From Amphiscolops sp. MND2022 (lineage: Eukaryota): 64,000 bases of DNA. Below the pieces are notes generated by a model, which worked only from the letters and a program-made list of their open reading frames with translations, made no database searches and had not been told where the DNA came from. Location of the stretch: contig OZ076409.1 in assembly GCA_964187785.1 (NCBI GenBank), positions 20,400,001 through 20,464,000 of the forward strand, read 5' to 3'. Below are positions 1 through 64,000 of the stretch, in pieces. The position numbers and the translations under genes were made by a program. Numbering within the stretch: the stretch's first letter is position 1; every line of letters begins with the position of its first letter.

Positions 1-3000
1 GTCAAAAAAAATGTACACGCCTTTGCAACCATATTCATTACTGACTTCATTTCCAGGCAAAACGCTTCAAATTGATTTAGTTGGACCACTCAAGTCTCCA
101 CTTCACAAATACGTGTTGACAACGGTTGATGTTTTTACAAAAAATTTGTTTGCGGTCCCTTGACAAATGTCCGAGCAGACCCAATTGCACGAGAATTGAC
201 GTCAATCTTTTTAAGACATAACTTTTGCCAAAACAATTCTCCCCATTCTTGGCTTTTTAGTCTCTAAATTATTGCATGATATAACACAATTACTTGCAAT
301 TAAGATACAACACGCAAGCTTGAAACACCCAAAAACAGTGGGCGTTGTAGGGGGTTCTCATAGTGCCTCAAGCGCACTGTCAAGCTGAATACCAACGAAC
401 AAAGGAATGATTGGTTCAAATAGGTACATTTGGTAACATTCAACCATAAGACATAATATCATTCTGCGATCCGTTTTAGCCAAACTGTTCTTTTTCATGA
501 CGCGAACCAATCAAACCATTAGACTGGCGCTTTAATGATTCTTTGATCGAACGCTTTTTTCTAACAGCCAGTACGTTTCAGCAATCCAAGAATCGATGAG
601 CAAGAAATTCGGAGGCATGAAACTTGAATTTAACGAAATGTACAACCAATGCAGATCCTATTATGATAGCTAAGCTTAAACCAAACCGTTGGCACCTTTT
701 TCAAATTGTCTCTTATTTATTCCTAAACTCACGAATCAGTCCAAATTTGCCATGAATCGTTACCGATCTGGCTTCTTTCTTTACAGAGTTTGAAAAAATG
801 TCCAATTGAAACTACCTCATTCGAAAGGTTGGAACTAATTATGCCCATCGTTTTAAGAAACGACCTGTAACTCCCCAGAGTAGGATTGATGCCATCCCTT
901 TTATCAAATGCAAAAAAAAATAAATTCGTCCCTAGGCTTTTTTCGAGGAAACCCAGCACTTTTTGATGAAAACCTCCCTTTGTTGTTGGATTCTCCCCCA
1001 ACTGGGCTAACAAAAACAAATGTGGCGAAAGATTATCCATCAGTCACAGTGTGTTTACACTTTCCAGTCGCCCCAGCGCCTGCACCGACTGCAATGGCAG
1101 CTGGCGCCGCTCCTGAGAGTCCTCCTTAGGCAGCGGTCCCTGACTTTATTGTTTTTGGTATACCATACCGTTCTAGAAGTTTTACCTCCTGTTGCTTCGG
1201 GAAGGTCTAGATCTTCGCTACCTCATTGCGATCAAAACTACCACAGTGACAATTCAGATAACTCAACACGTGAAAGTTTTATACACTTCCCTCTTTCTTC
1301 TCCACTTGAACAACCACAGAGGAAATCCTCCAGTGCGGAACTACCCAACACTCATGATCTTCGACCACGACTTCCACCTCGTGATTATCATAAAGAAGCA
1401 GTTCAAAACAAAATATCACCTAAAGTGAGATGCATTCCTGTGAAAGTGCCAGAGTCTTCATTGACTCTTCTGACTCGCCTCGAGAAGCGTGCGGTGATCC
1501 TTGACTCGTGAAATTGCACACGAATGATTCAGTGCACTCCTCATCCTTCCACCATAACAAATCTCTTCACACAATCTCCGCATTTCACACATACTACTCA
1601 ATTCTTGCCAACTGTAAATTTAGAACGACAAAAAGAAGTCAAAAAACGATATTCCCTGGAAAATCTACAAAAAAGACCTTCGAAACAACGTGACGTAAAC
1701 GCAGTCAATGAAACTGGTACCTATCCGGAAATTTGCATTTCTCAGTCCAAGAATTTAACTATTATTACATGCATTGCTCACTGTGTTTCTTCCGAGTTTG
1801 CATAGGGCAAAAACTCAGCTTCTGCAATAGCTTCTTGCTATCCGGCACTTCAAAATCTGCGCAAAATTTCATTAAACACTTTCCACCCGGCTCGTTACTA
1901 ACGTATTTTAACCAACATTTCAACCGACTTCTTTTTAATTTATTCACAAAATGACTGTAATTTATAAATCTACTTACAGAATGCTCGAGCCTTCAGGTCT
2001 TGAAGCAGCATTTAACAGGTCTTAATATTCAAGAACTTGCAATTGCTAAACTAACTTGTGGATATGACCAGTTACATTGGCCTACAGTTTTTTCAACTTT
2101 ATTCAACGTTTTCTCGGGATCCAACTTTTCCATAACAATATTTCAGCCTACACGATAGCCTAGTGCGCCCGAACAATAGTCAAAACCCCCACAGCAACAA
2201 GCTTTCGTTTTTTCCATCGAATCCAAATTTCTGTAGAACTTCCTCAAAGGGAGCGCAATTTTTTCCAAAATTTCAAACATGATCTGGGTTTCGAATTTCT
2301 TTTTATTGACCCCTCACTTTCCATTTTTTTGAGAAGAAAGGGTCACGAATTCAAAATCTACAACCAACAAAAGTTGCCCGACCTTCCTAATGACCTCTTT
2401 ATCTTATTCATTTTCCTTGGGGCTTTCGCTAGTTGAAGCGCAACTTTTCCATATAAATTCTTTTCAAGTTACGTTTCAATTCAAAATCTCTCGGTAAACC
2501 TGGAATGTTTCAAACAGTTTTGTTCATTCAAGCGTGCAATGGAATGTTTGTTCATACCTCCCTACTTGACTTTCTCTTCCGGTCCAAAAAACAAATGAAA
2601 ATCTCTTCTCCATAACAACTTTTACTTTTTCTTCCTCTCGCATTGCCCGTACATTCAATGTTTTCTCTTTTTTTTCTTTTTGAAAACCCAGACGGCCCCG
2701 CTTGCTTTTCCCTCAGGGTTGCACACAAGCAGTTTTTCGATGCAATTGGTCGAATAGGTCAGCCAAATCGCTCGACCCCATTTTATTCAAACCTTGGCTC
2801 TCTTCAGTACGTTTTTCATTAGAAAGTGCTTTGAGAGCTTTCAATGTTCCGGTCGTCACTCCAAAACAATATTAATTTGTCACTTCTCGTATTCGTTTTT
2901 CATCGGTGGGTTTTTATGCTTCGCAGACTGTAACAATTGCCGGCCCCTTACTTAGAGTCAATACTGAATGAGCGCAGAGGGCAGGCTGAACAAAAAAACT

Positions 3001-5256
3001 TTTAGTCTCAGATATCTAAATATATCTTTGCTTTATACTTTTCCGGTAGCCCACGCTCCTCCAAATTATTCAATTCATTCGCATATCGTGTGTGCATAGT
3101 AAGGTACGTGGCCGCAGCCCCACGCTCAGAATATCACAAACATTTGTTCACCGATTAAAACATGAGCAACTGATTCATCTCCCCAATTTCAATATGAACC
3201 TCAGTAAACCACCTACCCCGAATAAGGATTGCATTTGTTCTTGTAATTCCAAATATACTGGGTATATCCTGTCAGTAAACTTTGACATCTCCAATGACCA
3301 TTCTTTGGACGTTTTAGAGGTTGAGTTCAATCAGGTCAATACTTTACTAACAACGGTTTTCTGTTGTTTCTTCAGCCAATCTTTCAAGGCTCCGTCTGAC
3401 TTAAAAGGAAACTTTTTTCCAAAATGATATGCTCTTAATTTATTATTTCTACAGGCGAATCGTTTTTAACGCTGAAAACATTTTTGTCACTAAAATAGGG
3501 TTTCTTTCGATCAGATTCTTTGACGATAAACTTGTTCCATCTTTTCGCCACACTGGTTTCCGGCCCATTTTTCCCCATTCCACGTCGAGTGAAATTTTTT
3601 CCCTAAATTGACAAAATTGCTGCTAAATGGTTCCACGTTTCCTTCGAGCAACCGCATTCAATATCACTTTCTTGTCGTTTGAAATTTGAAAAAAAATATC
3701 CTGTGACCTCTATTTGTTTACTTCATTTTCGACCAATTATTCATCATGCAAGGATCCTAAATGTCATGTTAACACCAAATTTGACTTTTGGCATTGAGAA
3801 ACAGCTTTTCCAACATTGCAGCTTGCCATCTGTTTTTGTTAAACGCTTTCAAAATGGTCAAAGAGCCAAATGCTTGCAATCATGGAATTTGCCGTCCTTT
3901 ATCAATGGACATCGCCGAAAACAAAACGTATTGAGTCATTCGTACTCGCTATGGAAAACACGCATAAAATTTTTGACGTAACATGATGGCGATTCACTGG
4001 TTTTGGATCACGGAGCTCCGCATTGGTGCGAACTTTTGCTACACATTAGCTATCGCACCTTCCACATCCCGCGCTTGCATGGAATACGAGGTATGGTCAA
4101 ATTTATTAAGCTCAAGAAACACATCAGCGTTGCATTTGCTGAACATTGAAATTTTTCTCATGTTTCTAGTAGTTTCACGAAACTCATTCTGCGACTTGTT
4201 CCTAACTTCCTAGCAGATTTAGCATTTGCTTATCAAGTTCGCTCAATTCAAAACACCATCAAACATTCGATGTTTTTCTTTCAGTCGCAGCAAAACCTGC
4301 TTCTCAAGACGTTCTCATAATTCCTTCTATTACTCGTTCTGTTTTCACCATTTTCAACACCTCTAGCTAATTTTTTTACAGGACTGTCGTTTTGTTTGCT
4401 TTTCATTCAATTGTACGTTTTCTAACAAACTAGGATCGAAAAGCAAAAACACCAACAAAATGCAAGTTTTCTCACAGCAGCAAAAAAGCAAACGTTCATT
4501 TCCAGTTCACTTTTTTATAGTGCCTGTTCCACGTTGCTGCTCTGATCTTTTCTTTTGACCCTACCAGTAAAAACGAATAAATTGGTAGCCGATACACGCG
4601 GCCAAGTAGTAGCAGTAACAACATTGACAAAAAATTGCGCCGACAGTAAATAGTGCGAGACTGACAATTGACATTGCGTTTTCCGCTGTTTCAAACATTG
4701 CCATGCCACAAACAAGGGGTTTCTCCTTGCTCCAAGTCAGAACACTTTTTGCACGGAAAACTGTGCTGTTTTTTCAGCACAGAATCACATGCTCTATCCA
4801 TAACTTTTCTTCGCAAGAACAATCATATAACTTTGCGCACACAACAATCATGGCAATTATGCACATAAATTTCATTTTCTGCTGGGGGACTCGAATTATG
4901 TTTGCTCCAGTTTAAACTAAAAACATACTCTTCAAAATCTCGCACACAGGTCAGCAACCGTTTCCATGTTTAAAGCCGCTTTGCTTTGGCCAAAACCTTT
5001 GTTGTCTTCTTTATGAACGTTCGGGTTGGATTTTCATAAATCAACATCACCTTTTCAAACAACTGCGCTCATCTGGTTGCAATTTAACTGTTTGTTTGTT
5101 CCAATAATTACATCTGCGAACTTTGGTACAGGCGTAGATCAATTGAATTCAAAGATAAATTGATGCCCGCATCTTTTCGCTGCCAATTTTGCTACGTTTC
5201 GCCCCGCGTTAAGAGGCGAAAACATTCTTAGTTCTCCATTGATAACACCTGACGAC

Positions 5257-7530
5257 ATGCTTTTGCTTCTTTTTCCTTTTCCTTTCACTCCTGCTTCTGT
5301 TCGAAGCGAATGGGCCTCTAATATCGAAGCCGCTACCAATCCTGACGACCTTATCGAAAATGGGATTCTTTCTTAGGGATTCAGTAAGATTTTGCTAGAT
5401 TTTGTTAGCGTTGAATTTCTAGTGCCATTTCCCACTCACAACTTTACTTTGAAACCCGATTTTGAGAAAATGATCTATCAACTTTCAATACTGTGGGAGA
5501 CACCTTTGTCTCCCTTGCTCGTTGATTTTTGCCGCCACTTTGCTACGAAGACATCGGGATTGAATGTTGATAGGCTGTTAAACCAAATTGATCATGAACT
5601 TTCTGCTGCGCACCAAGATCTCGCGCTTATTATAACGAAACGACAAGGTTTTTAATGCCTCTATAGCCTCCTAAGCCTACTCGCCAACGACGTGCTCGCA
5701 AGTGTGACATGCTGCGCTTACTGCTGTTGCATTTTTTGGTGGAGGACTCGCCTTAGGTAGTTCATATTGGTGTGGTTTGTGTGTTTTTTTTTAAAATTGT
5801 CAAGATCAATCTAAGGCCAACGCCGAAAATATACGTCCCTATCTGATTTTCTAAATTTTCTTACTGATTACGTCACGAATTTCACAACACATACTGACGA
5901 AAAATTGTTTCTTGTTAAAAATGAACTAGCAGCTCTCAATGCTGTTCAACCCAATTTGGCCACAACTCAAGATTGAAATTGGGTAACTATTCAAGAGCCA
6001 TTGGCTATTTACGAACAGGCCATTGGCTAATTTACGAATTTTCATATTTTACGCAACTGCGACCAACTTCTCTTCACTAATCAACAACTAAACATCAATT
6101 TTGATACTATTTCTTCACTTTTTGCCATGATTCGTGGTGGTGTAAGAAACTATCGTTCAGCTCGGTTGCTCTTTGCATGAACATACTCAATTCCATTCCG
6201 GTTTTGTTAAAGGACACTTATCGATGTCACTTATTCCAATGGAATCGTGTTGTCATCATGGATATTAATAACCTTCTGCAATCTAAAGCTGACGACCGTC
6301 TGGCTCTCGCAATTCCAGCCAGCGACCAACTAACCTATTATGATTCTCGTATGCTAGCTGATGCTATCACGGTACCAGAAGGTATCTTGATGAATCTCAA
6401 TACACCGCTTGCATCACAGCAAACTGTTTTTACTCTTTTTGAAACAAAGCTCATAGCTATGCCCTTACCGGACGACCCTCAGACGGCGCTAACTTGGATC
6501 ATTGAAGCTCCTTATTTAGCTCTTCCTGAGAAAGAACTCATATCGTCCCTCTTATCTGTGCAATAATTCGAGCACTGTCTCGACTCGTCGAAGTACCGAT
6601 TTTGCTCCGAAGCGTTCTTGACGCAGATAGGACATCCTTCATGCATTGGCATGCTGTATTTGTTTGGCCCTATTGATGCTTTAGCTGTTTGTAAAACTAT
6701 TGCTATTCCTCTACCTAGTGTTGAACAAGCTACTAACTCAGGATTTGGCATATGGCTCATTACATCGACCACCGCTGATTTCACTTTTCGCAAATCTTCA
6801 TCACTGGCTACATCTTCCTGCTATAAATCATTTAAAGGTTGTCATATTTGCAAAATCACACTAGTTTGTGGCATGCAAATTCATACAGTACTCATCATCA
6901 TACAATCTGATGTTACATCATGTTAATCAATTCCGGTCAAAGAGTTGAGATTATCATTGACAGATCCGCTTGAATCATTAATCGTGGAAGTCCCCCGTCT
7001 TGACGATCTATCGCTATAAACCTCGAAAGCAGAAGCAAGGGTGACTCTTTTGAAAGAAGTACGAAAAAGCTGATAAGCAGCCCAAGATTCCGCCAAGTCA
7101 ATCAATTGATGGAAATACCACGTCTGTTTTCTCAGGACTTTAAACGTTTGAAACCCTCACTAACCGGAAGTTTAATCGATATGTTCCATTCAAGGTGTCT
7201 CCCTTCTTGGTACTGAGGGTTTTGATAGTTTCAACAGTGCTACATCTCGCCTTCATGTATGTTTATCACTAGCGGATCGTATCTTTTCAAAATCATTCAC
7301 GAAACACAATGTCAAACTGGTACTCAGTAAAAAATGAACTTCCAATACAGGTGCGTGACAAACTGTCTCAACGCTATGAAGTAAATGATCAAAAAATTGA
7401 CAAGTCATATGAGAATTCGTACCAACTTCCTAGAGCGTTATCTGTAGCAGAATTTTCCCAACAATCAGCAGAATCATCCCCATTGACTGAGGACACAACA
7501 GAAATGACAGTTGTTTCTATCTTGCACTAA
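5257..7530 (+). pseudogene. Frameshifted env-like class I fusion glycoprotein pseudogene
   Basis: Hydrophobic N-terminus MLLLLFPFPF; basic cleavage site RQRR (5682-5693); hydrophobic Gly/Ala peptide AALTAVAFFGGGLALGS (5711-5761); heptad-like helix (EKLFLVKNELAALNAVQ); Cys-rich region (~6570-6920); hydrophobic TM-like stretch (~7185-7268); short tail. Multiple stops and frameshifts. Confidence 0.65.
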
Positions 7531-7951
7531 CTGTGCGTCACAAAGGTCATCATTATCAGAAGGTGGATCAAACTTTCAATGAGACACAAACATGAGTCCA
7601 CAAACTGTTTGACTTGACGTGTCATTCATCATAAATTTTAATAAAAAAATTTCAGCTTTCAAATAATTAGCTGTTACATGTAGAATACAAATGTACTTTT
7701 ATGGCTCAAAGCACAATACGACCAACAACTACTTGGGACTGGCACAACACTAAATCACAACACCATCGCGTGCGGGCATTTAGCCACCTTGTACTGGAAT
7801 TTTGATGCTATTTTTAATTCTTAGGTTCATTCTGCCTTTCTCTACCGACTTAATTTTGGTGTTTCAGTCCATTCAAAACTTCAATGGCGCTTGACTCCTC
7901 CAACTAGATGATGGCTCTTTTTGCATGCTGGAAGTGTTTGAAGGGAGGAAA

Positions 7952-8707
7952 TGCCATGTACTGAAATAAAACGCCTTAGTTGAGGACAGATAAACTTGAT
8001 CCCTGAACTCAAAATACATTGCCATTAAAAGAAGATTACTTAACATGATTCATGAACTCTCAATAATTGGCCATTTAAATCAGATTACTTCGCCATTTAA
8101 ACTATTTAAAACTCACTCCTAAACTATCCGACCCTTAAACTTTTTGCCCTTATTATCTACAGTAAAATTGAAAAAATTATGATCATGAAATGACAAAGTC
8201 ATAAGAATAGTAAGTAAATAGTTGCATGGTTCGTTTTATAACTAACCAGGAATCAGGATTGTAACCCTAGCTCCGAAGTTTCTGTCCGCTCAGCCATCGC
8301 CAGTAGATCCTCAGGAAAAACAATACTGTAAGAAAAAAGGTCGTAGGACTTGGCGACAGCAGTGGGAGACATCACCCAACTGAACAAAAACCCAAATGAA
8401 CAATTAACTGACCATTTCCAACGTCGGTTCTCAGCGCAGAGCAAAACACCTGATGCGAGGCGGATGAGAAGCTTCGGAACTTATTTCATGGTTGTTGGTA
8501 CGATCCATCACCGTAAGTGCCAAAGTGCCAATCAGGTTGTCTTTATACATTGCCTCGCCCTGACATCTCTTCGAAGTCACTCCCACAACTTGAGATTAAC
8601 CTCCCTGCGGATTTTACTCAAATCAAACTTCAGTAGTCCACAGTCAAAATCGTTTCACGGATTGCAGGTTCGAATCTTTGAAAATGTCCACTCCTGTCAC
8701 CATGTCA
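7952..8707 (+). repeat. Putative 3' LTR
   Basis: Begins TGCCATG immediately after the purine tract and ends CATGTCA (6/7 inverted match, TG...CA). No second LTR is in the window to confirm the boundaries. Confidence 0.5.
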
Positions 8708-9041
8708 TAGTGTCGAGCGGTTAGGCAAAAGCAGTTGAAATAAGATTTTATTTTATGCTACTGGTGTTAGCGAGTAGCTTTCGATACAGTGAAGGCTATC
8801 AACAAATCTCAGTCAAAACAACTTATCAAACAACACGTTTCCATATACGGTATCTTTTGTGCTGGTTAAATTTTCAAATTCAGTGTGATTTAAAAACCTC
8901 AAGGACATTACACCAATGGTACTGATGATTAGCCCGTGTAATTCTGACCACATAAACGCAGTTGTATTTTGATACTTTCTGAACAAGTCTGATATTAAAG
9001 ACACGGGAAAAGCTAAACTTGTTGGTTGTGCAGCTGGAAAC

Positions 9042-9385
9042 AGGTCAGGGACATTTCGTCACCAACCATTTGGGCGACAATATGGCGTCGGTCACATGGG
9101 CGACGAAAGTGTCGACCAAATGGGGTGATCAAATTGATCAATTAACTGATATATTTGAAGAGGTTAGCATGTTTGTTGTATGGCTCGGTCGCTTTGCTCC
9201 CTTCGCCAAGTAGCAACATTGAGGCATGGCCATATGGCACGTCGCTCCGCTTGGCTTCGCTCCTGCATTTATGGCACTAGGGGTATGTGAACATATTTGA
9301 CGGGACATTTGGGCGACATTATTGTCCCTGAAATGGGCTGAAACTTTTGTCGCCCAAATGGCTGGTGACGAAACGTCCCTGCCCC
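9042..9385. mobile_element. MITE (TIR family A) carrying core cassette 1
   Basis: TIRs AGGTCAGGGACATTTCGTCACCAACCATTTGGGCGACAA / TTGTCGCCCAAATGGCTGGTGACGAAACGTCCCTGCCCC; 8-bp TSD CTGGAAAC/CTAGAAAC; core 1 at 9175-9297. Confidence 0.8.
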
Positions 9386-9896
9386 CTAGAAACGATAGCT
9401 ATTCGGTGACCAGCTCCGCGTTTACTGACGATAACCGGTTGAGATCTTCCTCCTGAAGCGGATTCTTCGATTATTCCATTTTCAAAAAAGATTCTACAGG
9501 TTCTTTTAATAATTGCTGATCGGCGTTCGAATAACGCCTAATGGGACACCTCTTTTGTTACGCGTTGTCGGTGAGATCAATTATTGGAGTTGGTGCAGTT
9601 TCGAGCTGACTATCTTTCAGCTGTCTGTCGATACAATCAGAAAAATCGCTAACAATTGACGTAACGTTTGAGCTTGTTGGTCGAACAGACAAAACTAAAG
9701 GCGCGACCTCCCCTCCAGTTTTTGAAGTGACTTCGCTAAAATGCATCAGTGAGTCGAGCCCAAATAGAGCGTCGAACTCGAGATTTGAAATAACGCGTTA
9801 TTCTACATTAAACGTGTGGCCTCGCAAAGTCAAGCGACACCAGCGGCGCCAAACTTCTTTCAGCATTGTCCCGGTAATTCATTGCAATGAATCTGC

Positions 9897-11485
9897 TGTC
9901 AAAGTTTGCCATCCGCCTCGCAAGGAGGGAAGGATCGAATGATGAGCCCGGACCCCTAAGGTTCAAGTACCTGCCAGATGACATCGCACACACAATTTTT
10001 GATGCCGCACATTGATGTACCTGTTTGTGCGATACAACAGACAACTCTTGATACCGCACATGTTTTGTTGAGTGACAGGTACCTGTCGCGGTGCTATATA
10101 TACCCGATGCTGAACCACTTCTACCATCAATTGCAAATATAAATTTTTAAACCAAGTCTGATCATAACTAATCAATCTCAATTCTGTTCTTCATTCCTAC
10201 CGAACTTCTTTTAAAAGGTTATGGGCCCAGCAGCTTCCCAGGCGACGCCATCTACCTAGCTGATCACAGCCGCACCAGCGCAGATCACGATGACGGCACC
10301 ACGACACTCTCGACAAGAGAAGCTGCTGTTTAGTGGACGAGAGGATGACTTCCCCACTTTTCTGGAGCAATTCGAAGCAAGAGTTTATGCCCTGGGACTT
10401 TCTGACTGCCTTCTGGACAGAATCAAAACAACACCTCTGCACCTTGGCCTCAGACGGGGCTCTCGAGTTCAAATCAAAGCAGTTCAGTGACTTGTGCACA
10501 TCCAATGGCATCAAACAGGAGTTCGCTGCTCCCTACACACCCGAAGAAAACGGCAAAATTGATCGAGCATGGGGCACTGTGACTGGCATGACGCGATGCA
10601 TGATGGCAACTGCAGGGGTCCCAAAGCAGTTCTGGCCTTTTGCTCTTTCAACTGCGATCTACCTGAAGAAACGATCAATCCACCCGGCGCATGGCAAGAC
10701 CCCTTTTGAGATGTTTCACGGAAGCAAGTCTGACCTTTCACATCTTCACGTGTTTGGGTGCCATTCGTGTGTGCTCAACAAAGTCAGGAAGCAACTGGAC
10801 AGCAAGGCACGGGAAGCTATTTTACTGGGATACTCGGGAAATTCTATTCCATATGTGGTTGCCTCAACAGATGGACCAGACACAAGGGCACCAAAGGTCT
10901 GGATATAACGAAACGTCAACTTCAACGACGATGCATTTCCTTACCAACGTGGTTCTGCAGTCACCCAACGGGAGAGCGAGGACAATGATGCATCTGAATT
11001 GGATGTTGATGATCTCAAACCCGTGTCATATGAACAATGCGAGGCTACTTTTACGGAAACCCATGCAATCCAGAGCGAATCAGAAGATAACACCAATCCA
11101 GATGAAGGGACACCCAATGTTACAGACATTACAACAGCAGTGCAGCAGACGACAACCAGATGTTCGGGAAGGACTCGAAGCGCGCCTCAACCTATGTGAC
11201 GGGGAGAGAATTGGAGAAACTGGCACTTCACTGTGATGCTTTGATTTCAAGCGGCCTTCCAAGCAATACAGCAGACGCCCTGGCGGATCCCAACTGGAAA
11301 GCAGCGATGGACAGAGAGTTCAAATCACTGGAAGAAAATGTTGTCTGGGAGCTAGTCAAGCCACCATCAGGTCAAGGCATCATCAGCGGTAAGTGGCATT
11401 TTGCTCATAAATTAGATGACGAAGGAAACGTGGTAAAGTACAAGGCGCGATTCGTGTCACGGGGGTTCACTCAGAGGCCAGGCAG
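9897..11485 (+). mobile_element. Ty1/Copia LTR retrotransposon, internally deleted and 3'-truncated
   Basis: ~320 bp LTR (9897-10216, matches 48742-49061 inverted); copia-type PBS GGTTATGGGCCCAG at 10217-10230; gag start (MTAPRHSRQEKLLFSG) fused to integrase core (APYTPEENGKIDR, FWPFA, HLHVFGC); start of RT (WKAAMDREFKSLEEN...YKARFVSRGF). Confidence 0.9.
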
Positions 11486-11678
11486 GTCGTTCTTACCGCG
11501 TTAATTACAACTCGGTTGCTGTTTTCGTTGAACGAAGTCGTTCTTCGATTAACTCTTATAACCCTGCAATCCTCACCTGCCTTCCTTCAGTGTCAATTCT
11601 ATTTATACTATTTACTTTGTTCTGGAATCAATGATAGAAAGCCATTTGTACTGCCACATCCCGAAGGTTAATTGATTA

Positions 11679-11707
11679 TCTTCTTCTTCTTCTTCTTCTT
11701 CTTCTTC
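11679..11707. repeat. (TCT)n microsatellite
   Basis: About 9-10 tandem TCT units read directly. Confidence 0.9.
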
Positions 11708-11719
11708 GGGCTACGCTTG

Positions 11720-13540
11720 TCCTTGTAACCAGGATGTTTGACGCCCGAAGTAGTTGCAGTATCCAAGTCGAACGTTCCTGTCATTTTGCCTTATTACGAT
11801 GCACTCCAGTCCACCTTTTTGCTTTATTTGTAACGTTTTCCAATGTCACGCTTTCATCCATCAATAATAATTTTTGGCATATTTTTGGATCACGAAAACC
11901 AGAGATTAATTGCTGTTATATCTCATTATCTACTGTTGTAACAAAATTGCTCTCATTTCCGGCAGGTTTCAACGTTGCAACAAATTGTTGAATGTTTTGA
12001 CCAGGATCCTGTTTTAACTTACGGAAATTGTGAACCGCAAATGTCTTCGAAAACCGTTCACCAAAGTTTTTATCCAGAGCATTCAGTGCCTTGGCATATA
12101 TTTCGATTTCATGCAAAGTTGCAGAATCTTCTTCAAACACTCTGGGATTTGAATTAGCAAGCAGAATAGCACGTTTCTCATCCTCGGCCAAAGCTTTATA
12201 GTTCGAGGTTGTCATATATTTCGTAAACAATGACCTCCAATACTTCTATTTGATAGTTTTGTCTTCGTGATCGAAAGATGGAGAAGGTTTGATATGATGG
12301 TTCAAATGAGGCGCGGATGTTGACATCGTCAAACAGACGGGAGGTTGTTACTATTAAAATAGACTTTTAATTGACTTTTTTTTAAAAAAAGACAACATAG
12401 AAAGGACGATAGAAGAATTACGTGAAACCCAGACGGACGACGAGAGGTACGTCATGGCCCTCACATCCGAAAAAGGAGCCTCAAATTGGCTTGCTGCACT
12501 CCCCCTCCAACGGTACGGCTTTAACCTCACGAAAACAGAATTTAAGGATGGCCTGGCATTGAGGTATGGATGGCAGCCCAAAAACCTTCTTCCGTCTGTC
12601 CATGTGGAGAACCCTTCACAGTCGCCCATTCACTACACTGTGCCAAGGGAGGGTATACCCACATTCGTCACAATGAGATCCGTGACACCTTTGCAAACAT
12701 CATGAAAAAAGTCTGCTACGATGTCGAGCTCGAACCAAAGCTTCAGCCGTTAGAAGGCGAGTCCTTCGACAAAAAAACACAACGACTGATGACGAGGCCC
12801 GACTTGACATCAAAGCCAACGGGCTGTGGGAGACCAGATTCAGTAGGACCTATTTCGATGTGAAAATTTTCAACCCGCTAGCAAAATCGTGTCCCAAAAA
12901 CATCCCAGACGCCTACAGCTACCACGAAACGCTTAAGAAAAGCAAATATGAACAACGCATCTGTAATGTCAAAAACAGTTCTTTCAACCCGCTAGTCTTT
13001 GCCTGCACCGGAGGCGCCGGTCCATCAGCATCCAAAGTGATGTCTCGCCTCGCATCTAAGATAAGCGAAAAGAGCCTCGGAAGCTACGCAGAGACCATGA
13101 ATTACATCAGAACTAAGGTCAGCTTCGCGTTGCTTCGAAGCTCCATTCTCTGCCTGCGCAGATGCAGGGCTCTACGCCGTAGTCACCCTATTGAAGAATC
13201 ATGAATAAACGCAATCGTGCAAGAGGGTAGGTTGTCCTAGATACATGACAATCCGTTTTTGGTGCTTCATTTGAAAGAGCGTTTCGGTGCTTCATCTGAC
13301 AATCCTTTTTTGGTGCTTCATTTTCTTATCCCCCGTGATCATCCAATAAGCATGCAATTAGTTTTTTTATTCAATGATTTTTTTAATATCATCAATAATT
13401 TATAGCGTACTTTTAATGATTGTAATACTTGTTTTTTAATATTAAAATAGACTTTGATGCTTCATCACCTTGAATATTTGCCAGTATCCAGCTGATATCC
13501 CAATTTATTGTAATCCTGCTGACTGCGCCAATTGTCACAA
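11720..13540 (-). mobile_element. Gypsy-type gag/PBS remnant, interrupted by a CRE-type insertion
   Basis: ORF 11916-12230 resembles retrotransposon gag (FAVHNFRKLKQDPGQNIQQFVATLK). On the minus strand, ...TGTGACA-AT-TGGCGCAGTC at 13521-13539 looks like an LTR end plus PBS. Confidence 0.5.
12368..13439 (+). mobile_element. 5'-truncated CRE-clade (RLE-type) non-LTR retrotransposon
   Basis: Frameshifted C-terminus: GASNWLAALP...LALRYG, Zn knuckle CPCG..HSLHC, RHNEIRD, and RLE motif ARLDIKANG..YFDVK. 16-bp TSD TATTAAAATAGACTTT at 12352-12367 and 13440-13455. Confidence 0.8.
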
Positions 13541-13564
13541 GCCTCTAGTTAAAACATGAATTTT

Positions 13565-14424
13565 ATTACACTTGCGATAAGCAAGTGTTATGTGAAAGTG
13601 CGGGTGCTTTTTTTCCGCGCGACAACTCTCGTTTCAGACCGCAAGTCGCATAGTCTGAATATGTGGCCGTGCAAGTAGCAACTTCTGGCACATGGCATGG
13701 CGGTTAATTAGGATTTTTTGAGGTCTGCCAAGCAGAAGGACGTCGGTTTGAGTCTCGCCTTCGTCCAGAATTTATTGTGCATGTTATTTCTGCTTTGTGA
13801 GACTTTTTTTCGCAAATTCTTTCAATGTCCCCAAAGGGTCCTCCTTCATTTTTTTCTATTTTGTAAAAGAATGGATGTTGGAAATATTTCAAAGTGCCCC
13901 CCTTTTACAGTTTTCGGCATTGTGGGATTTTTCAAATCGAATAATTTTTGTATTAAAATTAGGTTTTCTCAGGCCCAGCCCGCTATATCAGATTCTTGTT
14001 TTTTTAAAGACCGCTGTTTTTTCTATGCGACTTTTTTAAAATTTGTTTTCATCAAAGCCCACTCAATTTTTACTAGAAACGAAACGTTTTGCGAGCATAA
14101 AGCACTGCTCAAGGTTTTCGGCACAATAAGACTTGCCGGAGACCTTCATCAAAATAATTTTCGAAAATATTTTTTCCTCACTTTTCTGTTTTTTAAAGGT
14201 TTACAATTGAGAAAGTTGGGTTTTCTGTTGTTTCCAGTTGGAGAAAAATTGTTTTCGAGATTTATGGGTATCCCTTTGGGCTTTTGTGGCGTAAAATTGA
14301 TGAAATTTTAACAATATTGTCCTTTTACCCTTGGCTCTCCGTATGATATTGCTTATTTGGGTTTCGTCAAAAGTTCGCAACTTTCTCCGCAAGTGTTTGC
14401 GAAGCACGGCTTCGCCTCTGTGTT
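13565..14424 (+). mobile_element. Helentron-associated non-autonomous element (HINE/DINE-1-like), terminus type 2
   Basis: 5' subTIR TACACTTGCG with adjacent inverted copy GCAAGTGT; 3' subTIR CGCAAGTGT (14388-14396) followed by stem-loop GCGAAGC-ACG-GCTTCGC and end ...GTGTT; T-rich insertion site, no TSD. Confidence 0.7.
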
Positions 14425-15830
14425 AAATGTGGAATCAATGATTCAATGTAGCATACAATAAAGGTGACATCGTAACCATACATCTGAAATACCACAATAC
14501 CCAAATACTAAGTTATCACCAACGCACAATATAAAACTTGAATTCACAGGACGGTTCACCATTTTGTGATTTGAGCTGAAGAGGGAGTCAAGAAAGGCCT
14601 AAATTGAGCATGTTTTATCATTTTTAGACTCTACTACTGACTATTACTGTAATTATACTGCATATTTGTTGAGACTGCTTGTAATGATAAGTTTGTTGGT
14701 AATTCTGACAGTCCATTTTCGTTCGCTGGAATTTCTCAGATCGTACTGATCAAGTTGCTGATAACTGAAAAACGGTATTGACAAGTAAAGAGGCACGGGC
14801 GAGTCGGTATAAAGACGGTATACGAAGCATAAGATTTTGTACTTAATTCTTTTTTGAACAGGAAGCCAATGAAATTCATTCAAAAGTAAGTTAACATTAT
14901 AATTTCCTTGATGAAGAAAGAGGCATGCTGCTCTATTCTGAACTCTTTGCAATTTTTTGATCATGTAGTCCGGAGCACCATATAACAGTGAGTTACAATA
15001 ATCGAGTCTACTGATAACGAAAGTGAGAATCAATATTTTTGTGAGATTGAATGACTATTGTTTTCGAATTGATGTTATTTTTCTGAGGTGATAGTTGGAC
15101 TTCGCACAGGTGCTGTTGATGAAAGAAGAGAAACCTAACTTATCCAAAGTAACTCCCAAAACTTTGACACTGTGTTAGATCTCAATTCTGATCCCATCGA
15201 TAGTGACTGTCTCGGGAAGACGAGTTCTTTGATTTCGTAACGAACTTACATTGAGTTTTTGAACTGTTTACTTTTAATTTCAAGACGGCTAATGGTTTCA
15301 AAACATTGGCAACTATCTTTTCATGTTTCAACAAATTGGCAAAGGTTGCCCCCAGGCCAAATTCCAAGTAAATTGTTATGTCATTGGCATAGATATGATA
15401 ACTAGAAACAATATAATTAAGTAGAGACCTCAAAGGGAGTAAGTACAGAATGAAGAGCACTGGCCCTAAGAAGGATCCTTGAGGAACACCTGTTTCAATA
15501 GATTTTTCCTCAGAGTAGCTTCCATCTATGAGGACACATTGTGTTCGACCATTCAGGTAGGATTTTATGAAGGAATGCACCTGACAAATAATCCCAATTT
15601 GAAATAAAATCGACAGAAGTATTTCATGATCCACGGTGTCGAACGCTGCTGATAGATCTAAGGATATCACCAGGAATGTTCTCTTGTTGTTCAGGCCCCA
15701 TAGGAGATTTGAAGTTAGGTGTAATAACGCTGTCTCTGTTGGATGATATTTTCCATACGCAGATTGAGGCTCGTCAAACACTGCATGTTTATCCAAAAAG
15801 CGTTTGAGTTGCAGAGCAATGACTTTTTCA

Positions 15831-16366
15831 AACAAGCCGGGAACGGCCCAAGTCGGCGCCATATCTAAGGCTCAAAAATAACAAAAGGACTTCAAAGTGT
15901 CAAGTATTCTCTTCTACAGTACCCGTTTGAGGAAAAATTGAAAAAAAAATTCCGATTTTTTTGAAATTTTTTAAATTTTTTTGGTCTCCCGTAAGTCGCA
16001 TAGTGCCAAAACATGTAAAATGGGGCCCTTTGGAAGTTTTTTAACATCCATACTTTTGCAAAATAGACAAATAAATGAAGGGTGGACCATTTGGAGATAT
16101 TTGCGAAAAAAGTCTGACAAAGCCGAAAAAACAAATTTGCACAAAAAAATTTTGGTCATGGCGGGACTCGAACCCATGTCATTCTGCTCGTCAGACCTCG
16201 AAAAAGTCGTAATGGCCAAGTGGCAGTGAAGTAGCGTGACACAGTTTAGTGTTCGCGCCGGTTTAGTACCAACTTATAAAATTCATAAAATCTGTCAGTT
16301 CGTTGGTCTTAAAAAAAAAGAAGTCACTACTATAGTCTGCGTTTTTCTTCGAAAAGCGCCGACTAA
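15831..16366 (-). mobile_element. HINE (Helentron-type non-autonomous element), terminus type 1
   Basis: Minus strand reads TTTAGTCGGCGC..GACTATAG (5' subTIR plus inverted repeat) ... GCGCCGACTT-GGGCCGTTCCCGG-CTTGTT (3' subTIR, stem-loop, DINE-1-like CTTGTT end). Inserted in a T run of the LINE without a TSD. Confidence 0.75.
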
Positions 16367-16814
16367 AAATTTTGAAGCGAAATGCAAATTCGTGATTGGT
16401 CTGTAGTTTGATATTTCTTCGATGTCACCACTTTTAAAAACTGGTATAACTATCCCATGTTTGAAGGCACTGGGGAAGACGGCATTAAGGAAAGACCCAT
16501 TGATAATCTCAGACATCTGGTTATAGGAAAATGACAATTTCTTCAGAAATCTGGAAGGCACATTTTGACTAGGTTGAGACTTCGACGACTCTTGATTGCT
16601 AACAAGCACTACATATATGTTATCAGATTTTTCGAAGGTTTCCAGAAAGTCTCTTGAGGCCGGGATTTTCAAGCGTACTAAAACTGCCGGAATGGTTTTA
16701 GGAATATTCTGAATTTTGGATAAGAAAAAATCTTTATATTTGTTTGCTAATTTCACACGAGCAAAGTCCGAAGACAGAGTTAGCTTCTTTTTAGATCCAA
16801 GGAGGGTTCCAATA

Positions 16815-17370
16815 GGTAAATGGTCATTTGGCCTAATGCCATTTGGCTTAAAGTCATTTGGCTTAATACAATCGGTCACTTGGCTTAACTTTTTAAGCTA
16901 AGTGTCTCGGGTATTGGTCACTTGCCTTAAAGTCATTTGACTTAAGAACACTTAGTTGAAAACACGTGGCAGTTGTTGTCGAATTTATCTTTATAACGTA
17001 GTCAGCATAATATTATAACATGTCATATCAAGTACTCCTCGGATATGTCCCCGTTTCCTCTAGTGCCCTGCGGCCCCTTGGGACCGCTTTTATTCCCATC
17101 TTGCTAAGCGAGGTCGAACAGGAGCAAAGACCTAGCGGGAACGAAGATCGCGAAGCGATTGTCGTGGGAGCTGGTCTTTGCGACAGTTAGGGCGAGCGTG
17201 CATACACCGCGTATGCCCCACATTATGATGTTTCCGGGAGTTGACATATTTATTCCTTGAGTTGGAATGGAGTTAGCTTAACTTTGTGGTCACCTGGCTT
17301 AAAACTTTTTAGCCAAATGACTCGACGAAAAAAATAGGCCAAATGGTATTAAGCCAAGTGACTGGTAACT
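16815..17370. mobile_element. MITE (TIR family B, CATTTGGCTTAA-type subterminal repeats) carrying core cassette 2
   Basis: Ends GGTAAATGGTCATTTGGCCTAAT / ATTAAGCCAAGTGACTGGTAAC(C/T); TSD TTCCAATA (16807-16814) and TTTCAATA (18984-18991, displaced by a later insertion); core 2 at 17060-17223. Confidence 0.7.
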
Positions 17371-17376
17371 TTTCAA

Positions 17377-17716
17377 GGGTGGCTGTAAAGAGGTCGAATT
17401 TTTCTGGTCGAAAGGGCAGAAGTCGAACCTTTTGATCGAATTGCAGGGATCGAATGGAGTGCGGTGGAATTCGATCGTATTTGTTGTAAGGCTCGGTCGC
17501 TTCGCTCCCTTCGCCAAGTGGGCAACATTGAGGCATGGCCATATGGCACGTTGCTTCGCTTCTGCATTCAGGGCACTAGGGGTATGTGAACATAACTGAC
17601 TACGTTAAAAAAATTTCGATCCGAGTTGTTTCGATCCCATTCAAAAATTTGGTATGTCGACCTGAGAACTAACTCTGATTTTCGATCCCGTTCCTTCGAC
17701 CTAGTTCCGCCCACCC
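17377..17716. mobile_element. MITE family C copy 1 (core cassette 1)
   Basis: Ends GGGTGGCTGTAAAGAGGTCGAA / TTCGACCTAGTTCCGCCCACCC; near-identical to 18642-18980 and, inverted, to 54383-54742. Confidence 0.85.
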
Positions 17717-18641
17717 ACGTTCCACGATACTTCAGAGGCTGTCGTTGAACTTCCAAACCTAGCTGCGGTACATGAAACATATTCGTGCTAACACTTCAAG
17801 TGAAAATCGATGAGCTCTTATGTGTGAAAAGACTTTCTACATTTTTATCAATTTTGCCTCTCGTTGAATGAACGACTTAGTTCAAAAGTTCACAAACAGA
17901 GATCATAAACATTCTTTATACAGCTTCGTTCGAACAGCTCATCAGACGGATATCTTCGATTTTTGAAAAAGATAACTCGAAGTACTTTCTTTTGGAGCAA
18001 AAGTATGTCCTTCAATTTACTTTTCTTCGTGCAACCGTATACTAAGACCGTATTAAATGATAGGCTTCATGTAAATGTTGGAATATCTGATCACTATTGA
18101 ACTTTTACAAAAATGTCTCAACCGCATTATCACTGATACATGTTTAGCCAATTTACCAGGTAAACTTCGAACAAGGGCAAGGAAGGTCAGATTTTCATTC
18201 CAGGTGAACATCCAGATATTTCACAGAGTGATTTGGTTGGACACATGATAGTATTTACCAATTTCACATTTTCATCCCGTCAGCTCAAGAAGTGCACAAG
18301 CTCAGTCTTTCCACTATGAAGGCTCAATTTAATTTTTGCCATCTACGACGGTATATGCTAAACTTCATTTTGAAGTGTCGACATAGAATTTTTCGGTCGG
18401 TTATAGACACAGTTGGTATCATTTTCGAACTTATTACCGTGCCCCCAAAGTAGAAATACTAAAACGGGGGACTACCCTCTTCACACAGGGCATCACACAA
18501 AAACTGTATCAGCCAGACACTCACTCTTTATTCAGTTTTGGATGTTACAGAGACTTTTGCTCAGCTCTCGACTTTCGCATATCTCGTAATCAGGAGGCAA
18601 AAGTTTTTTCCTCAGAAGGTGATTCAGTAGTAACGTTCCAC

Positions 18642-18980
18642 GTATGGCTGTAAATAGGTCGAATTTTTATTGTCGAAAGGACAGAGGTCGAACCTTTTGA
18701 TCGAATTGCAGGGATCAAATGGAATGCGGTCGAATTTTATCGTATTTGTTGTATGGCTCGGTCGCTTCGCTCCCTTCGCCAAGTATCAACATTGAGGCAT
18801 AACCATATGGCACGTCGCTTCGCTCCTGCATTCAGGGCACTAGGGGTATGTGAACATATCTGACTACGTTATAAAAATTTCGATCGGAGTTGTTTCGATC
18901 CCATTCAAAAATTTGGTATGTCGACCTCAGGACTAACTCTGATTTTCGATCCCGCTCCTTCGACCTATTTCCGCCCACCC
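18642..18980. mobile_element. MITE family C copy 2 (core cassette 1)
   Basis: Direct repeat of 17377-17716; left terminus altered (GTATGGCTG instead of GGGTGGCTG). Confidence 0.85.
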
Positions 18981-19399
18981 ACCTTTCAATAGCTGCGAAT
19001 TTCAGCTTCGACGTATCAGCATCATAAGGTTTCTTCTCCAAAAACCTGGAACGTTTTTTATGAAAAAGCTTGAAGTAGTTTTCTGTCGCAATTTGCATAT
19101 GTAGTCTATCGATGTTGGACCGCGTTTTTCTGAATATTCTTTCCAATTGACGCCGTTTCTTACATGCTCTCAGTTCATTATCGTAAAAAGGGCAATCGTG
19201 TTTCGAGATAACTTTCCATTTCTGGAGGATGTTGGTCACTTATTGTTTGAAGGGTTTCCAAGAAACTGTCAATCAGAGGCGACCCTACGATAGAACGCAG
19301 GTGATAAAAACAATCTTGATTGAAATCTACTAGGTTAGCATTTTTCCAATTTCTGAATTTGACAACGGATCTTTCACGATTTTCCAGAAGAAAGTGATG

Positions 19400-19920
19400 C
19401 CCATTTCACATTAAACCTTGGCCAGATATCTTCAAATCGATGTTTTTTTTGCTGGCTCCTAAAGAGGACGCTGAGCTGGAATCACTAAAAGGAACCCTAG
19501 TTGACTTCATTTCGGTCTCTTTAGCTCTGCAGAGGAACAATATCAATCTTGCTGAGTCACGCCTACTTTTCGATGACTATTAAAAGTTTCCAATGCTGGA
19601 CAAGCAATATAAGTACCTTGGTAAAAGTTCACGATTGTTGACTACAAGCATTTGGAAGAAATGAAAGTTATGAAGATGATGGTATCGACTCGATCCGAAG
19701 CCAAGGCAACGATTTCGCGTCTTCTATTCTGGCTAAGGGGTATAAGTTATGTGATTCTCGATACATAAAACGTAAGTTTTTGTTCCCTACGTCGAACATG
19801 ATAAACAGTTTTTCAGCTCTGCAGGTTTTGCAAACAGTGATTTGCGGCACAATTTGACTCCGCAAAACCTCGAACAACAACTTTTCCTGAAAGTGTATAA
19901 GAAGTTCGGGAGTGTGAAAA
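19400..19920 (+). pseudogene. hAT-type transposase C-terminal remnant
   Basis: With one frameshift, 19785-19905 reads PTSNMI-x-QFFSSAGFANSDLRHNLTPQNLEQQLFLKVYK, the pattern of the hAT C-terminal dimerisation region. Upstream SVSLALQRNNINLAESRLLFD is also transposase-like. Confidence 0.55.
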
Positions 19921-20148
19921 CCATTAATGACATTCTGATTTTTTGAATGAGTTTGAACTCTGACTGAACTTTGTTTATCAGTTTTTTTTTGAAAATTTTG
20001 TTCCAATTTATTGCAAAAATTGTCAATTATTCATTGCAAGAATTCCAAAAAACCAAATGTTTAACGGACCTGTTTTTTTCAGCAATTATTGATCACCTTT
20101 TAATTGCCTACCGCTGTATTCAGTTGAAGCTCATAATTTCAGTGTGGC

Positions 20149-23100
20149 ATGCAACGGTTTCTGGTTGCAAAAACGCTTTTCAGTCGTTCTTGCAATTTCA
20201 CTGAACGGAACAGAAACCTTCTTCAATCGACTTTCAATTTAGCATTGGTAGCTCGGAAAGACTTCTTTTTCACTGGTCACTGTTGTGCTGATGTCGTTCC
20301 GTACAAGCTATCGGATATTGGAGAAGGGATCCGTGAAGTTGTCATAAAAGAATGGTTTGTGAAAGAAGGTGATGTGGTAAGTCAGTTCGATCAGATCTGT
20401 GAAGTGCAAAGCGACAAAGCATCAGTCACAATCACGAGTCGGTATGATGGCGTTGTGCGGAAGCTCCATTATGATGTGGATGATACTGCACTTGTAGGTC
20501 AACCTCTGGTCGACATAGAAACTGAAAAAGGTTGAGTTAAATTTTGTTGAATTCATTGCTGTATACTGTATAAAGTTAGGACCAAAACGTGATTACTCAG
20601 GAAATGATCGACGCAGATGAATCGGGAAACCTGAGGAAGGTTTATTCAGTTGTCAAGCAGTTAGCAGGAAAGCGGTCAGCTATCAGCGAGACAGTGAAAA
20701 ATGCTGACGGCCACCCGGTTCAAGATGCAAAGCAAAGAATAGAAGAATGGGCTAACCATTTCGAGAAGCTACTGAACCGACCACCACCCGCCACTGCCAA
20801 CCTGACAAAAAACCTACACAATCCCCTCTCCGAAATAAACACAGATCCGCCCACTCTCAGTGAAGTACAAGTAGCCATAAACAAGCTGAAAAGAAACAAA
20901 GCCGGCGGATTGGACAATAATACCCCCCGAATTCTACATAGACGGTGGTATCACACTCGAAAAGGTGCTGACCGAACTCCTACAATGTATTTGGACAAAA
21001 TGCTGCATGCCATCGGAATGGAAGACCGCCGTAATTGTTCCCCTATTCAAAAAAGGCGATAAAACAAACTGCGCAAATTATAGGTGTATCTCCCTTCTAA
21101 ATTTTGCTTGCAAGATCCTCCAAGCGGTTTTAAAGAACCGACTAGAACCAGCATACAAAGGTCGCCCCAACCAAGCTGGCTTCAAAAAGAACAAAGGATG
21201 CCGGGACCAAATCTTTGCAATACGACAGATCCTAGAACAACGTGAAGAGTTTAAGAGGCTGACCAACCTCATCTTCATAGATTTCAAAGCCGCGTTCGAT
21301 AGCGTTGATCGCAACTGCATCTGGCGTATTTGTAAAGACCTTGGCCTACCAGACAAACTTCTAGACGTTCTCCAAATGCTCTACTCGGAAACCTACAGCC
21401 GAGTCCGAGTATAGAAGACCATGTCACGCCAATTCAGCATTCTCAGTGGAGTGCGACAAGGCTCCATTTTATCCCCCTTTCTGTTTAACATCGTAATCGA
21501 TTGCATCATGGAACAAGCTCTCGAAGACGAAAATGTAGGCGTCGCGTTGGATGACATGACAATTGCTGACCTTGACTTCGCCGACAACATCTGTTTGCTT
21601 GACGACAACGGCACAGATGCCCAAAGGCTACTCGACAAAGTAACCAACTACGCTGCTTTAGTAGGCCTCCATTTAAATGTCGGCAAGACCAAATTCTGCG
21701 CCCACGACATCAACCAGAAGTTCCACGTTTATGGTGAAGAACTAGAGCGAGTCGAGGACTTCACCTATCTTGGAAGCAAGATCCAACTTGATGGAAATGT
21801 AACATCAGAAATCAAGGCCAGGATAGCGAAAGCTGCAGGTAGTTTCAACAATTTGAAAAGAGTTTGGAACCAGAGGAGTATCCCACAGCCAGTAAAAGTG
21901 AAAGTCTACAAGGCGTGCGTGAGAAGAGTTCTGTACGGATGCGAGAGCTGGCCAGTTAAGGAATCCGACCTAAGCAGCTTACAGTCCTTCGAAAACCGCT
22001 GTCTGCGACGTATATTCCATAAGGGACATGACATGCCCAACTCATTGATCACTTCACTGCAAAATGTGACCCTCTTGCCCCTACGATACAAAAGAGACGC
22101 TTGAAATGGCCAGGACATGTACTCCGTATGAAGTCCTCGGAAATTCCTAATGCAGTAGTTGAGTTTGAAAAAGGTGAAAACTGGAGAAGACCCCCGGCGG
22201 CGTACGCAAATCCTGGCGAAAAATTGTCCGTGAAGAGGTGAAGAAAGTTGTAAAACCGCCAAAGATGACGCTGAAGAAGTGGGAGGCACAGTGGTTTGAT
22301 CTGTGTAAAGAAACAGCCCAGAACAGAAGCCAATGGAGAGCAGTTATTCGCGACCTGAATGTGGCGGGCTAAGGGCAGCATTGCCTGTACAGCCCTATAT
22401 GGATATATATGGAAAACGTGATTATTGGAGCAAATCGGAAAATTATTTTTTCACGTGTTCATGCAATCGAATGTAGTGTTGGCCGGTAACCGATACTAGT
22501 ATCTACTAGTCACCAAAAGTTTATCCGGAATATGATATCTGATGACCTCCGCAGCCGCAGAGCATGAAATTCCCAAAGTTCGAAGCATGAGAAAAACGCG
22601 TATTCAGTATTTTTTGTGATTGATTCTGTAACTCAGTTTCTTGAGTTGAAATCTAGACGGAAATTTTCGCTCCTTTTTAGTGCACTATCGGTATGTGAAC
22701 GTAGCTAATCACGATTCCCTAATTCAGATTTTTACCTGATACCGTAAGAGCATAGTAGTATAACCATGTATGAGCTCTTTTCAATACATAGTGATAAAAT
22801 TTTGAAGTGCTGCTTCGAGCACTGAAAGTTGGAGATTTCATCAACTCATTTTGATTCACTTTGAAAAGCAGAATTAATGGAAAATTAGCGGATTCAGATT
22901 TGAAAATTATTGGAAACATAACATTAACTCAGCGAATACAGTTGATGATAATCAGCCTCATTAGTCTCCAGTGAGCGGATTAGTGCCCAATGGTTGTTTT
23001 AATTGAAAAGTAAGGATTTTTCACTCGACGCGTGAAAATATTCACTTGATTACCTATTCTGATTTGAATAGACTAATGATAAAAGTATCAAGACAAAGGC

Positions 23101-25545
23101 TTTTGAGCTCAAGTTCAATGTTTTGAAACTCCTGTTTCCCGATCCAAAATCTCGGGCAAAATAGATTGGTCAATTTAGAATTCAAACAATGTTGGAAATA
23201 GTTCAACCGCTCAACACTGAGTAACATTTAACATTGGTACATGTGTTCAGACGATGAAGCAGGTCCTTTGGATTCTATCGCTATTTCCAGCCCCGAAGAC
23301 TCAGAAGCGGAAGAGTTGGGTGCATCTGGATCTCCTTTGTTTGCAAGTTTGGATTCGAAAGACACAGAAACTGTCCAGAAGAAAGTTCTGGCCACTCCTG
23401 CTGTGAGAAGAATTGCAAGCGAAAAGGGAATTGACTTATCTCATGTTGGTTTGCAAGTTGCTTTGTTACATTATATCCTGGTGTGCAGCTGACTAAACAG
23501 CATTCATTTATTCAGGTTAAAGGAACTGGACCTGCCGGTAGAATTCTCAAAGAGGATGTTCTATCTTTTGAACAAGTAAGTTTTTTCTTGGTTTAGTTAT
23601 CTCTGTTCACTTGGTAAGGTTGACGATTGAGGTATAAATAGCAATGACTTTTGGAATGCGGTGTTAAGTTCAACCGATGAAATGAAGTTTTTTTCAAAAA
23701 ATTAGCATCTTGATTTAAGTTAATTGGTACCATTTTTAACGATATCATAAGGGTGTAACTGCTATTTTGAAGTATCAATTGAATTTATCTACCACTTAAG
23801 GGCTGAAAGTATTTATTCAGGGTGCCAGCCCCGAAAGTAAGAAGCCATCAACGCTGTCTATAGAAAAAGAAGTGCAACATGGTATACATGCGCCTTCATT
23901 CGAGACCGAGAGCATTCCTGCAGCGGCCGATCAGATTGTGAAGTTGACACCTTATCAGAAGGGCATGCACAAACTGATGACCGCCTCCTTGGAAATTCCT
24001 CACTTCACCTACTCGGATGAGGTCAATATGACGTCATTAGTGGAAATGAAATATCTGGTGAGTGCAAATCAACTTATATATTTTCGCAGAAAATAATGAA
24101 TGCAGTACTGCTGCCATATCAACTGCGCTAACTTTGCACTCTAAGGTCCGCCTTGAAGATTTTACAACGAAGCAGGAGAAAATTCGAAAATAATTATAAT
24201 ATTTAGACAAGTGCTATAGAGAATCACAGATTAGAACATGCTCAGTAAAATCTCCAGGGACAAATCAAATGTACGAGGTTTCAAGAGATTGCTTTCTTGG
24301 TAGAGGAAAGAAACCAAAACTTGAAGGAATGTCTTCTTACAAGACTTATGGCAAGACTTTTGATGTTCATATTACTCGCCAGTGTCAATGAAATCGAGTT
24401 GAATGACGTTTTCTGTCATCGTGGACTGTGTCCAAGATAGCGCGTCTATGTTTAATTTTAATTGACATTGCAAGCTTATAAACGGCTGAACTCTCTACAA
24501 TGGATGCGAGTTTATAAAAGCATAATCAAAGTACGTGTACAGGAATCATGCTCAGTAAAATCAGTGAGGTTCTTCGCAGGAAGCCATGGGCTCATAGTTT
24601 CTTAAAAGTTTTTTTTCATTTTGGGTAATTGCTAAAAAACTAAACCCAGGGTTACCGGCAGCAAAAACCAATGGCTTGTTTTAGATGAAATCGATGGGCA
24701 AAAAGTTGAATGTGAAGCTGACGTATATGCCGTTCCTAATCAAGGCTGCTTCACTGGCGCTTCTAGAATTCCCACAGATCAATGCTCTCTACAAGTCCAA
24801 GGAGGAGCTATTAGTCATCAAGGCTGCTCACAACATAGGCATTGCTCTAGACACACCCCTCGGTTAGCTGAATGTTTCATAGATCAGCATTGCTTGTGCA
24901 CAGGACATTCCTTTATCGAGTTTGTGTTTGTTCTCTGTTACTATCTTGAAGGTTTATATGGAGGAAGAATATACTTCACTCTGGTATATGAGAACTTTGA
25001 GATGGCATTTCGAAACTAAATTTTTGATAGGTTCTCCAGTATGCCTGTTACTTCAATTCCTCAAAGAAAACTTTTCGAACCATTCTCAAACTCTCCATCC
25101 AAAATAATTTCAACCAATTCTGTTCATGCTTTCAGGTCTGTTGGTTCCAAATATTAAAAACTGTGAGAAGAAATCCATCTTAGAAATAGCTACTGAGTTG
25201 AATGCAATTCAAGAGTTGGGCTCTAAAGGTGCCTTATCCCAAGCACAGCTGTCCAATGCCACATTTAGTCTATCCAACATTGGATTCCTTGGAGGAACGT
25301 ACACCAAACCAGTGATAGCCCCTCCAGAAATAGCCATTGGTGCAATCGGTAGAATCCAGAAGGTGCCCCGTTATGAGTCCTTCTCTCGTGATGGAGAAGA
25401 GCCCAAGGTTGTTCCGCAGCACATCATGAACATCAGTTGGTCAGCAGATCACAGGGTTTTGGACGGGGCCACCGTTTGTCGCTTCTCAAACTTGTGGAAA
25501 TCCTTTTTAGAAGAACCAAAGACAATGTTGTTACATTTGAAATAG
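20149..25545 (+). CDS. DBT: Dihydrolipoamide branched-chain transacylase E2 (BCKDH E2), mitochondrial; 6 exons, 486 aa
   Basis: Exons 20149-20530, 23251-23444, 23516-23575, 23821-24057, 24685-24862, 25136-25545, all GT-AG with consistent phase (1461 nt). Lipoyl domain [29 protein letters not shown]3-binding [24 protein letters not shown]; catalytic [12 protein letters not shown]. Confidence 0.96.
20596..22412 (+). mobile_element. 5'-truncated RTE-clade LINE in DBT intron 1
   Basis: RT motifs [47 protein letters not shown]; 3' TATATGGA-type short-repeat tail; 12-bp TSD AAAACGTGATTA (20584-20595, 22413-22424); contains a frameshift and a stop. Confidence 0.9.
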
Positions 25546-25820
25546 TTTTCAACTGTTCATTTTGAATTTGTAAATGATAGAGAAATCATTCTCGTATTTA
25601 TGTCGGTGGCATATTTCTGCTTATTTTTGTAATTAAAAATATATCGACCACTGTTTTCACTGTAGCAGACGCTGAGAGATATTCTTCGAATCGCAGAATC
25701 AGTAGTTTTAACAGAAATTACTGGCCAACAATAGCTATGATTTTAAAATAATTTGTATGTTGAAAGTTGTAGGCAAAAAACGAACAAAAAATTAAAATTG
25801 AATTCTCAAGCCCAATTTTC

Positions 25821-27933
25821 GATTACTAGAAACTTTCTCGTCAGAAATTTCGTGGTCGATAATTACGTTCTAAAAGACGTCTGAGTTTTGCTCATCCAAT
25901 GGGAATCGTCTATTGTTGATTCTACTAATGTTGATTCTGTAAATGTGCAAGACGCCCGCTGACCGAGATATTTTCAGCCCCAAATTGTTCTACAACATAA
26001 ATTTGAGGCTTTCTTCCTACGTGGGAAAGTGCAAAACATTTTTTGGAAGGCGTAATGCATATTTTGGGGTATGATGGGAGCTTATGGAATGTTTAAGATT
26101 TGACAAATAAGGTCCAAAAAGATTTTTAGGTTTTCGAGTGAGGTTTTTTAAAATATGAATTTGTCCGATATCGTCTTGAAACAATGCCGGCAGCTATACG
26201 TTTCAATCATGAGCCAATGGATTTTCTACTTGGAAAGAACCATTCGGAAAGGGTCCAAAAATGTCAAGAAGTGGGCACTTTTGTTGTTCTTAGTTTTTCG
26301 CTTATTTTGGGTCATTCTAAGGTAAATTTTGCTACCGTCAAAACTCCAAATTTCCCCTTTTAAGAGCGTGCTGTGTACCTAGTTATACCAAGAGCTTTGT
26401 GAGGCTTTTCTGACCACCAAATGCTTCTGATCTCGAAATAATCACTTAAAATGTCAAGAATTTTGTTTTCAATTTGAGGCATTTTCCAACAAGTTTGTAC
26501 ATATGTCTTCGGAAAAGCCTACTGGATAACAAGTTCAATCGGCAAATTCTACTGGATTTTGAAAATTTTCAAAATATTGGCTGAAAATATTTTGACTACA
26601 AAACATTTCAAAAAGGACAATAGTTGCATTAAAACGTCAAGGTGTTAGAAGTATTCGACTCATTTGAAGTTGTTCCGATGTGTTTTTGAAGCGAACCGAT
26701 GCAACGTTTTCTTCGAAAGGCGTACTACATAGCCAATTGTTTCGTTTTTGAACTTTTTGGACCTTCTAACCCATGAAATCTCTCGGAAATTGTTCACAAA
26801 TTGCATGAAAAACGACAAAAACTGTCTTTTGGGACTTTTCAACATTTTCCGGCTCGAGTTGAAGGGTTTTCCTATTGTAAACTGTTTTCATCTCTTGACA
26901 AAAGCCTACTTCCCTTGTTGAACAGTTTATTCTAATCCCCGAAATTTATCAAAACTTTGACAAACTTGTCATTTTGGAGTCAATTTGAGACATTTTTCAA
27001 TTGAAAAAATCGTATTTATTTATTGAAAAACCTACTGGACAACAAATTCTTTACTTGTTGACACTTTTTAACATTCTAATGTTCGAAGTCCATCGAAAAT
27101 TGCATGAAAACTTTGATAAGTGGAAATTTTGGACTTTTTGTCATTTTAGGTGTCAGTAAGATTTTTTTTTAGAAAACTGTAAGAAAAGCCTACTAGACAA
27201 CGAATTGTTGTCTTTAGAAAACTTTACAAAAATTGCATAAAAACCTTCAAAATAGGAACTTTTTGGGTTGTGTTTTCTTTTTCGATTTCAAGTTGAGGCA
27301 TTTTCCTCTTGAAAACTGCACTTGTCGCTTCACAAAAGACTTTTGGATAATGAAAACTGACCTTGTTGAAAGTTTTCAACATTCTAATCCACGATGTCTA
27401 TCGAAAATGCATGAAAACGTTAAAATTGAGACGTTTTGGAGTTTTTTCGGGGTCTTTTTGATCGTACCCGAAAAAGTCCAAAAATCTCTATAAAAACGCA
27501 TTGCATGAAGCCAAGTTTGAGTGAGTTGAATTCTAGGGTGACACCCTTCAATTTGAAAAAATATTTGGAACATGGCAAATTTTGGAAAAAAAACGCGGCT
27601 GATTTGAATGTTTTCCTTTCCCATTTACTATTTATTATGGTTCAGAGAAAAAGAAAAAGAGAGAAAGAGAATTTTTTCAACACATTACTTTTACGCCTAT
27701 TCAAACCGACCTCAATAAGTGTCTCGGTGAGTTGATTCAATGTAATTAACTTCCTGGCTCAGATTTGATGTCCAAATGATTCTTGCTATTGAGTTTCAAG
27801 TTTCAATAATCAAGTAATGATAATTTGATTAATTCAAATAAACCTTCGCGTGAAAGCTTCCAATGCTAATAACTACGACGAAATTTCTGGATTTGCTATG
27901 ACTAATTTTCTGACGACGAAAATTTCGCCTCTC
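25821..27933. mobile_element. 2.1-kb non-autonomous TIR element (AAATTTCGTCG subterminal family)
   Basis: Ends GATTACTAGAAA... / ...CGACGAAAATTTCGCCTCTC match the ends of 41259-41905 in inverted orientation; 8-bp TSD CAATTTTC (25813-25820, 27934-27941). Confidence 0.65.
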
Positions 27934-30900
27934 CAATTTTCATGCCAACATTTTCAACCTTTCTCATGAAAACGTTTTTAGTTCGTTTTTGCACTGCTAC
28001 GACGTGAAAGGTGTTAATGAAGAGCTACGTAATCGCAATTCAACTAGAAATCGTGTGGGTGCTTGATTAGTTGCACCCGAATGCTCGTCAAGATTAAGAC
28101 AGATCTCCCTAGGCGACTTAGACACTTATGGAGGACCTTGCCATCGCTGTTCGAACAATGATATCATTCGGCGTTTGAACATACAGGTTTTGTAATATTG
28201 ATTCCGAAAAACATTTCTTTCTGTTGGAACAATAGATTCACAAGAAATGATACGTGCAGAAACATTTTTTTGCATTGGTCTTTTGAACCGGTTTTCAGAT
28301 AACAAGAAAATTGAAATTCAAATTTAATTGTTTTTAGGCTATTCATCCAATTCTGATCCCTAACTTTTCTTGCAAGTTTGCTCTAGACCCCAGATCGGGG
28401 AAAAATTGTTGAAGAAGTTCAAATATGCCTGCTCGTTTCCCAATGAAAATATTTTATTGTATTTTTGTATAATATTGATACAATAAAATGAAAGGAACCT
28501 CTTAGGATTTATATAAAAATGCTAACATGAAAACGTTAACACCTTAAGAAATTTCTACCTTATTTTAAAAACGTTTATAGTTCAAGATTCGAGATTATTT
28601 TTTTTCATGACGAAAAGGCTCGAAATGAAAAAAAAATGATATCAAAGTTGAATGAGAGCCAGCTAAATGTTTTGTTTCACAAATGTTTTGTCTTGAAACA
28701 ATGCCGGCAGCTATACGTTTCAATCATGAGCCAATGGATTTTCTACTTGGAAAGAACCATTCGGAAAGGGTCCAAAAATGTCAAGAAGTGGGCACTTTTG
28801 TTGTTCTTAGTTTTTCGCTTATTTTGGGTCATTCTAAGGTAAATTTTGCTACCGTCAAAACTCCAAATTTCCCCTTTTAAGAGCGTGCTGTGTACCTAGT
28901 TATACCAAGAGCTTTGTGAGGCTTTTCTGACCACCAAATGCTTCTGATCTCGAAATAATCACTTAAAATGTCAAGAATTTTGTTTTCAATTTGAGGCATT
29001 TTCCAACAAGTTTGTACATATGTCTTCGGAAAAGCCTACTGGATAACAAGTTCAATCGGCAAATTCTACTGGATTTTGAAAATTTTCAAAATATTGGCTG
29101 AAAATATTTTGACTACAAAACATTTCAAAAAGGACAATAGTTGCATTAAAACGTCAAGGTGTTAGAAGTATTCGACTCATTTGAAGTTGTTCCGATGTGT
29201 TTTTGAAGCGAACCGATGCAACGTTTTCTTCGAAAGGCGTACTACATAGCCAATTGTTTCGTTTTTGAACTTTTTGGACCTTCTAACCCATGAAATCTCT
29301 CGGAAATTGTTCACAAATTGCATGAAAAACGACAAAAACTGTCTTTTGGGACTTTTCAACATTTTCCGGCTCGAGTTGAAGCGTTTTCCTATTGTAAACT
29401 GTTTTCATCTCTTGACAAAAGCCTACTTCCCTTGTTGAACAGTTTATTCTAATCCCCGAAATTTATCAAAACTTTGACAAACTTGTCATTTTGGAGTCAA
29501 TTTGAGACATTTTTCAATTGAAAAAATCGTATTTATTTATTGAAAAACCTACTGGACAACAAATTCTTTACTTGTTGACACTTTTTAACATTCTAATGTT
29601 CGAAGTCCATCGAAAATTGCATGAAAACTTTGATAAGTGGAAATTTTGGACTTTTTGTCATTTTAGGTGTCAGTAAGATTTTTTTTTAGAAAACTGTAAG
29701 AAAAGCCTACTAGACAACGAATTGTTGTCTTTAGAAAACTTTACAAAAATTGCATAAAAACCTTCAAAATAGGAACTTTTTGGGTTGTGTTTTCTTTTTC
29801 GATTTCAAGTTGAGGCATTTTCCTCTTGAAAACTGCACTTGTCGCTTCACAAAAGACTTTTGGATAATGAAAACTGACCTTGTTGAAAGTTTTCAACATT
29901 CTAATCCACGATGTCTATCGAAAATGCATGAAAACGTTAAAATTGAGACGTTTTGGAGTTTTTTCGGGGTCTTTTTGATCGTACCCGAAAAAGTCCAAAA
30001 ATCTCTATAAATACGCATTGCATGAAGCCAAGTTTGAGTGAGTTGAATTCTAGGGTGACACCCTTCAATTTGAAAAAATATTTGGAACATGGCAAATTTT
30101 GGAAAAAAAACGCGGCTGATTTGAATGTTTTCCTTTCCCATTTACTATTTATTATGGTTCAGAGAAAAAGAAAAAGAGAGAAAGAGAATTTTTTCAACAC
30201 ATTACTTTTACGCCTATTCAAACCGACCTCAATAAGTGTCTCGGTGAGTTGATTCAATGTAATTAACTTCCTGGCTCAGATTTGATGTCCAAATGATTCT
30301 TGCTCTTGAGTTTCAAGTTTCAATAATCAAGTAATGATAATTTGATTAATTCAAATAAACCTTCGCGTGAAAGCTTCCAATGCTAATAACTACGACGAAA
30401 TTTCTGGATTTGCTATGACTAATTTTCTGACGACGAAAATTTCGCCTCTCCAATTTTCATGCCAACATTTTCAACCTTTCTCATGAAAACGTTTTTAGTT
30501 CGTTTTTGCACTGCTACGACGTGAAAGGTGTTAATGAAGAGCTACGTAATCGCAATTCAACTAGAAATCGTGTGGGTGCTTGATTAGTTGCACCCGAATG
30601 CTCGTCAAGATTAAGACAGATCTCCCTAGGCGACTTAGACACTTATGGAGGACCTTGCCATCGCTGTTCGAACAATGATATCATTCGGCGTTTGAACATA
30701 CAGGTTTTGTAATATTGATTCCGAAAAACATTTCTTTCTGTTGGAACAATAGATTCACAAGAAATGATACGTGCAGAAACATTTTTTTGCATTGGTCTTT
30801 TGAACCGGTTTTCAGATAACAAGAAAATTGAAATTCAAATTTAATTGTTTTTAGGCTATTCATCCAATTCTGATCCCTAACTTTTCTTGCAAGTTTGCTC

Positions 30901-31197
30901 TAGACCCCAGATCGGGGAAAAATTGTTGAAGAAGTTCAAATATGCCTGCTCGTTTCCCAATGAAAATATTTTATTGTATTTTTGTATAATATTGATACAA
31001 TAAAATGAAAGGAACCTCTTAGGATTTATATAAAAATGCTAACATGAAAACGTTAACACCTTAAGAAATTTCTACCTTATTTTAAAAACGTTTATAGTTC
31101 AAGATTCGAGATTATTTTTTTTCATGACGAAAAGGCTCGAAATGAAAAAAAAATGATATCAAAGTTGAATGAGAGCCAGCTAAATGTTTTGTTTCAC
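26173..31197 (+). repeat. Tandem duplication, 2517-bp period (26173-28680 and 28690-31197)
   Basis: Near-identical copies; ORF-track entries repeat at +2517; only three substitutions noticed by eye. Confidence 0.95.
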
Positions 31198-33052
31198 CTT
31201 TCATGATACCAATGCCCACAAAACAGCCAAAAAATGTGGTTCATTTGCACAAAACAGTCGATAGCTGAGAACAAAGTTGAGACAGATTATTTCACCTTCA
31301 ACGCGGGACGTAGCTCGAAAAACCAGTTTTTATTATAAAAACGGTGTTTTTATTGGATACTCGCCATAGCAAGCTACGTTATCATAATTACTACCAACCG
31401 GTAAAAGGCTCGACTTGCAGCTGTGACTTCCTCAAGGTTCCATTCGCCGTTAATCTTTGTTTCTGCGTCAATTGTGGTTTTCTCTCTTGAGGAAATTGTT
31501 TCCAGAAAGTATTTGAAATTGTCGAACTTTGAAAATGGTATTGTGCGCGGTGTCCTGGTGTTTTTAAACTCTGGATATTCTCATTTTTGGAAACTGTTCA
31601 AAAATTACACGAAAAATTTCAGAGTAGTAACGTTTTGTGAAAATATTGGCATTTTCGAGAGCAATTTGGGGCATTTTTAGAAGGTACTTTCATAAAAAAA
31701 GTGGTAAAAAACACTGTATTTCCTACTTAAAATAGTATATAAAATTCATTCCGATTCTAAGACGCAGTGCATACAACATAAGTGATGAAAAAATGTAATT
31801 GAAGGGTAAAAGGGGGTAATTATGGTAACGAATTATGGGGAGGTAAAATGGTAAACACTCCAACATTTTATTCCATATTGCGGTCGGTCTATTTTATTTT
31901 AGTATCTTTGGAAAAGAAAATATTTGATTCTTTTTTTGGGTAGATCATATCTCTCGATGATTACCTAACCTACGAACTCAATTTTATGACTGTTTAATTC
32001 TTCTAACGACGTCTATATCTTTGGTACGAAATTAGAACACGGCCTAAGAAAACACAGCTGAGTTAGTATTTTTCTCTCTCCATAAAAATCTGAGTGGAAA
32101 ATGATAATTATGAGAATTTTATTAGTCAAAATGAATTGAGAACATCGTCTATTGAGACATCTTAAACAAAAAAGAATTTTTGCGAATCTTTCAGGATTGC
32201 CATTTTTTCAACGAGTATTACAAACATCGGAGTTTTGTTCCGAGTTCAAGTCACCTGATTTGTCAGAGTCTGCAGTTCAGTTTTTTTTTTAATTTTTCGA
32301 TGAGTGCTCGAAAAACTTCCTGTTTTTAGGATACCTAACAAAAATTTGTTACTCATTATTCGTGAACAGTACCCTGAAAACGTTGAACCATTTGAAATTG
32401 AGCTTTTATAACATGATGATAGAGATCCTGTTAATCAAAACCAAGCTGTAATAATGAGGCCGATCACAAGAAAGTCTTGTTACTTAGTTAATTAGATTTG
32501 TGTAAAACGAACGCACTCCACGCAAAATGTCAGCAATTGTTCTTGTCGGGAAGTAGAGTTTGTCCCTAACAGGGACAGCAATTCACTGCTATGGCAGTGA
32601 AAAGCAATGAACGGCGGAATTGTTGGCTTAAAGCAGCGATAACTTTAACAAAGCAGTGGTTGATATCATTGGGAAACAAGTGTTTTTTAGAGATCAAACT
32701 GAAAATATTGTTTGACTTCCATGTGTTGAATCAAAATTTTTATTCCAGCTGTAAACGAATTTGTGAAACTTCCAGAAACATCTCCAAATACAGCTATTTC
32801 TCTATTCAAATTTGATGAATAATGATTCAAATTGAAATCAAAAAAGTGATTCAAAGTAAATTTCACCCTAAAATTTAGAGAAAAGCAGTGAAAAGCAGAT
32901 TTTTCAGATGAGAGAAGCAAATTTTTCGTTGGAAGGCCGCAGTTAATTGCGGTCCCTGGTCCGTAGGTAATTGTCATAACTACTGGTTTTCTTTGACTTC
33001 AATGCAAATATGGGGCATTTTCCCCTGATTTCTGTCTACTGCTCTTTGAAAC

Positions 33053-33494
33053 GGTCGCGGGACAAAATAGCCGATTTTCAAAACGAGACAAAACAGCCGA
33101 TTTTCAAAACAAGACAAACAGCCGATTTTGAAAATGGAACAAAATGAGTGTTGTTACAGCCAATAAGAATAGAACTTGATTAATTTGAAGAGGTTCATAT
33201 TAGTTGTATGGCTCGGTCGCTTCGCTCCCTTCTCCAAGTAGCAACATTGAGGCATGACCATACGGCACGTCGCTCCGCTTCGCTCCTGCATTTAGGGCAC
33301 TAGGGGTATGTGAACATAGCTGACTACGTTGTAATAATAATTTTATTGACTGCTAATCCTACGCATTGACAAAATAGGCTATTTTTATTTCTACCAATCG
33401 GCAATTTTGTACGGTTTTAAAATCGGCAGTTTTGTCCTATTTTGAAAATCGGCTGTTTTGTCCCGTTTAAAATCGGCTGTTTTGTCCCGCTCCC
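33053..33494. mobile_element. MITE (ACAAAACAGCCGATTTT family) carrying core cassette 1
   Basis: TIRs GGTCGCGGGACAAAATAGCCGATTTT / AAAATCGGCTGTTTTGTCCCGCTCCC; 8-bp TSD TTTGAAAC/TTCGAAAC; core 1 at 33203-33334. Confidence 0.85.
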
Positions 33495-33585
33495 TTCGAA
33501 ACTAGAATATTAAATGAACAAAATCAATGGGAAAAGTTTTGGCCATTTGAACTGCTCATATTTTTTTAAATCTATAAATTGTCTA

Positions 33586-33961
33586 AACAAGTCGGGACAG
33601 GCCCAAGTCGGCGCCATATCTAAGGCTCAAAAATAGCAAAAGGACGTCAAAATGTCAAAATATTGGTGAATTGGGAACCTTCTATGAAAAAAAATTTCCC
33701 GAAAACAATCTCGCAATGCCAAAAAAAAACAAAAGAGGGACCCTTTGGTCTCGCCCTGTATTGTATGTTACGCGGGAAACCTTTTTGGTTCAGTTCCTTG
33801 GACCAACGGAATTTCTTAAAATTTTGTATAACTTTTGGGGTAGAACTATTTTGGTCACTTCAGGTGTATCAAAAAAAAATGAAATATAAAAATATTTTAA
33901 AAACACTGACGAAAAGCCATGACTATAGTCGACTCTTTTCTCTAGAAAAGCGCCGACTAAA
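33586..33961 (-). mobile_element. HINE, terminus type 1
   Basis: Same termini as 15831-16366 (AACAAGTCGGGACAGGCCCAAGTCGGCGCCATATC ... CTATAGTCG..AAAAGCGCCGACTAAAA). Confidence 0.75.
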
Positions 33962-34616
33962 AAGAAATTACTGATTAAGTGTACTAACTATCGTGTTCTT
34001 TAGGGATAAAAGAAAAGTTTTTAAAAAAGAAACGTTTTATTATGAAAAAGAGGTGTCTATCGCAAGCTAGCAATAGATATCAAACTAACAAATGGAAATA
34101 TATCAGACTGCATTAAAGATGCAGTATTTATTTTAAAATGAAAGAGAAATACAAATTACCAAACGTTTGTTACATTTGCACCCTAAGTTGAACGTGAATA
34201 AGTTAACCGAAGCTAGCGTATGGAGCACCGATGATATATATGGTAGTTAAGTAGTTAGGGTTGACGATTCAATGTTGATTGATTCACGTTGAATCTGAAT
34301 TAAAGCTCTTTCGGTCAAAAAAAACATAATAATAGCAAATACGTAAAGCAACCGCGATGCTTCAGGAATACTGTATCAAAAAACAGCAGTGACTATTATA
34401 ATTTTTGGATAACAACATATTGCAAATTGTTTTTTATAAAAACACCGAGACAAAATCAGATATAACAGAAATTAAAACTTGTATACACAATATAAATTAT
34501 AAACCAAACCAAACAGGTAAAGCTAATGAGAGAAGCACCAAATGGTGATATGATAATGTAGACCGTTAGGGATAAGTATGGCAGTGGTAGTTGAGGTCAA
34601 AGGTCAACCGCGTGAC

Positions 34617-37600
34617 CTAAGAGGGCGGGGCCCAGGCAGCACCAATGAGGTCACTGGGCGTGAAGTTGGCTTTGTTAGTGGTGCTGTCAGTCTGTCTGAG
34701 TCCATTGCGGATGTTGATGCTGCTATCCACAGCTATCCTGGGTCTTACCAGATTAACAACTGATGTGCAGTAATAGAGGAAAGGTTCTGGGTCGGAATCC
34801 AGGGAAACACCATAGCTAACTGCCTTGTCCACTGTTTGGAAGAAACCTGAAGCAAACCACAAACGTTGGTTTTGTTTTTTTTTCACATTTTTTTAAAACA
34901 AGATCTGTTTACATACTCCTATAGGTGATGATTTCAAATGACTTCCGTATATTACGTTATACGCATCTTTCATTAGAATTGAAATATTAATACTCACATT
35001 TAATTTCATGATTTTGCAACATCTTGTCGATTTCAGTCCAAACCTTTCGAGCTGCTGCCATGTGTTCAGAAGGGTCTATAATTTGGTTGTTGTGGGTGGA
35101 AACTTTTTCCTGGGGTTTAACGGCTGCATGTTGTGCTGTCTGCTGGCAGGTAACTTGCAAGGCTACTTCACCTTGATTCTGATCGCAATCCACTTCCATT
35201 GGTGCATCCGGTGATTTTGCGTCAGGTGAGGTAAGCTTGTTTTGAGCATCTGATGACGTCATTTTAGAAGAATTCGAAGAAGTAATCTTGATAGTATTGG
35301 ATGACGTAACATTGACTGTATAAGATGACGCAACTTGCATTGTTTCAGATGACGACATATTCTGCGCACTGAAAGTATCTGGCGTTGTTTTGACTTCTTT
35401 CTTCATTTTTCTGTCAAAACTTTCTTGTCCCGACTGTCTTTCAATAGGTGCTCTTTCTTTCTGTTCCTTCTTCGGCTCAGATGGAGGTTCCAAAAACGTG
35501 TATACTGGCATCACTTCGTGTGGGTTGTATTCGATTTTGGCAGGTTTGGGAATTGTCGCGAGTTCTTGTTTTGTTGGCATTGGTCTGGAAGGTTTTTTCG
35601 GTTTGATTTCCACCTTCGTAGCAACGCGAGCATTTTCGCCAAAACAGTCAATCACTAACTTTTCTTTTACTTCAGACTTCGGCTTGATCTTGCTGACAGA
35701 GCCCTCAGCCAAGATTTCAGACTTTCCAAACCCAAAAAGATCGACGTCTACAAATGTCTTTGTTTCATTTTTGACAGTTACAGTGGCCTTTGAAGATTTG
35801 ACGGGAGGTTTCTGGGAGGTTTCCAAGGAGGCATTCACGTTTTTCAACTCTTTGGAGGCTACAGCTGCTTTGGGAGGAGGTTTCATAAGTTTTTCATCTT
35901 TTGCCGCAGCTTTGGGTTTTGATTTCAAAACAGTTTTATCCTGGTTCAAGTTTTTAGGAACACTTGCAGTTTTTGCTGTCCCCTGAGCAACATTTTCCTT
36001 CGTTTTTTGAGGAGGTCCGTTCTTTGGTTCATTATCCTCCGAAATAATGCTGACAGCAACCTTCGGGGGCATATTAAGAGCGTTTTGCGGGGGTACTTGA
36101 GGAGCAATGGTATTATTCAAGTTTTTAGGAACAGCGGCTGTAACGCTTGTGTCTTTTGGCTGATCATTGACAGGGGCCCTTTCTTTCGACAATGCATTCT
36201 CGGAAAGCTCATTACTAGGTAGTATTTTGGCCTTTTTAGCTTGTTGGTCGTTTCCAAATGCACTTTTATTTTCAAGGAGCCTTTTTGCAGACACTGTGGA
36301 GTCATTTTGAGTGACCGGTTTTGTCTGAAACACAAATATTCAAAACTATTAAATTCAAAATGCTTAAGAGTACAAAAAATGATTTGAGTTGCAATGAAAT
36401 TTTTTTCTGATTAAAATTCCTACCTGCTAGAAAAGTGGATATTAAAGTTCGCTTAAGAAAGTAGACTACACGACACAAGTAGGTTACATGAGTTAAACAA
36501 ACATCTAAAAAGTTTGACACAGTTCGACATATTGTTACGCGTATATTGTGACACGCGTATATCATGTGACACTACGTATGCATTTGAAACTTTCTTTCTG
36601 ACCTCCATTTAAAAAACTATTGCTAAATTTCACAAATTTTACCTGATTGTCGATTCCCGTCTGCATCCTTCTGGCTTGTTTTCGAATGTACTCTCTACTG
36701 ATGCATATTTTGTATGTCTGTATTTCCATGTGCGCTTCTAGTTTGAGCATGAGAACGTCCATGATGTCAATTCTCTCTCTCGTCGCCTTGTCGATCGATG
36801 AGTCAGAGACTGGTGTGGTAGACCCGTCTGCTATGCTCCTCTGATGTGTGACCACTCCAGATTGCGCCTTGTTCACGCACTTCGCATTCAGTATCTTGGC
36901 AGTTCTGAAACAACAATTGATTATAAATAACTTATAAAGCAGCACAAGATTTAGAACTCAGCAGTGAAATGAGGGGATTTCCTCAAAATTCAAAATATCT
37001 TTTATGAGCCATTAATCCTCCGTCTACTTTATATTTTTCAAGTTATATATCACAATTATATATACCACTATATACCACTATATAAGATATATATCACTAT
37101 TATGTAGAAAAGTTTTGAAAAAAATTGAAATAGTATTAGAATGCGATAGTTTCAAAAAGCTTTGGGGGATAAACGTTTTTCAAAGCCCCCTCCTTAACCT
37201 TCAAGTTTTCTAGTTTTTAAAAATTTGATTATTCAACCATCAGTTGTTGAAATATATTAGCTAAAAATGGAGAACTATATGGTTTTTTGAACTCCATATA
37301 AGATTGATTAATAATCAGAATTTAGCAAAAACCAAAATAACACTAGAGTTATATGTCTTCAAATTTATAATCAAATTCTAGTTTTATTTTGGTTTTTGCT
37401 AAATTTTCAAGGCACTTGAAGCATTTGGCGTTATCTTAGAATTGATGTGTTGTTACCTGAGTATCTTTTTGACCTCTTTGGAATTGAAAATGCTGAGGGC
37501 GTTGGAGGTTTCCTTGTAGGAGAGAGAGACTGCGGCGTATTGGAGGTAGTAAATGACAGCTTGTGTGTAGTCCATGCAACTCTCCAACGTCTTGTCTTTG

Positions 37601-37972
37601 CGCTGAAATCAAAAGTAATCGTGATTGACTTCAGTTCGAATATAAATATTTTTTTTGCAATTATTTCCCCCTTACACCTTCCAGTTTTATGAAAGATTTA
37701 TTGTCTTAGTTTTTGGCGCAATTAAAAGTTTAAATTTGCTTTAGAGTTTCTTGAACATTAAAAGATTGTTGAAGTTTTTCCGTTTTCTGAAAGTAGGAAA
37801 AGTAAAAGCCGTCAATATATAGTTTAGAAAAATCCTGTATTTTCGTATGATAACATGAATTGAAGAATTGATTTTCACTTACCATGTCAGCTTTCCTTTT
37901 GTAAGACTTTGCTTGCTGGGAGTAGAAATCTCTTTTGTAGCACCACAAGTCTGCTGATTTCTTAGTAGCCAT
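34617..37972 (-). CDS. 684-aa protein, 5 exons; AF4/FMR2 (AFF) C-terminal homology domain-like helices flanking a ~420-aa Lys/Pro/Ser-rich low-complexity insert
   Basis: Exons 37972-37883, 37602-37457, 36904-36643, 36324-34998, 34846-34617; all GT-AG, phases 0/2/0/1, 2055 nt open. The gene structure is well supported. The family assignment rests on remembered similarity (DFYSQQAKSYKRKAD; DYTQAVIYYLQYA; VWTEIDKML..FFQTVDKAV) and is tentative. Confidence 0.7.
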
Positions 37973-39299
37973 TGGAAAGAAGTTGTGATACGGAAAAATG
38001 AGGAGATAAGAATATTTTGAAGTGGAAATGAAAATTGATGAGTGAATTAAACTTAGAACAACTGATAATGATTTAATTGCGGTTGGTTTTTGTATTTGGC
38101 GAAGAGTTAATGATGGTATCATGGCGCAATTATTTTATTACAAGAATGGTTACCCGCTAAAACAGGTGTGAGGACTCAAGTTTAGTCGCTAAGTTCGCGC
38201 CTCTTCATATTTGAAAGGGCGGCTCTTATTTAAACGACTGGTACCGAAGACACGATACCCGCAGTTTACCCTCCAATATTGAACGACGCCGCGTTTTGGC
38301 GTCAAGCCACCTGTTATCTCACTTTCTCACTTGACATCAAACAATAGGCGGCCGCTGTTTTTTATCTTCATTGAACATCAGTGAAATCCCGGATTTGAAA
38401 AAAGATGAAAGATATACTATAAAATAATACCCAGCCCATTAATTATCATCCATTAAGATATTATATATGTATCCATATGGTATAAAAAAAGTATATATTT
38501 TTGGAAAAGGGCAAAATGACCTTGAATGCAAAAATGGGAATCTAATCTCTCACCTCTGAAACCATTGCCAAATATTCCAACCAAGAGTTATGAGTTGAAA
38601 TGAAATGTTGACAGTTTTTCAATATGCACTGGTTAGCGAGAAATTTTAAATTAGCGGGTGATTTATGGGACATTTCCATTCTAGAAATGATGGTTTTCTA
38701 GGATTTATCATTGAATTAACTATTTTGCCGAGAAAATGGTGCCATGAACTTGATCGTAGACATAAATCCAATTCACCCATTTGAATAATAAAATATTAGC
38801 CGATGCGTTTATTTGGAGATTTCTTCAAAGTTTTTTGTAGACATGGACCATTGCAGCTAAGGAAAGTTTATCCAGCTCTTTCGCATCGAAAATTTCCCCA
38901 AAATTGTCCAAATTTAGGAGACTCTACTTTGTAGGAAATGTTTCAATTTAATCAGAACATTCTTAGGCTGTATGTTTTTCAATTAAATATTTCAATATAG
39001 TTCCAACTTTAGTTGAAACTTCCAACTAAAAGATCTAATTAAAACATTGAACAACGAAGTCTAAGCTACAATCTCTGTTTTCATCACGACCAGAAAACTC
39101 AAAATTTCAAAAAAAAGTACTGTAACTGAGACTGTTGTTTCGTCGCATAATGAAAATGAACAGATGCAAATACTTAACAATTTCAAAAACATGAAGCAAA
39201 TATTCCGCAGTTCATATTGCTAATCCTTCAGAATTACTTCTTCAGAGTGCAATAAAAAACACACTTCTCAAGAACCAGTTATCCTTGAAATTCACAAGT

Positions 39300-40000
39300 G
39301 AATCATACGACGTGGCTGGGTGAACTAAAGCAGCTTATGGCATTTATCGAAAACAATTATCGGTCCTTATGCTAAACAAATGCTTCACTAAAAGGACTAA
39401 AATAAAGTCTTTCACCACTACAGGAGCTTCAACGTATTTTAGCGCCCGTTAAAATAGTCTGATTTGAAACACAAAAGTGTCTTCTGAAAACTGATTATTA
39501 TGACATAAGACAGTCAGCGATACTTTCCGAGCGCCTTGCTAGAGGAAACCCTTGCGATGAAAAATATCAAAAGAACTGCTCAAAGATGACTTCAAGTTCT
39601 TTCTGTGTGTAGTGTGTTGAAATGAATTTCTAAGAACATAACAGTTGTCACAATTTCGAGTGGAATAGAATCAAACTAAATCCCTCTTCTTAGCAGTTAG
39701 AAATAATGAAACTTCAAAACCAATAACGGTATTGAAAAATCGAAGACCCCCAGATCTAGATGGCCTGGATAATGGAACACTTAGGCCCAGCCATGGTGTA
39801 AATGTAGTTGTGTAACTCCCTTTAAATGCTCTTTATGTGGGCAAATTAGTTTTAAATTGAAGCACACTTGTTTCAAGCACTTGCGGAAAAAGCCGATTTA
39901 TTCAGATCAATTTCAAGCTCGAATGTGTCCAGCCTGCTGCTGTTAGATAAAGGCAGAGCTTTTGATATCATTGATGATAAAACCGTAACTGAAAAGTTTT
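39300..40000 (+). mobile_element. Very decayed LINE RT fragment
   Basis: LKNRRPPDLDGLDNGTL-like segment at ~39730-39780 and an LLLDKG..FDIID-like segment at ~39935-39975 resemble the CR1-type RT copies elsewhere in the window. Confidence 0.35.
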
Positions 40001-40414
40001 ATTTGGTTGACTGATACGAATGTGTCTCAATTATTTGGTATTTTTGAAACTGGAATCTTCCCAAAAACGCGTCTTGAAATAGATATCTGTAGATTTTTAC
40101 TTACGTTATTATTCCCATATGCCGAAACTCAATGTCTTACCGTTTCCAATGTTCTGGCAACTGAACATTTTCTTTTTCTCTCAAAAATTTGGCATCAAAA
40201 TACTGGAGTTTCAAGATTCCCACTTTGCGAACAGAATGGGCTCGCTCTGAATTTTGTTTCAGGACTTGCAGAGTTGTAAATCACCTATCCCACTATGGTT
40301 CTTCTTTAATCCAGATAACCTCAAAAATCAGCTCTTAGACTACATTTGGAGCTACATCAAAAATTTCTACAATTTAAGTTTGAGTTGCTCTTGGACAATC
40401 GCGTGTGACTGTCA

Positions 40415-40993
40415 GGCATGAAACCAGTTTGTAGAAAAGCAGTTGCTAGAATCCAGCTTGTAGAAAAGTGAGGTTCAGTTTGTAGATTTTTTTCTACACA
40501 CTGGACCATGGTACTATTTTGAATTAGATCCAGTTTGTAGAATACCAGTTTGCAGAAATCATCAATTCAAGAAGAAAAACAATAAGATCAATAACGTAGG
40601 AATGCTGCAAAGTATAAAACGTGCCTCGAATTCGTCCCAAATTCCTCTAGTGCCCCGCGGCCCCTTGGGGCCGCATATGTTCCCATCTTGCAAAGCGAGG
40701 TCGAAGAGGAGCAAAGACCTAGCGGGAACGGAGATCGCGAAGCTATCGTAGTGGGGGCTGGTCTTTGCGACGGTGAGAGCTAGCGTGCATACACCGGATA
40801 TGCCCCACATTTCAGTTTTTAGATCTCATTCCCTTAGATCTCAGGCAGTGGAGCTCTCAGGGTCTTGTGTGGAGGATCTTCAGTTTGTAGAATTTAGTGA
40901 TCCAGTTTTTAGAAAAAAATACTACAAACTGGACCACCTAGGACCAATTTGTAGAATTCTACAAACTGATATTCTACAAACTGGACCTAATTC
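40415..40993. mobile_element. MITE (CCAGTTTGTAGAA family) carrying core cassette 2
   Basis: Ends GGCATGAAACCAGTTTGTAGAA / TTCTACAAACTGGACCTAATTC; 8-bp TSD GACTGTCA/GATTGTCA; multiple CAGTTTGTAGAA subterminal repeats; core 2 at 40647-40810. Confidence 0.8.
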
Positions 40994-41258
40994 GATTGTC
41001 AAAACTGCCGCAACACCTAGACTTATGTTTATTGATGGTCGGAAGAAATCCTTCCAGTTAATCTGGGAATCCACAAAACAACAACATTTGTATGTTCTCT
41101 CTCCTGCTCCAAGACTTCTTGAACATGATAAAAGTAGTGTTCGAATCGTTTCGTACAAATTGACGAGGAAGACTCAATGTAGATTCGACAAGGTTTGTTC
41201 TTTGCATTGTTTCTGTATATTGTGGGAATTTTGAAGAAAATATTCTCTAGGTTAACAA

Positions 41259-41905
41259 GGGAGGCGGAAATTTCGTCGCCAGAAATTTCGTCGTCAGAAA
41301 TTTCGTCGTAAGAATTTCCGTCGTATTAGGAAATCCAGAAATTTCGTCGTCAGATAATTCGTCTTCGTAAATTTCGTCGTATTGATAAGAATAACAGCGT
41401 TCATCAAAAGATATCATTTGAATTATACAATTTTAATTATTAAAATGAGATCTTAAGAACAAGTTTCATTTTGACACCAAAAGTGAGTCAAAAAGTTAAT
41501 TGCATTCAATCAACTCATCAAGACGCTTATTAAGCAATGGTATATTTTCAGTCCTACCGGTGGAACTACTTACCGGGGCTTTACAATACAATTCAAGCTT
41601 GCTCCAGGGGGAATTTTTGCTTTTTTGTCGGAAAATTATCAAAAAATCCATTGGTAATGGAACTTTTTGCTTTAAGTGTCGAAACAACTTCGTTTTGGGG
41701 GGATAGGAAGCAAAGTGTATATGGGGAGTTATAACGTCCGAAACTTTTTCTCTCCAAAAACCATAACAAAAAGTAGTCAATGATAGTAATTATTGCACAA
41801 TTATCGATAATTATTAAGACTCAATAATAAGACAATTCCTAATAGATTAAAGAAAATGCGACGTTTTATAGAACGTAATCACCGACGACGAAATTTCTGG
41901 TAATC
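41259..41905. mobile_element. MITE (AAATTTCGTCG family), no core cassette
   Basis: Ends GGGAGGCGGAAATTTCGTCG / CGACGAAATTTCTGGTAATC; perfect 8-bp TSD GTTAACAA; tandem AAATTTCGTCG repeats at the left end. Confidence 0.85.
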
Positions 41906-43249
41906 GTTAACAAGAGTGATTTACAGGGATTTCATGGAAATGGTGAACTGTATATACCAACGTTATCAGAGAATGTTATCACTGATAAGCAGTTGTCCAG
42001 CATGTCGTACAAATTCAGAAGTTTGACGTAGTAGTGCTTACAACGTTGTAAAACTTGCCGCAAAATTCGCAGTGATGACACGTATTGTATCTCAACGTAA
42101 ATGTAAGGTGTACCAAACAATTTCGTTAAAAAAGTTAGAAACAAGATGGTAAGTCACGTTCATTTGGTCACGTGACCAAATAACTACCGCTCATTGGTAG
42201 ATTACCTCTTTTAGTGTCATCTTGTAATTCTCATTAGTTCGACGTCTTTACTACTACTCATCGCATTGGTGTTCACATAAACTCACTGATATATTTTCAG
42301 CGCTATTTGACGTTGTCACAGTCAGAGCATTGTAGGTATAACTGTTATAGTCGGACTCTTTGATATAAAAGCACCGACTGAAAATAGGTATGTGTATCTA
42401 TTGGTACAGATGTTAATTTTGAAAGTAAAACGGTTGAACGTACTTTACAGGACTACTTCTATAGCGATGATGTGTGTTTTACTATATCAATTTTGGCATC
42501 TGTGTAAAAGTATGCAAAGCTTTCCAATTTTTAGCGTCTAGTTTTGTCAATTTTGCGATACACTACAGGGCTTAAAACGACAAAAAAACGTAAGGAAAAA
42601 ATTAGTTGCCCGGGAATCTTTTCTAAAAAATAAATGAAGTCATTCATTGAAAAAGCTTCAAATTGTGGCCGAAATAAAGAAAAATTCCAAAATTTCGGAT
42701 ATTCCACGTTTTAGACAATTTTTGAAAAACTTTCGACAGACGTTGTGGCTTAAATTGTTGAAAACGTTCAACAAGCAAAGAAATCGTTGTCCGTGGAGCT
42801 TTTGTAAGGAAGTAAATGCATTTCTATGAGAAATACTCGGTGGCGTAGAAAAACAAAAACGTCCAACAAGGAAGAATTCGTTGTCCAGATTTTTTTAAAG
42901 AGAATAGAAGCCGTATTTAAGACAAAGATGCTTCAAATTAGGACTGAATCAGACAAAAATTTCAGAATTTTTCCCATTTTCTACATTTTCTGCAACCTTC
43001 ATCAAATTTTGATAGACAAAGTAGTTCAAATTATGAAAACATTAAACAAGAAAAAAATTCTTTGTTCAGTAGTTTTTTTGCGAGGAGATAAATGCTTCTG
43101 TTCGAAAGAAAAAAACTGAACGTGGTCCTTTTAGCTGGGAAAACTGCGGAAAAGCAAAAGGGGCACTTCCGTTGAGGAAACTTTGGGAAAAAATCTTGCA
43201 TAGTGTCGAAAAATCCCAGAAGGGTACCTTCTCCTTTTCGCAGACGAAA

Positions 43250-44250
43250 AAATTATGGTTTCATGAAATATAAATCACCAGGTCTCGTTGGATTGACAGC
43301 TGGTTTATTTGAAGTATCCTTGTCAATCAATCTCTTCCGAATTGAGTTTTTCCCGACATTGTCAAAAAAGGTGAATGTTAATTTATAAATCCGAGAAATA
43401 TAGCTCCTCTCATGGGCGTATATCAGTTCTGTTTGTTCTGTCTGTTTGGGGCAAGATCTTTGAGCGCGTTTTTATGACCAGAAATATAGTTTTTTGGATT
43501 AGATTGGCTCGTTGTACTCCCGACCGTTTGGATTCAGATACACCAACAGCTCAATTTAAGCCCTTTCTGACATTACGGAACTGATGTGAAATAATTCGAC
43601 ACTCAGCATTTGTCGCTTGGCCTTCATAAAGTGTTCGATACAAAAAGACCATAAAACGCTGTTGTTGATGCTAGAAGCATAGGGAGTACGAGCGAGGTGT
43701 ATGCTTGAATTTGTTCAGATCATATATGAACAAACGGGATCAGAGGTTTTCATTAAACGGAAAATTTTCGAACCATCATTTTTCGATAGTGGAGTACAAC
43801 AAGGGTAAATGGTGGGTTCACTGCTTTTCATAGATTATGTGGGTGACTTCCCAATTGATCGAATATCATTCCGTTCCTTGTTGCCGACGATGCCAATTGT
43901 ATCTATGCGAGGAACAAAAAATGAACAACCATCATGATGTTTTCCAGATGAAGTCAATCATATACCAAAGTTGATGCCTATGAAGTAATTGAGTCTTGAT
44001 GAAACTCAACTGTTATATTTCCTCAATTGTAAGGACAGAAATTTTCCGATGGGAAACAATGAAATCACCCGTACGAAGCATATGAATTACTTGGGTACCC
44101 TACACAATGATTACTTCTCCTTCGATTTACTCATCCAACGGAAGATTGCTAGACAAATGCACGTAATTACTCGGTTCAGAAACTATTGATGAACTTCTGA
44201 TCAATGGATCCACTAAAAAACTGAATTCGTCCAGAAAAAATTTCATTGCG
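43250..44250 (+). mobile_element. Decayed CR1-like LINE RT fragment
   Basis: KSPGLVGLTA, ISVLFVLSVWGKIFERV, SGVQQG..GSLLF, LVADDAN and NYLG segments are collinear with the 50050-51540 copy. Confidence 0.55.
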
Positions 44251-44609
44251 TACTGTTTTCAAAAACAGAAACGTTTACTCAGATGGATTTTTTGAGCAGA
44301 GCGGAACAACATTCCTGTTTTTCGTCGGCGCATTTTAGCAAAAAATGAGCACGATTAATACAGTGGCAAGATTTTAAAAACAATTTTGGTCTGGTAATAC
44401 GTTCTTACAGAACTACTAGTTTGCTGAACTGGCAAGCAGAAACGCATCTACGTCAGTGCAAAAAATTTCCTTCTTGTTTATTCAATCTTCAACGGCGACA
44501 ATTTCAGCATGTTTTCAGAAATTCTAACCCGGAATCGAAACGCGAAGGAAAGAGGAAGTATTCATTCTTGGTTCTCCGCTCGGCACGGAAAAGCAGGCAG
44601 ACTTAATGG

Positions 44610-45790
44610 AAAAGAAAATTGGTGAAAAGTTATAGGGATTGTTGAAAAACAGGCTGCGCAATTTTGTCTTTTTGTGTGTTTAAAAACTGCTTCAGACTGC
44701 CAAAGTTGCTGTACTTCTTGAGACCTAGTACATAGTTCATTTATTCGGCTCTCTTCTGAAAGTATGACAATACAGATCGCAACGTACTTTCCAAAGTGTG
44801 TAACGTGAGCTTAGGTGATATTTCAATTGCTCAGCTCTCTCTGTCCGCTTCAATGGGTGGTATTGGGATTTCATCCGCATCGTTATATGCACTTCTCGCC
44901 TTTTTGGCTTCATCTTTTAGTGCAAGTGACCTTCTCACGGAGATTTCCCGGAAGCGTTCCAAGATGTTCAAGTTCACTTGAGAAGTTGTTGAGAAAGTCC
45001 GCACGATAAAACCCATAAAATTTTGACCCAACCTGTTTACGACAAAATCGCTCTTTATTTTCTAAAATAGATCTGAATCGTTCGAACAATTTCAACGCTC
45101 ATCGAGGCAAATTCGGGTCTCATTGACTTAAAATTGTTTGTTGCAATAACCTAGTTCCGAAACATGATGATCAGCAGCTTCGGATTTCGATTGGTTTACG
45201 TCGCGGACCCAACATCTGCTCTGTGCATACGTGCTACTGTTGTAAAAATTGAACGGAACGGCTTATATGGTCTTTTTTGCTCACTTCATAAGGTAAGTGG
45301 CCACTTGCTTCAGAGTCGTTTGGCCTGATGCATTCGGTTTTTGACTTGATTTTTTCAGGCCAAACATCTTGGGTAAAAGTACCTTTGTATAATTCCATTC
45401 AGCGGAAAATCACTATGTTGCAAACGCGCAACCGATTTTGTCCCAATAATAATTATAACGTAGTGAGCTGCTTGGCTATACAACAAATATGGTAAACATA
45501 TATTTTGTTTCTTAAACTTTTCTGTAAAAGTTCAACTCGATTTCAGTGTTCAATAAGTTGTTCACAGCCATTTTTGTGTTAGAATGGACTTGTCCCAGTT
45601 TTCTTGTCCTTGGGTTTGAAAATGACCCGACTTTAATCCAAGTGATTTGTAACCTGTCATGCTCTCGATTCTCTTACAATGCAGACGTTTTGATCTTTCG
45701 ACTTGCCTTCACAACTCGAGCAGGCTGGACTGTACCAAACTGATAGCAAACGCCTAGACGGTGTTGCTGTAGGTGATGTTGCCGCCTAGA
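44610..45790 (+). mobile_element. Decayed CRE-type (RLE) non-LTR fragment
   Basis: QLSLSASMGGIGISSA..ALLAFLAS, DDQQLRISIGLR..ICSVHTCYC and GLYQTDSKRLDGV (RPDG-like RLE motif, ~45726-45764). Confidence 0.6.
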
Positions 45791-45829
45791 CGATGTTCCG
45801 TGTTCCAGGAACTGTTAGCGACAGAGATG

Positions 45830-47330
45830 CAGTTGAAAAAGTTATTACGCAGCTGAAATTATTCTTTAACCAGCTGATTGCATAGAAGTTTCAAGGATTA
45901 TTGAAAACCTGAAGAACCAAAGGTCAATCGGCCTAGATGGGTTCACTACAGCAATATTGAAAGTGAGTCTTAAAGTAAAAACTGAAAAGTTAGCATATCT
46001 TGTGCATGAATCGCTAAGGAGTGGAACATTTCCTCAGCTCTTAAATGCCGCAAGAATGGTACCGATATACAAATCCGGAAAGAAATCTATACGTGGAAAC
46101 TACATGTCTTTTGTCAGTATTGAGCAAAATATTTGAACGTCTTGTCCGTCAGCAATTATTTTATTTCATGGATGAAAATAAACTATTCTACTCCAGAATA
46201 TTTGGATTCAGATCAAAACTCAGTCCCATCCACGCTCTAGCTGATTTTACAGAATTAAATAAGAAATTTCTAAGCTCAAAAATTATTGTGTTTCGCTAGA
46301 GTTACAAAAAGCTTTTTTTACAATGAACAAGGCGTTTCGCCTATACAAACTTGAAGCACAAGATGTCAGAGGGGTCTGCTTCAATTGGTTCAATAAAAGT
46401 GAACGGCGTCAACGTGTTTCAACTAATGGTGAAGTCTGAAAGCCATTATTTATTGACTGGGCTTTTCCGCAAGGATCTGTTCTGGGTCCACTGCTTTTGT
46501 TTATCTATGTTAACGATTTCCCGAAGTCCTGTGAAAACATTAATCGGTTTCTCTTTGCTGATCACTAGAATTGTCTTTACGTGAGAAATAACAAGACGAG
46601 AACGTCTAAAGTCGGCGCCATATCGATGGCTCAAAAAGCGTAAAACACTTTTTTTGAAAAAAAATTGAATTTTTGAAAAAAAATTTTTCATTCAAAAGAA
46701 GTCGCATAGTGCCGAAAAATGTAAAAGGGGGGACCCTTCTGGATTTATTAACAAACATTCCGTTGCAAAATATCAAAAAACTCAATGGAGGGACCCTTTG
46801 AGGACATTAAAAATTTTTCGAAAAAAAGTCGCACAGTTCCGAAAAAAATCCAAAGGGGGGACCCTTTGGGCACGTCCGGTTTTGTATGTTTCCTTGAAAA
46901 AGTGAAAAATGAAAGGGGGCACCCTTTGGAGTAAAGTTTGCCTTGGGCGGACTTGGCCAGGTGCTCTGCGCAAAATTGTAAAAAGTGGACCGATCAGTGT
47001 GAGGATTGTAGTCTGAAGAAAAAAAAAGGTCACTGCTATAGTCGGGCATTTTTCTTTAAAAAGAAAACGCGCCGACTAAAAACGGGTCATCCTCATTGCA
47101 AGATGGATTGAAATAATGATACTCAGTCAAAACATTCGCAAAACTGAATTCTCAACCTAGAAGTATAAAAACTTAGTTTTAAAATGACCGGAATATCTTG
47201 TACTCAATACATTAAATTTTTGGGTATACTCCTTGATGAAAATTCAACTTACGTGTTCCACGTCCAACGAGTATTGAGTAAGTTAGCCGAACAATATTCT
47301 GTTATTAAGTGTCTGAGGCATTTCACCAGT
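45830..47330 (+). mobile_element. Decayed CR1-like LINE RT fragment split by a HINE
   Basis: LLSVLSKIFERLV, FGFRSK, PQGSVLGPLLL..YVNDF, FAD before the HINE; IKFLGILLDE after it. Confidence 0.7.
46590..47080 (-). mobile_element. HINE, terminus type 1
   Basis: AACAAGACGAGAACGTCTAAAGTCGGCGCCATATC ... CTATAGTCGG..AAAACGCGCCGACTAAAAA; inserted in an A/T run. Confidence 0.75.
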
Positions 47331-49061
47331 ATTTCCCACGACCTCATGCTGCAACTTTGCCACATCGTGCCAGTTGTTGTGCCCCATCACTCGATGCCAG
47401 TGCTTGATAGAGTGCGACATCATTGCCAGTGACCCCGTCTCCACAGGTTGAGCCATCACACTGAAAAGTTCGTCGTTTGTCATCAATGGCACAACAGTTC
47501 CATTGGGCATCTTGATGGTTGGGTTGTCATTGAACTGAGTAATTGCCCCCTCGTCCGTCAATCGCTTGACCGACACCAGATTTCTCGCGTAGGATGGTAC
47601 CCAGAAGGCATCCCTCAGTTCGACTAGACAAGAACGGCCAGTATTGTCCTTCACAAAGCATCGCACTGTCCCACGTCCTGTGACCTCTCAACGACTGCTG
47701 TTAGCGTTGCATACGTCTGCTAGAAAACCCTCGTCCAGATCAGAGAAGAGCTCTATGTTCTTGATCATGAAGCCGTTGCACCCAGAGTCAATGAGAAACT
47801 CAACGCTCCCCTTGTCGTATCAACCAGCCCTGAAAGTCCCGAAGTTGAAGAAGTCCGCTGAAGAATGGTTGCTGGATTGACCCGAGCCACATCCTCCAAG
47901 ATGAAGCCAGATGCCCCTTGTGACCACAGTTGAAGCAAGTCCTCGTCTCTCGACTGTGGCTGTCCTTAGCTCGGTTCCCATCTTTCCACACTTGAAGCAT
48001 TTTGGAGGCTTCCTCCCGGCTGAGTGAAATGCTGTCATCCATGTCTCGCTGGAAACACAGAGACCCCTGATTGCTGCGAAGTTGACCAAGTCCTGCTTCA
48101 TTTCGCCCCTTTGCTCTGCCGAAGATGAGGACTGCCACCACACTGTCGAAGTCACTTGGAAGACCCTTGAGAGTCATCGCTGTGAAGAGAGCATCTGAGA
48201 GCAGTTCCCCCGCTTCAGCCAGATACAGTTTGAGCCCTTCTGTATTGGTGAGGAAGTCAGTCACCTTCGCCCCTGATGTCATCTTGAGACCAGTGAGCTG
48301 TTTCATCAGTGACTGAACAGGAGGCCGTTCAGTTGATTTGTGGAGCTTCGTTAAAGTTGTCCTGTCCAGGCTGCAGTCCCATTCGGTTTGAGCCCTCTGG
48401 TGAAGTTGATGCTTCCCTTGTCAGGGCACTGAACCAGCTCGCACCACACGATGTACTGTAGTTTAGCTCGATCTGCTTCTTCCCCCGCTCTCTTGACACG
48501 TTCGTCTTTCGTCTCCACATCTTTTTGAGGTGTTGTTTTGATTATGTCCAGAAGGCAGTCAGAAAGTCCCAGGGCATAGACTCTAACTTCGAACTGCTCC
48601 AGGAAAGTGGGGAAGTCATCCTCTCGTCTACTAAACAGCAGCTTCTCTTGTCGAGAGTGTCGTGGTGCCTTCATCGGCGCTGGTGAGGCTGTGATCAGCT
48701 AAATAGATGGCGTCGTCTGGGAAGCTGCTGGGCCCATAACCTTTCAAAATAGGTTGGGTCGGAATGAAGAACTGAATTGAGATTGATTAGTTATGATCAG
48801 ACTTGGTTTATTTATTTACAATTGCAATTGATGGTAGAAGTGGTTCGGCATTGGGTATATATAGCACCGCGACAGGTACCTGTCAATCAACAAAAAATGG
48901 GCGGTATCAAAAGTTGTCTGGTGTATCGCACAAATAGGTACAAGAAAGTGCGTCATCAAAAGTTGTGTGTGCGATGTCATCTGGCAGGTACTTGAACCTT
49001 AGGGGTCGTGGCTCACCATTCGATCATTGCCGCCTTGCGAACCGGATGGCAAACCTTTACA
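47331..49061 (-). mobile_element. Ty1/Copia element, same family as 9897-11485 (LTR, gag, protease, GAG-pre-integrase; truncated)
   Basis: LTR 48742-49061; PBS reverse complement at 48728-48741; gag MKAPRHSRQEKLLF; zinc knuckles CFKCGK and CFNCGHKGH; protease FLIDSGCNG; HWHRVMGHNN. Confidence 0.9.
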
Positions 49062-52000
49062 TGGACAAACATTCTAAGGTTGAAAATATCTGTAGGGTCC
49101 GGAACGGAACAAGTTTCCCTCTGCGGATGTTTCAGCTTGAGGGCAGCGTAGTTGTCGACCGTGAAATCTGCAATTTTGTCGTCGCCTACTGCCATTCTGA
49201 TTCTGGCCTTAACATTACCTTCGTCAAATTTAATGCAAATGGAAATTAATTGAATATGATTCAAGGAGTTTGCAAAATTTGGCGAGCAGAAAAGTCAAAT
49301 TTTGTATTTCTTACAAAAGAATGTCGTGCCTGTTCGTATCAAAGGCCTCTTCAAAGTCGAATAAGAAGAGTGTAACCAATCAACAATCTGAATAATGGAG
49401 TATTTCTCACCTAGCTTCAGCAGTAATCTCAAGATTGGTGATCCAGTTCGTATTGTTCGAACAATATTACGATAAACGTATTAGAGTATAGGAGGGATAG
49501 CATCTGGACCTCGCCTTTTAGATATTACCAATTTCTTTGCAGTTTGACTTATCTGATCTGTACAAAATTGAAGTCAAAGGATCCCAACTCGGTGTATTCT
49601 AGCATTATTGTTGCGCTAGTCCATTTTTGGAGGCAAAGACTTTCTCTTGATATGTTGCAAGATCCTCAGCAGTTGCAATATCAATCTCTTTTCTTCAGCT
49701 CATAACGATTTCGCTTTGAATTACTGTGTGGTTGTTTTTCATTCACTCTTTTGATGGTTGAGAGTCTATTCGAGGTATCAGGTGTAATCAAAGGGAGAGA
49801 CTTCTGTGTTGCGTTCTCCTTGGAGTGGTGGATTCCAGTTTTTCAGAAATCCAAGCATACCATTCTTCAGCTGTTTGGCCACTGTTGCTAAAAGACTTGG
49901 CCATAAAAGGTTCAATTATGAGTAGTTTGTTGGTATGAGTAGTTCAATTGGTATGAGTAGTTTGTTGGTCGTTTTTCTTTGTTTGTTTCAGTCTTCTGTG
50001 ATAGTGGCTAGTGTGGGGTTTTCTTGTTTTGTGCAGACCACGGGTGTGTCTTCTCCCCCCAAGTTCGATGACACACATGACACTTGATTGATGATGACGA
50101 AGATCCATGGTATTGGGCTGCGAAAAAAATTACTGACGTTTACCAGCTTTTTCAACGAATTTAATCGACTAACTGGTAGACAGAAGAAGAAAAGTAACTT
50201 CATAATCGCAGACAATGATAACAAATTGAACACAGATGATTTTCCCGTATCAAACGTGTTCAATGAGAAGTGCGTTTCGATAAGCAATGTTTAGCTACTT
50301 CAATTCCCACTGTTCCATTCACTACTGAAGGATTATGTAATAATGACAAGAGTCACTTTTATTCTATCCAAATGATTCCCTGGAAATTTTTAAATTTGTA
50401 CGGAACATTGAGAACCATAAAGCGGCCGGATTAGATGGGCTAACTGCTGAAAGTTTGAAGGTTAGTCTTGATGTGATTTGTGATAGCCTGACCTACCTTA
50501 TCAACCAATCGTTATCAAGTGATGTTTTCCCGAAATTTTTGAAAACTGCGAAAATGGTTCCAAGCATTAGATCTGGGGAAAAAAGCAATTGTGAGAATTA
50601 TGGACCCATATCATATTTATCGGTTCTGAGCAAAGTCTTTGAGCAGGTAGTTTTCGAGAGACTGTATAAATTCATGCATGTAAACAATCTTTTCTATTGT
50701 CGTCAATTCGGATTCAGATCAAAAATGAGTACACTGCTTGCACTAACGGACATAATGGAACTGATCCAGAGTAATGCCCTTCTTGATGTATCCCGTATGC
50801 TATTAGATCTAAGAAAAGTTTTTGATACGATAAATCATGAAATTTTGTTTTTCAATTTAGAGAGGTATGGTTTGAGAGGCATTTGTTTAGAAAGGTTCAG
50901 GTCATATCTCAATGATCGCACCTACAGCGTCGCAATTAATAGTCAGTATTCAAATACCCTAGCTGTTGAGTGTGATGTACCACAAGGATCGATTCTAGGA
51001 CCGCTTATGTTTCTAATATACGTCATTGACTTTCCAAGCTCTTGTGATGATATTGTACCGTTCTTGTAGACAAATGATACCAACTGTGTCTATAACCGAT
51101 CGAAAAATTCTATGTCGACACTTCAAAATGAAGTTTAGCATATACCGTTGTAGATAGCAAATTAAATTGAGCCTTCATAGTGGAAAGACTGAGCTTGTGC
51201 ACTTCTTGAGCTGACGGGATGAAAATGTGAAATTGGCAAATACTATCATGTCTCCAACCAACTCACTCTGTGAAGTACCTGGATGTTCACCTGGAATAAA
51301 AATCTGACCTTCCTTGCCCTTGTTCGAAGTTTACCTGGTAAATTGGCTAAACATGTATCAGTGATAATGCGGTTGAGACATTTTTGTAAAAGTTCAATAG
51401 TGATCAGATATTCCAACATTTACATGAAGTCTATCATTTAATACGGTCTTAGTATACGGTTGCACGAAAAAAAGTAAATTGAAGGACATACGTTTGCTCC
51501 AAAAGAAAGTACTTCGAGTTATCTTTTTCAAAAATCGAAGATATAGGTACAAGAAAGTGCGTCATCAAAAGTTGTGTGTGCGATGTCATCTGGCAGGTAC
51601 TTGAACCTTAGGTCGTGGCTCACCATTCGATCATTCCCGCCTTGCGAACCGGATGGCAAACCTTTACATGGACAAACATTCTAAGGTTGAAAATATCTGT
51701 AGGGTCCGGAACGGAACAAGTTTCCCTCTGCGGATGTTTCAGCTTGAGGGCAGCGTAGTTGTCGACCGTGAAATCTGCAATTTTGTCGTCGCCTACTGCC
51801 ATTCTGATTCTGGCCTTAACATTACCTTCGTCAAATTTAATGCAAATGGAAATTAATTGAATATGATTCAAGGAGTTTGAAAAATTCGGCGAGCAGAAAA
51901 GTCAAATTTTGTATTTCTTACAAAAGAATGTCGTGCCTGTTCGTATCAAAGGCCTCTTCAAAGTCGAATAAGAAGAGTGTAACCAATCAACAATCTGAAT

Positions 52001-54149
52001 AATGGAGTATTTCTCACCTAGCTTCAGCAGTAATCTCAAGATTGGTGATCCAGTTCGTATTGTTCGAACAATATTACGATAAACGTATTAGAGTATAGGA
52101 GGGATAGCATCTGGACCTCGCCTTTTAGATATTACCAATTACTTTGTAGTTTGACTTATCTGATCTGTACAAAATTGAAGTCAAAGTATCCCAACTCGGT
52201 GTATTCTAGCATTATTGTTGCGCTAGTCCATTTTTGGAGGCAAAGACTTTCTCTTGATATGTTGCAAGATCCTCAGCAGTTGCAATATCAATCTCTTTTC
52301 TTCAGCTCATAACGATTTCGCTTTGAATTACTGTGTGGTTGTTTTTCATTCACTCTTTTGATGGTTGAGAGTCTATTCGAGGTATCAGGTGTAATCAAAG
52401 GGAGAGACTCCTGTGTTGCGTTCTCCTTGGAGTGGCGGATTCCAGTTTTTCAGAAATCCAAGCATACCATTCTTCAGCTGTTTGGCCACTGTTGCTAAAA
52501 GACTTGGCCATAAAAGGTTCAATTATGAGTAGTTTGTTGGTATGAGTAGTTCAATTGGTATGAGTAGTTTGTTGGTCGTTTTTCTTTGTTTGTTTCAGTC
52601 TTCTGTGATAGTGGCTAGTGTGGGGTTTTCTTGTTTTGTGCAGACCACGGGTGTGTCTTCTCCCCCCAAGTTCGATGACACACATGACACTTGATTGATG
52701 ATGACGAAGATCCATGGTATTGGGCTGCGAAAAAAATTACTGACGTTTACCAGCTTTTTCAACGAATTTAATCGACTAACTGGTAGACAGAAGAAGAAAA
52801 GTAACTTCATAATCGCAGACAATGATAACAAATTGAACACAGATGATTTTCCCGTATCAAACGTGTTCAATGAGAAGTGCGTTTCGATAAGCAATGTTTA
52901 GCTACTTCAATTCCCACTGTTCCATTCACTACTGAAGGATTATGTAATAATGACAAGAGTCACTTTTTTCTATCCAAATGATTCCCTGGAAATTTTTAAA
53001 TTTGTACGGAACATTGAGAACCATAACGCGGCCGGATTAGATGGGCTAACTGCTGAAAGTTTGAAGGTTAGTCTTGATGTGATTTGTGATAGCCTGACCT
53101 ACCTTATCAACCAATCGTTATCAAGTGATGTTTTCCCGAAATTTTTGAAAACTGCGAAAATGGTTCCAATCATTAGATCTGGGGAAAAAGCAATTGTGAG
53201 AATTATGGACCCATATCATATTTATCGGTTCTGAGCAAAGTCTTTGAGCAGGTAGTTTTCGAGAGACTGTATAAATTCATGCATGTAAACAATCTTTTCT
53301 ATTGACGTCAATTCGGATTCAGATCAAAAATGAGTACACTGCTTGCACTAACGGATATAATGGAACTGATCCAGAGTAATGCCCTTCTTGATGTATCCCG
53401 TATGCTATTAGATCTAAGAAAAGTTTTTGATACGATAAATCATGAAATTTTGTTTTTCAATTTAGAGAGGTATGGTTTGAGAGGCATTTGTTTAGAAAGG
53501 TTCAGGTCATATCTCAATGATCGCACCTACAGCGTCGCAATTAATAGTCAGTATTCAAATACCCTAGCTGTTGAGTGTGATGTACCACAAGGATCGATTC
53601 TAGGACCGCTTATGTTTCTAATATACGTCATTGACTTTCCAAGCTCTTGTGATGATATTGTACCGTTCTTGTAGACAAATGATACCAACTGTGTCTATAA
53701 CCGATCGAAAAATTCTATGTCGACACTTCAAAATGAAGTTTAGCATATACCGTTGTAGATAGCAAATTAAATTGAGCCTTCATAGTGGAAAGACTGAGCT
53801 TGTGCACTTCTTGAGCTGACGGGATGAAAATGTGAAATTGGCAAATACTATCATGTCTCCAACCAACTCACTCTGTGAAGTACCTGGATGTTCACCTGGA
53901 ATAAAAATCTGACCTTCCTTGCCCTTGTTCGAAGTTTACCTGGTAAATTGGCTAAACATGTATCAGTGATAATGCGGTTGAGACATTTTTGTAAAAGTTC
54001 AATAGTGATCAGATATTCCAACATTTACATGAAGTCTATCATTTAATACGGTCTTAGTATACGGTTGCACGAAGAAAAGTAAATTGAAGGACATACGTTT
54101 GCTCCAAAAGAAAGTACTTCGAGTTATCTATTTCAAAAATCGAAGATAT
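48934..54149 (+). repeat. Tandem duplication, ~2609-bp period (48934-51542 and 51543-54149)
   Basis: The unit starts inside the Copia LTR and ends inside the LINE. Copies differ by scattered substitutions and small indels (e.g. AGGGGTCG vs AGGTCG). Confidence 0.95.
50050..51542 (+). mobile_element. CR1-like LINE RT fragment (first copy)
   Basis: ORF 50455-51069: NYGPISYLSVLSKVFE, QFGFRS, LDLRKVFDTINH, VPQGSILGPLMF. Confidence 0.85.
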
Positions 54150-54938
54150 CCGTCCGATGAGCTGTTCGAACGAAGCCCTATGATGAATGTTTTTGATCTC
54201 TGTTTGTGAACTTTTGAAATAAGTCGTTCATTCAACGAGAGGCAAAATTGATAAAAATGTAGAAAGTCTTTTCACACATAAGAGCTCATCAATTTTCACA
54301 CGAAGTGTTAGCACGAATATGTTTCATGTACCGCAGCTAGGTTTGGAAGTTCAACGACAGTCTCTGAAGTATCGTGGAACGTGGGTGGGCGCAACTAGGT
54401 CGAAGGAACGGGATCGAAAATCAGAGTTAGTCCTCAGGTCGACATACCAAATTTTTGAATGGGATCGAAACAACTCGGATCGAAATTTTTATAACGTAGT
54501 CAGATATGTTCACATACCCCTAGTGCCCTGACTGCAAAGCGTGCCCCGGAGCGAAGCGAAGCGGAGCGACGTGCCATATGGCCATGCCTCAATGTTGATA
54601 CTTGGCGAAGGAAGCGAAGCGACCGAGCCATACAACAAATACGATAAAATTCGACCGCATTCCATTCGATCCCTGCAATTCGATCAAAAGGTTCGACCTC
54701 TGTCCTTTCGACCAGAAAAATTCGACCTATTTACAGCCACCCGTGGAACGTTACTACTGAATCACCTTCTGAGGAATAAACTATTGCCTCCTGATTACGA
54801 GATATGCGAAAGTCGAGAGCTGAGCAAAAGTCTCTGTAACATTCAAAACCGAATAAAGAGTGAGTGTCTGGCTGATATAGTTTTTGTGTGATGCCCTGTG
54901 TAAAGAGGGTCCTCCCCCGTTTTAGTATTTCTTCTTTG
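52657..54938 (+). mobile_element. CR1-like LINE RT fragment (second copy, extends toward the 3' end; interrupted by MITE C)
   Basis: Duplicate of 50050-51542 plus downstream sequence; resumes after MITE C at 54752 and probably again after 58970. Confidence 0.8.
54383..54742. mobile_element. MITE family C copy 3
   Basis: Inverted copy of 17377-17716 with a perfect 9-bp TSD GTGGAACGT (54374-54382, 54743-54751); core 1 at 54489-54636. Confidence 0.9.
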
Positions 54939-55236
54939 GGGGCACGGTAATAAGTTCGAACGCATAGCGAGGTCGAACAGGAGCAAACAGGGTTCTCAAA
55001 CTCAAACTCAAACTTTCAAACTCAAACTCAAACTTTCAAACTTTTAGGTTTCAAACTCGAATTCAAACCAAACTTCATTATATTGTCAAACTCAAACCCA
55101 AACTCAAGCTCACGAAAAAAGTTCAAACAGTTTGAGTTGTTTGACTATTTCTTAATATAGCGCAGATGGCTATAATTTTTTCATTTTTATCAAAATTTTG
55201 GCAATATGATTCAAAAATTTTTTTAGATCGTATGGT

Positions 55237-56719
55237 ATGGGCAAGTCGTCTCCGAAGGAAGACTGGCGTCCACTTGCAACCAAAAATCTGCGGCTCAGGG
55301 GAAAGTTTTTGTGCGGTTATATAGATAAGAAGAAAACTAATTTGAAAAGATTCATAGCTTGTAATTTGGATATTTGGTGCAAAAACGGAGTCACGTCACC
55401 CTTGGTGCGTCATGTTGATACCTGTGTTGGATCAAGTCCCGTTATGGAAGAGAATTAATCATTGTTTAAGTTTCATTCTGGAAAGAGCAGAAAATATAAT
55501 CTAGCACAGCGTCTAGTTTACAATTCCAATATTTCTGTTAACAAGATTTGCACTTCCAAAGAGTTTTCGGAATTATTTAAGTTGGCGAAGCTTGAAATTC
55601 AAACATACTCTGAATTACAGGAAAGTCTTACAAACTCATTCCTTGAAAGAATTGAGTCTGTATCCAATTTGCTGGCTGCAAATGATCCGCTGGTTTTGTG
55701 TTTGGACAAGTGGACTAACGACCACGACGAAAAATTCATCGGAGTATATGTTTTTCAAAAGCGAAAAAAAGATATTTTTAGGCCTTGCACACGTTCTGAA
55801 TATTCTCGCTAAGAAGCTAATTGGAATTGACGCAAATTTTTTTGTTCCCGGAGATGATGAAACTGGAGATGAATTGGATGACATTTTTGCGTTATGGGTC
55901 TCAGGAGATGTCAAAACTGCGGTTAAAGATCTCAAAAAACCGTCAAATCTTCAGGATTTTCTAGCAATTCAAAAGATAAAACAACCAGAGTTGAAATCAC
56001 CGTTGAAGCCATTGCTCGAAAATGCAACAAGATGGAATTCTACTTATCTCATGCTTAATCGATTTTTAGTTTTGCAAAAGTCCATTACCGCGTTTACTCA
56101 GAATAGTTATAATTGGGACGAAATCAAGAAGCTAAGAGATTTACTTCATCCATTGTACGAGGTAACCATGAAATCGCAATGTGGAATTGAGAAATCTGCT
56201 CACCCGTTTGATTTTTATGTTCAGTGAGTTGATTACATTCGATCATATTTGCAACAAGAAAAGTCTATGACCGACGTTAGGAATCCCGTTATGCAGCTTC
56301 TTAATAAGTGGTGTGGTACCAATAACGTTGTCATACAAGCATTTAAGAAATCTGGTCCATTGTATGACAAATTGATTGGTATGGTAACTGATGTCGATAA
56401 TTCGCCAAATTCAAGGGCTGACGATCATCCGTATACTGCCGATTCAAATAATTCATTTGACGCCTATTTAGCGAAGCAAGGGAATTGTCCAGTTGATCAA
56501 TTGGTTACGTCAATTTTGGCTGATATTCCTGTTTCAAACACTGATTTGGAACGTTTATTCAGTTATGCAAAGTTTCTGAAAACTTCAATTCAAAGTCGCA
56601 TGGATCCAGAGAATTTTACTCGTAACATCTTTCTGAAGATGACTGAGGAGCTAAATTTGGTTGTTAGTATGAACACTGCCGCGCCAAAGGTGCTAACTCC
56701 AATTGTAATTGACAGTTGA
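55237..56719 (+). pseudogene. hAT transposase pseudogene
   Basis: LCLDKWT (first D), AHVLNI, NATRWNSTYLML and IPVSNTDLERLFS..QSRMDPE motifs; broken by stops, a frameshift and a probable deletion. Confidence 0.85.
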
Positions 56720-57254
56720 AACCATGTGCCATGTGCCATTCCATATTTTTTGTTAAAACATTTGTTGAAATTCCATATTTTTGTAAAACGTTTTTGTTAA
56801 AACATTTGTAAATCATTTTTTGTTAAAGCAATGTGTTTTATGCAAGTTACAAGAGGTGTTCGTTCATTATTCATAACAGTTTGTAACGTGTTTGCCTAAA
56901 TTTCAAACTATTCAACAGTTTTCAAACTACCAAACTCAAACTCAACTTCTAAAGTCAAATCAATCTCAAACTCAAACTACTTGGGTTCAAACATTCAAAC
57001 TTCAAACCAGGTTGCTTCAAACGTTTGTGCTTTATTATTGGCTGTTATACGGCAGACGAAACAAATCAATTCTGTAGATGTGTTCTATGTGCCGCAAATA
57101 CCCTAGACAATTATCATATTTGTGTCTGTCCGAAACTACCTGACACGAGCTGTATCGACCGAGTGAAGTTTATGCTTTTCTCTGAAGTGACACCTATCCT
57201 GGAGCCTAAAACCAAAAACGAGTTAATGTTTGAGAAAAAAATGTACTGTAATGA

Positions 57255-57515
57255 GGATTGCATGAAATGGGTCGAATGAAATAGGTCGAAAAGAATTAGG
57301 TCGACCCTTTTGGTCGAATAACTTAGCTCGAATTGACTGAGGTCGAATTTGGTCGAATGGACTTGGGTCGAAATCAATATGTTGTCTCCCTTGAACTTGG
57401 CATTTTTCAAGGTCGACCCAAGTCCATTCGACCCATTTCCGAAACGGTGAAGATTCGACCCATGGCACAGGAGGCCGATTCGACCCATTTCTTTCGACCC
57501 ATTTCCGTTCACCCC
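57255..57515. mobile_element. MITE (AAATGGGTCGAA family) nested in the hAT element
   Basis: Ends GGATTGCATGAAATGGGTCGAA / TTCGACCCATTTCCGTTCACCCC; perfect 8-bp TSD TGTAATGA. Confidence 0.8.
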
Positions 57516-57838
57516 TGTAATGAAAACCCTCAAGACCTATAATCTACTGAACTGAACAATATTTTCTTTCGGCTTCTTTGTTACCTATTTCATTAAATTT
57601 TAGATTGTATATGTCATAATTTTGACGTTAATTCATTCTTCAGTCAATCAATCAAACGTTTGAAAACCCTGGGAGCAAAGACCTAGCGGAAACGGAGATC
57701 GCGAAGCGATCGTAGTGGGAGCTGGTTTTTTGCGACGGTGAGGGCGAGTGTGCATACACCGGATATGTCCCACATTTCAGTTTTTAGATTCCTTCAGATC
57801 CTAGGCGGTGGAGCTCTCAGGGTCTTGTGTGAAGGATG

Positions 57839-58831
57839 GGGGCACGGTAATAAGTTCGAACCCATAAGTTCGAATTTTAATTTCGAATGGACTAAGTTCG
57901 ACTTTTCCAAAAACCGGAACAAGTTCGAATCACTGTGTTCGAATTTTGAACTAAGTAGAAAACGTGCCACTGATATTACCACATTTCATCTAGTGCCCCG
58001 CGGCCCCTTGGGGCCGCTTATGTTTCCATCTTGCTAAGCGAGGTCGAACAGGAGCAAAGACCTAGCGGGAACGGAGATCGCGAAGCGATCGTAGTGGGAG
58101 CTGGTCTTTGCGACGGTGAGGGCGAGCGTGCATACTCCTGGTATGCCCCACATTTCAGTTTTTAGATTCCTTTAGATCCTAGGCGGTGGAGCTCTCAGGA
58201 TCTTGTGTGAAGGATGTCCAGTTTACACCGGATATGCCCGATATGAAAATTCGAACTTGGTGTCTCGAAACGGTGGGGTATTTTTGGATCGAATTTTTGT
58301 GTGAGCGAAAAGCGAGATCGAAAATGGATCGAAGGTTTTGAGATCGAATTTTTCCGGTTTTGCTAGGTTTTTGCTCCTGTAAAGTGTTTAAAAGCGTTTA
58401 AAATTATTAAGGTAGTTTTCCCCACCTAATATGGGATCATATACGGTGTATGCACGCTCGCCCTCACCGTCGCAAGAACCAGCTCCCACTACGATCGCTT
58501 CGCGATCTCCGTTCCCGCTAGGTCTTTGCTCCTGTTCGACCTCGCTTAGCAAGATGGGAACATAAGCGGCCCCAAGGGACCGCGGGGCATTAGAGGAAAT
58601 GGGGGGCATATCCGACGGCCAAAAACATTGTTATTTGAAAACGCTAGGTATTTGAAAACATGGATTCGATCTCATTTTCTTTGACCATTTTACTTCGATC
58701 TCAGTGACAGATTGCATATTCGCGCAAATTCATTCGATCCAAACGCCCACCGCCTCTCGAAACTATTCCATTCGAACTTATTGCACTAGTTCAAATTCGA
58801 ACTTAGTAAATCGAACTTATTGCCCGAAGCC
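57839..58831. mobile_element. MITE family E inner copy (self-insertion)
   Basis: Same termini as 54939-58962; 8-bp TSD GAAGGATG/GAAGAATG; core 2 at 57990-58153. Confidence 0.85.
58272..58754. mobile_element. MITE (GATCGAA family) carrying core cassette 2 in reverse
   Basis: Ends GGTGGGGTATTTTTGGATCGAA / TTCGATCCAAACGCCCACCGCC; 9-bp TSD TCTCGAAAC; the empty site is visible in the outer E copy (GGTGTCTCGAAACTATTCC, ~58882). Confidence 0.85.
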
Positions 58832-59874
58832 GAAGAATGTCCAGTTTACACCGTAGATGCCCGATATGAAAATTCGAACTTGGTGTCTCGAAACTATTCC
58901 ATTTGAACTTATTGCACTAGATCAAATTCGAACTTAGTAAATCGAACTTATTGCCCGAAGCCCTACTTTGGAGGGTCCCCTTTGGTGTAGATAAATACTA
59001 ATGGAAAAAAATTGTTAACTATTTTTATATCTTATACTTTATTGTATTATAAATGTATATACTACACTAAAGTAAATTAACTTCTTTCGATAGTTGGAAG
59101 TTGCCCGTTTCTCAATGAGTTTTCGACCTTTTGGAAATTTTTCTGTTGACCTATTACTGGAAACTGTATTCGACTTTTGCCAGTCAAGTTTCCTGAAGAT
59201 TTATTCGTGGCCGACTGATTTTTCATTCTGGAACCTTCATTGTTAGGCACTCCCTCATTGAAAATTTAAGCGTCAGAGGAAATTGGATTGGGCTCCGTGC
59301 ACGATTTCTTTGATGAGCTTTTGTGTCCGCCAACGACATTTTTTTTATTTTGTCATTAAGTGACTTTTTCTTGATAGAAGTTAATTGTCTCGAGAGATTA
59401 GTTTACCTCACGGTAAACAGTTTGTGTTCAATGAGAATTTGAATTTCGAAAACTCCCAAAAATTTTGATCAGCTATCGACAATTCTCAAAGTTTCATCGA
59501 AGCGATAATGCAATATTTTTTATTCATAGAAGTTACAATAGTCAAGAATAACAATGGCCACTCATTACATTGGCTCCAAAATTTTATTTTTTGGTCATCT
59601 TTCAAGTTTTATAAGTTTTTAGGAACTACTTCAAAATTCTCTTGTCAATACCGGTACCAAAACTAGCGTTACTCCTCAGACAGCTGTTTGTCGTTCTTCT
59701 CTTTTGCACTGATTGACAGAGCTTCCATTTTTTATTTAAGTTTAAACATTTCAGCGTAAGCTTGGATTTTAAAACACGACTATCCTTCCTTTTTTGGATT
59801 CAATTAAAAGTTCAAATTTTCGAGTTGATAAAGATTTGAGCTCCTAAAGTCTTTTTTGAAGCTGATGGTTGAAC

Positions 59875-60280
59875 GGGGAATTCCCAAACAGCAGAAAATG
59901 AAAATTCGGTCCCATTCAGCAGAATATTTCTTTATGCTGCAATCTGATTGGCTGAAATTATGCTGCAAGCTGATTGAATTCACTATGATGAAAAATGCGG
60001 GTCAGATTTTGTCGGAATTATTATTATAACGTAGTCAGATATGATCACATACCCCTAGTGCCCTAAATGCAGGAGCGAAGCGGAGCGACGTGCCATATGG
60101 CCATGCCTCAATGTTGCTACTTGGCGAAGGGAGCGAAGCGACCCAGCCATACAACAAATATGCAAACCTTTTCAAATAAATCAAGTTTCTACATACTGGG
60201 TGTAACAACACTAAAAGCTAGTAATTGGAATTCTGCTGTATGGGACCGAATATTCATTTTCTGCTGTATGAATAGGCCCC
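59875..60280. mobile_element. MITE (CAGCAGAAAATGAA family) carrying core cassette 1
   Basis: Ends GGGGAATTCCCAAACAGCAGAAAATGAAAATTCGGTCCC / GGGACCGAATATTCATTTTCTGCTGTATGAATAGGCCCC; perfect 8-bp TSD GGTTGAAC; core 1 at 60024-60155. Confidence 0.85.
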
Positions 60281-60402
60281 GGTTGAACCTCTGGTATGAT
60301 CAAACATCTTAGTGAAGCTGCTAGTCTGCGAGCTCAGTCCTAATCGTCAAGCAAGAATTTTTTTTGCTCAATGTTGACTGATTTCAGATTTGGGCTTTCG
60401 CA

Positions 60403-63141
60403 ATGGACAGTCCCTTAAGGGACAAGCTGTTTGTCGGCCGACAGTGGTTGTTTGAACGATTGTGCAATAACTTAGAAGGACAAAACACGGAGTCCTTGCG
60501 ACGACTTTCAACCTCATCAACTGGAAGGAAGCCTACTTATTTTGTCGTTGGAGGCCCGGGTTCAGGAAAAACAGCAATTTTGACTGAAATTTGTTTCACA
60601 AGGAAATCAGATCCTGAGAAGCAATGTCAACTTAGACGCAGGGTCTTGGCTTATCACTTTTGTACCTCGCGGAATAAAAAAACTCTCGCTCTAACAAGTT
60701 TTATAACCAATTTAATAACCCAAATTTCCAAAAGCCCGTTTCTTTTAACCGCTAACTCTGGAGAATCTGTTTACATTGACGAATCGCAGTTGCAGCAAGA
60801 TCCAGACGAAGTGTTCCGTACTTCATTCCTTTTGAAAATCTCCAATAGGATTAAAGATAGTAGCAGGAACATGTATCTTGTTGTGGACGGCCTAGATGAA
60901 GCTTATGAACAGCAGTTGAAAATGGGCGAAAGCTCTTCAGGCAGTCGCACAATCGCAGAACTTTTAGCTTTACATGCTGACCAGTTACCTTCCTGGTTAC
61001 ATATCCTCTGTTCATCCAGACGAAACAGTAAAGGCGTCTTGAAGATGTTCACTGTTAACAAGAAAATCACCATTGACGACTATAAAAAGGATTACGTTAT
61101 TGGAGACTTTAAGCAATATATGCGTGCATTATTACTGGACGATCCTCAAATTTTGGATGAACATTTTCTCAAAGATTTCCAAATTGTTTTTGAAACATTG
61201 CACGATAAAAGTGCTGGATGTTTTTTATATTTGGAACTTGTTATTCAAATAGTTGCTCAATGTATTATTTCCACCAGAGAAATTCGAAACATTCCAGGCT
61301 CCATCAATGGGCTTTACTCTTTTTTGTTCGAAAAGTTTTATCGTTCGAAACGAAATAGCGTGTCCAGCTCAACACCACCTTCGACTACATATTCTAGTGA
61401 TGGTACTGATATCAATACAATTAAACAAATATTGTCTGTACTCGTAGCTTCGCAGACACCCATGACGAGGTTTGATATATTGGATGCTTTAGTGACTCGG
61501 GATTGCAGCAAGCCGTACAACCCGGAGCATTTAGAAAGACAGATAAAATCTTTGACTATGTTTCTGTGGAAAGACAAGGGAGTTGGCTTTGACGAACAAT
61601 GCATTCAAATTCTCCATCACAGCTTCACTGGTAAATTAATTTTTGCCTTGATTTGACTGTGAACAAAGTAGCACAAATGAAGTCACTGCACATGAAGTGA
61701 AAACTGCGCGACCAATCATAAGAAGTTGGACCAAAAATACTCTCTAATTGGCGCTATATGGAACACGGCTATTATTGTGGCTTTTCGTCGGTTTTTGATT
61801 TCAACAAGAATTCTGATTTTTTGGAGTGCCATTTGTGCTACTATATTTTTTGCTATAACAGGTTTTCTGTACATTTTGGGACCAGAATTTTTACTCCAGA
61901 AAGGGCCAACGCATGCATAGGTGCAAGGGTTGGATTTCCAATTAAAAAGGCTTGTAGAGGAGCAAAGGAGGGACCATTTCGAGTTGAATTTGAATATTTC
62001 CAGGTACCTACAGTATGGCTTCGCCTGAAATGAAACTACTTTTGGCGTATCTATCCTCAGTTTCGTGATAAATCTCCTCAAACTAGGGGAAAACTTTTCG
62101 AAAAAAGCATGACTTCGTAATTTTTCGAAACGTTTTCCAAACCTAATTGTAGCTCACTTTGGTGTCCTGGATGTATGTAAATGGTTGCTGCAACTGTCTT
62201 CAATTTCAAGGTATCATTTTGCAAAATTGGAAAGTGGGAAAAATTAATTTTGAGTTTCGCTTTTCCGCTGCTTGTCATGTTGTTACCCTGGTTCATTTTC
62301 AACAGTTACGCTTTCCAACATAATTTCTGGTATGTCACAGTTATTTGTAAAGCTGGACGTGCTCTGGAAAATGGCGAATAGATATTCATAAATAATGCCA
62401 GTGCTAATACAATGAACTTTCTTGGAAAAAGTGTACTTATGAAAAAAATCGATCGCAATGAGAAAAGAACGCTTCCAGTTGTAGAATATATGTTCCCCCA
62501 TTTTGATGGACTGGGATTTTCCCCTGTTCATTCCCGATTAAAAACTTCAGTTGACCTTGGAACTACTTATCGCTACATTTTCATGGGCCCGTTTTTCTGA
62601 AAAATAATGTAGCCATCTTGAAATTGATGCTCAATGCAAAGAACTGCTCCAATTTTTGTCTTTGGGTGGTCGTTCAATGTGATCCATTTATAAAAGTATC
62701 CGCTATAAAATTTGCATACGTATTTCATCTTGTGTGTTACATTTGTTACCGGTCTAGACATCTGGTGTTGGGTAGTTGGTTAGCAGAGGTAGTATTTCAT
62801 CTAATCTAACTCGTGTTTTATGTTCAGAATGGATCACGGACGTGAAATTGTGTGGAAGGGAGTTCGTAGTCAGTGCAGCCGAAGGTCATGCAATGTTGGC
62901 ATTGAGTGCTGCTTGTTTCTACGACCTAACACGTATAACAGGACAGGATGTTTATGACATAGTGTGCAACTTATCATTGGCACATTCCATTATTACTCCA
63001 CCGTTGAATGCCGAACTTCTGGCTCTGTGGGTTCTCTGGATCGGCCTGGACCCTGAACGTTTACAGCAAGACGGAGTGGAAGCCAAAGATTTATTGGCCA
63101 ACAAAATTCTCTCGCTAGCTACCACCAAACTGTCTCGCCAG
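60403..63141 (+). CDS. ANKRD50: ANKRD50-like protein, N-terminal P-loop (NACHT-like) NTPase region; partial, continues beyond the window
   Basis: Exons 60403-61630 (acceptor AG at 60386-60387) and 62828-63141, joined in phase as HHSFT-E-WITDVKLC. Walker A VGGPGSGKTA, LAYHFC, Walker B LVVDGLDEA, KSAGCFLYLE, REIRNIPGSINGLY and AAEGHAMLAL match ANKRD50 better than TANC proteins as I recall them. Confidence 0.85.
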
Positions 63142-64000
63142 GTTAGACAATCACTTTCTACCCGCGGAAGTAATTTTTCAATTCACTACCTTGAAAATGA
63201 CCTTTAAGACTCTCAAATTCTGATCAGGTTTACAGGGATATTTTTTGTTTTGAAATCAAACAGAAAACTACAAAACGGATAACACTTAACTTGTTTTTGA
63301 CTTTTGCCATTTTCTGAAATTCATCATGCAATATACAATATCAAAAACGCTGTTCGTAAAAATTGCCTGCAACAAACCTTTGTATCTAATTCAGAATTTA
63401 CAGTTCGATTCGTTTTTTTCTCCGTGAAATTGTTCTGAAGGTATTACAACACTTTTAGGCTGTTCATTTTCAAGAAAGCATTTCCAGAAAAAGTGGTAAA
63501 TATAAAAGTCAAAGAGTGGTGTCAAGGCTACAGAGCAGATCGAGGGATGTTTATCTTCTGATCAGTAGTTAAGATACTGCGTATTAAAGTTCGAAAAATA
63601 ACCGACATAAAATTTTGATTCGGCTTCGAAACAAATACTACCCTTTTATTTCTGATCAAAATTTGAGAGACTTGTCCTCCTGAGATTTTTTTATGAAATG
63701 AAGATATTGCGCTTTGAACATTTTCGTTAGGCAAATCGAGTGTCTTGCTTAGTTTTTTGGCGCCCTAGTGTAACTTCCTATTTCGAATTGCTTTCAATTG
63801 ACGTAGTTGACTACTAAATCCGTAGAATCCTCTTTGACACTGTGACAGATACAATTGAAGTCTCTATTTGGTAGCTTCATTTTGGAACAAGGACATTTGA
63901 ACTGCCGCAATTTATTGAAAACCTATGAACAGAGACTCCGAAAATATTTGAAATTTTGTTCCGAGTAACATGTGTTTTTATATAGCAATCCAGTCATAAG

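What the first reader, a model, noticed from the sequence alone, without database searches (positions are those of the whole stretch)
5257..7951. LTR retroelement with a class I fusion-type envelope gene
Seen: between integrase remnants and the PPT/LTR lies a ~2.2-kb decayed ORF with signal-like start, RQRR site, fusion-peptide-like AALTAVAFFGGGLALG, heptad helix, Cys cluster and TM. Established: this layout (early furin site, long F1-like ectodomain) is that of baculovirus F / errantivirus env and paramyxo/pneumovirus F. Inference: an endogenous retrovirus-like lineage, possibly an independent env capture if the host is not an insect.
Basis: partly seen in the sequence, partly recalled or inferred. 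Interest (0 to 1): 0.7.

Follow-up and report, generated by a model that had tools for sequence, protein, structure and literature searches.

The report
Decayed retrotransposon with viral fusion gene
This is a broken copy of a retrovirus-like jumping gene from an animal genome; its family carries a virus-type membrane-fusion gene, a kind of element already described across many animals, and adds an unusual ADP-ribose-removing enzyme domain at the end of its integrase.

Summary
Window 5257-7530 (+) is a dead envelope gene (9 stops, at least 6 frame changes), 71-73% identical over its longest stretch to a large family of unnamed, often uninterrupted 750-790 aa proteins. These have a signal-like start, furin site, Gly/Ala fusion peptide, long helices, 12 near-invariant cysteines and a membrane anchor. 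A predicted model matches paramyxo/pneumovirus F, baculovirus F and invertebrate RNA-virus glycoproteins: a class I, F-type fusogen. The whole 1-8400 stretch shares one strand bias. Host and RT lineage could not be fixed, so an independent capture is not excluded (about 20%). What is unusual is the combination of F-type env, integrase-macrodomain fusion and long spacer. New variant of a known kind.

The parts
1..915 (+). Decayed integrase core and C-terminal (GPY/F-type) module; 3' part of pol, cut by the window start
   Evidence: tblastn of database relatives P0250/P0246; P0250 hits Pfam rve E 2.5e-7 and Integrase_p58_C E 0.05; window 2-160 alone rve E 0.024
930..1725 (+). Pro/Ser-rich linker between integrase and macrodomain, decayed
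   Evidence: aligns to P0241-P0250 at 48-69%
1725..2158 (+). Decayed TARG1/OARD1-like macrodomain ending pol
   Evidence: 60% to the C-terminus of P0247, which hits human OARD1/C6orf130 at E 3e-20; Atlas 30 of 30 hits Macro
2159..5256 (.). 3.1 kb pol-env spacer of unknown content, probably part of the element
   Evidence: GC skew negative in 8 of 8 tiles like the rest of 1-8400; no Pfam hit in six frames; no terminal repeats
5257..7530 (+). F-type (class I) env pseudogene
   Evidence: fold of relative P0010
5257..5304 (+). Signal-peptide-like start
   Evidence: sequence; hydrophobic start in full-length relatives; no signal-peptide predictor was run
5682..5693 (+). Furin-type site RQRR
   Evidence: R-x-K/R-R in 28 of 31 aligned relatives that cover the site
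5711..5758 (+). Fusion-peptide remnant
   Evidence: hydrophobic Gly/Ala stretch right after the site in 31 of 31 relatives
5839..6174 (+). Long helical (heptad-type) region of the F1-like chain
   Evidence: 66% to P0022 199-304; helices 184-314 in the model of P0010
7195..7266 (+). Transmembrane anchor
   Evidence: hydrophobic segment in 32 of 39 relatives covering it; helix 643-677 in the model
7940..7951 (+). Polypurine tract
   Evidence: only 12+ purine run followed by TG on the + strand
7952..8349 (+). Probable LTR (starts TG, 49-bp tandem duplication at 7993-8090; end set by the PBS-like site)
   Evidence: weak likeness to the 331-bp LTR-like repeat behind env in L001 (score 44, reached by 7 of 300 shuffles; shared 12-mer), no good terminal inverted repeat
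8351..8368 (+). PBS-like site TGGCGACAGCAGTGGGA just behind the probable LTR
   Evidence: tRNA type not confirmed (no match in the eLife PBS table; no tRNA gene in the window)

Best explanation
Window 1-~8350 is the 3' two thirds of one dead, env-bearing LTR retroelement, most likely Ty3/gypsy, of the broad F-type class that occurs across animals. In working copies of the family the env product is a type I membrane glycoprotein: made through the ER, cut by furin after about 145 residues into a short F2-like and a long F1-like chain that begins with the fusion peptide, and refolding its long helices to fuse the particle's membrane with a target cell (layout and fold shown; trimer, cleavage and fusion inferred from paramyxovirus and baculovirus F). 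By analogy with Drosophila gypsy/ZAM the particles would pass from somatic cells to the germ line (inferred). Pol ends in integrase plus a TARG1-like macrodomain (shown); most likely it travels with the integration complex and removes or reads ADP-ribose marks, as a counter to host ADP-ribosylation or as a targeting module in the place where other lineages have a chromodomain (inferred). This copy makes none of these proteins (shown).
For: Env: 15 relatives at E<=1.7e-89, 349 representatives at E<=1e-3; five clusters hold 102, 21, 18, 82 and 36 members and 34 of 75 listed members are 700 aa or longer. Furin motif 28 of 31, fusion peptide 31 of 31, anchor 32 of 39, 12 Cys conserved in 93-100% of rows. 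Model pLDDT 73.8, pTM 0.58; all 36 rows shown in Foldseek/PDB are paramyxo/pneumovirus F, best E 6.8e-6; BFVD best hits E 3e-21 to 1e-14 include baculovirus F; VIA wide: NDV F first (Z 8.0, rmsd 4.4, 296 aligned), F proteins 10 of the top 13; Pfam Baculo_F in 4 of 46 members, best 1e-6. Element: order integrase-macro-env-PPT-TG on one strand; GC skew negative in 21 of 21 tiles of 1-8400, mean -0.17, against +0.025 (sd 0.087) in the other 139; env and pol are equally far from their nearest database relatives (71% and 69%); L001 has a related env followed by a repeat bounded by TGTAACAT/ATGTTACA. Macrodomain; same fusion in 9 of 10 pol relatives, the tenth ends earlier. Literature.
Against: No gag, protease, RT or RNase H in the window, so the lineage rests on integrase alone, whose best solved relatives are foamy-virus integrase (E 1.2e-7) ahead of Ty3 (2.1e-6); Pfam integrase hits are under the curated cut-offs. 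Pol-env linkage was seen in this one copy only; L001 stops 820 nt before env and its upstream frame does not match pol (E 0.37); one shared contig length between a pol and an env relative (1 of 10 pol hits) is compatible with chance. The 3.1 kb spacer is long for the class and unexplained. The LTR has no visible partner and poor terminal repeats. Foldseek TM-scores are low (0.17-0.28 by query in PDB) and the Atlas recognition value was under its mark (1456 of 2300). The best viral fold matches are RNA-virus and herpesvirus proteins, not a named retroelement env.
Confidence: 0.65

Rival explanations
1. Same element, but its env is a separate capture of an F-like gene (from a jingchuvirus/lispivirus-type RNA virus, a mollusc-type herpesvirus or an unsampled virus), unrelated by descent to the env of other errantiviruses.
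For: Top BFVD matches are Hubei myriapoda virus 8, an abalone herpesvirus protein, chu-related viruses and baculovirus F; no named retroelement env among 50 rows, 3 of them unnamed. Pfam Gypsy env is not among the 25 families shown for 46 members. The family is deep and distinct (down to 23% identity). [quoted passage not shown]
Against: F-type env is widespread in non-insect Ty3/gypsy elements and follows pol there. BFVD holds viral proteins, so retroelement env is under-represented. Atlas neighbours include a Gypsy/Baculo_F cluster and a rotifer cluster at 0.92.
Confidence: 0.2
2. The env-PPT-LTR block and the integrase-macrodomain block belong to different elements that lie side by side by chance, or env sits in a pol-less non-autonomous element.
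For: 3.1 kb of unexplained DNA between them; linkage not seen in a second locus; the window is full of repeats.
Against: Same strand, canonical order, one continuous strand bias over 1-8400, similar decay of both genes, no LTR, PBS or insertion ends found in the spacer.
Confidence: 0.09
3. The element belongs near lokiretroviruses/Odin or foamy viruses rather than within Ty3/gypsy.
For: Lokiretrovirus Env is F-like with an RXKR site; best solved integrase match is foamy virus.
Against: Lokiretroviruses were found only in vertebrates and Odin only in sea anemones among 3,624 animal genomes, 2 of them xenacoelomorph; the host DBT gene does not group with the fish clade; Ty3 integrase scores nearly as well and a p58-type C-terminal module is weakly hit.
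Confidence: 0.04
4. A domesticated host fusogen (syncytin- or Iris-like) rather than a mobile env.
For: Many relatives are uninterrupted.
Against: This copy is broken; relatives occur as hundreds of dispersed near-identical copies in several subfamilies and carry PPT/LTR-like ends.
Confidence: 0.02

Closest known systems
F-type 'ancient errantiviruses' (env-bearing Ty3/gypsy of non-insect animals; Chary and Hayashi, PMC13524379)
   Same: pol-env-PPT-LTR order, F-type env with signal peptide, furin site, fusion peptide and anchor, many copies per genome
   Different: integrase ends in a TARG1-like macrodomain (the word 'macro' does not occur in the paper's main text; chromodomains do); pol-env gap of 3.1 kb, against 1 kb allowed in their first filter and 3 kb in their extension; host may be outside their sampled phyla; RT not available to place it
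Drosophila errantiviruses gypsy/ZAM/Idefix (Metaviridae, Errantivirus)
   Same: env as third gene, class I fusogen related to baculovirus F
   Different: env is about 785 aa with no Pfam Gypsy hit among the families shown; macrodomain; host not shown to be an insect
Baculovirus F / Ld130 (PF12259) and paramyxo/pneumovirus F (PF00523)
   Same: early furin site, N-terminal fusion peptide on the long chain, same fold
   Different: 8-16% identity in structural alignments; encoded by a retroelement; an ectodomain about 100 residues longer than paramyxovirus F
Lokiretroviruses (PMC7947760)
   Same: LTR element with F-like env and RXKR site
   Different: vertebrate hosts, dual RNase H; neither is shown here
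Human TARG1/OARD1 (C6orf130; PDB 4J5R) and macro-bearing fish epsilon-like ERVs (review PMC4977317)
   Same: macrodomain at E 3e-20 with the Lys and Asp that align to TARG1's catalytic pair (residue roles recalled)
   Different: here fused behind an integrase through a long linker; in fish ERVs described as an additional reading frame

Membership tests
Class I F-type fusion proteins | Signal peptide, furin site within the first ~150 residues, hydrophobic fusion peptide right after it | tested here: met
   for the window; 28 of 31 and 31 of 31 relatives; signal peptide judged by hydropathy only
Class I F-type fusion proteins | Paramyxo/baculovirus F fold with long heptad helices and Cys-rich head | tested here: met
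   model of relative P0010; low TM-scores noted
Class I F-type fusion proteins | C-terminal membrane anchor and tail | tested here: met
   32 of 39 relatives; window 7195-7266
Class I F-type fusion proteins | Homotrimer that refolds to a hairpin bundle and fuses membranes | not testable with these tools
   three full ectodomains exceed the folding limit; function needs experiment
Env-bearing Ty3/gypsy ('errantivirus' in the sense of PMC13524379) | Pol classed as Ty3/gypsy by RT | not testable with these tools
   RT lies outside the window; no genome held
Env-bearing Ty3/gypsy ('errantivirus' in the sense of PMC13524379) | Integrase last of the core pol enzymes, Ty3/gypsy type | tested here: inconclusive
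   integrase is at the 3' end of pol, which excludes copia; rve and Integrase_p58_C under cut-off; foamy and Ty3 integrases score alike
Env-bearing Ty3/gypsy ('errantivirus' in the sense of PMC13524379) | env downstream of pol on the same strand, before PPT | tested here: met
   this copy only
Env-bearing Ty3/gypsy ('errantivirus' in the sense of PMC13524379) | Paired LTRs, PBS, target-site duplication | tested here: inconclusive
   one probable LTR and a PBS-like site behind it; LTR-like repeat with 8-bp terminal inverted repeat behind env in L001; no pair visible
Env-bearing Ty3/gypsy ('errantivirus' in the sense of PMC13524379) | Multiple near-identical copies with open env | tested here: met
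   34 of 75 listed cluster members are 700 aa or longer; whole elements not seen
Insect errantiviruses (genus Errantivirus) | Insect host and gypsy-type env (PF07253) | tested here: inconclusive
   host DBT is a long branch with one unnamed sister; grouping with insects neither shown nor rejected (support 32/41); PF07253 not among 25 of 32 families shown
Lokiretroviruses | Dual RNase H (tether) and RT sister to retroviruses | not testable with these tools
   region outside the window
TARG1/OARD1-type macrodomains | Sequence match with catalytic Lys and Asp | tested here: met
   E 3e-20; both motifs in 4 of 10 pol relatives, the other 6 end or change frame before one or both; both motifs readable in the window copy; residue roles recalled

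The most novel reading that the evidence does not exclude
A so far undescribed, recently active endogenous-retrovirus-like lineage in an animal group missing from the published survey (possibly acoels), which took its F-type env independently from an invertebrate RNA or herpes-type virus, carries an active TARG1-like ADP-ribose eraser on its integrase as a counter to host ADP-ribosylation defence, and has a further accessory gene in the 3.1 kb spacer.
Probability: 0.15. Interest if true: 0.72.

Novelty: new variant of a known kind. Interest (0 to 1): 0.42.

Why it matters
As a plain F-type env element it adds one more family to a class already shown to be pan-animal. It matters more in two ways. 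If the host is a xenacoelomorph, it fills a gap at the base of bilaterians in the test of whether env came once and early or many times. And an integrase fused to a TARG1-like macrodomain, in 9 of 10 pol relatives, suggests that ADP-ribosylation acts on retroelements in invertebrates, as it does on RNA viruses that carry macrodomains; that is testable with a small enzyme domain.

Tried and rejected
No genome is held, so copies, LTR pairs and RT could not be examined. No sequencing run was listed (none was listed, no RNA holder listed; no evidence either way), so no reads were laid. Direct Pfam, PDB-sequence and PHROGs searches with single env proteins gave nothing useful. The 46-row alignment was too diverse for the locus search; the 9-row one gave 1 locus of 171 candidates in metagenome contigs and 0 of 128 in viral contigs. 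Pol queries in viral contigs: 0 of 6 and 1 of 5 (L002, 23% identity, E 3e-4, dropped unread as too distant). Complex prediction of three N-terminal helical segments with three pre-anchor segments: no answer (score 0.21, mark 0.34), no evidence either way. A protein-looking minus-strand frame in the spacer (2143-4320, 31 stops in 726 codons) had no Pfam hit and no clear codon-position bias: unproven. Host placement by the DBT gene: in a 67-row quick tree the window sits outside the ant, spider, fish and mollusc clades on a long branch, but in a 16-row careful tree a grouping with insects is neither shown nor rejected; I therefore do not claim a non-insect host as a result. Upstream-of-env and 3' UTR DNA of L001 do not align to the window above shuffles (5' side score 32, shuffle mean 29). 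Earlier scan notes: nothing by sequence or place. Literature searches for a macrodomain in LTR retrotransposon pol found no such paper beyond fish ERVs; the library lacks most subscription journals, so this is weak. The copia remnants at 10294-11504 belong to another element.

Full report
1. Observation. The three + frames of 5257-7530 hold, in order, a hydrophobic start, RQRR (5682-5693), AALTAVAFFGGGLALG (5711-5758), a long helical region, a Cys-rich region and a hydrophobic anchor. The gene is dead: 9 internal stops and at least 6 frame changes. A purine run at 7940-7951 is followed by TG; it is the only such run of 12 or more on the + strand of the window. The integrase remnants lie at 1-~900, well upstream. 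No whole genome is held.

2. The env family. The longest single-frame stretch (302 codons) found 15 longer proteins among 2,177 candidates, best E 5.6e-124 at 71%, and 349 cluster representatives at E<=1e-3, 41 at 1e-30, down to 23% identity among the 150 listed. Five clusters hold 102, 21, 18, 82 and 36 members, all unnamed and from ENA; 34 of the 75 listed are 700 aa or longer. Ten more distant clusters come from ENA, Logan and JGI. In a tree of 28 database proteins the window copy is a long tip (0.43) inside the P0022/P0005 group, support 99, as expected of a decayed copy. I aligned 46 of the proteins fetched, chosen for length. Of the 31 rows that cover the cleavage region 28 have R-x-K/R-R, 2 a minimal R-x-x-R and 1 none; all 31 continue with a hydrophobic Gly/Ala stretch; 32 of 39 rows have an anchor; 12 cysteines are kept in 93-100% of the rows that cover them.

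3. Fold. The model of the unaltered relative P0010 has mean pLDDT 73.8 and pTM 0.58, with helices 184-314, a beta-rich head and an anchor helix. Foldseek against the PDB gave 158 chains at E<=1e-3; all 36 rows shown are paramyxo- or pneumovirus F, best E 6.8e-6, with low TM-scores of 0.17-0.28. An independent aligner over 48,161 chains put Newcastle disease virus F first (Z 8.0, rmsd 4.4, 296 aligned) and F proteins in 10 of the top 13 rows. Against viral models the best of 49 hits at E<=1e-3 were Hubei myriapoda virus 8 glycoprotein (3e-21), an abalone herpesvirus protein (2e-18), chu-related glycoproteins and baculovirus F (3e-17); paramyxovirus F starts at rank 35. Pfam Baculo_F matched 4 of 46 members, best 1e-6; the profile hit a solved 'fusion protein' (9W4D, organism not shown) at E 0.004. 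The Atlas gave Baculo_F and Fusion_gly clusters at 0.95-0.96, but its recognition value was below the mark, so that is weak support. Together: a class I, F-type fusogen.

4. The element. A pol query found 10 relatives. They cover window 11-2160 in order: integrase core, C-terminal module, linker, then a macrodomain up to the stop at 2158. P0250 hits Pfam rve at 2.5e-7 and Integrase_p58_C at 0.05, both under cut-off, and foamy-virus and Ty3 integrases at 1.2e-7 and 2.1e-6. Integrase at the end of pol excludes copia; Ty3/gypsy is the likeliest class but is not proven without RT. The C-terminus of P0247 matches human OARD1/TARG1 at E 3e-20, and 30 of 30 Atlas hits are Macro. 9 of the 10 relatives reach into the domain; 4 of 10 keep both motifs that align to TARG1's catalytic Lys and Asp (roles recalled), the others end or change frame earlier. 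GC skew is negative in 21 of 21 tiles of 1-8400, including 8 of 8 in the spacer, against a mean of +0.025 elsewhere, which argues for one element. Behind the PPT, 7952-8349 has a 49-bp tandem duplication and is followed by a PBS-like site at 8351. Locus L001 carries a 53%-identical env followed by a 331-bp stretch bounded by TGTAACAT and ATGTTACA; its likeness to the window's stretch is weak (7 of 300 shuffles reach the score). So the LTR is probable, and pol-env linkage is seen in this copy only.

5. Host. The window holds intron-split DBT and TANC-like genes, so the host is an animal-type eukaryote. Its DBT is 56-65% identical to 64 of 66 hits over the last exon (two are lower, 39% and 54%...) and 69% to one protein whose organism is not shown; the two form a long branch. 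A grouping with insects is neither shown nor rejected. My guess of an acoel is recall, helped only by the LTR-rich, 37-39% GC acoel genomes described in 10.1101/2022.08.27.505549 (passages).

6. Mechanism. Shown: layout, fold, order of genes, decay of this copy, many open env frames in relatives. Inferred from paramyxovirus and baculovirus F: ER entry, trimer, furin cut, refolding and membrane fusion. Inferred from Drosophila gypsy as summarised in PMC13524379: soma-to-germ-line passage of particles; the authors caution that this is unknown outside Drosophila. Inferred: the macrodomain stays on integrase and erases or reads ADP-ribose.

7. What is known. PMC13524379 (seen: abstract, sections 13 and 14 whole, first parts of sections 5, 6 and 9, term passages, first parts of supplementary files 1 and 2, term searches of all 7 text supplements) lists 1,512 env-bearing Ty3/gypsy elements, with F-type env in many non-insect phyla, and argues against baculoviruses as the source. 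Its genome list names no xenacoelomorph, and six acoel-related terms are absent from the supplements. Its F-type alignments and trees are figures that could not be read and may bear on the placing of this env. PMC7947760 and PMC9040795 (passages) describe F-like env in lokiretroviruses. PMC4977317 (passage) mentions macro-domain frames in fish ERVs. 10.1101/2021.11.30.470311 and PMC4695847 (passages) added nothing. Five searches found no paper on a macrodomain in LTR-retrotransposon pol; the library is incomplete. One unchecked note of this scan reports a different, bacterial-type macrodomain between gag and protease of another gypsy family.

8. Verdict. This is a decayed member of a large family that works like an F-type errantivirus and probably is one in the broad sense (0.65); an independent env capture stays open (0.2). 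The integrase-macrodomain fusion and the long spacer make it a variant worth a follow-up with the genome in hand. Interest 0.42.

Noticed in passing
   Followed up: yes
window 2143-4320 (-): Charged, protein-looking minus-strand frame in the pol-env spacer (31 stops in 726 codons); no Pfam hit, no clear codon bias; may be a decayed antisense accessory gene or nothing.
   Followed up: partly
window 8351-8368: PBS-like site right behind the probable 3' LTR, with about 700 nt of unidentified DNA after it; suggests a tandem element sharing the LTR.
   Followed up: partly
P0093, P0117, P0128, P0148, P0163: Distant env relatives (25-39% identity) sit on 8.5-15 kb contigs, the size of whole elements or of RNA-virus genomes; context could not be fetched.
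   Followed up: no
window 10294-11504: Copia-type remnant (rve, SH3, RVT_2), with a 90-95% inverted copy of its left part at 48527-49061 next to copia gag remnants at 47800-48420.
   Followed up: partly
window 20137-25545: Host DBT gene in several exons, with a LINE reverse transcriptase (20580-22104) inside an intron.
   Followed up: partly
window 48925-53480 and 26173-28989: Near-perfect tandem duplications with periods of about 2.6 kb (99%) and 2.5 kb (100% over the 300 nt shown); recent duplication or assembly artefact.
   Followed up: no
window 60382-63207: TANC1/2-like NACHT gene pieces (Pfam NPHP3_N, HTH_TANC1).
   Followed up: no
window 9147-9315, 17523-18988, 33196-33342, 54375-54960, 60016-60183: Short dispersed repeat family at 87-97% identity in both orientations, SINE- or MITE-like.
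   Followed up: no

Follow-up and report, generated by a model that had tools for sequence, protein, structure and literature searches.

It has long been asked how MITE families originate and why a few of them amplify well past their autonomous partners, and the stretch of DNA analysed here (the window: 64,000 nt of contig OZ076409.1 of Amphiscolops sp. MND2022, positions 20,400,001 to 20,464,000) raises the question in a specific form: why do MITEs with different TIR shells share the same interior? A sequence-only reading of the window had counted 11 copies of two conserved cassettes, here termed core 1 and core 2; nhmmer recovers the same number (six of core 1, five of core 2), each in the shell named earlier, and the shell ends then given are correct (Table 1). 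Two assignments need adjustment. The intervals 17377–17716 and 18642–18980 are core-1 shells, but as the two ends of one composite rather than as separate elements, and the partial core 2 at 57672 does lie in shell G, but specifically in the outer G element, where it is broken by a 2.7-kb hAT-like insertion (whose hAT dimerisation domain, PF05699, scores at E 0.023 only, below the cut-off).

Table 1. Elements of the window, with the position of the core in each and the TSD
Element	Positions	Strand	Core and other features	TSD
Shell A MITE, MULE-type ends	9042–9385	+	core 1 at about 9166–9302	8 bp, 1 mismatch
Shell E MITE	16815–17370	+	core 2 at 17039–17223	
Composite of two shell-B MITEs, 1.6 kb	17377–18980	+		9 bp (outer), 1 mismatch
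Left shell-B MITE of composite	17377–17716		core 1 at 17474–17611	
Right shell-B MITE of composite	18642–18980		core 1 at 18740–18875	
Shell C MITE	33053–33494	+	core 1 at 33192–33335, plus ~55-bp shared upstream extension	8 bp, 1 mismatch
Shell F MITE	40415–40993	+	core 2 at 40626–40810	8 bp, 1 mismatch
Shell B MITE	54383–54742	-	core 1 at 54488–54644	9 bp, 0 mismatches
Outer shell G MITE	54939–58962	+	core 2 split by nested insertions: remnant from about 54960, continuing at 57672–57775	8 bp, 1 mismatch
hAT-like element, 2.7 kb	54988–57671	+	inside outer G core 2; decayed transposase ORFs at 55517–56719	8 bp
Core-less MITE I	57255–57514	+	arms ~73% like shell B	9 bp
Inner shell G MITE	57839–58831	+	core 2 at 57970–58153	8 bp, 1 mismatch
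Shell H MITE	58272–58754	-	core 2 at 58432–58615; nested in inner G	9 bp, 0 mismatches
Shell D MITE	59875–60280	-	core 1 at 60023–60164	8 bp, 0 mismatches

The window itself is layered. The shell-B composite lies within the right-hand TSD of shell E, carries ~925 bp of intervening DNA between its two MITEs, and contains both flanks of the 54383 shell-B copy in permuted order; the inner left arm of the shell E MITE in turn contains part of the core-1 3' end in inverted orientation (E 136–192 aligns with the D copy). The shell A family is present again at L098 and L221.

Both cores extend far beyond this locus. The 1.07-Gb genome contains 4,905 exact matches to a 23-mer of core 1 and 3,459 to one of core 2, against none for the reversed-pattern controls, so that the pattern is far wider than the window. 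Core 1 is 115–137 bp long, core 2 has ~154 bp between the anchors common to all shells (~185 bp once the short direct repeat flanking it is counted), and both are GC-rich (51% and 59%, respectively, against 38.6%). In a position-picked genome sample at least one TIR-shell arm lies beside the core in 40/40 copies of core 1 and 20/20 of core 2, and none of these 60 copies is free with a TSD of its own, which bears out the earlier observation that none of the cassettes is free; the ends of L086 (core 1), L191:1966 and L242 (core 2) do not resolve into a TIR pair, and L185 and L256 were left out (false inner boundaries). The TSD-bounded core copies fall into 24 terminal families, with GG ends and TSDs of 8–9 bp. 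Across 464 kb, TIR-plus-TSD calls were GG-ended in 13 cases and CC-ended in one, and the core is present in 8 of 12 distinct GG-ended MITEs (an inner duplicate call of D being left out), or 4 of 7 in the 400-kb random sample. Low-complexity and tandem-repeat calls were also discarded in the search for core-less MITEs.

With regard to the shells, coding elements match four of them, three being MULE and one Merlin. The Merlin elements L115–L117 match MITE M at 92–94% over 1–125 and 360–435, with PF12762 (DDE_Tnp_IS1595) above cut-off in L116 and L117, and MULEs carrying PF10551 correspond to shells X72 (L127), Q (L137) and D (L123/L131), the D MITE of the window having the ends of the coding MULE L123/L128–L131. 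Shell M has GG termini and an 8-bp TSD in 22/22 bounded copies; shells D and Q have TSDs of 8 bp each, that of X72 was read by eye, with mismatches, and the MULE partner elements have TSDs of 8–9 bp. Shells A, B, C, E, F, G, H, S and U, among others, have a MULE-like architecture (G/GG ends, 8–9-bp TSDs, subterminal repeats and imperfect termini), and no coding partner for the shells just named was found among 40 transposase loci (20 of 42 Merlin and 20 of 150 MULE matches). The Merlin and MULE transposases have no significant similarity and different Pfam domains, and most arms are without a BLAST match to one another (seven cross-family arm matches among 19 families). With both Merlin and MULE partners, the shells do not form a single diverged family; the earlier description of them as unrelated stands to that extent, but some are related (E/E2, D/D2/O, A/U and B/I). 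We consider it somewhat probable that these MITEs belong to numerous MULE (Muta-like) families and to one or more Merlin families, and give a similar, modest preference to the view that their ends derive from different autonomous transposons and would be read by those transposases. Many independent TSD-flanked sites show that the MITEs moved in the past.

These partners lack the core. It is absent from 25 of the 26 coding elements scanned, and the lone match, in L131, comes from a D MITE that has inserted, with its own TSD, into the TIR of that element. Since the coding partners are without it, the core was gained, not retained, and the proposal that it was retained while TIR/transposase pairs diversified fails in its literal form. 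Core-less forms of the shells are also present (I, L070/L152, L158/L163, L051 and L199), including about half of the Merlin family, in which exact matches number 371 for the TIR end and 167 for the core junction, so that only ~45% carries the core; the core is thus not necessary for MITEs.

How, then, did one interior come to lie under so many ends? The core-1 consensuses of M, C and D are identical (0/120 differences), those of B and K differ at 1/115 and 3/120 sites, and the core-2 consensuses of G, U and E differ at 1–4/154. The interior of MITE M (125–358) is 91% identical to the D MITE, MULE subterminal repeat included; considering that the M core consensus equals those of C and D (D being a proven MULE derivative) and that these MULE remnants accompany it, capture appears to have run from MULE to Merlin. 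Three diagnostic core-1 sites vary with family (CGT in 23/24 B copies, TGG in 19/21 M and 8/13 C, TGT in 4/4 D), and shell B occurs with core 2 instead of core 1 (L249, L253). Intermediates are of three kinds: a core-1 MITE within a core-less Merlin MITE resembling L158/L163 (L103), complete mini-elements adjoining the core (L244, L257, L258), and arm-swapped chimeras (L021/L022, L150, L019, L235). They favour the earlier suggestion that the core is a passenger gaining new ends, and a passenger module passed on by serial shell replacement is the best reading of these data. Six of 31 TSD-bounded census copies are nested inside another core-bearing MITE, as against 88 of 7,896 background positions (p ~1e-6), with 0/13 in family C. 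MITE DNA makes up 9% of the adjacent sequence at the junction, 9.5% at 50–250 bp and 4.5% at 650–1100 bp (1% random), and the core was struck by 6/14 nested insertions compared with 26/88 background positions. Nesting is therefore regional rather than core-specific, and the core as a specific insertion target was rejected as indistinguishable from general nesting.

Whether the core itself matters was approached through constraint. When family consensuses are set against the global consensus, differences occur at 1/599 sites of the core and at 10/253 of the co-captured extension (Fisher p 4e-5), with copy decay of 1.7% and 2.8%, in a comparison of five families (two with three copies) that excludes indels and in which the core edge was set by the analyst at the rise in conservation. 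The difference in divergence suggests selection, and gene conversion would yield an identical pattern. A second pair, S versus W1 (the latter from two copies), gives 4/120 for core and 5/55 for flank. In old core-2 variants 86% of stem cells are paired and 6/18 pairs are altered on both sides, with 2–5 of 500 shuffles scoring as high in a pair-count control that ignores relatedness; on two of the measures that this tool applies, 5–25% of alignments under no constraint also pass. In folding, core 1 does worse than its shuffles (z +1.5 and +1.6) and core 2 mildly better (z -1.8 to -2.3). Rfam gave no match at gathering score in the window, a GAIT match (outside the cores, E 4) being taken as chance; CpG decay was uninformative for dating or methylation, given a CpG o/e of 0.92 in a genome sample.

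These data have to be weighed against neutral hitchhiking, in which the capture steps are real and the core is without effect. Nested MULE or Merlin insertion would mostly let a new shell capture the central part of an older, abundant MITE, repeated two-sided trimming would spare that part, and ectopic gene conversion among ~10,000 core-1 and ~6,000 core-2 copies would maintain uniformity. Strong local clustering of insertions, the recombination in the core evident from the arm-swapped chimeras, and the thriving of core-less families agree with it; however, the equally alignable co-captured flank is ~24 times more diverged than the core between consensuses with only 1.65-fold copy decay, the minimal core is almost undamaged across more than 30 shells whose neighbouring sequence is lost at staggered points, and the stem is conserved in old core-2 variants, and we regard hitchhiking as rather unlikely, if worth serious consideration. 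At the opposite extreme, all shells might be one old family with an inherited interior and drifted TIRs, as the related shell sets could indicate. This is refuted for the Merlin/MULE pair by their transposases, and as a general account it is hardly credible, considering that cores are 97–100% identical while most arms share no BLAST match, that the partners are without the core and that shell B takes either core.

A host-level function or structured RNA (promoter, enhancer or non-coding RNA) might instead keep the core, the MITEs merely spreading it; GC-richness, the tolerance of G-T pairs in the core-2 stem (+ strand) and an old core-2 copy ~210 bp 5' of a CCT6-like start codon fit such a role, which we nevertheless think improbable, since no Rfam match was found, copies decay by ~2%, like their arms (2.1% versus 2.4% in M), and the CCT6 copy, with no close relative, bears repeat motifs resembling an old Y30-type arm. 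Derivation from a snoRNA of a CCT6 intron (old copy L012) was likewise rejected (no Rfam match, no conserved H box by eye, arm-like flanks). Helitron 3' ends have a hairpin shortly before CTRR, and in core 2 a strong hairpin precedes CTAG by a few bases; with GGGCACTAG present in both cores, this would fit the suggestion that each core is a small mobile element (Helitron/HINE-like or SINE-like) inserting specifically into TIR elements. But CTAG continues into the same conserved sequence at 155/155 core-1 and 83/83 core-2 sites examined, CTAG-T-H ends occur at only four core-2 sites genome-wide (the three retrieved all being point mutants inside shells), the outer boundaries of core-associated sequence are staggered by family group, and the census copies showed 0/60 free, no poly(A) tail and no TSD of their own. 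A self-moving element is accordingly very improbable: CTRR after a hairpin, a target T and unrelated flanks, which would mark a Helitron, do not characterize the core, and a SINE is disfavoured by the lack of an Rfam match to an RNA-derived head and of a tail or own TSD in the census copies. Helentrons/HINEs, in the available text, have sub-terminal inverted repeats, a 3' palindrome and free TT insertion (PMC4067079); no core was free among 60, and the short repeat that borders core 2 is direct rather than inverted. Bacterial or viral origin was also rejected, short-mer matches being few: none to a core-1 23-mer in viral contigs, one to a core-2 20-mer in 185,579 prokaryote genomes, and two to a core-2 18-mer in metagenome contigs, taken as chance since one of them (L281) falls within a bacterial reading frame and neither match reaches across the core.

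Returning to serial shell replacement, the elements insert in tight nests, often within each other, as observed; we suggest that a core-bearing MITE then enters a core-less one from a different family or, alternatively, that small core-less MITEs settle next to a core, and intermediates exist for both. The outer ends would transpose as a composite, of which the window holds an example; the old inner arms would presumably be trimmed, leaving the layered remnants seen, and arms could be exchanged through recombination within the core, as in the chimeras. We hold this sequence of nesting, capture, composite formation with trimming, and arm swap with considerable confidence. Masters with an intact core would finally be favoured, as constraint and prevalence suggest, probably through a cis effect of the GC-rich core on transposition; the core might, for example, bind a host factor or keep the element accessible to whichever transposase arrives. 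For this last step the sequences give a reasonable, clearly lesser, likelihood, and the explanation as a whole (foreign passenger cores, serial shell replacement, intact-core masters favoured) we believe to be, on balance, the probable one. More tentatively, and as a possibility short of probable, the cores may be a selfish cis-module above the MITE level, giving a transposase-independent gain in mobility or a shield from silencing whatever the ends, and surviving the turnover of transposon families across superfamilies by acquiring new TIR pairs; cores 1 and 2 could then come from one old module.

One genome here offers natural controls for such ideas: long-ORF coding partners, one shell with either core or with neither, and one core under MULE and Merlin ends. 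If the core boosts transposition across superfamilies, it may suit transposon vectors. If repeats were clustered by similarity here, the shared core would cause dozens of families to be merged or misclassified, and more than 10,000 homologous cores are a substrate for ectopic recombination.

Among known systems, SINEs with CORE, V, Deu or Nin domains have a conserved central module in non-autonomous elements that change their mobilizing ends, the domains being conserved across phyla. Those SINEs are retrotransposons, whereas the core carriers here are DNA transposons, and a selfish cis-module, if real, would be the DNA-transposon counterpart of those central domains. Muta-type MULEs, their derivatives and Pack-MULEs share with our shells 8–9-bp TSDs, an imperfect terminal motif and subterminal tandem repeats, as well as a ~500-aa transposase with FLYWCH and MULE domains and captured interiors, but in the available account interiors of the derivatives are heterogeneous, while here unrelated families converge on two (PMC5225508). 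Merlin/IS1016 shares GG termini, an 8-bp TSD, a DDE_Tnp_IS1595 transposase and ~1.2-kb coding elements; a Merlin MITE around a MULE-MITE interior is absent from the accessible part of that account (PMC8101967). In maize, heteromorphic MuDR elements have TIRs uncoupled from interiors by recombination, with arm-swapped forms, although exchange there is among clades of one family with coding interiors, and the sections seen describe no shared non-coding core (PMC10401008). The interior of Stowaway Ost35 raises transposition in yeast, even under other TIRs, in one Tc1/mariner system; it is a precedent for favoured intact cores, natural spread of an interior across families not being reported in the available text (PMC3660474). 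The CMITEs of Acropora corals are MITE families with different TIRs and a common conserved interior that is absent from the one identified autonomous partner, as here; a transposition role was proposed for that interior and a composite derivative described (PMC2872659). The reverse of the usual MITE pattern is thus present in our window but not unprecedented, the interior being more conserved between families than the TIRs in CMITEs (PMC2872659), as in our elements. CMITEs are ~100 bp long and comprise six families, which all belong to piggyBac, with TTAA and a terminal motif in common, and their published 60-mer is, by eye, unlike either core (PMC2872659); the elements here have 8–9-bp TSDs rather than piggyBac ends with TTAA. 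In the literature searched we found no interior shared across transposon superfamilies. Relative to CMITEs as there described, the present system comprises at least 24 families, 8–9-bp TSDs, two cores, a shell that takes either and capture intermediates, and what we have not found elsewhere is the same cores under the ends of two superfamilies, where CMITEs cover one.

The modular MITE system, in which two short inner cassettes (core 1 and core 2) are common to MITEs with unrelated TIR ends (shells), is real and large. Within the window, which spans positions 20,400,001-20,464,000 of contig C1, self-BLAST and profile searches recovered six core-1 and five core-2 copies, all in named shells as the sequence-only reading had claimed; the shell ends that it gave hold up on checking, as do their TSDs. 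The assembly (1.07 Gb, 13 large contigs) contains 4,905 exact core-1 and 3,459 exact core-2 23-mers, against 0 matches for the reversed controls; since the exact 23-mer was present in 15/30 core-1 and 21/35 core-2 copies found by profile off the search centre, we roughly estimate ~10,000 copies of core 1 and ~6,000 of core 2 per genome. Forty evenly spaced 10-kb stretches (a random sample of 400 kb) held six core-1 and two core-2 copies.

Enclosure within shells, noted from the sequence for the copies in the window, was borne out by a census of contig C1. The core-1 set (n=40, first 14 Mb) consists of alternate entries among the first 84 matches listed, less two that were already known, and the core-2 set (n=20, first 26 Mb) of one match in five from the first 100, with one window copy swapped for its neighbour. 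TIR and TSD bounds were obtained by script for 21/40 core-1 copies, and valid bounds for 10/20 core-2 copies; inspection by eye showed one or more arms bearing subterminal repeats in 40/40 core-1 copies, one or more shell arms were present in 20/20 core-2 copies, and a TSD or tail belonging to the core itself was found in 0/60. The core-1 copies lie in shells B (12), S (10), W1 (3), D (2), X187 (2) and M, T, A and K (one each), the remainder being one P/W1 chimera and six single new shells; two pairs resemble segmental duplicates. Across all data, grouping the 129 TSD-bounded copies by their ends gave 25 clusters, and setting aside one that rests on a false inner boundary leaves 24 families, with TSDs of 8 or 9 bp, the lengths to which the script was restricted, and about eight further shells were recognized by eye. 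One core-1 copy (L086:6020-6390) has ends that could not be paired, and its right end, unlike MULE and Merlin shells, might represent a third superfamily. Given the limited random sample and the census reach, rare free cores or a core-bearing autonomous source may exist beyond the sampled part of C1 and the 400 kb.

Both cores contain GGGCACTAG, just preceded in core 2 by a hairpin, an arrangement that we take to be reminiscent of a Helitron 3' end. A core that moves by itself is nevertheless out, since all GGGCACTAG sites examined (155/155 in core 1, 83/83 in core 2) run on into the same conserved sequence, core-2 sites ending CTAG-T-H number only four genome-wide (the 3/3 fetched are point mutants inside shells) and Rfam gave no match.

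Family searches returned 42 Merlin (PF12762) and 150 scored MULE (PF10551) matches, and coding elements sharing a shell's ends were sought, with ends called, among 20 fetched loci of each. Such partners were found for four core-1 shells: M, a ~435-bp MITE with 8-bp TSDs at many sites (junction query, 30 loci), matches Merlin elements (L115-L117), and D, Q and X72 match MULEs (L123/L128-L131, L137 and L127, respectively); Merlin and MULE proteins gave no significant alignment with each other. Since 25/26 coding elements scanned lack the core, and the exception (L131) carries it in a D MITE with its own TSD nested inside the TIR, the cores are not inherited from the matched partners. For shells B, S, C, G, E and U no partner was found among the 20 Merlin and 20 MULE loci; in structure they agree with the account of Muta-type MULEs in excerpts of PMC5225508, and they are only probably MULE MITEs. 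At L128-L131 (G000:C10:484321-505762), a 472-aa MULE element is repeated in tandem, with the D MITE within the TIR of its own partner and truncated in 3/4 fetched units. Several compact Merlin families (L101-L120; ~1.2-1.4 kb, 8-bp TSDs, open frames up to 327 aa) are candidate active transposases.

The mechanism of core spread is well supported. Over 120 bp the consensus cores of M, C and D show no differences, B departs from them at one site and K at three, and the core-2 consensuses of G, U and E differ at 1-4/154, copies lying ~1-2% from their own family consensus; beyond the core, similarity between shells ends at staggered points, and family groupings differ between the two sides. M comprises a 125-bp Merlin arm, a 234-bp interior and a 76-bp Merlin arm, and the 91% match of this interior to the D MITE, MULE subterminal repeat included, sets the order of capture as MULE first and Merlin second. 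Shell B carries either core 1 (340 bp) or core 2 (499 and 535 bp, with perfect 9-bp TSDs). Intermediates include a core-1 MITE nested within a core-less Merlin MITE (L103), composites in which a complete small TIR element adjoins the core (L244, L257, L258) and a pair of window B copies that moved together with the 925 bp in between; arms have been swapped at the core in B/M, M/K, U/E and P/W1. By eye, the chimeras L021/L022 and L235 have no common TSD and so may be deletion products. Six of 31 bounded census copies lie inside another core-bearing MITE, against 88/7,896 background positions; this frequent nesting is local clustering over ~1 kb, varies between families (B 4/15, C 0/13, coding elements 1/24) and is not core-specific. 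At L009, L010, L013, L018 and L201, copies of B and F/U are bordered by a recurring non-shell block, which suggests a larger repeat where nesting is favoured.

Given capture, we lean towards the core being a putative cis-acting helper, and favour this over its neutral hitchhiking because core consensuses are constrained, cores are prevalent and the old core-2 stem is kept. In five families with a common ~50-bp upstream extension, family and global consensuses differ at 1/599 core sites against 10/253 extension sites (p 4e-5), and copy decay is 1.7% in the core and 2.8% in the extension, although gene conversion could flatten core differences. Comparison of G with U for core 2 (2/149 in the core, 6/33 upstream) goes in the same direction, as does, more weakly, a second core-1 pair (4/120 against 5/55). 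A core is carried by 8/12 distinct GG-ended MITEs from the window and random sample. An older core-2 subfamily, ~75-80% like the young one by BLAST, persists in several decayed copies and retains the central stem, with 6/18 pairs changed on both sides (a weak signal from 12 related sequences). Against selection, core 1 lacks structure, core-less MITE families exist, and in the Merlin family 167 exact matches to the core junction against 371 to the TIR end place the core on only ~45% of ends.

The alignment score of core 1 with reversed core 2 exceeded those of 1,000/1,000 mononucleotide shuffles, a hint that the two may share a common origin. An old, unique core-2 variant (L012:685-835, minus strand) lies ~210 bp upstream of the CCT6 (TCP-1 zeta) start codon and is possibly an exapted regulatory copy. 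Both window genes are animal-like.

Genes, duplications and other repeats in the window
Feature	Window coordinates	Remarks
DBT-type 2-oxoacid dehydrogenase E2 gene, exons	20137-25545	
TANC-like NACHT gene, exons	60382-63207	
hAT-like element	54988-57671	8-bp TSD, decayed transposase; inserted in core 2; contains a core-less MITE
Near-perfect tandem duplications	26173-31197; 48925-54149	2.5 kb at 99.9%; 2.6 kb at 99.2%; either recent or assembly artefacts
541-bp repeat	9897-10437; 47283-49061	90% identity; adjoins copia-like gag/integrase/RT fragments (labels from ORF reading); probably LTRs of decayed retrotransposons

Finally, considering known systems, and with Merlin features taken from excerpts of PMC8101967 and HINE features from excerpts of PMC4067079, a core common to MITEs of two superfamilies was not reported in the literature searched (mostly open-access, main texts). 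In the portions of the sources drawn on, coral CMITEs have interiors more conserved than their TIRs, within piggyBac (PMC2872659), maize MuDR clades exchange TIRs via recombination (PMC10401008) and a Stowaway interior boosts transposition (PMC3660474). The present system stands out for its size, for bridging MULE and Merlin elements and for its visible intermediates, and the function that we infer for the core is directly testable.
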